The notes under the pieces were generated by a model. That model had not been told where the DNA came from. It saw only the letters and a program-made list of their open reading frames with translations, and ran no database searches. From contig NW_026262581.1 of the NCBI RefSeq assembly GCF_021869535.1, positions 48,732,001 through 48,796,000 on the forward strand: a DNA stretch of 64,000 nucleotides. The letters run 5' to 3'. Shown piece after piece: positions 1 to 64,000 of the stretch. The DNA comes from Mytilus californianus. Taxonomy: Eukaryota. The translations under genes were made by a program, and so were the position numbers. The first letter of the stretch is position 1, and each line of letters opens with the position of its first letter.

Positions 1-415
1 CCATCTGATGAGTTAAGCCTTTTTCAACTGATTTTTATAGTTTGTTCTTATGTTTTACTGTTGCAACACTGCCCAAGGTGAGGGGAGGGTTGTTGCCCTC
101 AAACGAGTTTAATTCCGCCACATTCTGTATGTGCCTGTCCCAAGTCAGGAGCCTGTAATTCAGTGGTTGTTGTTTGTAGCTGTTTAACATTTTTGTTTTT
201 CGTTTATTATTTTGTACATAAATTAGGCCGATAGTTTTTTTGTTTAAATTGTTTTATATTTGTCATTGCGGGGCCTTTTATAGCTGACAATGTGGAATGG
301 GTTTTGCTCATTGTTGAAGGCCTTACCGTAACCTATAGTTGTTAATCTTTGTGTCATTTGGTCTCTTGTGGAGAGTTGTCTCATTGGCAATCATACCACA
401 TCTTCTTTTTTTTAT
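1..415 (+). repeat. Interspersed repeat, 5' end cut by window edge, ending in GAGAGTTGTCTCATTGGCAATCATACCACATCTTCTT
   Basis: The same 3' terminal core recurs at ~5180-5223, 6285-6420(-), 16670-16790, 21320-21415, 30890-31030(-), 31960-32410(-), 33365-33810(-), 40545-40650, 43170-43670, 43970-44430(-), 45590-45710(-) and 47800-48005. Confidence 0.85.
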
Positions 416-1844
416 AACAATGGTACGGAAAGCTTGCACAGGTGTTGCAATTTATTAGACATGACTTAAAAAGGGTGGACTATGTTTTAAAATGTACTAC
501 TATACGTAAATGTTGTTTAGGCATGCAAAACATGAGATATATAACTGCTCGATACAAAGATGACGCTGGTATCGTTAATGTTATCAACAAGTTGTTATTA
601 TGCTTTTGAGAAAAAATATATATGCGGCAAATAATTAGTGTCCAAGTATATAAATATATCAGGAGGTCCGGGTACACAGTTATCGTCCTTTGATTTTCGT
701 TGTATACAAATAAAGTCCCTAGTGTGGACAGTGTATAACTTTCAAATTCTTTTCATACACCTTCCAAATTCATTTCTTTATATTTTTGCATAAAATAGTA
801 AGTAGGAGGTTGAAATTACATGTTTAAAACATTCGGGGCATGAACTTTTAGGTAAAAAGTGGTTAGGTCCGGTTTTAAATCGTCAAAAATTAGTATGTCT
901 GAAGCTAAATTATAGACCCCCTTAACATAAAATCATCCATATTTTGAGTTAGAGCCGATAGAATTTTCTCTAATTTTGTTAGAATTTGTCTCAAAAGTAG
1001 TACACCACACTGTAAAAAATCTTTTTTGGATGAGTAAGTGCGGTTTTTTTTCAATTTGCGTTTCTTGTCTAAAAGAAATGCACAACGAAATAACCGTGTT
1101 CTCGGGCCAGAATCATTCAAAACATTTAATGCCCGGACTTTCAGTTATCAAAAAATGCAAAACATAAATGATGAAAAGCCTTACATTTGTAGAATACGAA
1201 GTTCCAAATTGGTCAAGTGTCTTTGTTACATTTGTGATCGTCTTAAAAACTGGGGAACAGATAATTGAATCTTCATTTTTATTTCGGAAGATTTTGAACA
1301 TCAAATCAAAGTCAGCATTCACCTTATATATATTTGATTCCGTATACCATCTGTTTAAATCTGTAAACTACTGTTGCCATTTTTTAGAGCTATACAAAAT
1401 TAAAAAAAGAAAAGCTTACAGACATTTCTCTTAAATCTAAACAATAGAAACACTGGTTAATGATTTTTGGACCAAATTTTTGAAAATATAAAATTGCCAA
1501 CTTTTACATAGAAATCAATGGGGCTATAATTCAGAGGGTTTATTCTTATGACTGATAAGCTTGACAAATTTAAGTTTTAGAAGTTATACCCATTACAATC
1601 AAAGTTGGTCACATTTGTTGTTAGTAATCATGTTACATCTATTTTTTTCTGAAAAATTATGTTGGTGTAAAATTACAGCCCATAAACTGGTACAATAGGT
1701 ATTCATTATTATCTGGTGATTTAACATGAAGGTATTAAGGCTTTACCTGACGTTTCATTTTTTTCATTATGTTGAAATCAATGGAACATATATATTATGC
1801 CTTGTTTATAGTAAAATGATAGATTTTTGTCAAATTATCATGTA

Positions 1845-1960
1845 AAAAGTAAAATCACAAAAATACTGAACTCCGAGGAAAATTCAAAACGGAAAGTCCC
1901 TAATCAAATGGCAAAATCAAATGATAAAACACATCAAACCAATAAACAACAACTGTCATA
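1845..1960. repeat. Short interspersed repeat (AAAATACTGAACTCCGAGGAAAATTCAAAACGGAAAGTCC family)
   Basis: Diverged copies at ~27565-27740, 28520-28650 and 40765-40920. Confidence 0.6.
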
Positions 1961-2039
1961 TTACTTTTCATATTTTATTGGGTTTCTTATTATTGTATCA
2001 TTTTATAGACTTAATAAATTGGTATATACTCATATGAAT

Positions 2040-3843
2040 TCATAAATCTCACTTGAAATGCAATCTTCAACCAGTTTATCAATTTGTCAACTGGTAATAA
2101 CACGAATTACTTTTGTTGATCAATATAATAACATAAAAATGTATGGATATTTTATCAAAAACATCCTTATCTAACTTGCAGAAAAACAGAGGGGACAAAC
2201 TAAAAATGAATTTAAGTTTCTATTGCGCATATATTACTACCAGTTCGTTTGGTCTGAGCTGAATTCAGCAAAACAGTGTTTGGACAAAGGCTTTTTGTGT
2301 TTTTCTTTGCTAGAAATAGATCATGGAATGAAGTTAAGTAAGCATAAGTCAATATAGCAAGTTAGGTTCTGTTATAGCTATATGACCACTTATTCTGGCC
2401 GGATCAGAAAGAACATACAAGAAAGTAGAACGTATTCAAAACAAAATAGTTTTACTCATACTGTTGCTTTGTCCGTAAGAAAAAAAAATCGGTAATTTAA
2501 ATTGATATCAAATTAAGGCTTAATAACTTGAGATAACTGTAGAACCCTTTTTGAATATTTCTTTCGATTGATAATTTATTTTTTATATGAAACTAAAAAA
2601 ATAAGACTGCATATTTGCTCTGTCGCTCAAATCAGAAGAACTATCAAGCTTCGGTGTACTCTAATATGCAATTAAAGGTATATCGAAGTCTACAGCACAA
2701 GTCAGGATAAGTTATAGTTTTGACATGAAATGATTGTTACTTTATTCATGTATCTATGTAGTTAACTTAAAGAAACAGTGGTTACCTCATGAATAGTAAA
2801 ACAGTGATAGATGTAGAAAAAACAATAACGGTTCAGCACTTCTTCTATTTTTTTCAAGTGGCTGCTATTATAAAGGTCGATGATTAAAATTAATTATTTT
2901 AAAAGTGACCATTACCATAAATGCCTGTATTTACTTGCCTTATGTTAAGTCGAGATTATGTTGGTTGACGTTCCAAAAATGGACGTATTGAATTACAGTC
3001 TAAGTAATATTAAAAGAAATAATATTCATCTAAAGACAAAAAACGCTTTAGGGTTAAGATATTTTCGAGTTTGTTTGTATCGGTGAACCACCAGTTTATG
3101 TATGCAACAAAATACTAATTTCCTTTCAGATTGTACTAAATTTGTGTAGTTGTGGTTTCGGTCGTTTTTCCTCATAACTCCCATCAGCAAAAAAACCCTT
3201 TGTAATATCGCAAAACCCGTTTGATTGATGAGTTTTTTTTTAAAGCGCTTATAGCCTTCGTCGACTGGTTATGCCAATGCTTTAGTATCAATCCTGGTTA
3301 CATGTTCTACAGAGAAATAGAACCAGAATGAATATTGTATGTCGTAGAAAGATAAAAGTTTCGGGCGCAGCAACATTGTAAAGTGTCAAAGTCATTTTTA
3401 TGCTATTAAAGACCGAATCTGTATATTTCCATAACATATAAGAACAATCCTCACATAAGACCTGTTATCATTTAAGTGATGTTCAATTACAATACCCTGT
3501 GTCATACAACATTCAATTTGTAATAAAGCTTTGATATATTTTGATCTCTTTTAAATTGTGTTAATGTGAAATTGAACACTTTTTGTCAAGCTAAATGTAG
3601 TCACAAAAAGTTTTAACATATGTGTGCTTGCACATGAGTTTTTTTCTTAACATTTTCCAGTGAATTTGATCGTAATATTTTCAATACTGAAGCATATCCT
3701 TTGATGTCCACTAAAACTATTAAAGACTTTTTTTCATGTTTTATTGAGATGATTGGTAGCTGTTTAATTGACGTCTATAATATGTCTGTTTGATTTTCGT
3801 TTTTTAAATATATCTAAAATGGATGACAAAAATACAACATATA
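2040..3843. repeat. Segmental duplicate: type-A 3' flank of gene copy 1, paralogous to ~58890-61514 (3' flank of copy 5)
   Basis: Collinear similarity, e.g. GAAAGAACATACAAGAAAGTAGAACGTATT at ~2407 and ~59267, and GCTATTAAAGACCGAATCTGTATATTTCC at ~3402 and ~60992. Confidence 0.9.
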
Positions 3844-4727
3844 TTAAAAACTGCAAATGGTATTCAACATTTGATTAGTCGGCCTTCTTCTACACATCAT
3901 GTAACAATTTACAGTTGCACAGTATTTGTTGGTTGGACAATCTCCATCAGCAAGACAGTCTTTTTTACAACCAACTTTTCCACTTACTACTGACTGGGAA
4001 ACGACCCCTGAACCACAAGTACGTACTGATCCACTACGTCTTAACAAAACTTTGTCTAATACATAGAGTCCACTTCTTCTAAGGTTGGTTGCGTCAAGAA
4101 TATAAGAACATGCATGACTATACATTCCATGGCTTCTACCTATAGTTTCCGAATGAGATTTGCTAGATAGGTCGACATTTCTAGCCAGACCAGACGAAAC
4201 AATTATCCTGCCAGAGGATAACTGACCATCAATACTTGAAACTCTGGTCAAACCAGATGATAAACTTCTAATTATTTCCCTTCTTGTAGAGTACGACAAT
4301 CCAGATGCACCAATTATACTTCAAGAAGAAATTTCGACGCAGTAGCTGCTACATCCGATGTGAATACATTTATGTCCTGAACGACATAATTTATCTCCTC
4401 CACACCCATAATGACAGTCAGATAAAGAACGTGAAATACCAGCTGATGAGTCTCTAATGATTTCAGATACCAATGTCCTGCCTCCAACAAAACACCCTGA
4501 CAATCTCGTACTGCCGGATGACCCATGTGTTATAAATTCATTGCCTATTTCATCCGATGTTCCAAATGCTCTTGATCCTGCTCGTCTATTTGCATCAATA
4601 ACATCTAGTACAGAAAGGGATCCGACACCACGACGCCCGTTTATATCTCTCCCAACTGTGTTTTCAACCTGTTGAATATTCTTTACTCTATGTATGTCTT
4701 TTGGATGCTTTTCCGTTGGTGAGTAGG
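3844..4727 (-). pseudogene. Pseudogene (copy 1) of the secreted Ser/Gly/Arg-rich, two six-Cys-module protein; only the large exon remains
   Basis: Acceptor TTACAG at 4728. A GGA>TGA nonsense change at 4321-4323 splits ORFs 4321..4503 and 3844..4299, which share a frame. There is an 18-nt deletion before Cys module 1, and a 3' deletion removes the GYTR* end and the AATAAA. No signal-peptide exon is found between 4728 and copy 2. Confidence 0.9.
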
Positions 4728-4944
4728 CTGTAAGATTAAATATCGAACCATTTTACAATTTTCACAAATCAAGCAATACAAAATACAATACAGGTGAACC
4801 ACTATCTGCATATAATTATCAGGATTTGTAGTTATTGCCAATTAGACAACGATTCACCTTACAATAAAGGATTGCGTAAACCATTGCAGGGACCTTACGG
4901 TTTCAGTCCAAACCAAAGGACATACGGCATAGTAAGCTATAAAT

Positions 4945-5223
4945 GCACCTGTCCTAATGAAGGAACCTGGTGTTTAGTGGTTGTCGTTTGTTGGTGCGGT
5001 TCATAAGTGTTTCTCTTTTTTTATATAGATAAGACCGTTGGTTTTTCTGTTTGAATGGTTTTACATTAGTTATTTTTGGGGCCCTTTATAGCTTGCTGTT
5101 CGATGTGAGCGAAGGCTTCGTGTTGAGGGCCGTACTTTGACCTATAATGGTTTACTTTTACAAATTGTGACTTGGATGGAGAGTTATCTCGTTGGCACTC
5201 GCGCCACATCTTCTTATATCTAT
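4945..5223 (+). repeat. Interspersed repeat (3' part of the high-copy family) where the intron of copy 1 breaks off
   Basis: Matches 43375-43660 and 47800-48005. Confidence 0.85.
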
Positions 5224-5477
5224 TGGTTGTTTTGTTTATATCTATTTCATTGTTTGACTCGTCTTTGATACTTTTTGAAGTAGTTTTACTTGTCATCTAT
5301 CGTATTTTTACGTTTGATTTGCCATGGATTTCAACTATTTTTCAAAAAAGTCATTTTTGGCACAATTGCAGTGCAGACCGTGGTTACATTATGAAAGTTT
5401 AACAGTGATCAATGTAGACAGCAAAAACGGTTAAAAACATCAATTTGTTATTTTGTAAGTGAGTGCTAAGCGAAAGA

Positions 5478-5700
5478 GGGACGAAAGATACCAGAGACAG
5501 TCAAACTCATAGATCGAAAACAAACTGACAACGCCATGGCCAAAAATAAAAAGGCAACCAGACAAATAATAGTACAGATGACACAACATAGAAAACTAAA
5601 GACTAAGCAACACGAACCCCACCAAAAACTGGGGGTGATCTCAGGTGCTCCGGAAGGGTAAGCAGATCCTGCTCCACATGTGGCACCCGTCGTGTGTCAT
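5478..5700. repeat. Interspersed repeat inserted in the 3' flank of copy 2 (…CACATGTGGCACCCGTCGTG family)
   Basis: Absent from the paralogous flank at ~31660-31700 (inverted) and ~44890. Diverged copies at ~26215-26440, 39170-39390 and 52700-52880. Confidence 0.75.
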
Positions 5701-6976
5701 GTTTCAAATTTATTTTTTAAAAGTGACCATTACCATTATTTCCGCCTTTTACAACTAACAAAGAGTGGGCAATGTGTTGGCTTTCAGATAATTCACGAAC
5801 TGAAAGTACATTCTACGTCATTTCAAGGAGAATATTATTCACCTAAGGACAACGATGAAAGAATGAGTGTTAAGACCTTTTCGAGTTTGTTGGTATTGAT
5901 TGGCCACGAATTTTAGTATGCAAAATACAAATTTCATTTCCGCTTGTTTAAAATATCTATTGTTGTTCTCCGTCATTACCCCAATTGTACAAAATTTCTG
6001 TTTTTTTTTATATCCATAACACCGTTTGATGATTGAATCTAATTTCATGTTCTACAGCAAAACAGAACCCGAAAAGTCTCCTTTACCATATATATATATA
6101 AGCACAGATAAACTGTGAAGTGTTATTTTTATTGTCATGCTATAAAAGACTAGCTGTATGTTTGCTTACAAATGTAATAATGAATACTCCATAAAAAAAG
6201 TTTTCGGGTGAGGTAAGGTATGTAGTTATCAAATATGGAACCTCGAAGAGAGCTTCTGGAACCCTTTTACCTGTCTAGCAAATATAAAAATAAGATGTGG
6301 CACGATTGCCAATGAGACAACTCTCCATCAGAGACGTTATGATGTAGAAGTTGACAACTATAGGTCACCGAAAGACCTTCAATAATGGTCAAAACCAATA
6401 CCGCATAGTAAGCTATAAATACTTCATATATCTTTAAATAGTAAGGACCGACCATAAAAGTGTACATACATCAATTTACAAATAAACATAATATTTCCTG
6501 AGGTAAACTATTTTTGCAATTAAAATGTATCCTTAAACTTCTTTCTATGACATTATTCTGGTTTCATGTATACCTATTTTTATAAACAAAGATTATTTGG
6601 CTAATGTCTTTGGCTGATTCTGAGTTTTTAATGGGAATCTTTAGTTGCCCGATTTGCCTAGCTTTCATCACGTTTCCAGAATAAAAACTTTTAGTAGCTA
6701 ATTCAGAATGCAAATCAATGTACAACTTGTCAAGGTATTGTGTTTTCTTGGGCGTAAGTGTTTATATCGGCTTTGTTTTACATTTTTCTTACAGTTTATG
6801 TTATGATTTTTTTATCACCAAACTTTTTTTCAATTGCTGTATTATTTTTATTATCTGTATTTATATCTTTGCGTTGTTTTAAATTTTCTGAGTAGGATTG
6901 CTTTGACGCCTAAATCATCAATATTTTGTATTGTAGAACGGAAAAGTTATACAATTACATAAATTGAATGCAACAT

Positions 6977-6982
6977 TTTATT
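6977..6982 (-). promoter_or_regulatory. Putative polyadenylation signal AATAAA of copy 2
   Basis: About 50 nt downstream of the stop. An AATAAA lies at a comparable position in copies 3 (35225-35230), 4 (46313-46318) and 5 (61455-61460), and is deleted in the pseudogene. Confidence 0.5.
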
Positions 6983-7034
6983 TTATAAAAAAAATAAAAT
7001 AGTGTTGAAAGTCTGGATTTCGGTGATATACTGT

Positions 7035-8246
7035 TCATCGTGTGTATCCTTGAGATGGCCTTCTTCGACAAATCATGTGACAATTAACAGTTGCACAGTA
7101 TTTGTTGGTTGGACAATCTCCATCAGCAAAACACTCTTTTTTGCAACCAATTGCTCCAGTTACTACTGACTGAGAAACGACCCCTGAACCAGAAGTACGT
7201 ACTGATCCACCACGTCTTAAAGAAACTGTGTCTAATACATCATGTCCACTTCGTCTAAGGTTGGTTGCGTCAAGAATATCAGAACCGGCATGACCAGACA
7301 TTCCACGACTTCTACCTATTGTTTCCAAATGAGCATTGCTAGATAGTTCCAAATCCCTAGCCAGACCAGATGAACCAATTCTCCTGCCAGAGGATAAATG
7401 ACCATCATTACTTGAAACTCTGGTCAAACCAGATGATAAACTTCTAATTATTTCCCTCTTTATAGAGTCAGACAATCCAGATGCACCAATTATACTTCCA
7501 GAAGAAATTTCGACGCAGTAGCTGCTACATCCATTGTGAATACATTTATGTCCTGAACGACACAATTTATCTCCTCCACACCCATAATGACAGTTTCTGA
7601 TACTGTCATCGTCAGATAAAGCACGTGACATACCAGCGGAGGAGCCTCTAATGATTTCAGTTACAGATGTCCTGCTTCCAACAGAACCCCCAGACAATCT
7701 TCTACTGTCGGATAACCCACGTGTTATAAATTCGTTTCCTATTCCACGAGATGTTCCAACTGCTCCTGATCCTGCTCGTCTATTTGCATCAATAACATCT
7801 AGTACTGAAAGAGATCCGCTACCACGACGCCCGTTTATAGCTCTTCCAGATGTGTTTTCGACATGTAAAATCTTCTTCACTCCATGAATGTCTAATGCAT
7901 GCTTTTCTGTTGGTGAGTAGGCTGTAAGATTAAACATAGAATAATTTTAACAATCTTTGCAGTACAAGTAATACAAAATACAATACAGGTGAACTACTAT
8001 CTTTATATCATTTTACTTTTACATTGTAATTCACAAAAAATATGTAAATGTTGGTAATAATATTTCTTATGTACTTTAGTTATATATATTTTTTTTAAAT
8101 TTTCTGCAGTAAGGTATTTATCTCAACATTGAAAATACTTTCGTTAAAACAGCCTATAAGTCTCGAAAAAAAAGTAACATTTTCTTACCGGCTACTATCA
8201 TTGTGGTCACTGCCATCGATAAGAAAATGGTCTGGAATCTCATCAT
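7035..8246 (-). CDS. Copy 2: secreted Ser/Gly/Arg-rich protein with two six-Cys WAP-like modules, 314 aa; join(8246..8189, 7921..7035)
   Basis: The 58-nt exon encodes signal-peptide-like MMRFQTIFLSMAVTTMIVA and ends G|GTAAG. The phase-1 acceptor TTACAG|CC gives A-YSPTEKH in frame with ORF 7035..7937. Intron 267 nt; same layout in all intact copies. Confidence 0.9.
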
Positions 8247-11200
8247 CTCTAAGAATTCTGAAATCAACAGGATAAACGTTGTTTTTCAGAAAATCATAAT
8301 TGACACATTAAATACGAAACAGTTAACACAATCTTTATATTCATATTTACATGTTTTACTATACACCTGCTAGAAACAATCTGCAGCGATATTTATACAT
8401 GTTGTGGGTATACAAAAATGACAGAATATCTTTATTCGAAGCCGAATTGTAGGATTTATTGTGCTTGCTTTCGAGCTACAAATTGTTCAAAATTGAAATA
8501 TTGTGTAAGGTTCACTAGTAGCAATATTTGAGTCTGAAACGGTCATTTTGGTCTGATCAAGTCTTAATCGACTGGATTTACTGCTAGAGAAAAACGTCAA
8601 GACTTTTTCAGACTTTCAGACGCTGTCACGATATACCGTGTTAAGTCCGTTCAGTCATGTCAAGATAAACAAGACAGATTGTTCTTGCATCCGATTAAGA
8701 CTTGATCAGACCATGTTCAGATCAAATCAGACTCAAGGTAAAAATGCTGTTTAGACTTTGTAAGATCGTGTTCAGTCGTGTTAAGATTTTAAATATTCGG
8801 ATGCAAAACGGGCGACACTTTCTCTGTGTTTATTAGGGGTTGTTTCCCTTTCATGAATAAAATCGGAAAAGAATGGAGGGTATTCTTTTGTGGTCTTTTA
8901 ATGTTATGTTGTATGTCTATTAATTAAATAACGTTTGCAAAGTTGCAATTCATTTTTTTCCGATGTTATTTCACGTAAACATTTAATTGGTTATATAAGA
9001 AAAGAATAATTGGTGTAACCGGAAAAGTGTGCAAGTCATAAAAACTTTGCAGTCGTGCTTTCTTGCATTAAGTAATTTAGTATTTATTCGTTCCGTCTGT
9101 AAAGATATAATGATTAGCAATAAATATCAAAAATGTTCTTAAACACATTTTCGTCTGTGATTTAAAATAATTGTTCTTACCCATATAAAATTAGTTAAGG
9201 AAAATATATTCTGAGTATCTTATTTACTTTATATTTTTCTAATTTTTGACAGATGACAGATGTTTGGTGAAAGTTATTTACATTTTAATATACGGATTAT
9301 CTGAGCATTCAACCGAAACGGACTGTCAAACACTATCTTAATAATTATAAATACCCGTGCAACGCTGTGACTGTTTTATCCATGGAAGTTATGTGAAATA
9401 TGTTGCCATGTTTTATCATATATAAGGATACACCGGATAAAATTATTACATTTACAAATTATACAACATTATTTCAAAATAAATGCAACAAGAATGCAAG
9501 CATATTTCAAAAATCTAGGTAACAGTTTATATTTAGTATAGGTACCTATAAAACCCGATTTTGATACTTCTCTGACCTATTTAAGCATCAATTCTTTTTT
9601 AGCAAGAACTAAAAAAAAAAGAATAAACTATATTATAGAAAAATATAACATAGAATAAGTTATGAAACAATTATTAAAAACAAAATGTACATAATTATAC
9701 ATCTAGTTTACGGTTTATATTTCTGTTTCGTAGCAGATTTGTTTTATATAGCACCCGTGTTACTTCTCATTTCAAAAACAAAATGTCAAAGTGGATTGGT
9801 GCCTAAATGGCTTCATGGTGCTTCAAAAAACATGTCCTTCTAATGATTAACATTTAATAAATCTTCATTTATCAAGGCTAATGAACAATTTCCCAAACTG
9901 TAAAAAGAAAATATGTAATAAAAAGTAATTATTTCAAGATTTGTCTCTTATATAATCAATCAATTGTCAACAAATTATATGTGACTTTTTGTCCTATCAA
10001 ATTTGTAACTTTCTGTCCTGTGACTTTCTTTCCGCTGTCCGTTAAAAAGGACCTCCCGCACTCAGGGAGAGAAAACTGCCGAGACTACCAATGCTAATTG
10101 TTAGATAGAATAATAAGTACATCAGTCATTCTCAATTTTATATTTATATAATCAAAATATGCATGCTGGTGCTTAAAAAAATCTGTTTCAAATGTTGAAT
10201 TAAAGGAATGCTCTGATTTCAAAACTTAAATCTTTCTCTGTTGCTTTCGATTGATATGATTTGCATATCATGTAATATTGTTCGCTGAACATTCAACTAT
10301 CTTAGCCAAGCATGTGCACTTCGTAATGCAATCTATAGAAAAAAAAATAAACCAGTTTTAAATTATGTACATTGTGCGAGTGTCGTGTTCGACTTATAAT
10401 CCTTTAATCTATAAAATAGTCATCAGTTACTATTAATACAATTATACTGTTGCATTTTTGACACTTTACTCAGAAAGATGTGAATATATTTTAATTTTCT
10501 TTCAACAAAATTTCCTACTTCAATTTGCTACTCGTCTACAAAAAAAAACACATTTATTATTTCATTTTTGCCATCGAACTTCCTGATAGATATGTTTTTT
10601 TTTTTTATCTATCTATCAGGTAAATATCAAAAATGAATCCAAAGTTTTTCAAGTACATTGACGGTTGTGAATTAAGGATTAGTTACTTTATGGAAAACTC
10701 ATTTACCTGAATGGTAATATTATCGTTAGTCTTTCTTTTAATAATTTGATAATTTTTCCTCTTTTGCAAATTATAGATAAAGAATAAAATGAAAATTTGT
10801 TTTCGATTGCATTCAAGCAGAGAGAAACATATTTTTTTTTGTTTTATTTCAAATAATTACGGAAGATTTTTAGTACGGATATAAAACAATTCTTAATCTT
10901 TTCCAATTTGCAAATATAATTCGGTGGGTTTTTTTTTTGCACATGGTTGGTGAAAATTGTATGATCTAACTTCTTTCAGAGGTCTGTTAAACCTTGAAAA
11001 TATGACAATTCCGTGAATCACACGTTGCTACATAGAATTCTTGCAAAATTCAGAAACTTGCAGTACGGTTATATTTTATATTTTCTCCGTTGAAAAAGAA
11101 AGTGTTAAAATAAGAAGGTGTTAACATGAAAGGGGAGGGTTGTTACACGACATGTTCTTCGCAATTTAATGTTGAACGAATAGAAGCTTTCTTACTTTTT

Positions 11201-13089
11201 TCAAATATCGAATACACAATCAAATCTCTAACTTATCAATTTTTGCAGTAATTGTTTTATTGACAGGTTTCTGGAGACATTTGATTGGACATCAGATTAA
11301 TGTAGGCGTGGGAATGTATCACTTTTATCCAATCAGCTGTCTTATAAAACAAACCTGTATGCGATGATGCTTGAACATTGTCGGCATAGTTTTTTTATAA
11401 AGAATTCTACATTAAAAGGATAAAAAAAAAGGATATTGTTGCCACTGTGGTCTTGTCATATAAAAATAGACAACGCTTATACCTATATATATATATATAT
11501 CTTCCACTGAGTATATTCATGGCTTGAGGGAAAGAAAGCAATAAATTAACTCGATAACCCTTTCAGTTTGTCATAAACTGATTGAAAAGTTGAGTTTTAC
11601 ATAAGAGCTAAATTCATCAAAGGCCAACTTAGTCTGAGGGAGCTGAAACCTTCATTTCTTAATATTTTTTTCTAAATTTATATACTGACAATTTACGAAA
11701 TGTTTGTTATATATTTTTGTTTGTAACATAAGTATCAAAATATATCAGCTATGAAGATTTGTATACCCTTAAATAAACTCATATTTTCCTCGGGCAATAT
11801 CCGCGGTAATAACAATTAATACATTAGTACAATAAAAACCATTATCAGGAAATCGGTATGAAAAGTGTTTGCAATTATTGAAATCAAGTAAAAAGAAGTG
11901 TATATATATATGTATCAGTCGGAGGTGCAATGGGGACCCTGAAGTCTGATTGTCACGCTGAAGTTAGATGGTCTGCGCCGAAGTGCAGTGGGCCGTCCGA
12001 TGGTGTGCGATGGTCTGTATGACCTGAGACTACTATAACACATATAGCAGTCTCAGATATGACGCGTGAAAGCTAGATTTAAATCTACAGATGTGCAGTA
12101 TATTTGTTTCAAATTCAGAACATACATTTGCATTCACTAGTGTTATTGTCTATGTATCTATTAGTTACAGTTGCGTACTAAATGAGAGATCGTCCTCTTT
12201 GATTTTCTGGATGTGGAAATAATTCTGCGTTAACATTTTTCTTTAACTTGTTCCTCTCATTGAGATCCTCGTTTACCGTTATATTATAATAAGAAGAGTC
12301 TGTGGACCCGTATGTGTTTAGGGAATGCATTTATTTCACGGTTCAAAGTCCTACATGCGTATATAGAATTTTACTCAGAACTCTGAAAGTTGATACCAGC
12401 ACATGTTATGCTTAAACCTCGTAATTCTAGATGTCAGATAACTTACTTGTGTTTGTGTTGGATTGCTGTCTGATTGACGCATACCCGCCATTTTAGTTTT
12501 TCATTTTTTGTTTAGGGGTGCATCCAGTTGCACCTTTTCATTCAAAATATATTAACGTGACGTTACCTTTAAAGATTCGTTACTTCAATATTTTAATTTT
12601 TTTAGGGAAACATCTTTTCGCATGTCGCACTTTGGGTATTTGTTAACCTTGTTCTCTTTGGCAAATATGGCCTTGAATTTCAATTTTGATATAAATATAA
12701 AAAAGCCACAAATTGATTACTAAATGGATATTTTTTAAAACCCCAAAAGCTAGGTAATACCATTCTTTTGATATAGGTTCCAAAATCAGCACGTTTTAAA
12801 GATTTTTTGAAAATACGATGGTTTTGTGCATTGTTCTAACCTAAAACATGAACAAATATAACTAAATAAACTAAAAATAAAATAAACAAATGTATTCTTG
12901 TCAGATCAAAATACCTTTAACATGCCAGTGCATTGATACAGATTATATTCTACTGAATTTTCTATATCGATAATATAACATTCGTTAGTATTACGTAATA
13001 AATATATAAATCCTGTGTCAGGTGAGAAGTGACAACGGGTGGTATGTATACTAAAATGTTTATCGTCTTCCCTTATACACGAGGGTGTG

Positions 13090-13612
13090 GATGGGGGTTT
13101 ACAGAATAGAGAATAGTTGACAAAAATATAAAGAATAGAGAAAATGACCAAACAAATAAAAAATGGAGAATGAAGAGGTACTAAAATATAAAAAATAAAG
13201 AATAATGGGCAAAAGTATACAGAATAGAGAAAAATGGCATAAAAATAATAAAAAACAGAAATAATGAATCCCTCTACAGACCCTCATAGTCTGACATTAA
13301 GCTTTAGGGCAATTATGGGCATACGATACAGTTTTGATCTCACGATGATTTTTTTTTACGAAAGTTTGCATTTAAGCTATTTCTAACCAAATCAATTTGA
13401 ATATGAAATAAAAAGTATATCATCATGTAAATAATAGAATACAGAAATAATAAACCCCTCTCCAGACCCTCATAATCTGCCGATGACATTAAGATTTAGG
13501 ACAATTATGGGCATACGATACAGTTTTGATCCCACGGTGATTTTTTTTAGGAAAGTTTGCATTCAAGCGATTTCTTACCCAATCAATTTGAATATGAAAT
13601 AAAAGCATATCT
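13090..13612. repeat. Short A-rich minisatellite followed by a ~180-bp imperfect tandem dimer
   Basis: AGAATAGAGAA units at 13100-13260. GGGCATACGATACAGTTTTGAT occurs at ~13317 and ~13510. Confidence 0.75.
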
Positions 13613-16600
13613 TCGTGTGCTAGATTTAAAAGATGAATGGGTTCGAAATTTTCAACATTTACTTAAAATTTCGGTTTCTTGGACATTTCTGTCCTTTGAA
13701 CAGACATCCTTAACTTTTTTGTTTCAAAAGATAAACATATGCAGATTTCGGTAAAGAGATTTGAAATATCTTCGTTACAAAATAAGCCTCTACATTTGTG
13801 TAACAATTCTTTGTTAATCATTCATTTTTATGAAAAGAAATTGATTTTAGAAAAAAAAAACGGCATTTTCTTTATGTATATTTATGTAGTTTAAATAAGA
13901 AAAACGTCGGTGATTTCTTCATAAAAGTTGAAACGAATCATCTTCATACAGTATAAGTGTCTACAAAAAGAACGAATTATTCAATATATAAAATTCTGTC
14001 AAAAATCAAACATTATTAAGGTTATCCTTAAAAGTGATGAGAATAATAACATACTTATTGAATTTCATCCAATTAGATTTTAATGCAAAAAGTTCTGAGA
14101 GAGAGTTTAATGTCTGACTATTAAGATTAATTCAGCGAATTGTTTTTGTCTGCAAAAACATCATAGAGAAAGAGCGAAAGAGAATGACAACCACTTAAAT
14201 GTTTATTATTTAAAAAAGACTCCATGTAATAGAAATAAAACGATTAATTATTTTACACTTTAAATTTCGATTCTCGAAAATTCATCCGAAGAGTTTTTTT
14301 TTTATATTGAATTTGTCATTGTTTTAAATAGTTCCAATCTAGTTATATGCAATTATCTAAGGACCGTCGGGTTGGGTTTTATCTTTCCAATTAAAAACGC
14401 ATGTTTTAAACTCCCGGTTACGCTTGACCACAGAGATAATGCGTATTCGTTGATAAACATACTTACCGTGTCGACAACATCGGCGCGTGCCAACTAATTA
14501 AATAGTTATTTGATTTTTTATATCAAGTACGGAAATGACATTATGTAGCATGATATCATATTTAATAAGTAATAATTCACAATGCCATGACATGATACAA
14601 TTTAGATTGAAAAAATTCTTGTTCATATCCAGGGACACAGATGTTCAAATTCTGAAATAATATAAAATGAAATGGCCATTTAAGACGTTTTGTTTATCTA
14701 AGAGGGTTTTCTTTTGTCTTTTAGTATTTTCTATATAAAAATACAAAAAAAGCACTAAGTTTTATAATATGAATTTTTAAAAAGTATTATCTGCAATGTT
14801 GCATCCACAATGCACGCTTATATATATATATATTTCTTTTCTTCTAAGTTCTTCTTTTATGTTACTGCTACTTATATATATTTCCAAACATTTTGATAAA
14901 TCAACGAATGGTTTAAATGTATAAATGTTATAAAGTTATTATTTTTTTTTTTTTGGCAACACAATATATTTTGTAATTAATTGATTATTCAATCTTTAAA
15001 CACGTAAATGCATGCATAGAAGGCTTCCCTCAGATATGTGTTAGGTGATTCATGATTGATGTTTGCGTAATGTCCAGTAGCAAATATTTCATACATTTTT
15101 GGACGAAAACAAATGATAAAAAAATAGGTAAGGTTACAAATAAAGGGGGGAGGGGGGAACTCCCTTTTTTGACAGTCACGATATGGCACAATAGTGCTGA
15201 AAGTAGCGTTAAACACCAACAATCAATCAATCAGTATTATCTTACCAATGTATCAAGATTGTTTTGTAACAAACGAAAAGTTTTCTGTTTTTATTAACAC
15301 CACTGGGCTTCCACTTAGAATTCCCACGGAAATTTATGGTCTTTACTTTAGTCTTGTGTTGTCATCCGTATCAATACTAAGTTAATCCAAATTGCAAATT
15401 GGAAGTGAGATTCAAAAACGTCTCGGATAAGTGAATGATGTATCTATGCCAGAACAGTAGTATTAAATATACAATATTAATATTGCACACAATTTTGTAT
15501 ACGTATTTCTAAAATAACGAAAAGGCTTCATAAGCATATGCGTGCCTAAGTTGTATGATATTGTTGGAATATATTTCTATTTTGAAAATCGTATGAATGT
15601 GATCTGTGTTAAATCTGGTGATGAATCAGCGGTCAGGGATTGTGACAGTGATCTTCCGTGTGAATTGGATTTGCAAATTAAAAAATAGTGTATTTGTTAA
15701 TTCCTGTTCTCTAAGATGCCGTATTTTGTAAGGAATTAGCATCTGTCAGATGACATGTTACATTTGTACCATTACGCTGTTTTAAAGTGTCCGAATCACT
15801 TGCAAAGGATGAAAAGATGAATTGAGGACTAGATTTGATTTAAAAATCTTCTTTTTCAGACCTTTATGTTTAATGCGATTTCATGTATGGACTACTAGCC
15901 AAAATAATTGCATGCATCCGTCCGTTTGGAACAAATCTTCACTTAAGTAGCTTGATGCATACGGGTCCAGTATTACAAGCCTTGACGGAATTTAGATAAA
16001 TTCTGAAATTGAATCTATCTCCGTTTTCCTCTCAGTTTCTGTCATTCATCATATTTGGGTATTTTTCTAATAATCGAAATTAAGTTTTGCGTAAAACATT
16101 TTCGCATCACACTCCATGCGTGCAGTGTGATACTAGAAATATCTCTACATGCAAGAAATATATAACAGGCAAAGATCATAAGAGAAACTTTATTAAAATG
16201 CAGTGAAAGTGAGATTTTTTATTTTTTCTTCATAATCGTAAAAATGCACAACGCATAAAGTAAATTTAACAACATGAAACAATTCCTAAACAACTTCAAA
16301 ATATCGTATAACGTGTATAATCTAATTTTATTCAAAACACTGTTTTAATAACATGATTTTCATAAGCAATAAGGATAATCCAAACAATTTTGTTAATTGG
16401 ATGATTCACGGCTGAGTAATTGTGTAATCAGTGACACGTGCCCTCATTGTTTTAAAAATGATAAATATCCCTCGAAGTTCGTTTTTAAAATCTACCAAAA
16501 TTTACCACTGAAATAAACAGCTTGCAACGAATACAAACATACTTTACAAGTCATGAAATAATGATATTCGTCACCGATATCACTTGAGCCGCGGTGATGA

Positions 16601-18630
16601 TCAAGTCTGTCTTAAACAGGTTTTATTGTTATAATTTTATGAAATTATAATGAATATAGAAGAGAATTACGGTATTGGTTTTGCTCATTGTTGAAGGCCG
16701 TACGGTGACCTATAGTTCTTCATTTCTGTGTCATTTTGTCTCTTTTGGAGAGTTTTCTCATTGGCAATCATACCACATCTCGATCTTTTTTATATTTACA
16801 GTTAGACTTCAATCGCCCCTCCTCCCCCCCCCCCCCCCCCCCCCCCGCCATTTTCTTGAAACTCCTGATAGAGTTATAAATAGATAGCTAACATATGCAA
16901 CTTTACTTTAAAAAAAAATACAAAAAATACATGTATATGTCGGCAGCTAGGAGCTTATTCTCAATGTTTTGAATCTGAGCTATTCAGAAAGCTATTATAG
17001 TTCTTATTTTAGTTTTAAATACTTTATGAATGCTCCGCAAAGATAAAGCAAGATTTGCATTTGATACGAAATTTGATTAAGCGTGTTGCATTCGAAGTGA
17101 TCAGACTACCTCTAGGCCATTTCAACTCAATATATAAAATATCCTTGCATCGGTAAAACTATGAATCGGCTTTGACCAAACTATAAGAATTTAAGGCTGC
17201 TCTGCTTTTACAATAATTGTTTACACTCTGCATGTTATCATTTCACTGAATATCAAGTAATATTTGTTGATGGACGGTTGATGAGTCACAGAAAAGACAT
17301 GTGACAAGTAAACTGTTAACATCAAAATGATTTTTTTTTTATCAGTTTCACTATATACCTACGGGATATCATACATTCTATATAAGGGTTTCTTTCCCCC
17401 GGGTTAATGCACGGTATTGTGAATTTTTTTTTTCACAATTGAATTTATAGAATTAACTTTTTTAAGATTCATTTTCCTATGTATCAAGATCAGCGGCGGA
17501 TCCAGGATTTAGGAAAGTGGGGGCGAAGTATGGAATCTTTTGCCGAGCGTAGCGAGGCGAAAACAATTTTGACTTTTTTTTGGCTAAAAAACATAAAATA
17601 AGTGTAAAATGCACTAATTCAACGGCTCCTGATGTGGGGCATCTATATTCTTACAGTTAAAGTGTAAGGGTTAGACATTTTTGATGCCGTATTCTCCCCA
17701 TTAAATGTCTATCATAAAATGATTGGATGGATCGAAAGCTATGTACCAATATATTTGATGTGGGATTTGTCAGTAAAAAATGGACATGGAAAAATATTGT
17801 TTGTTGTATGGTTAGATAGAATAACCTCACAGATTTCTTGTTGTAAACAAGATATACGGACATTCAATGAAATTTACAATACGAACGACACGAAGAAAGA
17901 CAAAAAAGCAATTTTTATCCCAAACGCCATTTTTATGGCATTGCAACACCACTGCATGGGCATCCAATTAAAATTTAAATATTTATTTTAATACATAAGT
18001 GTTGTCATCCGTATCAATAAATTGTCAATCAAAATTTGAAGTGAGTATTAATAACGTCTAGGATAAGTGTTGGATTTGTCTGTTGATGTGAATACACAAA
18101 ATTTAGCTAAATTTGTATTATCTAAATTAATGAAAAGGCCAGCTAGTGTGTTTTTAAAATGATATTGTTGGAATGGATTTATAGCATGAAAATTGTTTGT
18201 GACAGAGATTTTCCGTTGACTTGGACTGCGAATTTGAAAATAATATATTTGTCAATTCACATTCTACAAGATGACATATTTTGTAAGTACTTTAACCTTT
18301 TATTCTAATTATGGTATCTTTGAGATGACCTGTTACTTACAACTGTCACGTGTACATGTCCAAGGCGCGTGCCGCTGAAATAGGTCACCTTTCAAGTTTG
18401 AAAATATGTGAATAGGTCGGGAAAACTATCAGAAATATATATGATAAAATCAGTAAAGTTCCCGAAACTTCTTTGGTAAACTTTCTTGCTGTTCCCGGGT
18501 GTGTTTTAATCGAAAAATATTCTCTCTTTTGACACTATGGTATTCCACCATTACATTGCACACCACATAAAACCTAAACATTCCAAGTGCAGTGACTTGT
18601 AAATTAAATGATGAAAAATTGAATTGCGTA

Positions 18631-19104
18631 TAAGAATAAGAATAAGAATAAGAATATTTCATTTCCAATTAAAGGGCCATATAAAGAGCTTTCATCACAT
18701 TACATACAAGTACATAAGATTAGACATAAATTAGAGACATATAAGAAAACAACACCGTTTAATACTATTAAAAATGCTATAAAAGGCCAGGACAGAACCA
18801 GATAATACAATTCACATCTTTGAAATATACCATTCAAAATCATATACCACTCAAAATATGTGTATTTGTGGCTAATTTGCATTTATTATCTTTGAACTTC
18901 TCCTTCTCTCAAGATTTTTAGATAAATACTTTCCCAAACATTTATACATATTTAAATTTTCTTGTGTAAATAGCCATGAAGACTTTGAAAAATTGTCTAA
19001 AGATTGAAAATTATTACAAGTTAGAGAAATTTCAGTAAAAAACTCATTTCTGTTATCAACATATAGTGGACATTCAGTCACAAAGTGTATCTCATCTTCA
19101 ACTT
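18631..19104 (-). mobile_element. 3' fragment of a non-LTR retrotransposon (LINE) ORF2 with (ATTCTT)n tail
   Basis: The minus strand reads KVEDEIHFVTECPLY (second half of a C-terminal CCHC knuckle) into ORF 18872..19081. The microsatellite tail is at 18631-18656. Confidence 0.7.
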
Positions 19105-20514
19105 TATTTAATGTACAGTATAAACATTTTCTAGACTTGTTAACATTTTCTAAGTATATATAGTATAGATTTGATTTGGCAATCTTCGTTTAGAGACCTT
19201 TGTGATTTATGCAATTTCATTTGTGGATTACTAGCATAAAGAATTACATGCACTTTATATATAAATGACATATTTTCTACATTAAAATAAAATTGAGAAT
19301 GGAAATTAAAAGCCTATTTCAAAAACATAAAAAGGATTTTTATTTGTAACTTTAAAAATCCTCGAAAAAAACTTTGTAATTGAAAGTTTCTTTGATATAT
19401 TCTACACGTATACGGAAGAGTGTTCATACCAATTGTGTTCGCTTAATACCGAACCCGCGTAACCTTAAAAATTAAGACATTATATATACACGATCAAAAC
19501 ATTAAAATTTTGTTTATTAGAGGAGGGACGACAGCCTAGATGTCGTGTGCAAAAATAATAATCACTTGGTACGATTTCAGCTTGCGTTTTGCAATTTTAA
19601 ATAGTATAGATCGATTTGTACGTGTTTTAAAATCAAATAGACTCTACTGCATTCCTGGAAAATATAGCAAGTTTCACATAGAAAACCTTCATTGATGATC
19701 GAAAATCACTTTGATATATATATCTGTAAAAATAATGTATTTGTTACTTCTTTTTGGTAAATTGTATCTTTGAAGATCATATTCCGTAATGACCGGAATT
19801 CTATTCGATGTCTATAAAAATACCAGGCAAAAGTTTTTGTTAATATTTCGTTAGATCGCCAGTAGAAATCATTGAAATTTATAACAATTAAAGAATATTG
19901 TTCATACACACAAAAGGCATTATTATGTCTGCATCCGTTGCTGCATACTTACAACGCTAAAAACGACGATTTTAAAGTAAAATGTCCAAATCTATTTGTC
20001 AAATACGTGAGAAAATACGTAACATTAGGACATAAAAACTTTTTTTTTGTGTATTTTGATTAAATTCAAGATAAAATAAACACCTGAACAAGCATGTATA
20101 ATAAAAATGAGTGTTATTTGTGTATTGGTCGATTTCGTTCTCTAGTTCTCGTTTGTGTTTTTTTTTTTTTTTTTGTACAGATAAATGAAGAATGAGTACA
20201 ATATATCTGATTTTGTAACAAATACAGTTTGGTACGAAATAAAAGCTTAAAACCAATCAAAATATTCTAGTAATCTCTCCTTGCCGTATGAAATTAGCCC
20301 TTGGGGAAAGCAGTTAAATATGCGGATAAGTATGACAAGTACGTGTATTCCCGACAAATAATGACAATTACCAAATTCGTTTATTACGTGTACATGAATG
20401 TATATTGTATAACCATTACATCTGTTTATAAATATATAATTTCCTTTCGTATTTATTGACACGTGCATTGTGAAGTTAATTTAATTTGAATAATTAAATA
20501 AATAAATAAAGTTT

Positions 20515-21030
20515 GACGAATACGAATACATACGAATACTTTATTTCTCATAAAACTACAATTACATAGTTATAGAGAACATACATAAATATAACTATAA
20601 GGTACAATTATTACATGCATGTGCGAACAATACAAATGAAATTAACTTGGAGGACTGACTTTCACATTTATAACTTTGATAAATTTACATAGTTTTTCTA
20701 ATATCACAATATTTGATGAATTAAACAGTTGATCAAATTTATAGATATTAGGGTTTGACAAACAGTATTTGGGTAAAAATTTCTTTCTTTCCAACTTAAA
20801 TGTTCCACAATTCATAATGTAATGATACTCGTCACCAATGTCGTTTGAGTCACAGAGACGGCAGATTCTGTCTTCTCTCGGTAAACCCTGCCACCTTCCA
20901 GACTCAATCGACAAGTGGTGACTTTCACATCTATATTTGCAAAATATATGAATAAATTTGTAAGGCAAAGAAGAAAAATATTTTTCAAATACATGACAAA
21001 TAGTTGTACATAAAGTATTTTTTGGTAATA
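20515..21030 (-). mobile_element. 3' fragment of a non-LTR retrotransposon ORF2 (C-terminal CCHC zinc-knuckle region) with (GTATTC)n tail
   Basis: ORF 20642..20968 contains HHLSIESGRW…RICRLC…IGDEYHYIMNC, typical of LINE ORF2 C-termini. It is followed by AATAAA and a short tandem tail. Confidence 0.8.
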
Positions 21031-24000
21031 TTAATATTTAGGCTCTTTCTGTCAGTAAACGAGTCCGGCTAAACAAAAGACAGATAATACAAAACTGCCT
21101 GTATGACATTATTAGTAATAACACGGGCTCCGCTTGTAAAACTGTGTGATAGTGGTTTTAGTTCGTAACATAAGTCCACGTTGGTAGTCAGGGACTGTTT
21201 TACAACGGGAACGGTGAAATCGATGACATCCAAAACCTGTGATTTTAAAAACTTGGAACAAATATAGGAATCTAAGCCCTGCAATCAGCCAATTATTGTA
21301 CAACTAAATAAAGCCTTTGACTTATTTTTACCTATAATGGTTTACTTTTACAAATTGTTACTTTGATGGAGAGTTGTCTCATAGGCACTCATACCACATC
21401 TTCTTATATCTATCTATACTGTTACTTCGCTTCCATATTGAGCAAACGGCAGTGTGAATATTTTGTGTGTGTGTGTGACACATACTTATCATCCTTTGGT
21501 AGTTGTTGGTGTATATAATACAGGTTATAATCTTCCAAACTTCTTTCTTTATATTTTAAGCATCAAATAAAAAGTAGTACATGTTTGAAAATTTAGGTGA
21601 TGAAATTTAAGGTAAAGTATTGATTTAGTCCAAATTAAAAGAATAAAACATTTGTATGATTGAAGCTTTCAAACTAAATTGTAGACCCCAACCTGCAACA
21701 TAGAATGGTTCACATTTTGAGTTAGAGCTGTTAGACTGCTCTATAATTTCGGTACGTCTAAACACTGCTAAGGAGTCCTTAATGCACTATAAGGACGTAT
21801 ACTATGCCACTAAGGACAAGAAGGGGTGCTGTTACATGTATTATGTTTACATATTAAGTTAGAGATTGATATTTTGATAATTTGATATAATTTGTCTCAA
21901 AAGTAGTACACTGCACTGTGAGCATCTTTTTTGAGATAGAGCACGCGCGATTTTATTATTTAAAAAAAGATGCTATACGAAATAACTAGGATCAGTTCAT
22001 TTGTACTCGCTACACAAAAGGAGAAAAGATTGGTGCGCCTCTCTTTTTGTCCAGTTACCAAAGTTCGTAAAATAAAATTATATTTTCCGACAATGCACAT
22101 ATATATTGTATATATTATTCCAACACTTACATTTTTCTTATTCTTTTAATTGTGTGGCTATTTAATGACCATTTTTATTTAAAGCCTGGATTTTCATCCT
22201 TCATTCTTAAGTACGTTTGAATTTCTACATAGATCACACTTAATTAATAAAAGTTTTGTGTTAAACGTCATTGACAAAGCAACCAATCCACCCAAAAAAA
22301 GACATCTAGAGGACACATAGAGATCTTTCGTCTGGCAGCACGTATAAACCACAGTTATCGTAAATTATATAAAAGTACAAAATCGAAATATAAAAAAAAA
22401 AAAACATTATTTTTTTTTAAGACAAAACAGAGAAAAGAACTGATAGGTCCGGGTGATCCATGCGTCTATATATAGCTAGCTCCCGTTATGTTTCGATTTA
22501 TTCAAAATTCATGTTAATTAAATTTAAGTTACTTTTAAATATTATACCACATGAAACCTACACTGGTGGGTTCCATGTCATAAACCCACAGTTCGTCCTG
22601 AACATGCATGAAATATTTGCCACTGGACTTTAAGCAACCAACAATCAATCACAATTCACAACTTATAGTATATATAGTTGTGAAATACAAAATGTATGTA
22701 TAGTGATACAATTTTTGCCAAATAAATAGAATACAAATACACACCACTTTATATAACTGACACAAATTAAAGGAATACTCTCTAAACTATATAAGTAGAG
22801 AAGCGAAAAGTTTCTTTTGAATACTAAACAAACTTCCGAACTGTACATGTTATTCTAATGGTTTGCCATGCAGCGCTCAAATATTTTGCATTATCTTTTG
22901 GTATAGTGTTTAGAAATATATAATATTGTAAGAACCTTAAACTACACATACTAAGCTATAATAGATTCAGATTCATTATTTTATTGAATATAAAACATAG
23001 CATATATTAAACTGACGGTCAGACATCAACAGCTTAAATACTAATACGTATACATAAATTCATTTATTCTTTATTAACTTTTAGCCCTACGGCACCTTTT
23101 TATTAAGAATCATGAGTGTAATTTTAAAATAGTCATGTACTTTCTTACGTTGTGGATCATTGATTTTGTTACCTGTTGACCCGGTTGATTACTAGCACGT
23201 GCCATTGAACTCAATCATTTGAACTAAAACGGAAAATTTTAAATTTACGCCATACACTAAGTACTATATATATATATATATATATATTATATGGGTAAGA
23301 AAATAAATATAAGGATACATTGTTTGAATGAAAATCTTTATACGGTGGTACTTTATTTATAGTTTAACACTGTCTCGACACAGACTGAATGCAGTATCAT
23401 GATCAGCTTCATGTACTATGGCGACCTTGGTGGTGTTTAGACGCACCACTATGTAAAATAAATTATTGTTTAATAATATAAAATTATATTGTACAGTACA
23501 AAGCTATGGTAATAAAAGCTGTTCCAAGTTTAATAGAGTAACTCGCATGAAAATAAAAAAAAAAACAGCTCCAACGGTAATAGTAAACTAGGACATATCA
23601 ACAGAAAACGAATTAAACCAACTGACATAAAACAAAAATACGCATGTGTTAATTTGCCTCCGCTTCATTTCTGTGGATTGTCTCATTGGCAATTATACCA
23701 CATCTTCTTATTTTTTCAGGTTACGTTTAAGATTTTCCGTTACTAATTTTCAAATACGAAAAACATTTTCACACAGGGTTCACAACATATTTAGGTTAAA
23801 TGTATGGCAATCGTTTTTGTAAGTATACAATTAACATAGTCCTTGCATTTAATAAGTATATAAATAAATAAACTAACATTTATTAAAAAATAAGCAACAT
23901 ATATAGACGAATAATTTATTAGTTCCTCAACAAAACAACAACAGAAATAAAGAATCTACAGAGGATTTAATCTTTAATTACTTTTTATTTATTCGAGAGA

Positions 24001-25257
24001 TATACTTTACATTCTAATAAATATATATATTGATCTAAAATGCATTATCAAGCAGAAGGGGCGTAACTCGTAGTATCATACCGGCATACTTAACGGATCT
24101 AAACATGGTCTGACAATTTTGAACGTTAATTTTGAAATTTGGTCTGTTTTGGTCTGACACCGTCGTAACGGATCTTAACAGCTTGCTAGAAGATTCAGTC
24201 TTGTTTATCTTAACATGCCTTAACGGACTGATTTACCTAATGAGACTATCGATCGGAACGGCGTCTTAAAGTTCTTAAAAGTCTTGACGTTTTTCTCTAG
24301 CGGTAAATCCAGTCGATTAAGATATGATCAGACCAAAATGACCGTTTCAGACTGAAATCGTGCTACTAGTGGTTATATCTGCAAAAGCCGTTGTTATGTT
24401 AATTACAAAAACCTCACTATCGTTAAAACTTTGAAATTTAGTGATTGAAAACAGCTTTTCTAAAATTTATTCTGAAAATAGAAGACTCAATAGAAAAAGA
24501 TTGAAGGGGGCCTATATTTCGACTTTTATTGTTTTTAAACGGATATTTTTGAAATTTAAAACCGAAACAACCAACTCAATGTGGACATTATGGCCTAAAT
24601 ATTTACAAGTCAGATGCTCGATTCGACAATTAATTGATCTTCTGTGATTCTAAAGCCAAACATATTTGAAAATCCACGATTTAATTCCGGCAATGATGAG
24701 CTGATCATACAAAAGAAAATAGAGTATAACAACTTCTAGACAAGGAATTGGAGCAATTAATCATGAAATTTATATTCAATTTATTATACAACATGAGATT
24801 GGGTTGACATTAAAAATTTGAAAAATATGATAGAAATAGTTTTACGAGTTAACAAATTAAAAAAGAAAAAGGAATGAAGCAAAATATAAATCTCGAACTT
24901 CTATCACTTAAAAATTGATTTTCAATATCTCAAAAAATTAATGTAGTCGGTTTTTCATTTTCGATAGATTTTAAAAGGCAGTTTTTTGTTATAATACTTT
25001 TTTCTTACTATTCTATTACAGAAATGTAAACAATGCACAACTTTCACTATACTATTCTTTATAAAAGTAAATTGAATTGTTTCATTCTGCCAAGGAAGCA
25101 AATGCTTCTTTAGAAGTATTGAATTATCCTTACGCTTTAAACTTTATAAAATCTAATTCTATAACGATTTATTTCCTTCTTTCTTTGTCACTATTGCATT
25201 ATTGTTTTATTTATATATCATATTTATTCATAATTAATTGTTACCTATAAGCCTTAC

Positions 25258-25326
25258 CTTTCTTTGAAGTTATTCGAAGGATTTCTTGTGAATACTGTTT
25301 CACTGCTTCAAAATCGTTCTCTTATA
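25258..25326 (-). promoter_or_regulatory. Putative core promoter and non-coding first exon of copy 2 (TATAAGA 25326-25320; start ~25296; donor AAG|GTAAG at 25257)
   Basis: Same spacing as copies 3 and 4. Would splice to the conserved TTTCAG acceptor 11 nt before the ATG (8258). Confidence 0.6.
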
Positions 25327-27854
25327 CCGTATCAATTTTTTGTTTATGATTGACATGCACACAAGGAAATTTGTAACTGAACCGCAAATGATGAATTCGC
25401 TTATTATAGTTAAAAACTTTAAATGTCACGACGATGTCGTAGTACTACGAAATTGCGGATTATGCATATATCAGGATATATTTACTCAGGTTCAATAACA
25501 CATTTTGTTTCCTCCTACAACAAACATATTTTTCATGACATCATAAACTTTAATGTTACCAAGTCTTATTTCTATGATATTGTGGATTATGTTTACTTTT
25601 TAAAATGTACTAAAGGTGAAAAATTGTCCTACAACAGACATATTTGTCATTATGTAATAATACATGTAGTTATTACGAAATATCGTTTTGACTTTTTAAC
25701 AATCTGGTTAAATATGCACGTTATTAATTCCGTTGTAATCAGAGACTTGTACTGTTGTAATGATAACTAACCGAAAGCCTTTTATTTCCTCATGGTATGG
25801 ACGTTATTGTTTATTAATTGACTTGCTTGAAACCCGTTGCTTGATATTTTATTCAACTGCTGTTAGAAATACAGCGATTATTTAGACTCATTGCGTTTCT
25901 GATTTTACCACGCTTGAGCTTACGCTACGAAAAAGGTCGGGAACCATTCTCAGTTAACACCAAACCATTGAACAATAAAATAATTCTCGGTTTTCATGTA
26001 TCTTCGAGATCTTCTCTTCATGCTCCGTCATTGTGCGTTATAATCATAATCATAAAACTCAAATTGAAAAGGATTTGACATCACTTTAGTCGATCTAAAT
26101 AACGAACCATTTAAACTATTTATATTCTCTTTAATTTACGTCTACATATGTATCAACCCTAAAATTTGTTTTACAGAGTTGGATGGGAGAACACTTCATT
26201 TCATTTTTTCATTAACACAGGTGGAAGATACTGAAAGAATATTCAAATTGAAACGTCAAAGATAAACTGACAACACTAAAAACAAAAACAAAAAAAAACC
26301 AATCAAAATACAAACGGCAGTCTACAAAACATTACATAGAAATCTAAATAGCTACACATAAAACCTGGGTAATCTCATGTGTCCCGGAAGGGAAGAAGAT
26401 CCTACTCTACATGTGGCATCCGTCATGTTGCTCATCGTGAGTATAAATTGTTGGGCAGGCCTAAATCGGGGATTTCGAGGAAAATAGGACGGGAATGTTG
26501 TTACGACAATTGGTACACATCTGTAGTCATCTGAGAAACATATAGAAATAAAAATTTATTCAAAATGAATAGTAAAAACAGTTTCTTAAATTACATTTAA
26601 CGTGGTTGGAATTTATTTGAATTTCTATTCAAAATCATTCACCATCAGTTATAGGAAATTAAAATTGTTTTGAACGTGGAAACAATTAAAGAAAAAAAAG
26701 TACTTCAAATAAAAAAAAAATTAAAAAAAAAGAAATAACACTATCAACTTGTTTGCGTCCGAAGCGTTTTCATGGATTAACCTCAATCAGGATCGCTCAA
26801 AGCCAAAAGCAAAAATTTGAAAGCCGGATGGATGAATTTCGAACCTGGCTTATAAAGAGCTATACGACCAAATGGATTCAAAAGTGATAGCCAAATCCTT
26901 CTAAGGTAAACTTTACGTGAGAAGTTGGAACCTTAGTTTCTTCATGATTTTGAATGTATCAACGGAGAATTTAAGAAAGATTTGTTTAAATCATGTCAAT
27001 ACCATTCATATGGGAACCAACTTCTCTTCTTGCAGAGTTGTCCTTTATTTATTTAAGCCAGACTTTATACAGCATCTTCGCAAGAAAATGGAAAGAAGCT
27101 AGATTTATCCTATAATTTCACGTTCCGCTGTATAAATTATGTCCCCTCGCTAGATAATTCATTTCATAATTTTCTGAACTGTTGTTTGTGCTTTTACCGA
27201 TTTGTAGTTTTTGCCATGATTTTATTAGGGTTTTTTTTACTTATGAATTTTTAATTTCTCCTCTTCTATCTTCTCCATCTTTTAATCACTTCACAATGGG
27301 AACTGATTACTTGAAAAGGTGATTTGAAAGACATTTGTCTGATTATGTCAGCCATTACACGAATAAGCTCTTTAACATCTTACTAACTTATACGGCTAAC
27401 ACAATATGCTGAACTGATGGTTTGATGTACTCAGTAAAAAGTAGATAATAGGAGAACTCAAATTAATATATTTTGATATGCATGTATTTTTTCATTTTAA
27501 ATGTATCTATGTCAAATGTGTTTGAAAAGGTGAAATATTAGAGTATATTATGAATTGTAATTCTATGAGAAAAGTTAAAATAACAAAAATACCGAACTTC
27601 AAAGGATATTCAAAACGGAAAGTCCTTTACAAAATTGCAAAATCAAAGGCTCAAACACATCTAACAAATGGAAATAGCTGTCATATTCCTGACTTAGTAC
27701 AAGCATTTTCTTATGTAGAAAATGATGGATTAAACCTGAAATTTGTTATCGTTGAAATATGCCTTTGTTCCCTTGGGCAAATGCAGAATGTAACGAAAAA
27801 GGGCCCCCGAAGTCTGCTTTCCTGGGCTGCTTAAGGATATTGTATGACAGAAGA

Positions 27855-28380
27855 AATTGTCACATGAATTGTCGAAGAAGGCCGTCTAATGGATACACAC
27901 GATGAACATGTACAGCATACATGTATCACCAAAATCCAGACTTTCAACAATTATTTTTTTTTATATAAAATAAAATGTTGCATTCAATTTGTGTTATTGT
28001 ATGAATTTTTCGTACCACTATACAAAATATTCATTACTTAGGCGTTAAAGCAATCCTACTCAGAAAAATTAAAACAACACAAAGATATAAATACAGATAA
28101 TAAAAATAATACAACAATTGAAAAAAAAAGTTTGGTGATTTGTATTTATTCTATTTAATCTTAACACAAAAAAAATACATTAATTAAACAGTATTTATAC
28201 TGTCAAACAAGTCTTTGGCACTTTTTTATTCTGGATACGTGCTGAAAGCTAGGCAAATTGGACAACTAAAGCTTCCCTTTAGAAAAGCAGAATCAGCGAA
28301 AGGCAATAGCCAAATAATCTTTGTTTATAAACATAAGTATACATGAAACCAGAATAATATCATAGAATGAAGTTTAAGGA
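27855..28380 (+). pseudogene. Inverted 3' fragment of the gene family: last 16 codons (NCHMNCRRRPSNGYTR*) plus 3' UTR/flank
   Basis: 27855-27905 translates to the family C-terminus. 27906-28380 is the reverse complement of the type-B 3' flank (cf. 6528-7034). Absent from the paralogous block at ~39625-40215. Confidence 0.9.
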
Positions 28381-31150
28381 TATATTGGTTATTGGCGGTA
28401 ACTCGAAATATTTTCGTTACATTTCAATCGATCTTCAAATTACGAATAAAACCAACACAAAAAGGGTGAGTATCAGATACTCACCTACTATATCAAACCA
28501 GATGATAAGAAAAAAACAGTATAACAAAAATATCGAACTCAAAGATAAATTCAGGAAAGGGAAGTCTATAAAACTTTCAAAATCAAAAGTTATCAAATAA
28601 CGGAACGAGTAAAAAGCAACTGTCGTATTTTTAACTTAATACTGGTTTTATAGCTAGCTTAACGCCTGTTTAAAGTTAGGCACTAAGAGATTTTAAGAAA
28701 TATTTTAAACTGGAATTTGTAAACACTATAATTCATTTCAGGCCGAATTACGGTTTATCTTGGATAAATTGTTATTCAAATGGTTCCAATTAATACATCT
28801 TTGATTCAAAGGTTGATGTAATTGGGAACAGTAGTAAACTAAGAAAAGGTACTCAGAACAAACAGGTTGAAAAGTCATGAACTGGTCTCTATTTGTTATC
28901 CTTATTTTCCCATACACATTCCCCTTAACTTATGTGCTGAGTTAACTATACGTCGAATCTTATTTACCAAAATAATAAGTCATGTGATTTGTTTGACCAT
29001 TCATAGCATTGGGAACAGATATTAAACGGTCTAAGAAGAAATTTATAGATAGCAGCTTGCTCAAGTTTGCGTTTGAAAAGACATGGCTTAAAAGAAAGCG
29101 GGGTTTGAGTTTGAAATATACTACACTGTGTAAATTGTGCACAGACCAGCATAGTGATTTTGCACACCAGACGCGTGTTTCGTTTGTAAGAGAATCATTA
29201 GTATCGTTCAAACATTTGGCCTAACTCAATACGAAGTAAAAGAGCTTTATATACCAAAGATATAGAATGATTGTGCCAAATACGGTTAAGACAATCTATA
29301 CCCTCTAGTAGAAAGCCCTAAGTGCTTCAAATATTTGGCTGATAATACCGTCGGGGAAGAAAATTCCACCAGCAGTGGCATCGACCCAGTGATTGTAAAA
29401 ACTCATCAAAGATACAAAGATTGTAAATTTGCAAGACGTGCATTTTGTTTGCAAAGACTCACGTTCCCATCAGGCATTTCGACAACAAAAATTCAGAGAA
29501 GGCAACTAATTATTATTATATAAAAAGTACTCAGAAATGGCAAAGTATTATGAATAATAAATAAAATATGATTTCGAACTAATGAAAATTATTGCGAGGT
29601 TTTTATCAATGCGAATAATGCCACTGACTGACTCAATAATATAAACTCGAACTCTTATATCTGTTACACAGATATGTTTGAAGATATTCCTAAAATTACA
29701 ATAATTAATTTTGCATTTTGTCCGTATTTAAAATATTGCAATAACAAATGCAAGCAGTTATTTCTGAATTTACAGTATTCTATGGGTGTTTTCAACCCTG
29801 TACAATACCAAATGTATGTTTGTGTGTGGCCTTACAAACTTTTTATTTTTTCCATGTATATGTATGACACAGGTGTAGTGCGTACGGAATCGGTATATAG
29901 TTTTGATTTTACTACCATTTAAGTTTTAATGCTAAAAGCTACTTCCGGTAAAGTATATGTCCCCTAGTAGATAACAAACATTCAAGCGCTTGTTATTCAA
30001 ACCATGATTTCCTTGATAGAGGACATGACTGAACCAAAGGGTTAATAAACTTAATGATAAGATTTGAGTAAGTTCTTCGAATTTTTTTACAGACTCAATC
30101 ATGACTTGATTGACATCGTCCTGAAGATCATAGATGAGTTCGCGTCCTTGTTCATAGCTTGTCACCAAAAACTATGATAAATGGAAGTTTACTCTAAAAA
30201 CAAAGTTGTGTACTACTTAAGGAGCAGGAGATGCTCACCCTTTATTGGGCATTTGTGTTCCTCCTAAAACTATCTATGTTAAATTGTTGCCGCTCTGTGC
30301 AATTTCTTGTTTATAAAGTGTAATCTTAAATTTTGTTAGTGAACATTGTTTGTTTTGTTTGTATCCTATTCATTGTTTGCCTCGGCATGTCTCTATTTCT
30401 TCGTCTTTGGTACTTTTTGAAGTAGTTTTACTTGTCATCTATCGTTTATTTGAGTGTTAAGACCCTTTCGAGTTTCTTGGTATTTGTTGGCCACGAATTT
30501 AAGTATGCAAAATACAAATTTCATTTCCGCTTGTTTAAAATATGTATTGTTGTTCTTCGTCATTACCCCAATTGAACAAAATTTCTTTTTTCGATATCTA
30601 TAAAACCGTTTGATGATTTTTTTCTTCAATATCTCATCATTAAATCTGATTTCATGTTCTACAGCGAAATAGAACCAGATAAGTCTATTTTACCATATAA
30701 ATATAGAAGCACAGATAAACTGGGAAGTGTTATTTTTATTGTCATGCTATAAAAGCTGTATGTTTGCTTACAAATGTAATATTGATACTCTGAAATTTCC
30801 ATAAAAAAAAAGTTTTCGGGTGAGGTAAGGTAGTTATCAAATATGGAACCTCGAAGAGGGCTTCTGGAACCCTTTTACCTGTCTATCAAATATAAAAATA
30901 AGAGTTTGTGGCATGATTGCCAATGAGACAACTCTCCATCAGAGAAGTAATGATGTAGAAGTTGACAACTATAGGTCAGCGAACGACCTTCAACAATTAT
31001 CAAAACCCATACCACAAAGTAAGCTATAAATACTTCATATGTATCGTTAAATTTTAATGACCGACCATATAAATGTACAAATATCAAGTAACAAAATAAA
31101 CATGATATTTCTTGAGGTAAACTATTTTCGCAATTAAAATATTTCCTTAA

Positions 31151-31425
31151 GGTGGTACCCAACACCTTGACTAATATTAATTTGGCTCGTTTAATTTTCA
31201 TAAAATTTTGACAAAATGTTTACTTTGACCCTTTGACAAAAATATAAAAATTTCAAAAAATTTGAACCAACCACTTTATCAGAAAAAATTTCGTTGGTTA
31301 TATAGCAGTTTGACAAACACTAATTTTGATCATTGAGAAGCTTAATATTTCCTTAACAATACAACGTAATTAAAACGTTTAGCTGATTTTTACAGAGTTA
31401 TCTCCCTGTAGAGTTAGGTACCACC
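31151..31425. mobile_element. 275-bp MITE with TTAA target duplication and GG…CC ends (Kolobok-like)
   Basis: TIR GGTGGTACCYAAC; TTAA on both sides. Empty sites CCTTAAAC in paralogous flanks at ~6533 and ~45823. Confidence 0.85.
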
Positions 31426-31557
31426 TTAAACGTTATTCTATGACATTATTCTGGTTTCATGTATACCTATTTTTATAAACAAATATTATTTGGCTTCACT
31501 CGAAAAAGTCTTAACACTCAACCTTTCTCCGTTGTCCTTAGGTGAATGATATTCTCC

Positions 31558-34372
31558 TTGAAATTACGTAGAATTTACTTTTAGTTCGTGCATTTTCTGA
31601 AGCCAACACATTGCGCACTCTCTGTTAGGTAGGCAAAGACAGAAATAATGGTAATGGTCACTTTTAAAAAATAAATTTGAAAAATCGACTTTTCGCTTAG
31701 CACTCACTTACAAAATAACAAATTGATGTTTTAACCATTGTTGATGTCTACATCGATCACTGTTAAACTTTCATAATGTAACCACGGTCTGCACTGCAAT
31801 TGTGCCAAAAAGGACTTTTTTGAAAAAAAGTTGATATCCACGGCAAATCAAACATAAAAACACGATAGATGACAAGTAAAACTACTTCAAAAAGTATCAA
31901 AGACGAAAAAATACAGACATGCAGAGTCAATCGATGAAATGGATATAAACAAAACAACCAATAGATATAAGATCTGTGGTATGAGTGCCAATGAGACAAC
32001 TCTCCATCCAAGCCACAACTTGTAAAAGTAAACCATTATAGTTCAAAGTACGGCCTTCAACACGCATCCTTTGCTCACACCTAACAGCAAGCTATAAAGG
32101 GCCCCAAAAATGACTAGTGTAAAACCATTCAAACAGGAAAACCAACTGTCTAATCTTTATAAAAAAACACGAAACACTTATGAATCAACAAACGACAACC
32201 ACTGAACATCAGGTTCCTCACTTAGGACAGGTGCAAACAAATGCAGCGTGTTTAAACGTTTTAATAGGCGCCAACCTTCACCCTACCTGAAACAAGAGTG
32301 TTACATCACAACATAGAAAGACACACTATAAAATATCAATTGAAATGACTTAACTCAATCAAAAGACATATGAACACAAACAAGTGAACATACACTGAAC
32401 GAATAAATTTGATCTATAACACAATGTAAATACAAAATTAATAAAACAAGGGGTTAGATATTTAAAAATATCAGAGAGACAACCATAACCTTGGACAAAA
32501 TGCCGCCAAATAAAATAACGTACACAGGTAAATAAAAATAATTTTGTTGTAAGGTATACATGGAGTACGAAAATAATTTTTACCAAATAATTTTGTTGTT
32601 CCGAGTACGAGAACAAAAGAGAAAATTTATCGTCATACTGAACACTTATCAAAGGTGGTATATATTAAAGATAGTGAGACTAGATATAACACCGAATAAG
32701 TACATTAAATAACAAAAATACATTTCAAATTGTATCAACAGGTCAAATTAACACGAAAGTACGATTTGAGAGTACTCGCTGTTACTGAAAGCTAGTTAAA
32801 AGCCAACAACAATTAATAATAAAAAATCATGCATCAGAGACTAAAATCAACTAAAACACATCCCAGGTATTTAATGTTTTATCGTCATGGACAGTCAAAG
32901 AAGATATGACTTGTGCAATGCCAAAATGTCTCTTCAGTGATGTTAGGAATCGAAACGGTATTTGAAATTACGTAGAATTTACTTTTAGTTCGTGCATTTT
33001 CTGAAGCCAACACATTGCGCACTCTCTGTTAGGTAGGCAAAGACGGAAATAATGGTAATGGTCACTTTTAAAAAATAAATTTGAAAAATCGACTTTTCGC
33101 TTAGCACTCACTTACAAAATAACAAATTGATGTTTTAACCATTGTTGATGTCTACATCGATCACTGTTAAACTTTCATAATGTAACCACGGTCTGCACTG
33201 CAATTGTGCCAAAAAGGACTTTTTTGAAAAAAAGTTGATATCCACGGCAAATCAAACATAAAAACACGATAGATGACAAGTAAAACTACTTCAAAAAGTA
33301 TCAAAGACGAAAAAATACAGACATGCAGAGCCAATCGATAAAATGGATATAAACAAAACAACCAATAGATATAAGATCTGTGGTATGAGTGCCAATGAGA
33401 CAACTCTCCATCCAAGCCACAACTTGTAAAAGAAAACCATTATAGTTCAAAGTACGGCCTTCAACACGCATCCTTTGCTCACACCTAACAGCAAGCTATA
33501 AAGGGCCCCAAAAATGACTAGTGTAAAACCATTCAAACAGGAAAACCAACTGTCAAATCTTTATAAAAAAACACGAAACACTTATGAATCAACAAACGAC
33601 AACCACTGAACATCAGGTTCCTCACTTAGGACAGGTGCAAACAAATGCAGCGTGTTTAAACGTTTTAATAGGCGCCAACCTTCACCCTACCTGAAACAAT
33701 AGTGTTACATCACAACATAGAAAGACACACTATAAAATATCAATTGAAATGACTTAACTCAATCAAAAGACATATGAACAAAAACAAGTGAACATACACT
33801 GAACGAATAAATTTGATCTATAACACAATGTAAATACAAAATTAATAAAACAAGGGGTTAGATATTTAAAAATATCAGAGAGACAACCATAACCTTGGAC
33901 AAAATGCCGCCAAATAAAATAACGTACACAGGTAAATAAAAATAATTTTGTTGTAAGGTATACATGGAGTACGAAAATAATTTTTACAAAATAAATAATT
34001 TTGTTGTTCCGAGTACGAGAACAAAAGAGAAAATTTATCGTCATACTGAACACTTATCAAAGGTGGTATATATTAAAGATAGTGAGACTAGATATAACAC
34101 CGAATAAGTACATTAAATAACAAAAATACATTACAAATTGTATCAACAGGTCAAATTAACACGAAAGTACGATTTGAGAGTACTCGCTGTTACTGAAAGC
34201 TAGTTAAAAGCCAACAACAATTAATAATAAAACATCATGCATCAGAGACTAAAATCAACTAAAACACATCCCAGGAATTTAATGTTTTATCGTCATGGAC
34301 AGTCAAAGAAGATATGACTTGTGCAATGCCAAAATGTCTCTTCAGTGATGTTAGGAATCGAAACGGTATTTG
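31558..34372. repeat. Near-identical direct tandem duplication, period ~1404 bp
   Basis: Unit 2 starts at 32962 with TTG microhomology at the junction. Shadow ORFs 31763..32011 and 33167..33415 are offset by 1404. Confidence 0.95.
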
Positions 34373-35105
34373 GAAGGCCATATAATTTACCTCAATTTAG
34401 GATAGACTCTTGAATTTTGAAGAGTCGAAATAGGATAATATATAGATAGAGTAATCTCTATATAGAAAATGAACGTGGATGTGTATTTATACATCCCAAA
34501 AAAAACGTTTGAAAAGAATACAAATTTAGTTATGTCTTAATCTGCTGATGACAAAATCGATATTTACGCCAATGTAAACTATATTCAAAGATCTAATTAC
34601 AACATTGGTAAGATAACCTTTACTAATAAGTTTGTTTAAAGGTTCGATTAGTTTACACGGATCACAAAGTGATTTCCACGCTTTTAGTACAATATTACCG
34701 TGAAATTTAGCATGTGAAATACCGTTTGTAATAAGTTTTCTACAGATACAGCCAAATTTACTAATCAAATCTTTGTATCTATGAAAGAATTTAGTAAAAG
34801 TTTTAAGCAATTTATGGTAACGAAATCCCTGACTTGATAATTTACCAGTGATGCATTGATCACGTTCGTTAAAATCTATGACATCACTACACACACGGGT
34901 ATAACGAACGAGTTGGGATATATAAACACCGTATGATGGAGCCAAAGGAACATCGCCGTCTAAAAAGGAAAAAATAACAATAGGGAATGAAAAATCGCCT
35001 CTTTTGTCGTAAATTTTAGTATGGAGTTTCCCTTTAGAAATTGAAATGTCTAAATCTAGAAAAGGACAACTACTGCTGCTTATGTTAGATTTATTTAAAG
35101 TAAGT
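33365..35105 (-). mobile_element. 5'-truncated Penelope-like retroelement fragment (RT C-terminus 34526-35105, frameshifted) with long 3' region
   Basis: Translates to …PFLDLDISISKGKLHTKIYDKRGDFSFPIV…PSYGVYISQLVRY…QGFRYHKL, the post-catalytic RT region of Penelope-like elements. Collinear with 41830-43670 in the opposite orientation. Confidence 0.75.
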
Positions 35106-35282
35106 TCTTTATATCTTTTTGCTGTTTCAATTTTTCTGAGTAGGATTGCTTTGACGCCTAAATAATCAATATGTTGTATTGTAGTATGGAAAAGTTATAC
35201 AATAACACAAACTGAATTCAACATTTTATTTTATAAAAAAAATAAATAAGTGTTCAAAGTCTGGATTTCGGTGATGTGCTGT

Positions 35283-36637
35283 TCATCGTGTGTATCCATT
35301 AGACGGCCTTCTTCGACAAATCATGTGACAATTAACAGTTGCACAGTATTTGTTCGTTGGACAATCTCCATCACGATGACACTCTTTTTTGCAACCAATT
35401 GCTCCACTTACTACTGATTGAGAAACGACCCTTGAACCAGAAGTACGTACTGATCCACCACGTCTTAAAGAAACTGTGTCTAATACATCAAGTCCACTTC
35501 GTCTCAGGTTGGTTGCGTCAAGAATATCAGAACCTGCATGACCAGAAATTCCACGGCTTCTACCTATTGTTTCCAAATGAGAATTGCTAGATAGGTCAAA
35601 ATTTTTAGCCAGACCAGATGAACCAATTCTACTGCCAGATGATAAATGACCATCATTTCTTGAAACTCTATTCAAGTCAGATGATAAACTTCTAAATATT
35701 TCCCTTCTGATAGAGTCCGACAAACCAGATGCACCAATTATACTTCCAGAAGAAATTTCGACGCAGTAACTGCTACAGCCATTGTGAACACATTTATGTC
35801 CTGAACGACATAATTTATCTCCTCCACACCCATAATGACAATTATTGATACTGTCATCGTCAGATAAAGCACGTGAAATACCAGCTGAGGAGCCTCTAAT
35901 GATTTCAGATACAGATGTCCTGCTTCCAACAGAACCCCCCGACAATCTCGTACTGCCCGATGACCCACGTGTTATAAATTCATTGCCTATTCCATGAGAT
36001 GTTCCAAATGCTCTTGATCCTGTTCGTCTATTTGCATCAATTACATCCAATGCAGAAAGGGACCTGCCACCACGACGCCCGTTTAAATCTCTTCCAAGTG
36101 TGTTTTCGACTTGTAAAACCTTCTTCACTCCATGTATATCTAATGCATGCTTTTCCGTTGGTGTGTAGGCTGTAAAATTAAATATCGAACAATTCTTATT
36201 ATCCTCACAAATCAAGTAATACAAAATACATTACAGATGAACTACTATCTACATACAGGATATGTATTGCCAATAAGACAATTATTCACTATAAACCAAA
36301 GGATGATGTAAACAACTACAGGCCGTACGGTGTCAGTCCCAATCAAAGGACATACCGCATAGTAAGCTTTAAATGACTCCACATGACCAAATGTGAAACA
36401 AATCAAAACAAAACAATCAATCGTTTCAAAATTTTACATTATAATTTACAAAAATATGTAGATATTGTAATATTCTTTCTTATATACTTTAATTATATAT
36501 ATATTTTTTGGAATTCCTTCAGTAAGGTATTTAGATTTTATCTCAACATGGAAAATAGCAAATCGAATATTTTTCTTACCGGCTACTATCATTATGGTCA
36601 CTGCCACCGAAAAGAATATGGTCTGGAATCTCATCAT
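35283..36637 (-). CDS. Copy 3: secreted Ser/Gly/Arg-rich two six-Cys-module protein, 314 aa; join(36637..36580, 36169..35283)
   Basis: Signal exon MMRFQTIFFSVAVTIMIVA ending G|GTAAG; acceptor TTACAG; 410-nt intron; all 12 Cys intact. Confidence 0.9.
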
Positions 36638-37805
36638 CTCTAAGAATTCTGAAATTAACAGGATAAACGTTATTTCTTAGAAAATCATATTGACACATTG
36701 AATACAAATCAGTTAATAAAACATTACATGTTTTTATTATAGACCTGCTAGAAAACAATCTGCAGCGATACCTTTACTTGTTTGGGGTATACAAAAATGA
36801 CAGATTTTCTTTATTCTAAGCCAAACTTAACGATTGATTGTTTTTGCTTTCGAGCAACAGGTTGTTCAAAATCGAGATGTTGTTAAGTATTATATCTGAA
36901 AAAGGCATTATCATGTTCATTAAATAAAAAACATCGCTGTCGTAAAAAGTTTTGGAATTAAGGATTTAAAGACAGCTCTTCTAAAATTAATTCTGAAAAT
37001 AGAATAATCACTAGGAAAAGACGGAAATGGGGGGGTATTTCACTGTAATGGTTTTAAACGGATATCTTTGAAAATTAAAACAGGAACAAATAATCTCAAT
37101 GTGGACATTTTGTCCTCAAAAATAATATAAATAATATCAATATTTATAAGCCAGATGCGCGTTTCGCCAATTAATGTATCTTCCGTGATACTCAAGGCCA
37201 AACTTTTTGAAAATACAATATTGAAGAGCTGATCATACAAAAGAAAAAATAGAGTACAGCAAATTTAGAAAAAGAATTGCAGCAATTAATCATGTTATAT
37301 AAGATTTCAATTGATAATACACTATGAGATTTGGTTGATATTACAAATCAGAAAATTATGATAGAAATTAATTCATGAATAAACAAATAAAGAAAAAGGA
37401 ATTGAAGCAAAATATCAATCTTAACCTTGTTTCACTTGAATTGATTTTCAATATCTCAAAAATATTTCAGTCCGGTTTTCACTTCCGATAGATTCTAAAA
37501 CGCAGTAAAAATAATATTTATCAATAAAATATACTTTGAAGCAGTATTTTGTTATAAATCGTGTCTCTTACTTTTCAATTACAGAAATTTTAAACAATTT
37601 CAGTATATCATTCTTTATAAAAGTAAACTAAATTGTTTCTTTCTTTTAAAGGAGCAAATGTTTCATTGGAAGTATAGAATTATCTGTACGCTTTAAATTT
37701 AATAAATCATAATTTTATAATGACTTATTTCCTGCTATCTTTATCACTATTGCATTATTGGTTGGTTTTATTCATAATTGAAAGTAATTTACCCATAAGC
37801 CTTAC

Positions 37806-37874
37806 CTTTGTTTGAAGCTATTGGAAGGATTTCTTATGAATACTGTTTTACTGCTTTAAAATCGTTCTTTTATA
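37806..37874 (-). promoter_or_regulatory. Putative core promoter and non-coding first exon of copy 3 (TATAAAA 37874-37868; Inr-like ACAGT start ~37844; donor AAG|GTAAG at 37805)
   Basis: TATA lies 30 nt before the inferred start. Gives a 1157-nt intron to the TTTCAG acceptor at 36649. Confidence 0.65.
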
Positions 37875-38517
37875 CCGCTTTAATTATTTTGTTTATGATT
37901 GACATCCAAAACAAGGAAATTTGTAACTGAACCACAAATGATGAATTCGTTAATTATAGTTAAAAACTTTAAATGTCACGACGATGTCGTAGTACTACGA
38001 AATTGCAGATTATGCATATATTAGGATATGTACTAAGGGTCAATAACACATTTTGTTTCCTCCTACAACAAACATATTTTTCATGACATCATAAATTTTA
38101 ATGTCACCATGTCTCAATTCTATTAAATTGTGGATTAAATTTACTTTTTAAAAGGTACTAAAGTCGAAACAACATATTTGTCATTATGTCATAGTACATG
38201 TAGTTATTACGAAATATCGTTTTGACTTTTTGACAATATGGTTAAATACGCACGTTATTATATTCGTTATAAGTTAGAGACTTGTACTGTTTTAATAAAA
38301 ACAAACCAGACGCCTTTTATTTCCTCATGGTATGGACGTAAACATTTTTCAATTAAAATAGTTTGAAAATCACTGCTTAATATTCTATCCAATTGATCTT
38401 AAGATCACAGCGATTGTTTAGACTCATTACGTATCAGATTTTACCACGCTTGAGCTTACGTTAAGAAAATGTTCGAGAACCATTATAAATTAGCACCAAA
38501 CTGTTAAACAATAAAAA

Positions 38518-38935
38518 CACTATTAAACCGATTTTGATATGAAATGGTTATTCTGATCTGAATACCTCTTAAAAGATTGAACAGTAAATTACTACGTCAG
38601 TTTCAGTTTTTCGGTAAATTTTCTGACTTATCCACTGTGGTTAGTTCAGAACTGTTCAGTCATTTCGATAGCAGTCAATTAAGATCTATTTAGACTATGT
38701 CCAGACTGTTCAGTAGCTTCTATTTACCTGTACACAAAACATCAAACTGGCCTGTCAGAAATGCTACTGAAAAGTACTGAATTGACTGCAAGTAAACTGT
38801 CTGAACAGAACTGAGTTTACAGTGGTGGACAAGTCTGAAAATTGACTGGAAAGCTGAATATGACTGAATAATTTGTTGTTCAGACTATTCAGATCCTGAT
38901 GAAAATGACCGTCAGAGTTATATTCATTTCTAGAG
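38518..38935. mobile_element. ~418-bp CACTA-type MITE
   Basis: Starts CACTA and ends CTAGAG (one change from CTAGTG); flanked by AAA/AAA. CAGT/ACTG-rich interior resembles the TIR region of 8513-24371. Empty site at ~25975-25985. Confidence 0.65.
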
Positions 38936-41829
38936 AAAAATTCTCGGTTTTCATGTATCTTACAGATCTTCTCTACATGTTCCATCATAAAATTCAAGTT
39001 GAAAAGGATTTGACATCTCTATTGTACATGTTGTAGTTATAAATTACGAACAATTCAAACTAGTTACTAGTATATGTTCTTTAATTTACGTCTACGTATG
39101 CATCAACCATAAAATTTGCTTTACATGGTTGAATAGGAGAATACTAATTTTCATTTTGTCATTAACAGAGCAGCTGGAAGATACTGAAAGGCTATTAAAA
39201 CTAATACGTCAAAGATCGACTGACAACACTCAAACAGAATACGACCAAAAGACAAATAACAGTCTACAAACGCTACAGAGAAAACTAAGGACCGAGCTGT
39301 ACCTAAAGCCGGGACAGTCTCAAGTGTTCTGGAGGATTCAGAATATCCTGCAACACATATGGCATCCGTCGTGTTGCTCATGGCAAGAACAAACTGTTGG
39401 CTAGGCCTTAATCGGGGATATCGAGAAAAGAAGACGGGATTGTAGTGACGACAACTGGTACATATCTGTCATCATCTGTGAAGCAGATTGAAAATCAAAA
39501 TTGACTGAACTTTCACAATCAATAGTAAAAACAGTTTTTCATATTACAAATGCAGAATGTAATAAAACAGGGCTCCCTGAGTTTGCTTTCCTAGGCTGAT
39601 TAGAGATATTGTATGACAGAGGAAATTTAAATAAAACTATTAAAAAAAGAAAAAAAAGAAAAATAAACGTTTTATTTTGAAAGATTATAATCTTTAGAGT
39701 TTCGACATGAAAGCCTACTGCGATATTGTGGTACAGATTTTATTGAAATGACATGTAATGTATGAAGGACATATCAATCACATTTATATTTACCCTTATA
39801 CAATGATATCTTAAGTCATATCAAAAGATTCATATTACCATTGGATATATCATGTTACCACTCTTAACTTAAGTCACTTGATAGGTTTGTCTGGAATAGG
39901 ACACTGTTTTCCTAATTTTCCGGCATTTTTAATAATTTTTGTGCATTCTTATTATTATCTAAAATGCTCTTGTTCCCGTCTAAAACATTTATTTAATTCA
40001 TAACTATGAATCTCAAATTGTTTTGTGATGTTCTAATAGTGATCAGCAGCCATGCGTAATAAATTTTGGTAAAACATTTTAAAATTATATCCTTCTATTG
40101 GCAGATAGGACTTATTATGTTTGTATTAGCGTAGGAAAGGTAATGAAATGCTTTTTGGGGAATACTAGAATATGACTGGATAGAAATATGACATATTCAA
40201 GATACAATATATATATATATATATTGGTTATTGACGGTAACCCGACACATTTTCGTAACATTTTAATCGATCTTCAAATTATGAATAAAACCAACATAAA
40301 AAGGGTGGGTAAAAGACAACGCACATACTATATCAAACCAGGTACTTAGAAACAAAGATAATACTTAAACAAGAAACGAAAAGAGAGTAAAAAATTGAAA
40401 CATTTCAGCAGTACAATTTACGAAAAATAAAGTTATATTGAAGTCATACCATACTCTGCATGCCAAACAGGTTATTGAGATGTACAGAAATTACAGTTGC
40501 GATTGATCTGTTTTGGATTTTGTATGATCTAGGATAAGCTTAGATATGTGGTATGGGTTTGCTCATTGTTGAAGACCGTACAGGGATCTATAGTTGTTGA
40601 CCTCCACGTTATTTGGTGTCTGGTAGAGAGTTGTCTCATTGGCAATCATACCCTATCTTCTTACTTTTTTTTCAGCATATATGTATTGTCTATCTGCTTG
40701 AACTCTGTAAGTTACTGCATCAAAAAAAAATTTAGCCACACTGACTTAATGCGTAAAAAAGTGTCACAAAAATAAAACCGAACTCGAAGGTGAATACAAA
40801 AAGGATGTCTATAAAACTTTTTAAATCAAACGTAATCAACAAACGGAACGAATGAAAAGCAACTGTCATATTCCTGACTTAATGCAGGCATTTTCCGAAG
40901 AATATGATGGAATAAACCTGGATTTATAGCTAGGCAAATACCTGTTTAAAGTGAGGCACTAAGACATATCAAGATATATTTGAAACATTCAATACTATAA
41001 TTCATTCCAGGCCGAATTTCGGTTTATCTTGGTTAAATGTCAAATGGTTCCGATTAATACATCTTTGATTTAAGGGTTGTTGTAATTGGGAACAGTAGCA
41101 AAATTATAAGAAAAGGAACTCAGGAAAACAGGTTGAAAATCAAGAGCTGTTCTCTATTTGTTATCCTTTTTTCCCAAACAAAAATGAATTTCCCCTTAAT
41201 TTATGTGTTGAATTAGCCATTCGTCGGTGACTAATACGGCGATTCTTATTTACCAAAATCATCAGTCATGGGACTTCGGTTTGACCATTCAGAGCATTGG
41301 AAACAGATATTGAAGGGAATGCTGAGCTTATATGTATTAAACGGTTTTATAGATAGCAGTTTGCTCAAGTGTTGCGTTTGAAAAGATATAGCTTAAAGGA
41401 AAACGGTGCTTTGGTTTAAAAATATTACACTGTGTAAATTAGGTACAGGCATTTAAACATGATAAAGATATATCGGTTTTTTTACAATAATGACGTAAAA
41501 ACCTGAAAAATACACCATCATAGAGATTTTGCACACCAGACGCGTGTTTCGTCTGCAAACAGTTGACCAAACTAAATACGAAGTTGAAGAGCTTGATATA
41601 CTAAAAATTTCGAATGTCTGTGCCAAATTAAGACCATCTATACTCACTGGTAGAATATTTGGCTGATAATACCCTCGGGGAAGAAAATTTCATCAGCAGT
41701 GGCATCGACCAAGTGGTTGTAAAAACTCATCAAAGATACAAAGATTGTAAATTTGTAAGTCAGACGTGCATTTTGTTTGCAAAGACTCACGTTCCCATCA
41801 GGCATTTCGACAACAAAATTTAAGAAGAA

Positions 41830-43670
41830 GCAACTAAACATAAATCTAACATAAACAGCAGCAGTTGTCCTTTTCTAGATTTAGACATTTCAATTTCTAA
41901 AGGGAAACTCCGTACTAAAATTTACAACAAAAGAGACGATTTTTCATTCCCTATTGTTAATTTTCCTTTTTTTAGACGGCGATGTGCCTTTGGCTCCATC
42001 ATATCCCAACTCGTTCGGTATGCCCGTGTGTGTAGTGATGTCATAGATTTTAACGAACGTAATCAATGCATCACTGGTAAATCATTTAGTCAGGGATTTC
42101 GTTACCATAAATTACTCAAAACTTTTACTAAATTCTTTCATAGATACAAAGATTTGATTAGTAAATTTGGCTGTACCTGTAGAAAATTTATTAAAAATAG
42201 TATTTCACATCCTAAATTTTACGGTAATATTGTACTTAAAGCGCGGAAATCACTATGTGATCCGTGTAAACTCATCGAACCTTTAAACAAACTTATTAGT
42301 AAGGGTTATCGTACCAATGTTGTAATTAGATCTCTCAATATAGTTTACATTGGCATCAATATCGATTTTGTCATTAGGAAATTAAAACATAACTAAATTT
42401 GTATTTTCTTTTCAAACGGGATGTATAGAGACACACACACGTTCATTTTTATCTATAAAGAAGTCACTCCTAACTATCCTACTACCTGTCGATACATTTT
42501 TTTTTGGCATTGCACAAGTCATGTCTTCTTTGACTGTTCATGACGTTAAAATACTAAATCCCTGGGATGTGTTTTAGTTAATTTCAGTCTCTGATGCATG
42601 ATGTTTTATTATTAATTGTTTTGGCTTTTAACTAGTTGTCAGTAACTGCGAGTACTCTCTAATCTTACTTTCTTTTTAATTTGACCTGTTGATACTATTT
42701 GTAATGCTATTTTGTTATTTAATGTTAACATGGATCTTGTCTATATACCAGCTTTGATTATTTGGTATTACTACAAGTTTTCACTTCTTCGTACTATGAA
42801 CATCAAAATTATTTCATTTCTCCTTAAATACTGTTCTTGAAACTGTACAGGAAGTTTTATCTAGCACTTATTGTATAGTTTTATTGTTGAAATTCACCCC
42901 ATACGTACCAAGTGTTAGATTAGTTTTATTGATATTAAAGAAATTTCTTGGTATTCCTTAACGGAAGATTTTATACACACAGAAGAAGAAGTACAAATGT
43001 ATACTGAACAACAAATTTTTTTTCATTTACCGTTGTATAATATGACGCAGGTTTTTTTCAAAAGTGATTATTTTCTAAATATTGTGTAACATTTCACAGT
43101 GGTATCATACATTAACTTTGTTTAAACCTGTTTATTTACTTTTGACCTTAATTATTTAGCCCTTATAATTTTTATTAACTATGTATTTGCATTCAGGTAT
43201 CACAGATCAAATTAATTCGTTCATTGTGTGTTAATTTACGTTTTATGAATGAGTTAAGCCTTCCAATCGATATTTTATAGTGTGTCTTTCTATGTTATGA
43301 TGTTATACTATTGAATCAGAAAAGGGAGACGGTTTGGTACCATTAAAACGTTTAATCCCGCTGCAAATGTTTGCACCTGTCCTAAGTCAGGAATCTGATG
43401 TACAGTAGTTGTCGTCTATTTATGTAGTTTATACGTGTTTCTCGTTTCTCGTTTTTATATAGATTAGACCGTTGGTTTTCCCGTTTGAATGGTTTGACAC
43501 TAGTAATTTTTGGGGCCCTTAATAACTTGCTGTTCGGTGTGAGCCAATGCTCCGTGTTGAAGGCCGTACCTTTACCTATAATGGTTTACTTTTATAAATT
43601 GTTACTTAGATAGAGAGTTGTCTCATTAGCACTCATACAACATCTTCCTATATCTATATATCTATTACAA
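41830..43670 (+). mobile_element. 5'-truncated Penelope-like retroelement insertion: RT C-terminal fragment (41833-42396, disrupted) ending in the high-copy repeat
   Basis: ORF 42028..42396 plus upstream FLDLDISISKGK…KRDDFSFPIVNFPF. The whole 1.84 kb is absent at the paralogous site ~29510-29530. Confidence 0.75.
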
Positions 43671-43969
43671 GTAATTAGAAATGGCAAAGTATTATGAATA
43701 AGAGAAATCATGATTTCGAACTACTAAAAATTTAGAAATTATTACGTGGTTTTTATCAATGCGAATAATGTGACTGGATGATTATCGCAATAATAAGAAC
43801 TCGCACTTACATATCTGATACATATATATATATGTTTTTCTAAAAAAACGCAATAATTATTTTCGTCTTTTGTCCATTTTTCAAATATTGCATTAATAAA
43901 TGCACGCAATAATTTTTGAATTTGCAGTATTCTATGGGTGTTTTTAACCCTGTGCAGTACCTGATAGAT

Positions 43970-44430
43970 ATAAAAAGATGTGGTATGAGTGCCAATGTGA
44001 TAACTCTCCATCCAAATCACAATTTAAAAAAAAGGAAACAATTATAGGTCAAAGTACGGCCTTCAACACGGAGCCTTGGTTTACACCGAACAGCAAGCTT
44101 TAAAGGGACCCAGATAATAACTAGTGTAAAACCATTCCAATAGGAAAACCCACGGTCTAATCTATGTAAATAAAAACGAGAAACGAGAAACACTTATGAA
44201 TCACATCAACAAACGACAACCACTGAACATTAGGTTTCTGACAGGTGCAAACAAATGCAGCGGGTTTAAACGTTTTAATAGGCGCCAATCTTTACCCTTC
44301 CTGAAACAATAGTGTAACATCACAACATAGAAAGACACACTATAAATTATCAATTGATTGGCTAAAAAAATCAAAAGACATATCAACAAAAACAAGTGAA
44401 CATACACTGAACGAATGAATTTAATCTATG
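43970..44430 (-). repeat. Copy of the high-copy interspersed repeat
   Basis: Reverse complement of ~43190-43650. Confidence 0.85.
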
Positions 44431-46378
44431 ACACAATGTAAATTAACATTAATGTATGTTTTAGTGTGGCCTCAGAAACTTTTGATTTTTTTCAATGTAC
44501 ATATATGACACAGATGTAGTGCAAATGAAATTGGTATATTGTTTTGATTGTACTACCACTTAAATTTTAAAGCGAAAAGATGCTTCAGGTAAAGAATTGT
44601 TTGTCTCTCTGTGCAATTTCTTGTTTATTTTATTTTGTTTTTGTTTTTGAACATTGTTTGTTTTGTTTGTATCCATTTCATTGATTCCCTCGGCATGTCT
44701 GTATTTCTTCGTTTTTGATACCTTTTCCTGTCGTCTATCGTGTTGTTAAGTTTGATTGGCCGTGGATGTAAACAAAAGTCCTTCTTGACACATTTACGGT
44801 GCAGACCGTGGTTACATTCTGAAAAGTTTAAAATTGATCAATGTAGACAACAACAATAGTTAAACACATCAATTTGTTATGTTTTAAGTGAGTGCTAAGT
44901 GAAAAGTCGATGTTTTAAATTAAATTTTTAAAGCAATTATTAACCATTATTTCTGTCTTTGACTACCAAACAAAGATCGGGTAATGTGTTGGCTTTCATA
45001 GTTGCACGAACTTACAGTATATTCTACGTAATTTCAAGAAGAATATCATTCACCTAAGGACAACGATGAAAGGTTGAGTGTTAAGACCTTTTTGAGTTTG
45101 TTGGTATTGATTGGCCACAAATTTAAGTATGCAAAATTGTCATTTCCGCTTGTTTAAAATATCTATTGTTGTTCTCAATTGAACTAAAATTCTTTTTTTT
45201 GATATCCATAAAACCATTTGATGATTGAGTTTTTTTTTATCAAATATAGAATAAGCACACAATCTTTACCATACTCATTGATATAAATCGTTTTTTTTTT
45301 CTATAGTTCTACATTTTATCTGATTTCATGTTCTATAGCGAAATAGAACAAGAACAGTCTCCTATACTATATCAATATATAAGCACAGATAAACAGTGAA
45401 GTGTTATTTTTATTGTCATGCTATAAAAGACTAGCTGTATGTTTGCTTACAAATGTAGTAATGGATACTCTGAAATTTCCATAAAAACGTTTTCGGATGA
45501 GGTAAGGTAGTAATCAAATATGGAACATCGAAGAAGGTTTACAAAACCCTCTTAGCTGTCTATTAGATATAAAAAAAAAATTAAGATGTGGCATGATTGC
45601 CAATGAGACAAGTCACCACCAGAGACGTAATGATGTGAAAGTTGACAACTATAGGTCAGCAAATGACCTTCAACAATGATTAATACCCATACCGCATAGT
45701 AAGCTATGAATACTTCATATATCTTTAAATATTAAGGACCGACCATATAAATGTTCATATATAAATTTACAAGCAAACATAATATTTCCTGAGGTAAACT
45801 ATTTTTGCTATTAAAATATATCCTTAAACTTCTTTCCATGACATTATTGTGGTTTCATGTATACCTATTTTAATAAACGAAGATTTTTTGGATAATGTCA
45901 TTCATTGATTCTGTTTTCTTATAGTCAATCTTTAGTTGTTCGATTTGCCTAGCTGTCAGCACGTATCCAGATTTAAAAAAATCCAAAGACTTCTTTGAAA
46001 ATATAAATAAGTAGTTATTTTAGAATGCAAATAAATGTAGAACTTTCAAAGGCATTGTGTTTGCTTTGGCGAATATAGTTTATAGATTTTGTTCTACAAT
46101 TTTTCTAATTGTTTATGGTATGTATGTATGTGTTTGTGTTAAGAGTAAATGTGTAAATGGTATTAATTGAAATCACCAAACTCTTTTTCAATTAATATCT
46201 TATTTTTCTTATCTGTATTAATTTTGAGTAGGATTGCTTTGACGCTTAAATAATCAATATTTTGTATTGTAGTATAGAAAATTTATACAATAACACAAAC
46301 TGAATGCAACATTTTATTTTGTAAAAAAATAATAAATAAGTGTTCAACGTCTGGATTTTGGTGATATTCTGTACATGT

Positions 46379-48218
46379 TCATCGTGTGTATCCATTAGAC
46401 GGCCTTCTTCGACAAATCATGTGACAATTAACAGTTGCACAGTATTTGTTCGTTGGACAATCTCCATCACGATGGCACTCTTTTTTGCAACCAATTGATC
46501 CACTTACTACTGACTGAGAAACGACCCCTGAACCAGAAGTACGTACTGATCCACCACGTCTTAAGGAAACTGTGTCTAATACATCAAGTCTACTTCGTCT
46601 AAGGTTGGTTGCGTCAAGAATATCAGAACCTGCATGACCAGATATTCCACGACTTCTACCTATTGTTTCCAAATGAGCTTTGCTAGATAGGCCCAAATCC
46701 CTGGCCAGACCAGATGAACCAATTCTGCTGCCAGAGGATAAATGACCATCATTACTCGAAACTCTGGTCAAGCCAGATGACAAACTTCTAATTATTTCCC
46801 TCCTTATAGAGTCGGACAATCCAGATGCACCAATTATACTTCCAGAAGAAATTTCGACGCAGTAGCTGCTACAACCATTGTGAATACATTTATGTCCTGA
46901 ACGACATAATTTATCTCCTCCACACCCATAATGACAGTTACTGATAATGTCATCGCCAGATAAAGCACGTGAAATACCAGCTGAGGAGCCTCTAATAATT
47001 TCAGTTACAGATGTCCTGCCTCCAATAGAACCCCCAGAAAATCCTCTACTAGCTGATGACCCGCGTGATAAAAAGTCATTGCCTATTCCATGAGATGTTC
47101 CAACTGCTCTTGATCCTGCTCGTCTGTTTGCATCAATTACATCCAGTACAGAAAGGGATCCAGCACCACTACGCCCGTTTATGTCTCTCCCAACTGTGTT
47201 TTCGACCTGTAAAATCTTCTTCACTCCATGTTTGTCTAATGCATGCTTTTCTGTTGGTGAATAGGCTGTAAGGATAAATATCGAACTATTTTTACAATAT
47301 TCACAAATCAAGTAATACAAAATACAATACAGGTGAATTACTATCTGCATATGAATATCAGGATATATGTAGTAATTGCAAATAAGACAACTATTCACCA
47401 TACACCAAAGGATGGTGTAAACTTGTAAAACCTTCTTCACTCCATTTATATCTAATGCATGCTTTTCAATGGGTGCATAGACTGTAAAATTAAATATCTC
47501 ACAATTTATATAATCTTTATCAATAAAGTAATACCATAAACAATACAGGTTAACTAATATTTACATATTTATATAAGGATACTTGGTACAATTGTCAAAA
47601 AACAATTATCCACCATAGACCAAAAGTCGAGGTTGTAAAGAGTTGCAGATATCGTTCGGTTTCAGCACTGAGCAAAGCCCATACCTTATCGTAAGCTATT
47701 ACAAGACCCCTATGATAAAATTCAAAACAATTCAAAACACAAAACCATTCGTTTCAAACTTTTTTCTTCTAATTTACAAAAAATATGCAGATTCTCATTT
47801 TTTTATATAGATCAGACTGTTGGTTTTCCTGTTAGAATGGTTTTACACTAGTCATTTTGGGGGCCCTTTAAAGCTTGCTGTTTGAAGTGAGCCTAGGCTC
47901 CGTGTTGAAGGCCGTACTTTTACCTATAATGGTTTACTTTTACAAATTTAGACTTGGATGGAGAGTTGTCTCATTGGCACTCATATCACATCTTCTTATA
48001 TCTAGATGTTGGTACTATGCTTTCTTATAATTATGTACGAAAGTTATCTATGTTTAAGAACATTTCTGCGGTAAGATATTTAGATTTTATATACACTTTG
48101 AAAACACTTTTGTCAAACAGCTTATATATATCGAAATGTCAAATTAAATAATTTGCTTACCAGTTACTGTCATTGTGGTCAATGCCATCAAAAAGAATAT
48201 GGTCTGGAACCTCATCAT
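46379..48218 (-). CDS. Copy 4: secreted Ser/Gly/Arg-rich two six-Cys-module protein, 314 aa; join(48218..48161, 47265..46379)
   Basis: Signal exon MMRFQTIFFLMALTTMTVT ending G|GTAAG; acceptor TTACAG at 47266; 895-nt intron containing a repeat and a duplicated acceptor. Confidence 0.88.
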
Positions 48219-48741
48219 TTTTAAGAATTCTGAAATTTACAGGATAATATCATTTCTAAGAAAATAACAATTCACATATTTAATTTTAATACGAATCATT
48301 TCATGGAAAAAAATAGTCTGACTTTACTATACACCTGCAAGACAGTAAAATTAAAAAAAAATATACTCTTTGAGGCTAATATTTTCTTTGGGAGGTATAT
48401 AAAATGCCAAAACAATTTTGATACTAAGCCAACATGAGGGGTGTGTTGTGCTTTTTTTGGAGCTACAGGTTGTTCAAATTGAGATGTAGTGGAAGGATTA
48501 TACCTGAAGAAGGCATGTGAATTAAAAAAAAAATCTGAAAGTCGATAGAATTTTTAAATGAACATCCGAGACAGCCCTTATCAAATGCATTCTGGTAATA
48601 AAAAATAGAAAACAATTTGAGAAAAGAAGGAAAAGGTGCCAATATTTCGACCGTTATGATCTTTTTTAAGGGATATCTTCGCAATAAGAAAAGAAAAAAC
48701 CAAGCTGAATGTGAACAGTGTGTCCTTAAGAAAAATATAAA

Positions 48742-49841
48742 CGATACTCAGGTTTATCAAATCATAAGACCGCAAGGAGACTGGTGCGATCTGTCCAAAC
48801 GCCTAGAAAAATGTTTGTCTGATATTGGTGATTGGATGAGTGTCAACATGCTGAAACTTAATGAAGACAAAACAGAATTAATCATTTTTGCACCAAAGCA
48901 TCAGTTGAAGCATCTTTCCGATTTCCGTCTGACATTTGATGGAACTGTGTTAAGCGACGTTTCTTGTGTGAAAAATCTGGGCATGTACTTTGATAAAACC
49001 ATCAACATGGAACATCAAGCCAGTGCGATCACTAAGGCTTGTTTTTACCAAATTCGGAATATTGGTCGAATTCGATCTTTAATTTCAGTAGAATCCTGTA
49101 AAACACTAGTATGCTCCCTAGTTACATCAAGGCTGGACTATGGCAATGCATTGTTGTACGGTACTAACACCAACATTATCAGTAAGTTACAGCGGGTCCA
49201 AAATACAGCAGCACGTTTGATTACACGAAAAAAGAAATTTGACTCAATTACGCCTGTTCTAATATCGTTACACTGGCTACCCATACATTACCGTTGCCAA
49301 TATAAACTTCTTTTATATGTGTACAAAGCCCAGAATGGCAAGGCTCCTAGCTACCTTCAAGATTTAATTACGCCTTACAAACCCAGTAGATCCCTCAGGT
49401 CGGAAAATTGTATGCTCTTACATCCTCCGAATGACGTCCGAACGAAAAGCTACGGTGAGAGGCGTTTTGACAAGGCTGCACCTACACTCTGGAACAGTTT
49501 GCCATCGTCCTTGCGGAGTGTAAATTCTTTGGATGTTTTTAAAAAGCAACTCAAGACTCACTTATTTCGGACTGCTTTTAAGGATTTCTTGTAGATTTTA
49601 TATACTTTTAATTGACTGCTTTAGTTTTAGACTGTTTTTTTGTATATTTTAGGGTACATGCATTTTTCATTTTTAGTATTTTATTAATTTTTATATGCTT
49701 GTTTGATTCTTGTAAGTTGGTGCTTTGTAATTTATGTTTTATGTATTTTTGTATTTTATTTATTTTCAAATGTGAAGCGCTTAGAGTAATTGTTGTTATT
49801 ATATAATGCGCTGTTATTGTATTTATTATTTATTATTATTA
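48742..49841 (+). mobile_element. 5'-truncated L2/CR1-group LINE (RT C-terminal part and 3' UTR with (TTA)n tail), antisense in intron 1 of copy 4
   Basis: ORF 48617..49594 has DTQVY, LKLNEDKTE, SRLDYGNALL, LQRVQNTAARL and LHWLP motifs. Absent from the equivalent site of copy 5 (~63640). Confidence 0.9.
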
Positions 49842-50546
49842 CCAATATTCATGCAACAGATGCGCATGTCGACTATTAATGCATTTAATATAGTGATGCT
49901 CGAGGCAATATTTTAAGACTCAAAATGTTATACTAGGGTTGAAGAGCTGAATAAAAAAGAAAATAAAGTATAGACAAATCTGGGGAAAAATTCAGAGCAA
50001 TAAATCGTATAAATGAAGCTTCAATCTATACCACAACTTTATTTTTCAGAGAGCTTATGTTGAAATTACAAAAAAGAAAGATATATTAGATATCGATTCA
50101 CGAAATAACAAATAAAGAAAAGGGGATTGAAGCAAAATATACATCTCGAACTTGCATAACATACATTGATTGTCAAGTTTAAGAATGAAATAGACATTTA
50201 TTTTTTACACTGTTTCAACTTCAGAAAGGAACATGACTTTGTATACTTATTATCGTCAATCTATGAAATAGTTAATTCAGTCAGATTTTCAATTCTGGTA
50301 GATTTTAAAAAAGCGAAAATCAGTTGTGGAAATGAATTATACTCTGATGCAGTACTATGTTACTGTATCTTATACTAAATTACTTATATCAATACGAAAA
50401 TGGCGAACAATGCACAACGCTTTCAGCTATATAAATCCTTTATGTAAATCTTTATTAACTTATTTAATATCTTTGTTACTATTGCATTATTTATGTTTTG
50501 TATATTTATCAAATTTTTGTATGCTTAATATTTAAAAATTTCTTAC

Positions 50547-50615
50547 CTTTGTTTCAAGCGATTGGAATTATTTCTAATGAATAGTATTTTAATGCTTACA
50601 AAATGTCCTTTTATA
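50547..50615 (-). promoter_or_regulatory. Putative core promoter and non-coding first exon of copy 4 (TATAAAA 50615-50609; start ~50585; donor AAG|GTAAG at 50546)
   Basis: Same spacing as copies 2 and 3. Confidence 0.6.
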
Positions 50616-53503
50616 CCTTTTTTCAATTATTTTGTTTATAATACACATGTACACAAGGAAATTTGTAATTAACCGCAAATGATGAATTCGTTAATTATAT
50701 TTGAAACTTTAAATGTCATGCTGTCGTACTTTTTAGAAATTGCAGAATATGTCTATCTAAAGAAATGTACTTAAGGTGAATAACACATTTTGTTTCCTCC
50801 TACATCAAACATATGTTCCATTACATCATAAAACATGTATGTATTTTGAAATATTGCTTTCACCTATTAATAATGTTCTCAAATGAACGCATTGCATATT
50901 TGGTAGAACCTAGAGACTTGTACAGTTTGAAAAAAATAGTAAACTGAAGTCGTATATTTCCTTACAGACGATATGTTTATTTCTTTAAATTGTTTGGAAA
51001 ACCACGCGATGCTTGCTAATTATTTAACATGACGTTGGAAAAATTATCTAAGGTAGACGATTTTCAATCTAACAACAAGTCTCGCAATTTGTCTGCACAT
51101 GATTCACTAGTCTTGTTTGAATCATAAAAACAGGGCGCAATTAAAAATCAATTACGAATTTAAAGAAAATGAAAACCAAGAATTCCAAAAAAGTTCCGTC
51201 AAATCTGGCTACTGTCAGCTTTGTCTTGGGGTAAAACTAAATCCTTCTTGATTTGATGCTATTCTACATTTTTTGTTAATGTAAAATTTCAGACAATTAT
51301 CTTTTTTTCTCAACCAAAGTAAGAAGATTACTTGTTAGATGATACACACGATGAAAAAACGTCTCCCAGCAGTAGTTTCGACCTAGTTGTTGTAGTACTC
51401 AGCGACACGATTATTGTCTAGTCGTTACGGGTGCTCCCACGCTTCAAATATCGTGAACAGTAAGATCAAGAGCTTTTTCTTACTTAAACAAAACCCCTTT
51501 ATCCTTTCAAGACGATTTAGAGCTTAAAATAATATGTCGACACCTGTCTTTTGTCGAAGACTATATCTTACCCTAAAGATATCTTTTGCTTACTTTTGTC
51601 GATGGATTGCTATCTCTTAGACGTGCATCCACATCTTCTCATTCATAACTGTCTCACTTCTGATCTAGGAATCTTCATAGTAGTTCAGCAGACGTTCAAA
51701 CTCGTCAAAGATACCCGGTTATAATTTAGTACGCTAGACGATCGTTTCATCTACATAACATTCATCTGTGGTGATCGAAATTAAAATTGATGGAAGACCA
51801 GATCAAATGCAAAACTGAAGAGCATTTAATCATTTAGTCAATGTGACCATCATACAATTCAAAATCTCATGTTATTAGACATAACTTTGCCTTGTTCTAA
51901 ATGTTTTATCAATCAAACCTAAAAGGAGATTAAACAAACTTTTCTATCTACATTTCATTGCAGCAGCTGCAAATTAACTCACAGATAGATATGGATCTTG
52001 CATAACATTTTTGGGATTTCATTTTTGTTTGGCGAGACAATATTATAAACAAGTATAAGTTGAGAAAGAAAAAATCTTCTGAAATTTCATTTCCATGTTG
52101 AAGTTTGATTCGAATTTCATGCAGCCATCAGAAATAATGTAAAGTAGTTTTCGATAACATCAATTCTTAATATTTGCATCAATTTAAAAAAACTTATCTT
52201 GTTGATACATTTGCTGGGCAACATTACTTATACCTATTCCGAGAAAGAAGGAATATATCATGTTTGATACAGACAATCACTACTTTGTCTTCTTTAAACA
52301 TTGGGAAATAGTAACAAACAACATATTGAACTTTTTTCATTGTTGAATACAAACAAAAGAAATATAGTTAGTGTATTTATTACACCCTTGAATTTTGATA
52401 GGCGATATCCCTTTGTTGATGATTTATCAACTGATTCAGTGAACACCATAGGCTACGGTAAATTGTGTGTTTCTACTCAGGAATGGAAAGTTGACAATAT
52501 TAAAACTTAGAAATCGATTTTGTTCAATCTCTTAATTTCCAGTGTTAATGCGACTCTTTCAGATTTTGTTTGTACCGTGATTTGTAATTTTTTAATCGAA
52601 TAATGTGATTTGACGATCAATTAACTGTTGTTGCTGCACATCATTTCAACCAGCATCAATCAAAGACAACAATCTAGATATGAAGCAAACTTCATCATCT
52701 TAAAAAAATAATAAAAGAAGCAGAGATACCACGGGGACATCAAAAACTCATCAAATGAGAGAAAAATGAGAACGCCATTGCAAATAAAAAAGAAAGAAAG
52801 ATGACGAAAAGACAAACAAGTTGACAAAACACTACATAAGAAAAAGTTATAAATAAACAACACGAACCCTACCAAAAACTTACACATCCTTGAAAAATGT
52901 GAAATGTAAGCACTCAATAACAAATAAAGGAACACGCCAATTTGTGTGAAAGAGAAATCAAAATATTTTTTAATTTGTTTTCTTCTTCTCTATATATACA
53001 TATTTGTTTCAATTCTGCTTCATATGAGCTATATAAGTAGTTTTGATTAACTTATTTGCATTTTTGTTGATTTCTTCAAAATGTTCCTTTTAACGTTATT
53101 CCTAGATAGTAACCATTAAATGTTTAATCTGCACGTCAAAATTGGTATTATAAAACAGGTCTGCACAAAATGCATTGTAGTGTATATTTGTGTCATTACG
53201 CCCTTTGTAATAATTAAGATATGTTTTTTTGTTACAATTTCTTTATTACACATTTTCTGTAACATGTTACTAATTTAACAGCTTTGAACTTAGTATTCTT
53301 CAGATTAATTTATTTTTTAAGGGAAGCACCATTTTGAAAGATATAACTTAATTAATTATGTTAGTATTAATAATATAACTTATTCAAAGAATATATTATA
53401 AAGATATCAAATATCATCAATATGTTCATTATATTTGTATATTTCATGTAAGAACAATTTTCTTGGTGTCATGGACTTAAGAATGGCAAGTATATTTATC
53501 ATA

Positions 53504-53921
53504 TAGAATGGACTCTCATCCAAGTATAACTTGAAATATGAAGGATGAGAGTCATTCTAGTAATGGAGCCTGAGGCTCAAGAGGATGTTACTATAGCATT
53601 CATTTCCCGATGTACAACGAGGCATCTCATTTAAAAGAGGTCAAAATCCTTGACCTATGGGTATGACGTAGCTATACCTAGCTATAAATACTGCGGCTAT
53701 TACCTGTGCCAATCATGATTCAAAGTTTGTTTGTGCAACCAAAACAATTGGGATGGGCAAACAGTACCCTCCAAACTGGGTGGGTAAATTGTAACATCCT
53801 CTTGAGCCTCAGGCTCCATTACTAGAATGACTCTCATCCTTCATATTCCAAGTTATACTTGGATGAGAGTCCATTCTACTAATTACGCTCCTCGGCTCTT
53901 CGAGGATGTTACTATAGCATA
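53504..53921. repeat. Nested inverted repeat: 88-bp arms (53504-53591 / 53791-53878), each internally palindromic
   Basis: Arms are reverse complements with one mismatch seen. Each contains TAGAATG(G)ACTCTCATCC…GGATGAGAGT(C)CATTCTA. Confidence 0.9.
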
Positions 53922-56900
53922 TTCAAAGTGTTGGCACAAACAAGTAGTTCCCTGAACAACTAACAGAGAGCAAATCAGAACTTGCTGAATCAGTCCAGAA
54001 TATACTGGAGACTAAGATAGTTGTCAATCTAACTTAACTTTCTGACTTAATAATAAATATAATCTAAATATTAAGGTAAAGTACCAATATTGATAGTCTA
54101 GGTATAAAAAATAGTTTCCAAAACATTTAAAGTAATTTTGAAAATGAAAACACAACAAAATGTATATTTCTCTCAATATATTTTGTAGTCTGAATTTCAC
54201 TATTTTCAAGAATAATAACTTATTCTATACATTCAAGACAAATTTTCTTAACTATATAAAGAGCATAACACTCATACCACATCTTCCTATATCTATATAA
54301 CAAGTTTTGAATTTTCAAAATACCATTTGCCTGATACTTGCTTACAAACCATTATTTGTATATCTAAATATCTACTGACATATTATTCGGCAACACTTTT
54401 CTTAAATATTTGAAAGTGTTTAATTCTTTAGCCCTTATTTTTGTACTCTTCTAACATGACACTCTCTGTAGTTCAGATGTGTATGAACAAACAAGAATTT
54501 GAAGACAAATTCAGGAGACAGTAGTTTAAATAACGATGTAAACACAGCCAGATACAGATTTTCATTAGAATTCTGAAGCTTTCAATATTATGTATACATG
54601 GTTTATCTAATATTAATCCATGGTAAAATATCTAGTATATTTACTAGCTAAAAACTGTCACTGCAAGTTCTACAAGTATTATCTCTTTGCATGACATTTG
54701 CAATTCAGTCTGTCTTTAATATTGTAAGAACAGAAAAATTGATTCAAAAGCTCAAGTAAGCAACGAAAGCTTCAAATAGTGTTAATATTCATAACTTTAA
54801 CATAACTTAGCAATCAAAAACTCCTCTCTGAGTCATATTAAAAAGTCATAAACAGGTGATTACTGTCACACTAAGGTCACCTGTTAAGTAAAGGTTGACT
54901 TATTTAAAACTACATGTAGATTTCAAAGATGAACAGCCTCTACTGTAGTTCTTATTCAGGACACTTAATAAAGTGACTATATTTACAAATTTCTTCTTAT
55001 TCATTTGTATCTGGAATATACCTACTACAATATAGTATTTGATGTCTGGTTCAGTAAATTTACATTCCATGTTTGTTTATGACAATGAGTATATGTAGTA
55101 TGTGAATAATATTAATATATCAAATAATATTGATAATAAATTGAATCTTAAAGTACAACACTTCATACAGACTAGGTCTACGTATACATACTGCATCTAA
55201 TGTACCATTCTGAAGTAAATCATCTCAAAAGTATCATCGTTATGATATTTCATTAAGTATAAACAAATTATACAAAAAACAGTGCAGCTATTTAATATCT
55301 TATGTTATAAAATAAATAGAAAATCAATATATCCAGAATTAAAACTTGATCCGGCGTGTTTTAAAAATCCTAAGATTTAAGTAATACTGTTCTGTGAACA
55401 CTCATCTGATAATCTGATAATTTTCTTAAAAAGAACTGGAGAAGGGTTACAAAGTTTATACTTCATTGAAAACTGTAACATTTGAAAATGACCTTCACCC
55501 ATCCTGATATCCATACACATGTTGGATATTGAAGGAATATAACTATTACTGTATATTAACCTATATCAGTCAAGACTTGAACTGCTCCTTTGTACAATAT
55601 GCTTATGATACATCTTACATGTACTATTTTTCTATATATACATCTAATGTTATATATGGCTATGTTATATTTAGAGCAATATAACTACATGTAATTAAGG
55701 AAAGTAATTTTTATCTGAACTGAAAAGAAAATTCAGTGTACATATACAAAATATTAGTATGTAATTTGCTTTGCAAATTCTAATGCTTTATAGAATACTT
55801 TGCATTTTTCGATGGAGCATAAAAATATATAAATGATATATAATATATATATATATATATCATACCATGAATATGTCAATTCTTATAAACTGATGATACA
55901 AAAGCATCAATATAGCAATTCTATTTCAAGTTCATGGAGTCTAGAAAGATCACCATTTTCAATTTTCATTTCCATAATTTCAATAATACAGATGCATAGA
56001 TGCAATATTATCATTTGATTATCATTATAGAAACTTTATAAATTCTACATAAATTCATGTAATACTACTTTCTTCAGTATTTGCTATCTGACACGAAAAA
56101 TGTGTAGGAGATTAGTCCCCTAAACATTATATACAATTGTTTACAGAGATATGACTTAGCCTATAACAAGGCAACACTTAGTCACATAAAGATTAGTGAT
56201 GCACATATCTATTGTTCATTATAGTATTCTTTTATAAAAAGGAAAATATGTCAGATATTTCATGTCCAACATCAAAGCAAAATTTGCATGTTGAGAGAAA
56301 AATCTTCCTGTTTTGTATAGTTCTTTAACATTCATTGCTGCTATATATATTATACCTTATCATATCTAGTAGTATCATTACTGAGATTGTAAAGCACAAT
56401 TTGTCTTATCAAAATAAGCACATTTATACAATACTTTCTGCAAGTCAATATAGGACTTTTGGAAAGAATCTTCCTTCCTTGGCAGAATCTAAATAATTTT
56501 TATAGTTGTATCTTAAACTATATTTTACAGTAAAAAGTTGTTTACTATTACTGATACCTTGTAGACAACAAGATCAAGATCTACAATTGTGTTCTGATTA
56601 ATGAGAACAATAACTATGAACTATTTCTTCAGAAAAGAGTAACTGTTTACCTATTATAAGGCTTTGTTTGTTATATTCATAATTAATGTTATAACAATGC
56701 CAAGATATAAGACTGAAAAACTCTATTGTCTTATTTCAACTATATGAGGATATCTTTAATAAAGATATGGTAATAAATGTACATGAATGTATCATTTTAC
56801 AAGTGTCAAATAATTTTATTCATAATATGAAATCTACATTGATGAATTTCAAGGCAATGATAAAACCATCCAATGGAAATTATTTTTTATTTCCTTCCAC

Positions 56901-58487
56901 ACTATGCATACATATATGGAAGTTTTTAACGACCTTGACTGACTATACAGCCCTTGCATGGTCGGTAACACTACATCATAAAAATTATCCTTGAAAAAAG
57001 GAATTTACATCTGACCAATGCAGGTCAATCATATAATTTTTTCAGAAGATCCTATGATCTTTCTTTTTTAATATTTGATATCAACTAGTATGTTTTGATA
57101 TGTTGGCATCACACTTCTCACAATTTGCAACATTATTATCATATTGTACTTATTCTTTTTCAAAAGAAAAGAACTCATGTTAACAATGAGCAATGCTCCT
57201 CTGCTTTAATTTTTGCCAAGATAAAGATATAAAATCTTAAATCATAGTAAAAGACATGAGATTAACTTCATGTACAGAATTATGCAACAAAAGTTTGCAT
57301 TTTTAAACACTGCATTGTTGCAGATTTTTCAAACAATAATAATTGTTTTACTATTATTTTCTACAGTATGTTTCTACCTAATCAATTGTTTGTTAGTGGC
57401 ATGTTAAATGCTCTACAAGGAACTATTCATTAAATGCTAATGTTCCCCCTTCGACCTATTTCTGGTCATGTTTGCCGTGATATTCCACTGGCCTCTCAAT
57501 ATTTAGATATTTTAAATATCAGTCACATAATATTATTTCTGTAAATGTTTCAACTGTAACACAGTTTTATTATCTCACTAAGAACTTATTTTGAAGCCTT
57601 AGATGGCTTTGTATATTACAGATATACATATTCTGTACATATTCTTGATAGTTTCAACAATATTGTAAGTTCATTCTGAACTGTTGTCACATTTATGACA
57701 CACCAAGGACTTATAAAAGTCTCTAGGCTCATTAATTGCTTTGGACAAATAAGCTTTTAAAAATTAGCTATTTGAATATTATTTGATATAACATATCTTT
57801 AGCAAAGGTTATAGATACCTTAGATTGGAAGTGGCACATAATGCCTTCCGTATTATCACTAACTTTGTCTATTTATAGTAACACACATACAGGTGTACAT
57901 ATCGACAAGTAGTCTAGCATAATATTCCAATGCTACATTACAGTTTCCTATATTGGAATAAGAAATGTTTTTTAATCACAATATTTTGTGATAATAAAAT
58001 CTCAAGTATATTTGCTATATTTTCTATAAATTGTACGTCACTACGAGGGTACATTATAGCAAGAATGTACGAGTACACCTTCGTACATTTTGCACTTACC
58101 TTGAAAAAAAAGAAAAACATTCTACACATATACTTCTGTATAGAGTTTCATTCGACGTGTTAAAATAACTACAATAATGTATCAATTTATTTAGACGAAA
58201 AAATGTCAAAATTATTAAAAAGTGAACGTTCGGTCCACCATTGATTACGTGATAAGCACCTGTGTGTTACACACCACAGTACACGTGTATTTTTAGAACA
58301 AGGATTAGAAAAAAGAACAACGATAAAATACATTGTATTTAACGAACTTGGATAATAAGTTCTCAAGATAACTAATGTTTATAAAACATTTTTACTGGAA
58401 CAACGTTCTCAGTTTTACAAAATCCTAAAATTCTGGACGTCGTCACAGATTATAACGAGTTAGACACCTCGCTGCTCGAAAAATAAT

Positions 58488-58652
58488 ATGATTGGCACAG
58501 GTAATAGCCGCAGTATTTATAGCTAGGTATAGCTACGTCATACCCATAGGTCAAGGATTTTGACCTCTTTTAAATGAGATGCCTCGTTGTACATCGGGAA
58601 ATGAATGCTATAGTAACATCCTCGAAGAGCCAAGGAGCGTAATTAGTAGAAT
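58488..58652. repeat. Inverted copy of 53581-53716 plus 53874-53921
   Basis: 58488-58623 is a reverse complement of 53581-53716 with no mismatch seen. Confidence 0.9.
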
Positions 58653-59615
58653 AGCATCATTCTCAACACAACTATCAAACATTCTCTCAAGTATGTCCAT
58701 AACATATATAACTTTACATCCGTGGATAGACTAAGGCAACTTTACAGTAGTTTAACTATGTTCAAATATATAGAGACCTGTTCGTGACTTCTCAATCTGT
58801 TGGTTCTAAGTACATTTCCTTGTAACTTAAGTTAAACATGGTGTTAAAGACTTAGTAAATTGGTATATACTTATATGAATTAAAAAATCTTACTTGAAAT
58901 GCAATTTTCAGCCAGTCAACCACATGAACCAGTTTAACAATTTGTCATCTAGTAATAACACGAATTACACTTGTTGATCAATGTAATTACATAAAAACGT
59001 ATGGATTTTTTACTAAGAACATCCCTCATTTAACTTGCAGAAAAACAGAGGTGACAAACTTATTAATGAATTAAAGTTTTTATTCCGCATATATTACTAC
59101 CAGTCCGGTTGGTTTGAGCTGTATTCAACAAAATTGTATTTGGACAAAAGCTGTGTGTGTTTTCTTTGCTAGGAATAAATCATGGAATGAAATTAAGTAA
59201 AGTATAAGTCAATGTAGCAAGTTGGGTTCTGTTATAGCTTTATTACCACTAATCCAGGCCTGATCAGAAAGAACATACAAGAAAGTAGAACGTATTTAAA
59301 ACAAAATAGTTCTACGCATAGCTGTTGCTTTGTCAATAAGACAAAAATATGGGTTATTCTCATTCATATGAAATGAAGGCTAAATAACCTGAGATCACTG
59401 TAGAACCCATTTTGAAAATTTCTTTCGAATGATAAAAAAATATCAGTGAAACTAGAATAAATAAGACAGCATATTTGCCCAGTCGCTCAAATCAGAAGAA
59501 CTCGTACTTGCAAACTTCCGTGAACCCTAATATGCAATTAAAGGTATATGAAATTATACAAAACAAGTCAGGATAAGGTATCGTTTTGACATTCAATGAT
59601 TGTCACTTTATTTAA

Positions 59616-59927
59616 GGCGTAATACCACCATTGATTTCCCCTATTAGTCGCACTTTTCAAAAAAATGGTGCAGAATTTATCTTTGTTTCAAATAAAAAAT
59701 ACTTGGCATGAGTAAAGTTTTATCCTGTCTAGTACTATAGACAAAATTTCTCATAACATTTCATTGCATATAAGAAAAAAACCATCACTAGAAGTTAATC
59801 AGTCAAAATTTCACCCTTTTTTTGTCTTGTGTGCAAGCTTTAGTAACCATGTAACCTCAAGTTTCCATGCATCGCAGTTTTCGTATGAAACTGGATGTGA
59901 CGTACTATGAGTTTGTGGTATTACACC
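59616..59927. mobile_element. 312-bp MITE with TTAA flanks and GG…CC ends (Kolobok-like)
   Basis: TIR GGYGTAATACCAC. TTAA at 59612-59615 and 59928-59931. Lies in a segment absent from the copy-1 flank (~2745). Confidence 0.7.
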
Positions 59928-61514
59928 TTAAACTTTATACAAAGTAGCAATGAATGCTTGATATTGCAGAATTTAACAGAAAAAGCAATCATAATTTTGA
60001 ACTAGTGGCTTTAATCCTTAAAAGTACGACGTCTCAACTCACGAAAGTTTCAATCGATCGTGTACCACTTAAGGTAAATAAAATACTTACCTTTTTAAGA
60101 GCTAAAGAGGTCTTCCGAAATAAGTTGGATGAATATTTTTTATGGGATTTTTGTTTTTTAAACATTGTTTGTGTTGTTGTCTAAAGTTATTTTCTTTGCA
60201 ACCGTGTAGTATGTTTTTCTTCGTACTTTGTACCCTTTAAAGTAAATTAACCTATCATTTGGAGTGCTGTAAAATTTAACTTGCTGTGGACATGAAATTG
60301 TTTTCAAAAAGGTCATTCCTGACACAACTGCGGTGCTTTCGACATAACTATTGTATGTTTATGTAGTTAACTTAAAGAAACAGTGGTTACATCATGAATA
60401 GTAAAATAGTGTTAGATGAAGACAACATTAACGGTTAAACACTTTATCTTCTTTGTTGAGTGGTTGCTATGATAAAGGTTGGTGTTTGCAATTAATTTTT
60501 TAAATAGAACCATTACCTTAAATGTATGTATTTACTTGCTTTATGTTAAGCCAAGATTATGCTGATGTGACAAAAATGCACGTATTGAATTACAAAATGT
60601 CAAGTCAAATAACATTCACCTAAAGACAGAAAACGCTTGAGATTTAAGACATTTTCGAGTTTGTTGGTATTGATGAACCACCAGTTTATGTATGCAACAA
60701 CATGCCAATTTCCTTTGAGATTGTACAAAATATGTGTAGATGTGATTTCAGTCTTTTTCCCCCATAACTCCCATCAGCAAAAACACTTTTGTAATATCTC
60801 AAAACCCGTTTGATTGATAAGTTTGTTTTAAAGCGTATATATCCTTAGTCAACTGGTTTATGTCAATGCTAAAGCATCAAACCTGGTTACATGCTCTTCA
60901 GAGAAATAGAACCAGAACGAGTATTGCATGTCGTAGAGCAGATAGATGTTTCGGGCGCAGTAAAATTGTAAAGTGTCACTGTCATTGGTATGCTATTAAA
61001 GACCGAATCTGTATATTTCCTTAACATATAAGAACATTTCTCAAATAAGACCTGTTATCCTTTAAGTGATGTTTTATTACAATACCCTGTGTTTTACAAG
61101 ACTCAATTGTTGGTAAAGCATTGATATATTTCGATCTCTTTTAAATTGTATTAATGTGAAATTGAACACTTTTTGACAAGCAAAATGTAGTCACAGAAAA
61201 TTTTAACATTTGTGTGCTTTGAGTTTTTTTCTTAACATTTTCCAGTGTAATCGATCGTCATTTTTCAACACTCAATCATATCCTTAGATATTTTAACTTT
61301 TAAAGACTCTTGAGCATGTTTTACTGTGGTTATTGGTAGCTGTCTCATTGATGTCTATAATATGTCTGTTTTATTTTCATTTTTTAAATACATCTTAAAT
61401 GGATGAAAAATACAACACATATTCAAAAACTGCGAGCTGTGTTCAACATTTAATTTTATTCAAAAATAATACTGTGTGTGTCAAATGTGGATTTCGGTGA
61501 TATCCTGTACATGC

Positions 61515-63130
61515 TCATCGTGTGTATCCATTAGACGGCCTTCTTCGACAAATCATGTGACAATTAACAGTTGCGCAGTATTTGTTCGTTGAACAATCTC
61601 TATCAGCAAGACAGTCTTTTTTACAACCAATTTTCCCATTTACTACTGACTGGGAAACGACCCCTGAACCAGAAGTACGTACTGATCCACCACGTCTCAA
61701 AGAAACTGTATCTAATACATCAAGTCCACTTCTTCTAAGGTTGGTTGCGTCAAGAAAATCAGAACCTGCTTGACCAGACATTCCACGACTTCTACTTATT
61801 GTTTCCAAATGAGCATTGCTAGATAGTTCTAAATTTCTAGCCAGACCAGATGAAACAATTCTGCTGCCAGAGGATAAATGGCCATCATTACTCGAAACTC
61901 TGGTCACGCCAGATGATAAACTTCTAACTATTTCACTTCTTATAGAGTCCGACAATCCAGATGCACCAATTATACTTCCAGAAGAAATTTCGACACAGTA
62001 GCTGCTACAACCATTGTGAATACATTTATGTCCTGAACGACATAATTTATCTCCTCCACACCCATAATAACAGTTACTGATACTGTCATCGTCAGATAAA
62101 GCACGTGACATACCGGCTGAGGAGCCTCTAATGATTTCAGATACAGATGCCCTGCTTCCAATAGAACCCCCAGAAAATCCTCTACTAGCTGATGACCCGC
62201 GTGATAAAAAGCCATTGCCTGTTCCATGAGATGTTCCAACTGCTCTTGATCCTGTTCGTCTATTTGCATCAATTACATCCAGTACAGAAAGAGATCCAAC
62301 ACCACTACGTCCGTTTATGTCTCTTCCAACTGTGTTTTCGACCTGTAAAATCTTCTTCACTCCATGTTTGTCTAATGCATGCTTTTCTGTTGGTGAATAG
62401 GCTGTAATAATAAATATCGAATCATTTTTACAAAATTCACAAATCAAGTTATACAAAATACAAAACATGTGAACTACTGTCTACATATGGATTTCAGGAT
62501 ATATGTAGTTATTGCAAATAAGACAACTATTCACCATACCAGATGTAAACTTGTAAAACCTTCTGCACTCCATGTAGATCTAATGCATGCTTTTCCGTGG
62601 GTGCATAGACTGTAAAATTAAATATCTGACAATTGATATCATCTTTACTAATCAAGTAATATCATAAACAATACAGGTTAACTAATATTTATATATTTAT
62701 ATAAGGATACTTGTATTATTGCCGATAAAACAACTATCCACCATAGACCAAATGGCGAGGTTATCAACAGTTGCAGGTACAGTTCGGTTTCAGCACTGAG
62801 CAAAGCCCATACCTTATCGTAAGCTATTAAAAGACCCCATGATAAGATTAGAAACAATTCAAAACACAAAACCATTCGTTTCAAACTTTTTCATTATAAT
62901 TTACAAAAATATGCAGATGTTGGTAATATGCCTTCTTGTGATTATGTACGAAAGTTGATTATGTTTAAGAACATTTCTGCGGTAAGATATTTAGATTTTA
63001 TCTACACATTGAAAAAAACTTTTGTTAAACAGCTTATATATATCGAAATGGCCAATAAAATAACTTTCTTACCGGTTACTGTCATTGTGGTCAATGCCGT
63101 CAAAAAGAATATGGTCTGGAACCTCATCAT
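61515..63130 (-). CDS. Copy 5: secreted Ser/Gly/Arg-rich two six-Cys-module protein, 314 aa; join(63130..63073, 62401..61515)
   Basis: Signal exon MMRFQTIFFLTALTTMTVT ending G|GTAAG; acceptor TTACAG at 62402; 671-nt intron. The non-coding first exon is predicted beyond the window end. Confidence 0.88.
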
Positions 63131-64000
63131 TTCTAAGAATTCTGAAATTGTACAGGATAGTATCATATCTAAGAAAATCATAATTCACACATTTTATTTT
63201 AATACGAATCATTTAATAGAAAAACTTTGTTTTATTTTACTATACAACTGTACGACAGTAAAATTTCAGAAACTATGCTCTTTGAGGCTAATATTTTCTT
63301 TGGGAGGTATATAAAATGACAAAACAATTTTTATACTAAGCCAATATGTGGGGTGTATTGTGCTTGTATTGGAGCTACAGGTTGTTCAAAATTGATATGT
63401 AGTGGAAGGATTATACCTGAAGAAGGAATGTAAATCAAAATAAATCTGAAAGTCGATAGAAATTTGAAATGAACATTTGAAGATGCATTCTGAAAATAAC
63501 AAAAAAGAAAACAAATTGAGAAAAGAAGGAAATGGTGCCTATATTTCGACCGTTATGATCTTTTTAAAGGGATATCTTCGAAATAAGAAAAAAGAAAACC
63601 AAATTGAATTTGAACAGTGTTCCTTAATAAAAATATAAAAGTTAAATATATTTATGCACCAGATGCGCATGTCGACTATTAATTTTCTTTCAGTGAAACT
63701 GGAGGCTATATTTCAAGATTTAAAATGTTATACCGGGGTTGAAGAGCTGAAAATTAATGTATAGACAAATCTGGGAAAGGAACCAGAGCAATAAACCGTA
63801 TAAATCAAGCTACAACTATATTATCTATACCACAACTTTATTATTTATTTTTTAGAGAGATAAGGTTGATATTACAAAATAGATAGACATGTTAGATATC
63901 GATTCAGCAAAATATACATCTCGAACTTGCATAACATTCATTGATTGTCAAGTCTTAGTATAAAATAGACATTTACTTTTTACAGTAATTAAACTTTCGA

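Follow-up and report, generated by a model that had tools for sequence, protein, structure and literature searches.

The 64,000-nucleotide window analysed here, which contains no N, is part of one ~470-kb cluster of 35-plus genes in Mytilus californianus, whose products form a Mytilus-restricted, functional and tandemly amplified family that descends from proteins with WAP (whey-acidic-protein) domains. This uncharacterised family is real and is expressed, and it is a member of a known domain superfamily; it is not a new kind of system, since its genes are already predicted in public annotations. At this locus a WAP domain was reduced to a three-disulfide knot and then multiplied within proteins, to between one and ten modules, after which the genes themselves expanded to dozens of near-identical copies, with purifying selection and very high expression. 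Underwater adhesion, biomineralisation and invertebrate immunity are all studied with mussels as models, and WAP-type proteins recur in the transcriptomes and proteomes of all three fields without a defined role. The window genes are tentatively read, with a likelihood a little short of even, as functional amplified WAP-derived genes whose product would be an abundant secreted matrix or coating component and not a canonical serine-protease inhibitor.

The four intact copies of the window share a 58-nt signal exon (19 codons + 1 nt), a phase-1 intron and an 887-nt large exon, with donors reading G/gtaag and acceptors ...ttacag/CC (slashes mark exon edges), so that a GCC codon (Ala) is split by the intron and 294 further in-frame codons lead to the TGA stop; each spliced product has 19 + 295 = 314 aa. 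The original prediction of four intact minus-strand paralogues, each joining a 19-aa signal exon to 295 further residues, is confirmed by the ORFs, the splice sites and RefSeq protein P0001 (314 aa), whose junction, ...MTVTA/YSPTEKH, is that predicted for copy 3. Counting also bears out that 12 Cys are kept in all four copies and that Ser, Gly and Arg make up 122 of the 295 residues of copy 2 (122, 122, 126 and 124 in copies 1-4). The features of the window are, by position:

3874..4881, minus strand, broken fifth copy, large-exon homologue only, 86% identical to the copy 3 exon
7035..7921, minus strand, copy 1 large exon, CDS including the TGA stop, acceptor ttacag/CC, 294 in-frame codons plus the split Ala codon, 12 Cys
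7922-8188, minus strand, copy 1 intron, 267 nt
8189..8246, minus strand, copy 1 signal exon, MMRFQTIFLSMAVTTMIVA + 1 nt, donor G/gtaag
27855..28386, plus strand, inverted relic comprising the last ~50 nt of a large exon and the 3' flank (blastn)
35283..36169, minus strand, copy 2 large exon, minus-strand ORF
36170-36579, minus strand, copy 2 intron, 410 nt
36580..36637, minus strand, copy 2 signal exon, 58 nt, ATG to donor
46301..46378, minus strand, copy 3 3' UTR, AATAAA at 46318-46313, poly(A) site at 46301
46379..47265, minus strand, copy 3 large exon, LOC127720415, 100% identical to RefSeq P0001
46412-46489, minus strand, copy 3 module 2, from the Cys positions
46859-46936, minus strand, copy 3 module 1, from the Cys positions
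47266-48160, minus strand, copy 3 intron, 895 nt
48161..48218, minus strand, copy 3 signal exon, 58 nt, ATG to donor, RefSeq junction
61515..62401, minus strand, copy 4 large exon, minus-strand ORF
62402-63072, minus strand, copy 4 intron, 671 nt
63073..63130, minus strand, copy 4 signal exon, sequence read directly

Whole-protein analyses were made with the database protein P0001, and the window was queried exon by exon. An additional 5' UTR exon, suggested by a 'tttcag' 11 nt before the ATG, was considered and rejected as unnecessary, since isoform X1 of M. galloprovincialis (P0074) reads straight through the equivalent sequence. Proximal upstream conservation of the genes is limited to ~130-200 nt, no conserved TATA box was found upstream of them, and a Pfam search of the remaining window ORFs gave no match. 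A 207-bp dispersed repeat lies at 47798-48004, inside the copy 3 intron.

The broken fifth copy, which is what lies at the start coordinate 3844 given originally, carries a premature TGA (4323-4321) right after module 1, an in-frame 18-nt deletion and a divergent C-terminal end, and a signal exon was not found upstream of it. Further upstream in the genome, at distances of 35.6 and 82.7 kb, are two more copies of the same broken type, with one TGA each. The inverted relic is 98% identical to the large exon over 51 nt and 78-83% identical in its flank, in the opposite orientation (blastn).

Intact genes of the two-module kind number 24 in the cluster, which also contains the three copies of this broken type, ~10 genes with three modules and one founder-like gene that encodes 731 aa and has a full WAP domain. 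The copy-number amplification claimed originally is confirmed far beyond its earlier extent. The accompanying claim that the copies differ by no indels stands for the four in the window, in which the 887-nt exon shows 0 gap events in 6/6 pairs, but not for the 24 intact genomic copies, whose large exons span 283-299 codons. Introns (4-10 gap events between window copies) and flanks (2-11) do differ by indels, in line with the insertions described originally. Purifying selection on the window genes, also predicted, is supported by Nei-Gojobori dN/dS values of 0.31-0.43 at dS 0.12-0.20 among the four window copies and by an overall dN/dS of 0.38 among the 24 intact genomic copies, with 0.09 in module 1 and 0.34-0.42 in the other regions.

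Expression is seen in sequencing run X1, inferred from its coverage pattern to be an RNA run, in which coverage is confined to 46301-47260 (the copy 3 large exon and 3' UTR) and is zero in the intron. Depth over the copy 3 large exon is 400-18,535, and X1 contigs end at 46301 with an unaligned poly-T that represents the poly(A) end, 12 nt after AATAAA. No reads over the splice junction were seen in X1, in which contigs end at the border of the exon and depth over the signal-exon bin is zero; the copy 3 junction, a predicted one, rests on the RefSeq model and the conserved splice sites. High expression of the family, as originally proposed, is thus supported in at least one RNA-like run. Essentially no reads fall on the large exon in the RNA run X21, and this silence against the depth of X1 points to tissue-restricted expression.

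These data also bear on the very improbable explanation that the locus consists mostly of non-functional copies or assembly-inflated duplicates of a single gene, which several copies that are 99% identical as protein and a higher-order ~35-47 kb unit present three times in the cluster might suggest. The three units are unequal in length and gene content, 24/27 full-length copies retain the open frame, all 12 Cys and the splice sites, dN/dS is well below 1, and the X1 contigs hold many paralogue-specific variants, all of which argue against it.

Both modules contain six Cys with the spacing C-x3-C-x5-C-x5-C-x4-C-x3-C, for which the predicted pairing is Cys1-Cys5, Cys2-Cys4 and Cys3-Cys6. The canonical WAP four-disulfide core has eight Cys, paired C1-C6, C2-C7, C3-C5 and C4-C8; compared with it, the modules have no C1 segment and retain a single Cys of the CC doublet, and with six Cys in every module they were filed as WAP-derived and not as four-disulfide cores. 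The Pfam WAP profile (PF00095, cut-off 20.8 bits) scores 22.6, 23.9 and 24.5 bits in copies 1-3 and 17.3 bits, under the cut-off, in copy 4, with the match confined to positions 11-40 of the 41 in the profile. AlphaFold modelled the whole protein too poorly for a fold search (pLDDT 39.8), and the module was therefore modelled alone (pLDDT 76, hairpin E22-27/E30-35). The top Foldseek matches of this model in the PDB were omwaprin (prob 0.99, TM 0.60), elafin and SLPI, and the top ranks of an exhaustive structural aligner were omwaprin (Z 4.0), SLPI (3.8), elafin (3.6) and nawaprin (2.7). The central beta-hairpin knot of the WAP fold is thus present in the module model, with match statistics that are weak in absolute terms (Foldseek E 0.1-2, Z 2.7-4.0) because the module has only ~35 residues. 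The top ESM Atlas clusters for the module are WAP, while an ESM Atlas feature search gave no usable match with P0001 and WAP leads only, with scores < 0.9, with P0078, a paralogue with up to ten modules.

The derivation is also supported within the cluster itself, in which a complete WAP domain with 8 Cys is present in three members (P0078, P0085 and P0086). This domain matches PF00095 over positions 1-41/41 with E 1e-13 to 9e-27 and stands N-terminal to the same linkers and modules. Alignment of the module profile with these complete domains by hhalign gave a probability of 94.7% (E 5.7e-8), and the knots are demonstrably WAP domains that have lost the C1 segment at the N-terminus and have only one of the two Cys of the CC doublet. 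The original prediction had described disulfide modules in a protein with no named gene; the six-Cys knots stand and are now assignable as WAP-derived by Pfam, the fold searches and hhalign, while the genes already exist as RefSeq models (P0001 being "uncharacterized protein LOC127720415") and the orthologues are named 'WAP domain-containing protein' in UniProt.

The top PDB sequence match of the module profile was the DPY module (PDB 1OIG) of Drosophila Dumpy, a beads-on-a-string extracellular matrix protein; by hmmsearch (E 2.3e-4) it covers 20 residues with the pattern C-x2-D-x-D-C-P-x4-C-x5-C. DPY is a 21-residue two-disulfide module between EGF repeats, which the mussel family lacks. The match spans 4/6 Cys, both the fold searches and the full WAP of the family point to WAP, and WAP accounts better for the module as a whole.

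Of the known systems compared, the snake-venom waprins omwaprin (PDB 3NGG) and nawaprin (PDB 1UDK) are the best structure and sequence matches to the module and the full WAP, for which they are the closest PDB sequences (E 3.3e-5 and 1.6e-3). They share with the mussel modules the C2-x3-C3 loop, the D-x-D/S-C-P motif, the central beta-hairpin and a cationic character, but each consists of one ~50-aa domain in which eight Cys form four disulfides and a C1 segment is present at the N-terminus, whereas the mussel proteins, from a mollusc and not a venom, have two six-Cys modules within ~240 residues of Ser/Gly/Arg linker. Elafin/trappin and SLPI share the fold class of the modules, and trappins also join a WAP knot to a repetitive anchoring region (cementoin), a resemblance reached as an ESM Atlas lead only; the mussel linker is unrelated to cementoin.

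WAP homology, and the role proposed in papers for foot- and shell-associated WAP proteins, would also suit a canonical WAP-type serine-protease inhibitor that shields secreted material or tissue from proteolysis. This role is improbable in view of the C2-C3 region. The inhibitory loop of elafin and SLPI is exposed and spans C2 and an 8-residue C2-C3 spacer that carries P1-P1' (PDB 1FLE, 2Z7F), whereas the spacer in all modules has 3 residues (KKE or HYG), giving a short loop of waprin type from which the inhibitory segment is missing. The C1 segment and one disulfide (C1-C6) are also gone, and the closest structures are waprins, which are not known to inhibit proteases.

The protein as a whole combines two compact three-disulfide knots with long Ser/Gly/Arg-rich spacers, and the product has a computed mass of ~30.5 kDa, pI of ~9.7 and net charge of +16. 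Its secretion, claimed originally, is supported as a prediction by the signal-peptide-like exon, which has an n/h/c layout with V at -3 and A at -1. The only ordered parts of the whole-protein AlphaFold model are the signal helix and the two hairpin modules, and the spacers are predicted to be disordered, with predicted disorder over ~85% of the protein. Tyr is scarce, with 5-6 per copy in 294 residues (1.7%), and the family is, as had been stated, unlike the DOPA-rich foot proteins mfp-1 to mfp-6, which are high in Tyr/DOPA.

Short motifs are conserved along the spacers, hLDxxxxxRR three times among them, and the dipeptide RR is found at residues 67, 174, 242, 255 and 305. Such sites raise the alternative of a polyprotein precursor, cleaved at conserved dibasic positions (NRR/, LRR/ and RR in the tail) to release the knots and LD-motif peptides, and are joined by SVLDVIDANRR, among the best conserved stretches of the family, and by the distant relative P0087, in which SVLD...RR is repeated many times. 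Little probability attaches to this alternative, as visual inspection of the family sequences revealed no amidation signals of the Gly-dibasic type, and conservation and constraint (dN/dS ~0.4) extend to the linker that separates the sites.

The strong positive charge is compatible with a defence role as much as with a matrix role. A soluble cationic host-defence effector of waprin or crustin type is the main alternative, possible though unlikely, in which the knots and Arg-rich chain would bind and disrupt microbial surfaces and amplification would supply mucosal or humoral immunity. It is favoured by the waprins, which are antibacterial or venom proteins, being nearest to the canonical WAP among all PDB sequences and nearest among solved structures, and by the waprin C2-x3-C3 spacing of the modules. 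Type II crustins also pair a Gly-rich region with a C-terminal WAP domain, and share a signal peptide and cationic character with the mussel family, but have one canonical 8-Cys WAP and a 4-Cys region, are ~10-20 kDa, occur in arthropods, and showed no detected homology to the family outside the WAP core. Mussel antimicrobial-peptide families often form tandem arrays, as here, but typically diversify, whereas module 1 is near invariant and the paralogues are homogeneous. Against defence are also the size and predicted disorder of the product, unlike compact antimicrobial peptides, and the paralogues with up to ten modules, which resemble matrix proteins.

The matrix or coating role is preferred. 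Purifying selection would keep the cluster copies alike, high copy number would serve dosage, and a restricted tissue would make the protein in very large amounts; outside the cell it may act as a beads-on-a-string matrix or coating of the byssus, the periostracum or shell, or a mucus layer, with the knots serving as stable nodes for binding or cross-linking, joined by the cationic spacers as flexible tethers. The more specific proposal of a putative new major secreted protein, a structural or protective component of byssus, periostracum or shell, maybe processed at RR sites and evolved by stepwise module loss from a ten-module WAP protein, is itself unlikely. The abalone nacre proteins lustrin A and perlwapin, which are similar in architecture, are mollusc extracellular matrix proteins built from WAP domains (cited in PMC5854119). 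In lustrin A a long domain rich in Gly and Ser is combined with a basic domain and, at the C-terminus, a WAP-like one, together with other Cys- and Pro-rich domains that the mussel family lacks, whereas perlwapin lacks long linkers and contains three WAP domains of the canonical 8-Cys type; unlike these abalone proteins, the family is confined to mussels. Published work repeatedly reports WAP-bearing proteins from the shell matrix of molluscs and, in mussels, among genes that are specific to the foot or strongly expressed there (PMC5854119, PMC6641155, PMC5549309, PMC7971044), and searches of the literature library found only such general WAP foot and shell statements and no paper that names the mussel WAP-derived family.

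Once the tissue and material are identified, one of the larger lineage-specific secretory clusters of Mytilus would gain a function, and the knot would offer a natural minimal WAP scaffold for protein engineering. An exhaustive HMMER search recovered only 19 representative relatives, and all the named ones are from Mytilus. Distant relatives are present in the Logan/ENA samples SRR29152238 and ERZ6864376.

The window, which contains no N, holds five homologous minus-strand stretches of an open exon of approximately 890 nt, four of which are intact:

Copy 1, minus strand: signal exon 8246-8189, large exon 7921-7035 including the stop codon
Copy 2, minus strand: signal exon 36637-36580, large exon 36169-35283 including the stop codon
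Copy 3, minus strand: signal exon 48218-48161, large exon 47265-46379 including the stop codon
Copy 4, minus strand: signal exon 63130-63073, large exon 62401-61515 including the stop codon
Broken copy, minus strand: 3874-4881, with an 18-nt in-frame deletion, a TGA at 4323-4321 directly past module 1 (the first six-Cys knot), a divergent end and no signal exon upstream

The signal exon (58 nt coding) is conserved upstream of each intact large exon, running from ATGATGAG... to the donor G/gtaag and encoding MMRFQTIFF(L/S)xA(L/V)T(T/I)M(T/I)V(T/A) plus one base. The large-exon acceptor, ...ttacag/CC, supplies CC, so that the split codon is GCC (Ala); 294 codons and a TGA follow, giving 19 + 295 = 314 residues per intact copy. 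In a word-index protein search the copy-3 exon matched a 314-aa RefSeq protein, P0001 ('uncharacterized protein LOC127720415 [Mytilus californianus]'), with 100% identity, and the N-terminus of this protein, MMRFQTIFFLMALTTMTVTA-YSPTEKH, is the spliced junction given in the original prediction. Exons and splice sites fully bear out the four two-exon paralogues proposed there and splicing is as predicted, with a copy-3 junction that equals the P0001 gene model; the junction was not seen in reads of the runs compared over 45900-51890. The predicted signal exon marks the product as secreted.

All four intact copies encode 12 Cys, and their large exons align without gaps in all six pairings, versus 2-11 gap events per pair in introns and flanks, as had been claimed for these copies. 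Ser, Gly and Arg together number 122, 122, 126 and 124 in copies 1-4, the recount for copy 2 reproducing the earlier figure of 122, and Tyr is indeed scarce (5-6 per copy). Pairwise dN/dS among the four copies is 0.31-0.43 (dS 0.12-0.20), which bears out the proposed purifying selection. Intron lengths are 267, 410, 895 and 671 nt in copies 1-4. In copies 3 and 4, a tandem duplication of approximately 200 bp (47421-47624 and 62549-62752), comprising the intron 3' end and the opening 60 nt of the large exon at 76-78% identity, makes a decoy acceptor. Behind it lies an open 60-nt phase-1/phase-1 segment, VYAPTEKHALDLHGVQKVLQ, with a weak GTTTAC donor at its end. The segment could be a cassette exon; no isoform with it was seen among database proteins.

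The amplification is larger than the original prediction realised. A genome-wide six-frame search (window, C1:48,732,001-48,796,000) placed all matches in one cluster of approximately 470 kb at 48.525-48.995 Mb, containing 24 full-length, open two-module large exons, three copies of the broken type with one TGA each, several fragments, approximately ten three-module genes (48.876-48.975 Mb) and, at its far end, the gene for P0078, a 731-aa M. californianus protein labelled 'hornerin-like'. The 20 intact copies outside the window were all fetched; every one keeps the 12 Cys, 18 have a confirmed splice acceptor, and a pattern search within 1.6 kb found the signal exon for 17. Their large exons span 283-299 codons, so indels do occur, located in the linkers. 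Across the 24 copies dN/dS is 0.38 for the whole exon, 0.09 for module 1, 0.34 for the C-terminal module (the second knot) and 0.41-0.42 for the linkers. These are real genes, massively amplified and under purifying selection. In the gene tree the copies fall into clades, and the chromosomal order of broken copy, clade C, clade B and clade A occurs three times with a spacing of 35-47 kb, indicating segmental duplication of a multigene unit in which the broken copy was by then already disabled. Identity between paralogues reaches 99% in some cases, a sign of recent gene conversion or segmental duplication, or possibly of assembly inflation. The C-terminal module has two alternative loops, KKECHRDGDC and KKDCLADRDC (for example 46412-46489 and 61548-61625), and the scattering of both versions over different clades suggests that paralogues have exchanged sequence in mosaic fashion (gene conversion).

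Transcription was assessed by comparing the coded sequencing runs X1, X18, X19 and X21 over 45900-51890. X1 is a small M. californianus run whose RNA status was guessed; among the runs containing the sequence, the index gave none on record as RNA. Its contigs cover only 46301-47260 (copy-3 3' UTR and large exon), with a depth of 18,535 at the 3' end that drops to 400 towards the 5' end and with nothing on the intron or upstream region except a dispersed repeat. Two X1 contigs stop at 46301 with unaligned poly-T, at a minus-strand CA dinucleotide 12 nt past an AATAAA at 46318-46313. This is the pattern of a polyadenylated minus-strand mRNA. The contigs differ from copy 3 by many variants, and their signal therefore represents the two-module subfamily, not one copy. 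X18 and X19 cover every bin and are DNA-like, and X21, a true RNA-seq run of M. californianus, has essentially no reads on the copy-3 exon. Transcription of the family is thus strong in one setting and silent in another, with the RNA status of X1 judged from its coverage.

The claim that the family cannot be assigned is superseded: the genes are WAP-derived, and their products are already annotated as uncharacterised or WAP-domain proteins. Every family module has the spacing C-x3-C-x5-C-x5-C-x4-C-x3-C, and its Pfam WAP match is weak (17-24.5 bits against a cut-off of 20.8 bits, profile positions 11-40 of 41 only). Against PDB sequences, a profile of 33 modules best matched the Dumpy DPY module (24 residues), with omwaprin, nawaprin and elafin at marginal E-values. 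The AlphaFold model of the C-terminal module (pLDDT 76) contains a beta-hairpin, and Foldseek of this model against the PDB returned omwaprin at the top (probability 0.99, TM 0.60, rmsd 0.9 Å over 28 residues), then elafin and SLPI; exhaustive alignment to 48,161 chains ranked omwaprin, SLPI, elafin and nawaprin 1-4 at Z 4.0-2.7. Its ESM Atlas neighbours are WAP clusters. These structure searches agree with one another, with statistics that are weak in absolute terms because the module is tiny.

The derivation follows from the family's own full WAP domains. A family-profile HMMER search of all 1.84 billion cluster representatives returned 19 proteins at E ≤ 1e-3, the named ones all Mytilus and the others from Logan, ENA or JGI assemblies. 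P0078, P0085 (unnamed, Logan, 314 aa) and P0086 (unnamed, Mytilus edulis, 665 aa) each have a signal peptide and then a complete eight-Cys WAP domain (Pfam match 1-41 of 41, E 1e-13 to 9e-27), followed in P0078 and P0085 by Ser/Gly linkers, six-Cys modules and the C-terminal module with its CRR...GY tail, as in the family. Profile-profile alignment of the six-Cys modules to these domains (94.7% probability, E 5.7e-8) spans C2 to C8, a deletion taking out one Cys of the CC doublet; the modules are WAP domains minus the C1 segment and one doublet Cys, and so have exactly one disulfide fewer, assuming the canonical C1-C6 pairing. Such pared-down three-disulfide modules are not unique to mussels, since P0083 and P0098, a 494-aa protein from ENA, JGI/IMG and Logan environmental assemblies, has nine with identical six-Cys spacing (P0083 Pfam WAP score 59 bits). 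Among all PDB sequences, those nearest to the P0078 WAP domain are the snake waprins (omwaprin, E 3.3e-5; nawaprin, 1.6e-3), which share the three-residue C2-C3 spacer of this domain and the modules. In elafin and SLPI, by contrast, this spacer has eight residues and bears the protease-binding loop; a canonical protease inhibitor is therefore unlikely, the inhibitory loop being missing.

Whole-protein analyses were made on P0001 as in the database (17.7% Ser, 15% Gly, 10.2% Arg). The AlphaFold model is ordered only in the signal helix and two hairpins, with pLDDT below 50 at residues 13-138 and 159-279. Among 33 family members the linkers carry the near-invariant motifs SLSVLDVIDANRR, RIGSSGLAR, HLETIG, SGHxGSDILDA and LDVLDTVSxRRxGS, and hLDxxxxxRR occurs three times in P0001. 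SSGSxIGxSGL lies directly after module 1 and again 37 residues on; P0028 and other three-module paralogues have their extra module at this repeat point, so the window's two-module genes look like the three-module form minus one. The mature protein (30.5 kDa, pI 9.7, net charge +16) has no N-glycosylation sequon. Its charge and closest structures would suit a waprin- or crustin-like cationic antimicrobial, the main rival reading, but the size of the protein and the lack of diversification among copies speak against it. The near-identical copies, near-invariant module 1, extreme transcript depth and tissue restriction, together with approximately 85% predicted disorder and paralogues of up to ten modules, suggest an extracellular product that a specialised secretory tissue makes in abundance, its dosage raised by gene amplification. 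Such a product may be a beads-on-a-string matrix or coating protein, a reading we favour tentatively; a precursor processed at dibasic sites is also conceivable.

Named relatives all come from Mytilus (californianus, coruscus, galloprovincialis, edulis, trossulus) and are labelled 'uncharacterized', 'unnamed protein product' or, in UniProt, 'WAP domain-containing protein'. No paper found by full-text literature search mentions the family. Uncharacterised WAP proteins are described in general terms as specific to the mussel foot or strongly expressed there (PMC5549309, PMC7971044), and as occurring in bivalve shell matrices beside low-complexity proteins rich in Ser and Gly (PMC5854119, PMC6641155).

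The window also holds mobile elements. A 15.9-kb non-autonomous CACTA-type DNA transposon (8513-24371; termini CACTAG...CTAGTG, 120-nt terminal inverted repeats 88% complementary, 3-bp target duplication GTT) contains no ORF of at least 110 aa and has its insertion point 267 nt upstream of the start codon of copy 1. Copy 1 retains the proximal stretch of approximately 200 nt that is conserved across the copies, which makes the element promoter-proximal, not demonstrably intronic. Upstream of copy 3, a 325-aa ORF on the opposite strand (48617-49594, plus strand) lies in an insertion of approximately 1.1 kb (48741-49845) absent from copy 4; Pfam gave no match for the ORF, and its C-terminal part presumably resembles the tail end of reverse-transcriptase ORFs from non-LTR retrotransposons. 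A dispersed MITE-like repeat of approximately 207 bp (47798-48004; also 31962-32167, 33366-33571, 43452-43659, 43965-44182 and 21323-21412) explains much of the extra length of the copy-3 intron, reaches a summed depth of 2-3 million in DNA-like runs, and is the sole part of 45900-51890 with X21 reads.

What the first reader, a model, noticed from the sequence alone, without database searches (positions are those of the whole stretch)
7068..7592. Two six-Cys modules that look like WAP domains missing exactly one disulfide pair
Both modules (7592-7515 CHYGCGGDKLCRSGHKCIHNGCSSYC; 7145-7068 CKKECFADGDCPTNKYCATVNCHMIC) share the spacing C-x3-C-x5-C-x5-C-x4-C-x3-C and carry WAP-like CxxDxDC, KC and NGC features. 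The WAP four-disulfide core pairs C1-C6, C2-C7, C3-C5 and C4-C8. Here the N-terminal C1 and the second Cys of the CC doublet (C6) are both absent, i.e. one complete pair is lost and a three-disulfide WAP-like core remains. WAP domains occur in mollusc shell proteins (perlwapin, lustrin A) and in crustins.
Basis: partly seen in the sequence, partly recalled or inferred. Interest (0 to 1): 0.7.

Follow-up and report, generated by a model that had tools for sequence, protein, structure and literature searches.

The report
Three-disulfide mini-WAP modules in mussel protein
The two six-cysteine motifs are real, conserved modules of a secreted California-mussel protein. They are best read as WAP domains that lost one disulfide pair, but the family is already auto-labelled 'WAP domain-containing' and its function is unknown.

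Summary
Observation confirmed. Both modules lie at the stated coordinates with spacing C3-C5-C5-C4-C3 and do not occur in shuffled sequence.

They sit in exon 2 of an intact two-exon gene for a 314-aa secreted, basic, Ser/Gly/Arg-rich protein of Mytilus californianus. The window holds four intact copies and one broken copy. The array has roughly 35-40 copies over about 470 kb.

The WAP reading is supported:
- Pfam WAP is the best family: 22.5 bits for the whole protein (cut-off 20.8), but 19.4 and 20.2 for the single modules.
- The alignment to canonical mussel WAPs is gap-free and places the six Cys on C2, C3, C4, C5, C7 and C8.
- AlphaFold models of both modules have WAP domains as their top PDB matches.
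- A paralogue in the same array keeps a canonical eight-Cys WAP.
- The same six-Cys spacing sits beside canonical WAPs in vertebrate WFDC3/WFDC8-like proteins.

Caveats:
- The central hairpin motif is generic. It scores equally well against bacterial four-Cys repeats, and the DPY module is the best PDB sequence hit.
- Disulfide connectivity is inferred, not measured.

Function is unknown; I favour a beads-on-a-string extracellular protein over a classical protease inhibitor. The scan noted the same reading on a paralogue 173 kb upstream (s1-288056). Modest novelty.

The parts
8189..8246 (-). Coding exon 1 of the gene: ATG at 8246, 19 codons plus 1 base, signal peptide, GT donor at 8188-8187.
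   Evidence: The joined frame gives 945 nt, 314 aa plus stop. The N-terminus matches annotated relatives such as P0002.
7922..8188 (-). 267-nt intron (GT...AG) between the signal-peptide exon and the main exon.
   Evidence: donor GTAAGA, acceptor TTACAG.
7035..7921 (-). Coding exon 2: the whole mature protein, Ser/Gly/Arg-rich, with both modules; stop codon at 7037-7035.
   Evidence: 63 Mytilus homologues with E down to 2e-174.
7515..7592 (-). Module 1 (type 1): six-Cys mini-WAP.
   Evidence: Pfam WAP 19.4 bits, profile positions 11-40 of 41. Model pLDDT 84; top PDB matches SLPI, elafin and omwaprin.
7068..7145 (-). Module 2 (type 2, C-terminal): six-Cys mini-WAP with the CxxDxDCP motif.
   Evidence: Pfam WAP 20.2 bits, profile positions 12-39 of 41. 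Model pLDDT 80; top PDB matches SLPI, omwaprin, elafin and nawaprin.
7038..7067 (-). Basic C-terminal tail that starts with RRR directly after the last Cys.
   Evidence: The three basic positions are K/R in 56-58 of 60 family members.
35283..36637 (-). Paralogue W3: exon 1 36637-36580, exon 2 36169-35283; intact, same two modules.
46379..48218 (-). Paralogue W4: exon 1 48218-48161, exon 2 47265-46379. By eye its exon-2 product reads the same as the matching part of P0002 (LOC127720415, M. californianus).
61515..63130 (-). Paralogue W5: exon 1 63130-63073, exon 2 62401-61515; intact.
3844..4725 (-). Broken paralogue W1: one in-frame TGA, extra Cys residues, changed C-terminus; both module patterns still readable.
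   Evidence: One search places it at C1:48735874-48736725 with 1 TGA.

Best explanation
The two motifs are independently folding, three-disulfide derivatives of the WAP four-disulfide-core domain. They keep C2-C8 of WAP in exact register but lack the N-terminal C1 segment and C6, which pair with each other in WAP. The inferred pairing is Cys1-Cys5, Cys2-Cys4 and Cys3-Cys6 of the module (WAP C2-C7, C3-C5, C4-C8).

They belong to a secreted, basic (pI about 9.5), Ser/Gly/Arg-rich 314-aa protein of Mytilus californianus. Its layout is: signal peptide, conserved linker, type-1 module, conserved linker with LD...RR repeats, type-2 module, RRR tail. The gene is one of roughly 35-40 tandem copies.

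Shown: the modules, their conservation, the gene model, the array, the sequence and predicted-fold match to WAP, and a family member that still has a canonical WAP.

Inferred: the connectivity, and origin by duplication of a WAP followed by loss of the C1-C6 pair.

Function (low confidence): I favour a beads-on-a-string extracellular protein in which the disulfide-locked modules act as stable knobs between conserved flexible linkers. It could be surface or matrix material, or host defence. I think a classical tight-binding protease inhibitor is less likely, because the C1-C6 anchor of the WAP inhibitory loop is gone. My rough split is 40% structural or matrix, 35% antimicrobial or protease-modulating, and 25% a precursor cut at the conserved RR sites; these are not exclusive.
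For: Sequence and conservation:
- Exact spacing, absent from shuffles and invariant in 67 distinct modules from five Mytilus species.
- dN/dS among window copies is 0.07-0.35 in modules and 0.36-0.47 in linkers.

Sequence match to WAP:
- Pfam WAP is the top family: 22.5 bits for the protein against a cut-off of 20.8, covering profile positions 11/12 to 39/40 of 41.
- 66 of 69 modules hit WAP, against 15 for DPY and 12 for Dickkopf_N.
- hhalign against 28 canonical WAPs of the same genome: 95%, E 4e-8, 31 gap-free columns, with a non-Cys residue opposite C6.

Predicted fold:
- AlphaFold pLDDT is 80 and 84, with a beta-hairpin at residues 21-34.
- Among 48,161 PDB representatives, WAPs take ranks 1-4 for module 2 (SLPI, omwaprin, elafin Z 4.4-4.1; nawaprin 3.1) and ranks 1-3 for module 1 (Z 4.1-3.9; nawaprin rank 5). 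The best non-WAP is Z 2.7.
- Foldseek's top hit is omwaprin, TM 0.67-0.69, rmsd about 1 A.

Context:
- The L035 ORF is the same family (same linkers, type-2 module and tail) but has a canonical WAP (50.8 bits, positions 1-41) plus seven type-1 modules.
- Neighbouring genes have one canonical WAP followed by one exact (plus one near-exact) or 11 six-Cys modules.
- A whole-library profile search returns canonical WAP arrays, and vertebrate WFDC3/WFDC8-like proteins that carry the same six-Cys spacing.

Less likely a classical inhibitor:
- The segment before the first Cys is the least confident part of the models (pLDDT 64 and 72, against 82-92 in the core).
- The residue after the first Cys is conserved within each module type rather than hypervariable.
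Against: - Single modules score just below Pfam's cut-off (19.4 and 20.2 against 20.8).
- Identity to canonical WAPs at non-Cys positions is only 15-19%.
- Control: the module profile matches bacterial four-Cys CxxDxDCxxGxxCxxGxC repeats as strongly (95%, E 3.6e-8, 21 columns).
- The best PDB sequence hit is the DPY module (E 5.7e-4), ahead of elafin at 0.034.
- In the ESM Atlas, Dickkopf_N and Myxococcota clusters score TM 0.66-0.67, against 0.62-0.63 for WAP clusters.
- All Foldseek E-values are above 0.1 and Z is below 5, as expected for 38 residues.
- AlphaFold may be drawn towards WAP by its training set.
- There is no expression, proteomic or biochemical data. No transcript-derived (Logan) members appeared among the relatives, and no paper on the family was found.
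Confidence: 0.75

Rival explanations
1. The module is a generic two-disulfide hairpin of the DPY/CREMP kind (Cx5Cx5Cx4C, pairing 1-3 and 2-4) with an extra outer disulfide between the first and last Cys. On this reading the match to WAP spacing is convergent.
For: DPY (1oig) is the best PDB sequence hit, E 5.7e-4. hhalign against bacterial four-Cys repeats is as strong as against WAP. Atlas matches to Dickkopf_N and Myxococcota repeats have TM 0.66-0.67. DPY spacing and the 1-3, 2-4 pairing of this module class are described in PMC12723725.
Against: DPY reaches only 16.9-17 bits on the window's type-2 module (cut-off 27), does not appear for its type-1 module, and hits 15 of 69 modules overall. 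The match covers 21 columns, against 31 for WAP, and leaves the outer two Cys unexplained. No DPY-type chain is among the top fold matches, while WAPs head both lists. The modules sit in proteins and gene families with canonical WAPs in both mussels and vertebrates.
Confidence: 0.15
2. The module is an inhibitor-cystine-knot (knottin) peptide with pairing 1-4, 2-5, 3-6.
For: The loop lengths fall within the knottin range. Several knottin toxins and EETI-II appear at Z 2.0-2.7.
Against: They rank below all or nearly all of the WAP chains. No knottin family appears in Pfam at E<=1 apart from two weak CarbpepA_inh hits. The gap-free alignment to WAP implies a different pairing.
Confidence: 0.03
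3. Functional rival: the protein is a polyprotein precursor. Convertases cut at the conserved dibasic sites and release short LD-motif peptides and cationic mini-WAP peptides, which could be antimicrobial or signalling.
For: Three dibasic sites are nearly invariant in 60 members: NRR 59 and 54 of 60, the second LRR 59 and 60 of 60, and RRR after the last Cys 56-58 of 60. The LD...RR unit repeats, and by eye there are more copies in the three-module member P0037 than in the window protein. Module 2 plus the tail has a net charge of about +3.
Against: There is no Gly-before-basic amidation signal. The linkers are conserved along their whole length, not only at the cut sites. There is no peptidomic evidence. 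RR-x-S could equally be a kinase or binding motif.
Confidence: 0.25
4. Functional rival: a canonical WAP-type serine-protease inhibitor, with the residue after the first Cys as P1 (Lys or Arg in type-2 modules).
For: K or R follows the first Cys in 38 of 39 distinct type-2 modules. The top structural match is the SLPI domain bound to trypsin. Invertebrate WAPs with the short C2-x3-C3 loop can inhibit proteases (abstract of PMC3742519).
Against: The C1-bearing half of the binding loop and its C1-C6 anchor are missing, and the preceding residues are modelled with low confidence. Type-1 modules have His, Ser or Asn at that position.
Confidence: 0.15

Closest known systems
WAP four-disulfide-core domain (Pfam PF00095), short-loop type such as omwaprin and nawaprin; also elafin and SLPI
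   Same: Identical spacing from C2 to C8, the CxxDxxC motif, the beta-hairpin core, and the best sequence-family and PDB fold matches.
   Different: C1 with its N-terminal segment is missing. C6 is replaced by Val/Ile (type 1) or Ala/Thr (type 2). That leaves three disulfides instead of four. The modules sit inside long Ser/Gly-rich linkers and all lie in one exon.
Vertebrate WFDC3/WFDC8-like predicted proteins (goat, muntjac, pygmy sperm whale, alpaca, kiwi, quail, peafowl)
   Same: They carry modules with exactly the same six-Cys spacing and no C1, often beside canonical WAP domains.
   Different: Short linkers of about 8-10 residues. Non-Cys identity to the mussel modules is only 15-21%. 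Whether the origin is shared or independent is unresolved.
Mollusc shell WAP proteins (perlwapin, lustrin A, Lottia WAP/antistasin proteins)
   Same: Secreted mollusc proteins built from WAP-type modules (PMC3374290; PMC5854119).
   Different: Those carry canonical WAP domains and are shown to be in shell. This family has none of that evidence, and most members lack a canonical WAP.
DPY module of Drosophila Dumpy and the CREMP modules of avian eggshell membrane
   Same: The central Cx5Cx5Cx4C spacing (DPY), small hairpin modules strung on flexible linkers, and a structural beads-on-a-string precedent (PMC12723725).
   Different: Those have four Cys and two disulfides (1-3, 2-4). They score below the Pfam cut-off here and are absent from the top fold matches.
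Mussel Cys-rich byssal cuticle proteins mfp-16 to mfp-19
   Same: Secreted Mytilus californianus proteins. One of them is said to be WAP-like in an earlier scan note (s1-302583); see also PMC7018715.
   Different: No sequence link was tested or found. The present family has only 4% Cys and is not reported from foot glands.

Membership tests
WAP four-disulfide core (PF00095) | Eight conserved Cys forming four disulfides, including the CC doublet and the N-terminal C1 (usually C-P). | tested here: not met
   Each module has six Cys. There is no CC anywhere in 63 relatives or the window copies, and no Cys in the 20+ residues before either of the window's modules.
WAP four-disulfide core (PF00095) | Score at or above the Pfam gathering threshold (20.8 bits). 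| tested here: inconclusive
   The whole protein scores 22.5 bits (passes). The single modules score 19.4 and 20.1-20.2 (just below). 66 of 69 modules have WAP as a hit at E<=1.
WAP four-disulfide core (PF00095) | Spacing and register of C2-C8 and the CxxDxxC core. | tested here: met
   Gap-free hhalign over 31 columns to 28 canonical WAPs of the same genome. Gap-free HMM alignment to elafin residues 30-53.
WAP four-disulfide core (PF00095) | The WAP fold. | tested here: met
   This rests on predicted models only (pLDDT 80 and 84). WAPs take ranks 1-4 (module 2) and 1-3 (module 1) of 48,161 chains, at Z 3.9-4.4 for SLPI, elafin and omwaprin. Foldseek's top hit is omwaprin, TM 0.67-0.69. The Atlas search is less selective.
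WAP four-disulfide core (PF00095) | Disulfide pairing C2-C7, C3-C5, C4-C8. | not testable with these tools
   Model coordinates are not returned. The pairing is inferred from gap-free superposition on WAP chains. MS or NMR is needed.
WAP four-disulfide core (PF00095) | Homology shown by family context. | tested here: met
   A paralogue in the same array has a canonical WAP (50.8 bits, positions 1-41) plus seven type-1 modules and the type-2 module. Six-Cys and eight-Cys modules are mixed in neighbouring mussel genes and in vertebrate WFDC proteins.
Dumpy DPY module (PF21164) | Pfam cut-off of 27 bits; four Cys as Cx5Cx5Cx4C with 1-3, 2-4 pairing. | tested here: not met
   16.9-17 bits on the window's type-2 module, and only 15 of 69 modules hit. 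The central spacing matches, but the two outer Cys are extra.
Dickkopf N-terminal domain (PF04706) | Pfam cut-off of 25 bits; a cysteine-rich domain of about 51 profile positions. | tested here: not met
   16.9-17.1 bits covering profile positions 1-25 of 51. PDB Dkk chains score Z 2.1.
Knottin (inhibitor cystine knot) | 1-4, 2-5, 3-6 pairing with a knotted topology. | tested here: inconclusive
   Knottins appear only at Z 2.0-2.7, below all or nearly all of the WAP chains. Connectivity was not measured.

The most novel reading that the evidence does not exclude
The six-Cys 'mini-WAP' is a distinct, self-sufficient three-disulfide domain class. It arose repeatedly, in mytilid mussels and in mammalian and avian WFDC genes, by joint loss of the C1-C6 pair. 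In mussels it seeded a lineage-specific array of about 40 genes that encodes a major, still unidentified secreted material or defence protein.
Probability: 0.35. Interest if true: 0.5.

Novelty: new variant of a known kind. Interest (0 to 1): 0.35.

Why it matters
The case gives a clean natural example of a disulfide-rich fold that lost one complete cystine pair and stayed conserved. That is useful for understanding and engineering small cystine-stabilised scaffolds.

It also flags a large, mussel-specific tandem gene family of unknown function. Current annotation calls its members only 'uncharacterized' or 'WAP domain-containing'.

The gain is modest. The WAP link is already made by automatic annotation, the same six-Cys variant exists in vertebrate WFDC-like proteins, and nothing yet ties the family to byssus, shell or immunity.

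Tried and rejected
Literature:
- Full-text searches for the family by peptide strings and by accession numbers found nothing.
- Searches on Mytilus with WAP and byssus, shell matrix or antimicrobial terms found no paper on this family.
- A search for six-Cys WAP variants found no description of them.

Other look-ups:
- The ESM Atlas feature search gave no usable hit.
- A PDB sequence search with the whole exon gave only noise.
- Contig look-ups aimed at expression context returned only genomic or metagenomic contigs.

Analyses that did not settle a question:
- hhalign probability as a discriminator was rejected after the control against bacterial four-Cys repeats gave the same value.
- Pairwise identity at non-Cys positions could not show whether mussel and vertebrate six-Cys modules share an origin. 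In that script the 'C6 removed' set for the CC-x4 type was built wrongly, so I do not use it.

Procedure:
- Knottin and Dickkopf readings were considered and ranked low (see rivals).
- All database and fold searches used exon 2 or its parts by reference. The joined two-exon sequence was sent to no search or fold tool; it was used only in local scripts for length, pI and a family alignment.

Full report
**What is there.** The window is AT-rich eukaryotic DNA, about 31% GC. It lies at G000:C1:48732001-48796000 of a 1.65-Gb genome. Read by eye, the exon-2 product of one copy in the window (46379-47440, minus strand) is the same as the matching part of P0002, Mytilus californianus LOC127720415, so the organism is the California mussel.

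On the minus strand, 7592-7515 and 7145-7068 encode two 26-residue stretches with exactly C-x3-C-x5-C-x5-C-x4-C-x3-C. A six-frame scan finds this pattern ten times in the window, always in five paralogous copies. Twenty shuffles of the window gave none.

**Gene model.**
- The ATG is at 8246. It opens a 58-nt coding exon, 8246-8189, that encodes the signal peptide.
- A 267-nt GT-AG intron follows, 8188-7922.
- Exon 2, 7921-7035, encodes the whole mature protein.
- The joined frame is 945 nt: 314 aa plus the stop.
- The N-terminus agrees with annotated relatives.
- The mature protein is basic (pI about 9.5). Its composition is 16.7% Ser, 14.3% Gly, 10.5% Arg and only 4.1% Cys, and all the Cys are in the two modules.
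- All searches used exon 2 or its parts by reference. The joined sequence was not sent to any search or fold tool.

**Family and array.**
- The word search found 63 relatives, all from five Mytilus species. Many are named 'WAP domain-containing protein' by UniRef; the rest are 'uncharacterized'.
- Members carry 0, 1, 2 or 3 modules. The spacing never varies, no CC doublet occurs, and the six Cys are the only invariant module columns.
- The window holds four intact copies, W2 to W5. Pairwise dS is 0.11-0.26. dN/dS is 0.07-0.35 in modules and 0.36-0.47 in linkers. A fifth copy is broken.
- Genome-wide, the family forms one array on C1 from 48.52 to 48.99 Mb. It has about 24 intact two-module copies, three copies with one stop, about ten three-module copies, and fragments.
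- The linkers are about as conserved as the modules. Three dibasic sites are nearly invariant.

**Is it WAP? Sequence evidence.**
- Pfam WAP is the best family. The protein scores 22.5 bits against a cut-off of 20.8. The single modules score 19.4 and 20.2. The match covers profile positions 11/12 to 39/40 of 41, so only the C1-bearing start of the profile is missing.
- 66 of 69 distinct modules hit WAP, against 15 for DPY and 12 for Dickkopf_N.
- The same genome has at least 90 canonical WAP matches. I aligned 28 of them.
- Profile-profile comparison with that alignment gives 95% probability and E 4e-8 over 31 gap-free columns. The six Cys fall on C2, C3, C4, C5, C7 and C8, and a non-Cys residue falls on C6.
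- The residue at the C6 position is Val/Ile in type-1 modules and Ala/Thr in type-2 modules.

**Is it WAP? Predicted fold.**
- AlphaFold models of both modules (pLDDT 80 and 84) show a beta-hairpin at residues 21-34.
- An aligner run against 48,161 PDB representatives puts WAPs at ranks 1-4 for module 2: SLPI Z 4.4, omwaprin 4.3, elafin 4.1, nawaprin 3.1. For module 1 it puts WAPs at ranks 1-3: SLPI 4.1, elafin 4.0, omwaprin 3.9, with nawaprin fifth at 2.7. The alignments are gap-free. The best non-WAP chain is at Z 2.7.
- Foldseek ranks omwaprin first, with TM 0.67-0.69 and rmsd about 1 A.

**Context, the most discriminating evidence.**
- At the edge of the array, a 757-aa open frame (L035 2260-4533, minus strand) is clearly the same family. 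It has the same exon start, the same linkers, the type-2 module and the basic tail. It begins with a canonical eight-Cys WAP (50.8 bits, positions 1-41) followed by seven type-1 modules.
- Two further genes about 0.4 Mb upstream have one canonical WAP followed by six-Cys modules. One has a single exact module plus a variant with x4 in the third loop. The other has eleven exact modules.
- A profile of the module searched against 1.84 billion proteins gave 413 hits at E<=0.001. The top non-mussel hits include pure canonical WAP arrays. They also include vertebrate WFDC3/WFDC8-like proteins from goat, muntjac, pygmy sperm whale, alpaca, kiwi, quail and peafowl. These carry the same exact six-Cys spacing without C1, often beside canonical WAPs.
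- One detail on origin: the cluster's own canonical WAPs have CC-x4-C. Deleting one Cys codon of the doublet would therefore give exactly the module spacing. With the commoner CC-x3-C type, substitution of C6 does the same. This is inference.

**Caveats.**
- The central four-Cys part, CxxDxDCxxGxxCxxGxC, is a generic hairpin motif.
- The best PDB sequence hit of the module profile is the Dumpy DPY module, E 5.7e-4, against 0.034 for elafin.
- As a control, the module profile matches bacterial four-Cys repeats as strongly as it matches WAP (95%, E 3.6e-8, 21 columns). Canonical WAP matches those repeats only weakly (31%).
- In the ESM Atlas, Dickkopf_N and Myxococcota clusters score as well as WAP clusters.
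- Non-Cys identity to canonical WAPs is only 15-19%. The two module types share only 4% at non-Cys positions.
- DPY/CREMP-type modules pair 1-3 and 2-4 (PMC12723725). The concrete rival is therefore a DPY-like hairpin (module Cys2-Cys4 and Cys3-Cys5) clamped by Cys1-Cys6.
- Coordinates of the models are not available. The WAP-type pairing (1-5, 2-4, 3-6) is inferred from the gap-free superpositions, together with the known pairing of elafin (from my own knowledge of the WAP literature).

**Function.**
- Nothing measured bears on function.
- I consider a classical canonical inhibitor less likely. In elafin and SLPI the binding loop spans the C1-C2-C3 segment and is anchored by C1-C6 (general knowledge). 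That half is absent here. The residues before the first Cys are the least confident in both models. The P1-equivalent residue is conserved within each type (K/R in 38 of 39 type-2 modules; H/S/N in type 1) rather than hypervariable.
- Several features fit a bulk extracellular or surface protein built as knobs on flexible linkers: the high copy number, moderate purifying selection, basic Ser/Gly/Arg-rich conserved linkers, and the precedent of small disulfide modules strung on linkers in structural proteins (PMC12723725).
- A cationic defence protein, or a precursor cut at the conserved RR sites, remains a live alternative.
- A weak point against a bulk product: no transcript-derived members were seen among the relatives. 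Near-identical paralogues may, however, simply assemble poorly.

**Novelty.** The family is already auto-labelled as WAP-containing, and the six-Cys variant also exists in annotated vertebrate WFDC-like proteins. I found no paper that describes either the variant or this mussel family. The same reading was noted by this scan on a paralogue 173 kb upstream (s1-288056). I rate it a new variant of a known kind, of modest interest.

Noticed in passing
G000:C1:48.52-48.99 Mb (the window is part of it): One tandem array holds roughly 35-40 copies of this gene family. It has about 24 intact two-module copies, 3 copies with a single stop, about 10 three-module copies and fragments; most copies are on the minus strand.
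   Followed up: partly
L035 2260-4533 (-), = G000:C1:48992759-48995032: A 757-aa open frame of the same family that keeps a canonical eight-Cys WAP at the N-terminus. It is followed by seven type-1 six-Cys modules and the type-2 module with the basic tail.
   Followed up: yes
L032 1772-3745 (+) and L031 1588-2517 (+), about 0.42-0.44 Mb upstream on C1: Genes with one canonical WAP followed by six-Cys modules in a single exon: eleven in L032 (named 'prestalk protein-like', P0064), and one exact plus one variant in L031. Relatives at 39-42% identity (P0068-P0070) come from unnamed assemblies.
   Followed up: partly
P0073, P0075, P0078, P0079, P0081, P0098, P0106: Predicted vertebrate WFDC3/WFDC8-like proteins (kiwi, muntjac, pygmy sperm whale, quail, peafowl, alpaca, goat) contain modules with the same six-Cys spacing and no C1, often beside canonical WAP domains.
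   Followed up: partly
P0083, P0085, P0091, P0135: Proteins of bacterial type (P0085 is named from a Deltaproteobacteria MAG; the other three are unnamed) carry long arrays of four-Cys CxxDxDCxxGxxCxxGxC repeats. These match the module profile as strongly as WAP does, which warns against trusting short Cys-rich profile matches.
   Followed up: partly
window 3844-4725 (-): A broken copy of the gene with one in-frame TGA, extra Cys residues and a replaced C-terminus. The type-1 module pattern is still readable at 4339-4416.
   Followed up: partly
window 48617-49594 (+): A 325-aa ORF between two gene copies with no Pfam hit at E<=0.01. From memory it looks like the C-terminal part of a non-LTR retrotransposon ORF2; this was not verified.
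   Followed up: partly
window 34526-34945 (-) and 42028-42396 (+): Two related ORFs (139 and 122 aa) in opposite orientation between gene copies. The one scanned (34529-34945) has no Pfam hit. They are probably part of a repeated element.
   Followed up: no
I did not test it. The coding exons of this copy are intact.
   Followed up: no
window 13103-13266: A 29-bp tandem repeat, 5.6 copies, 70% matches.
   Followed up: no
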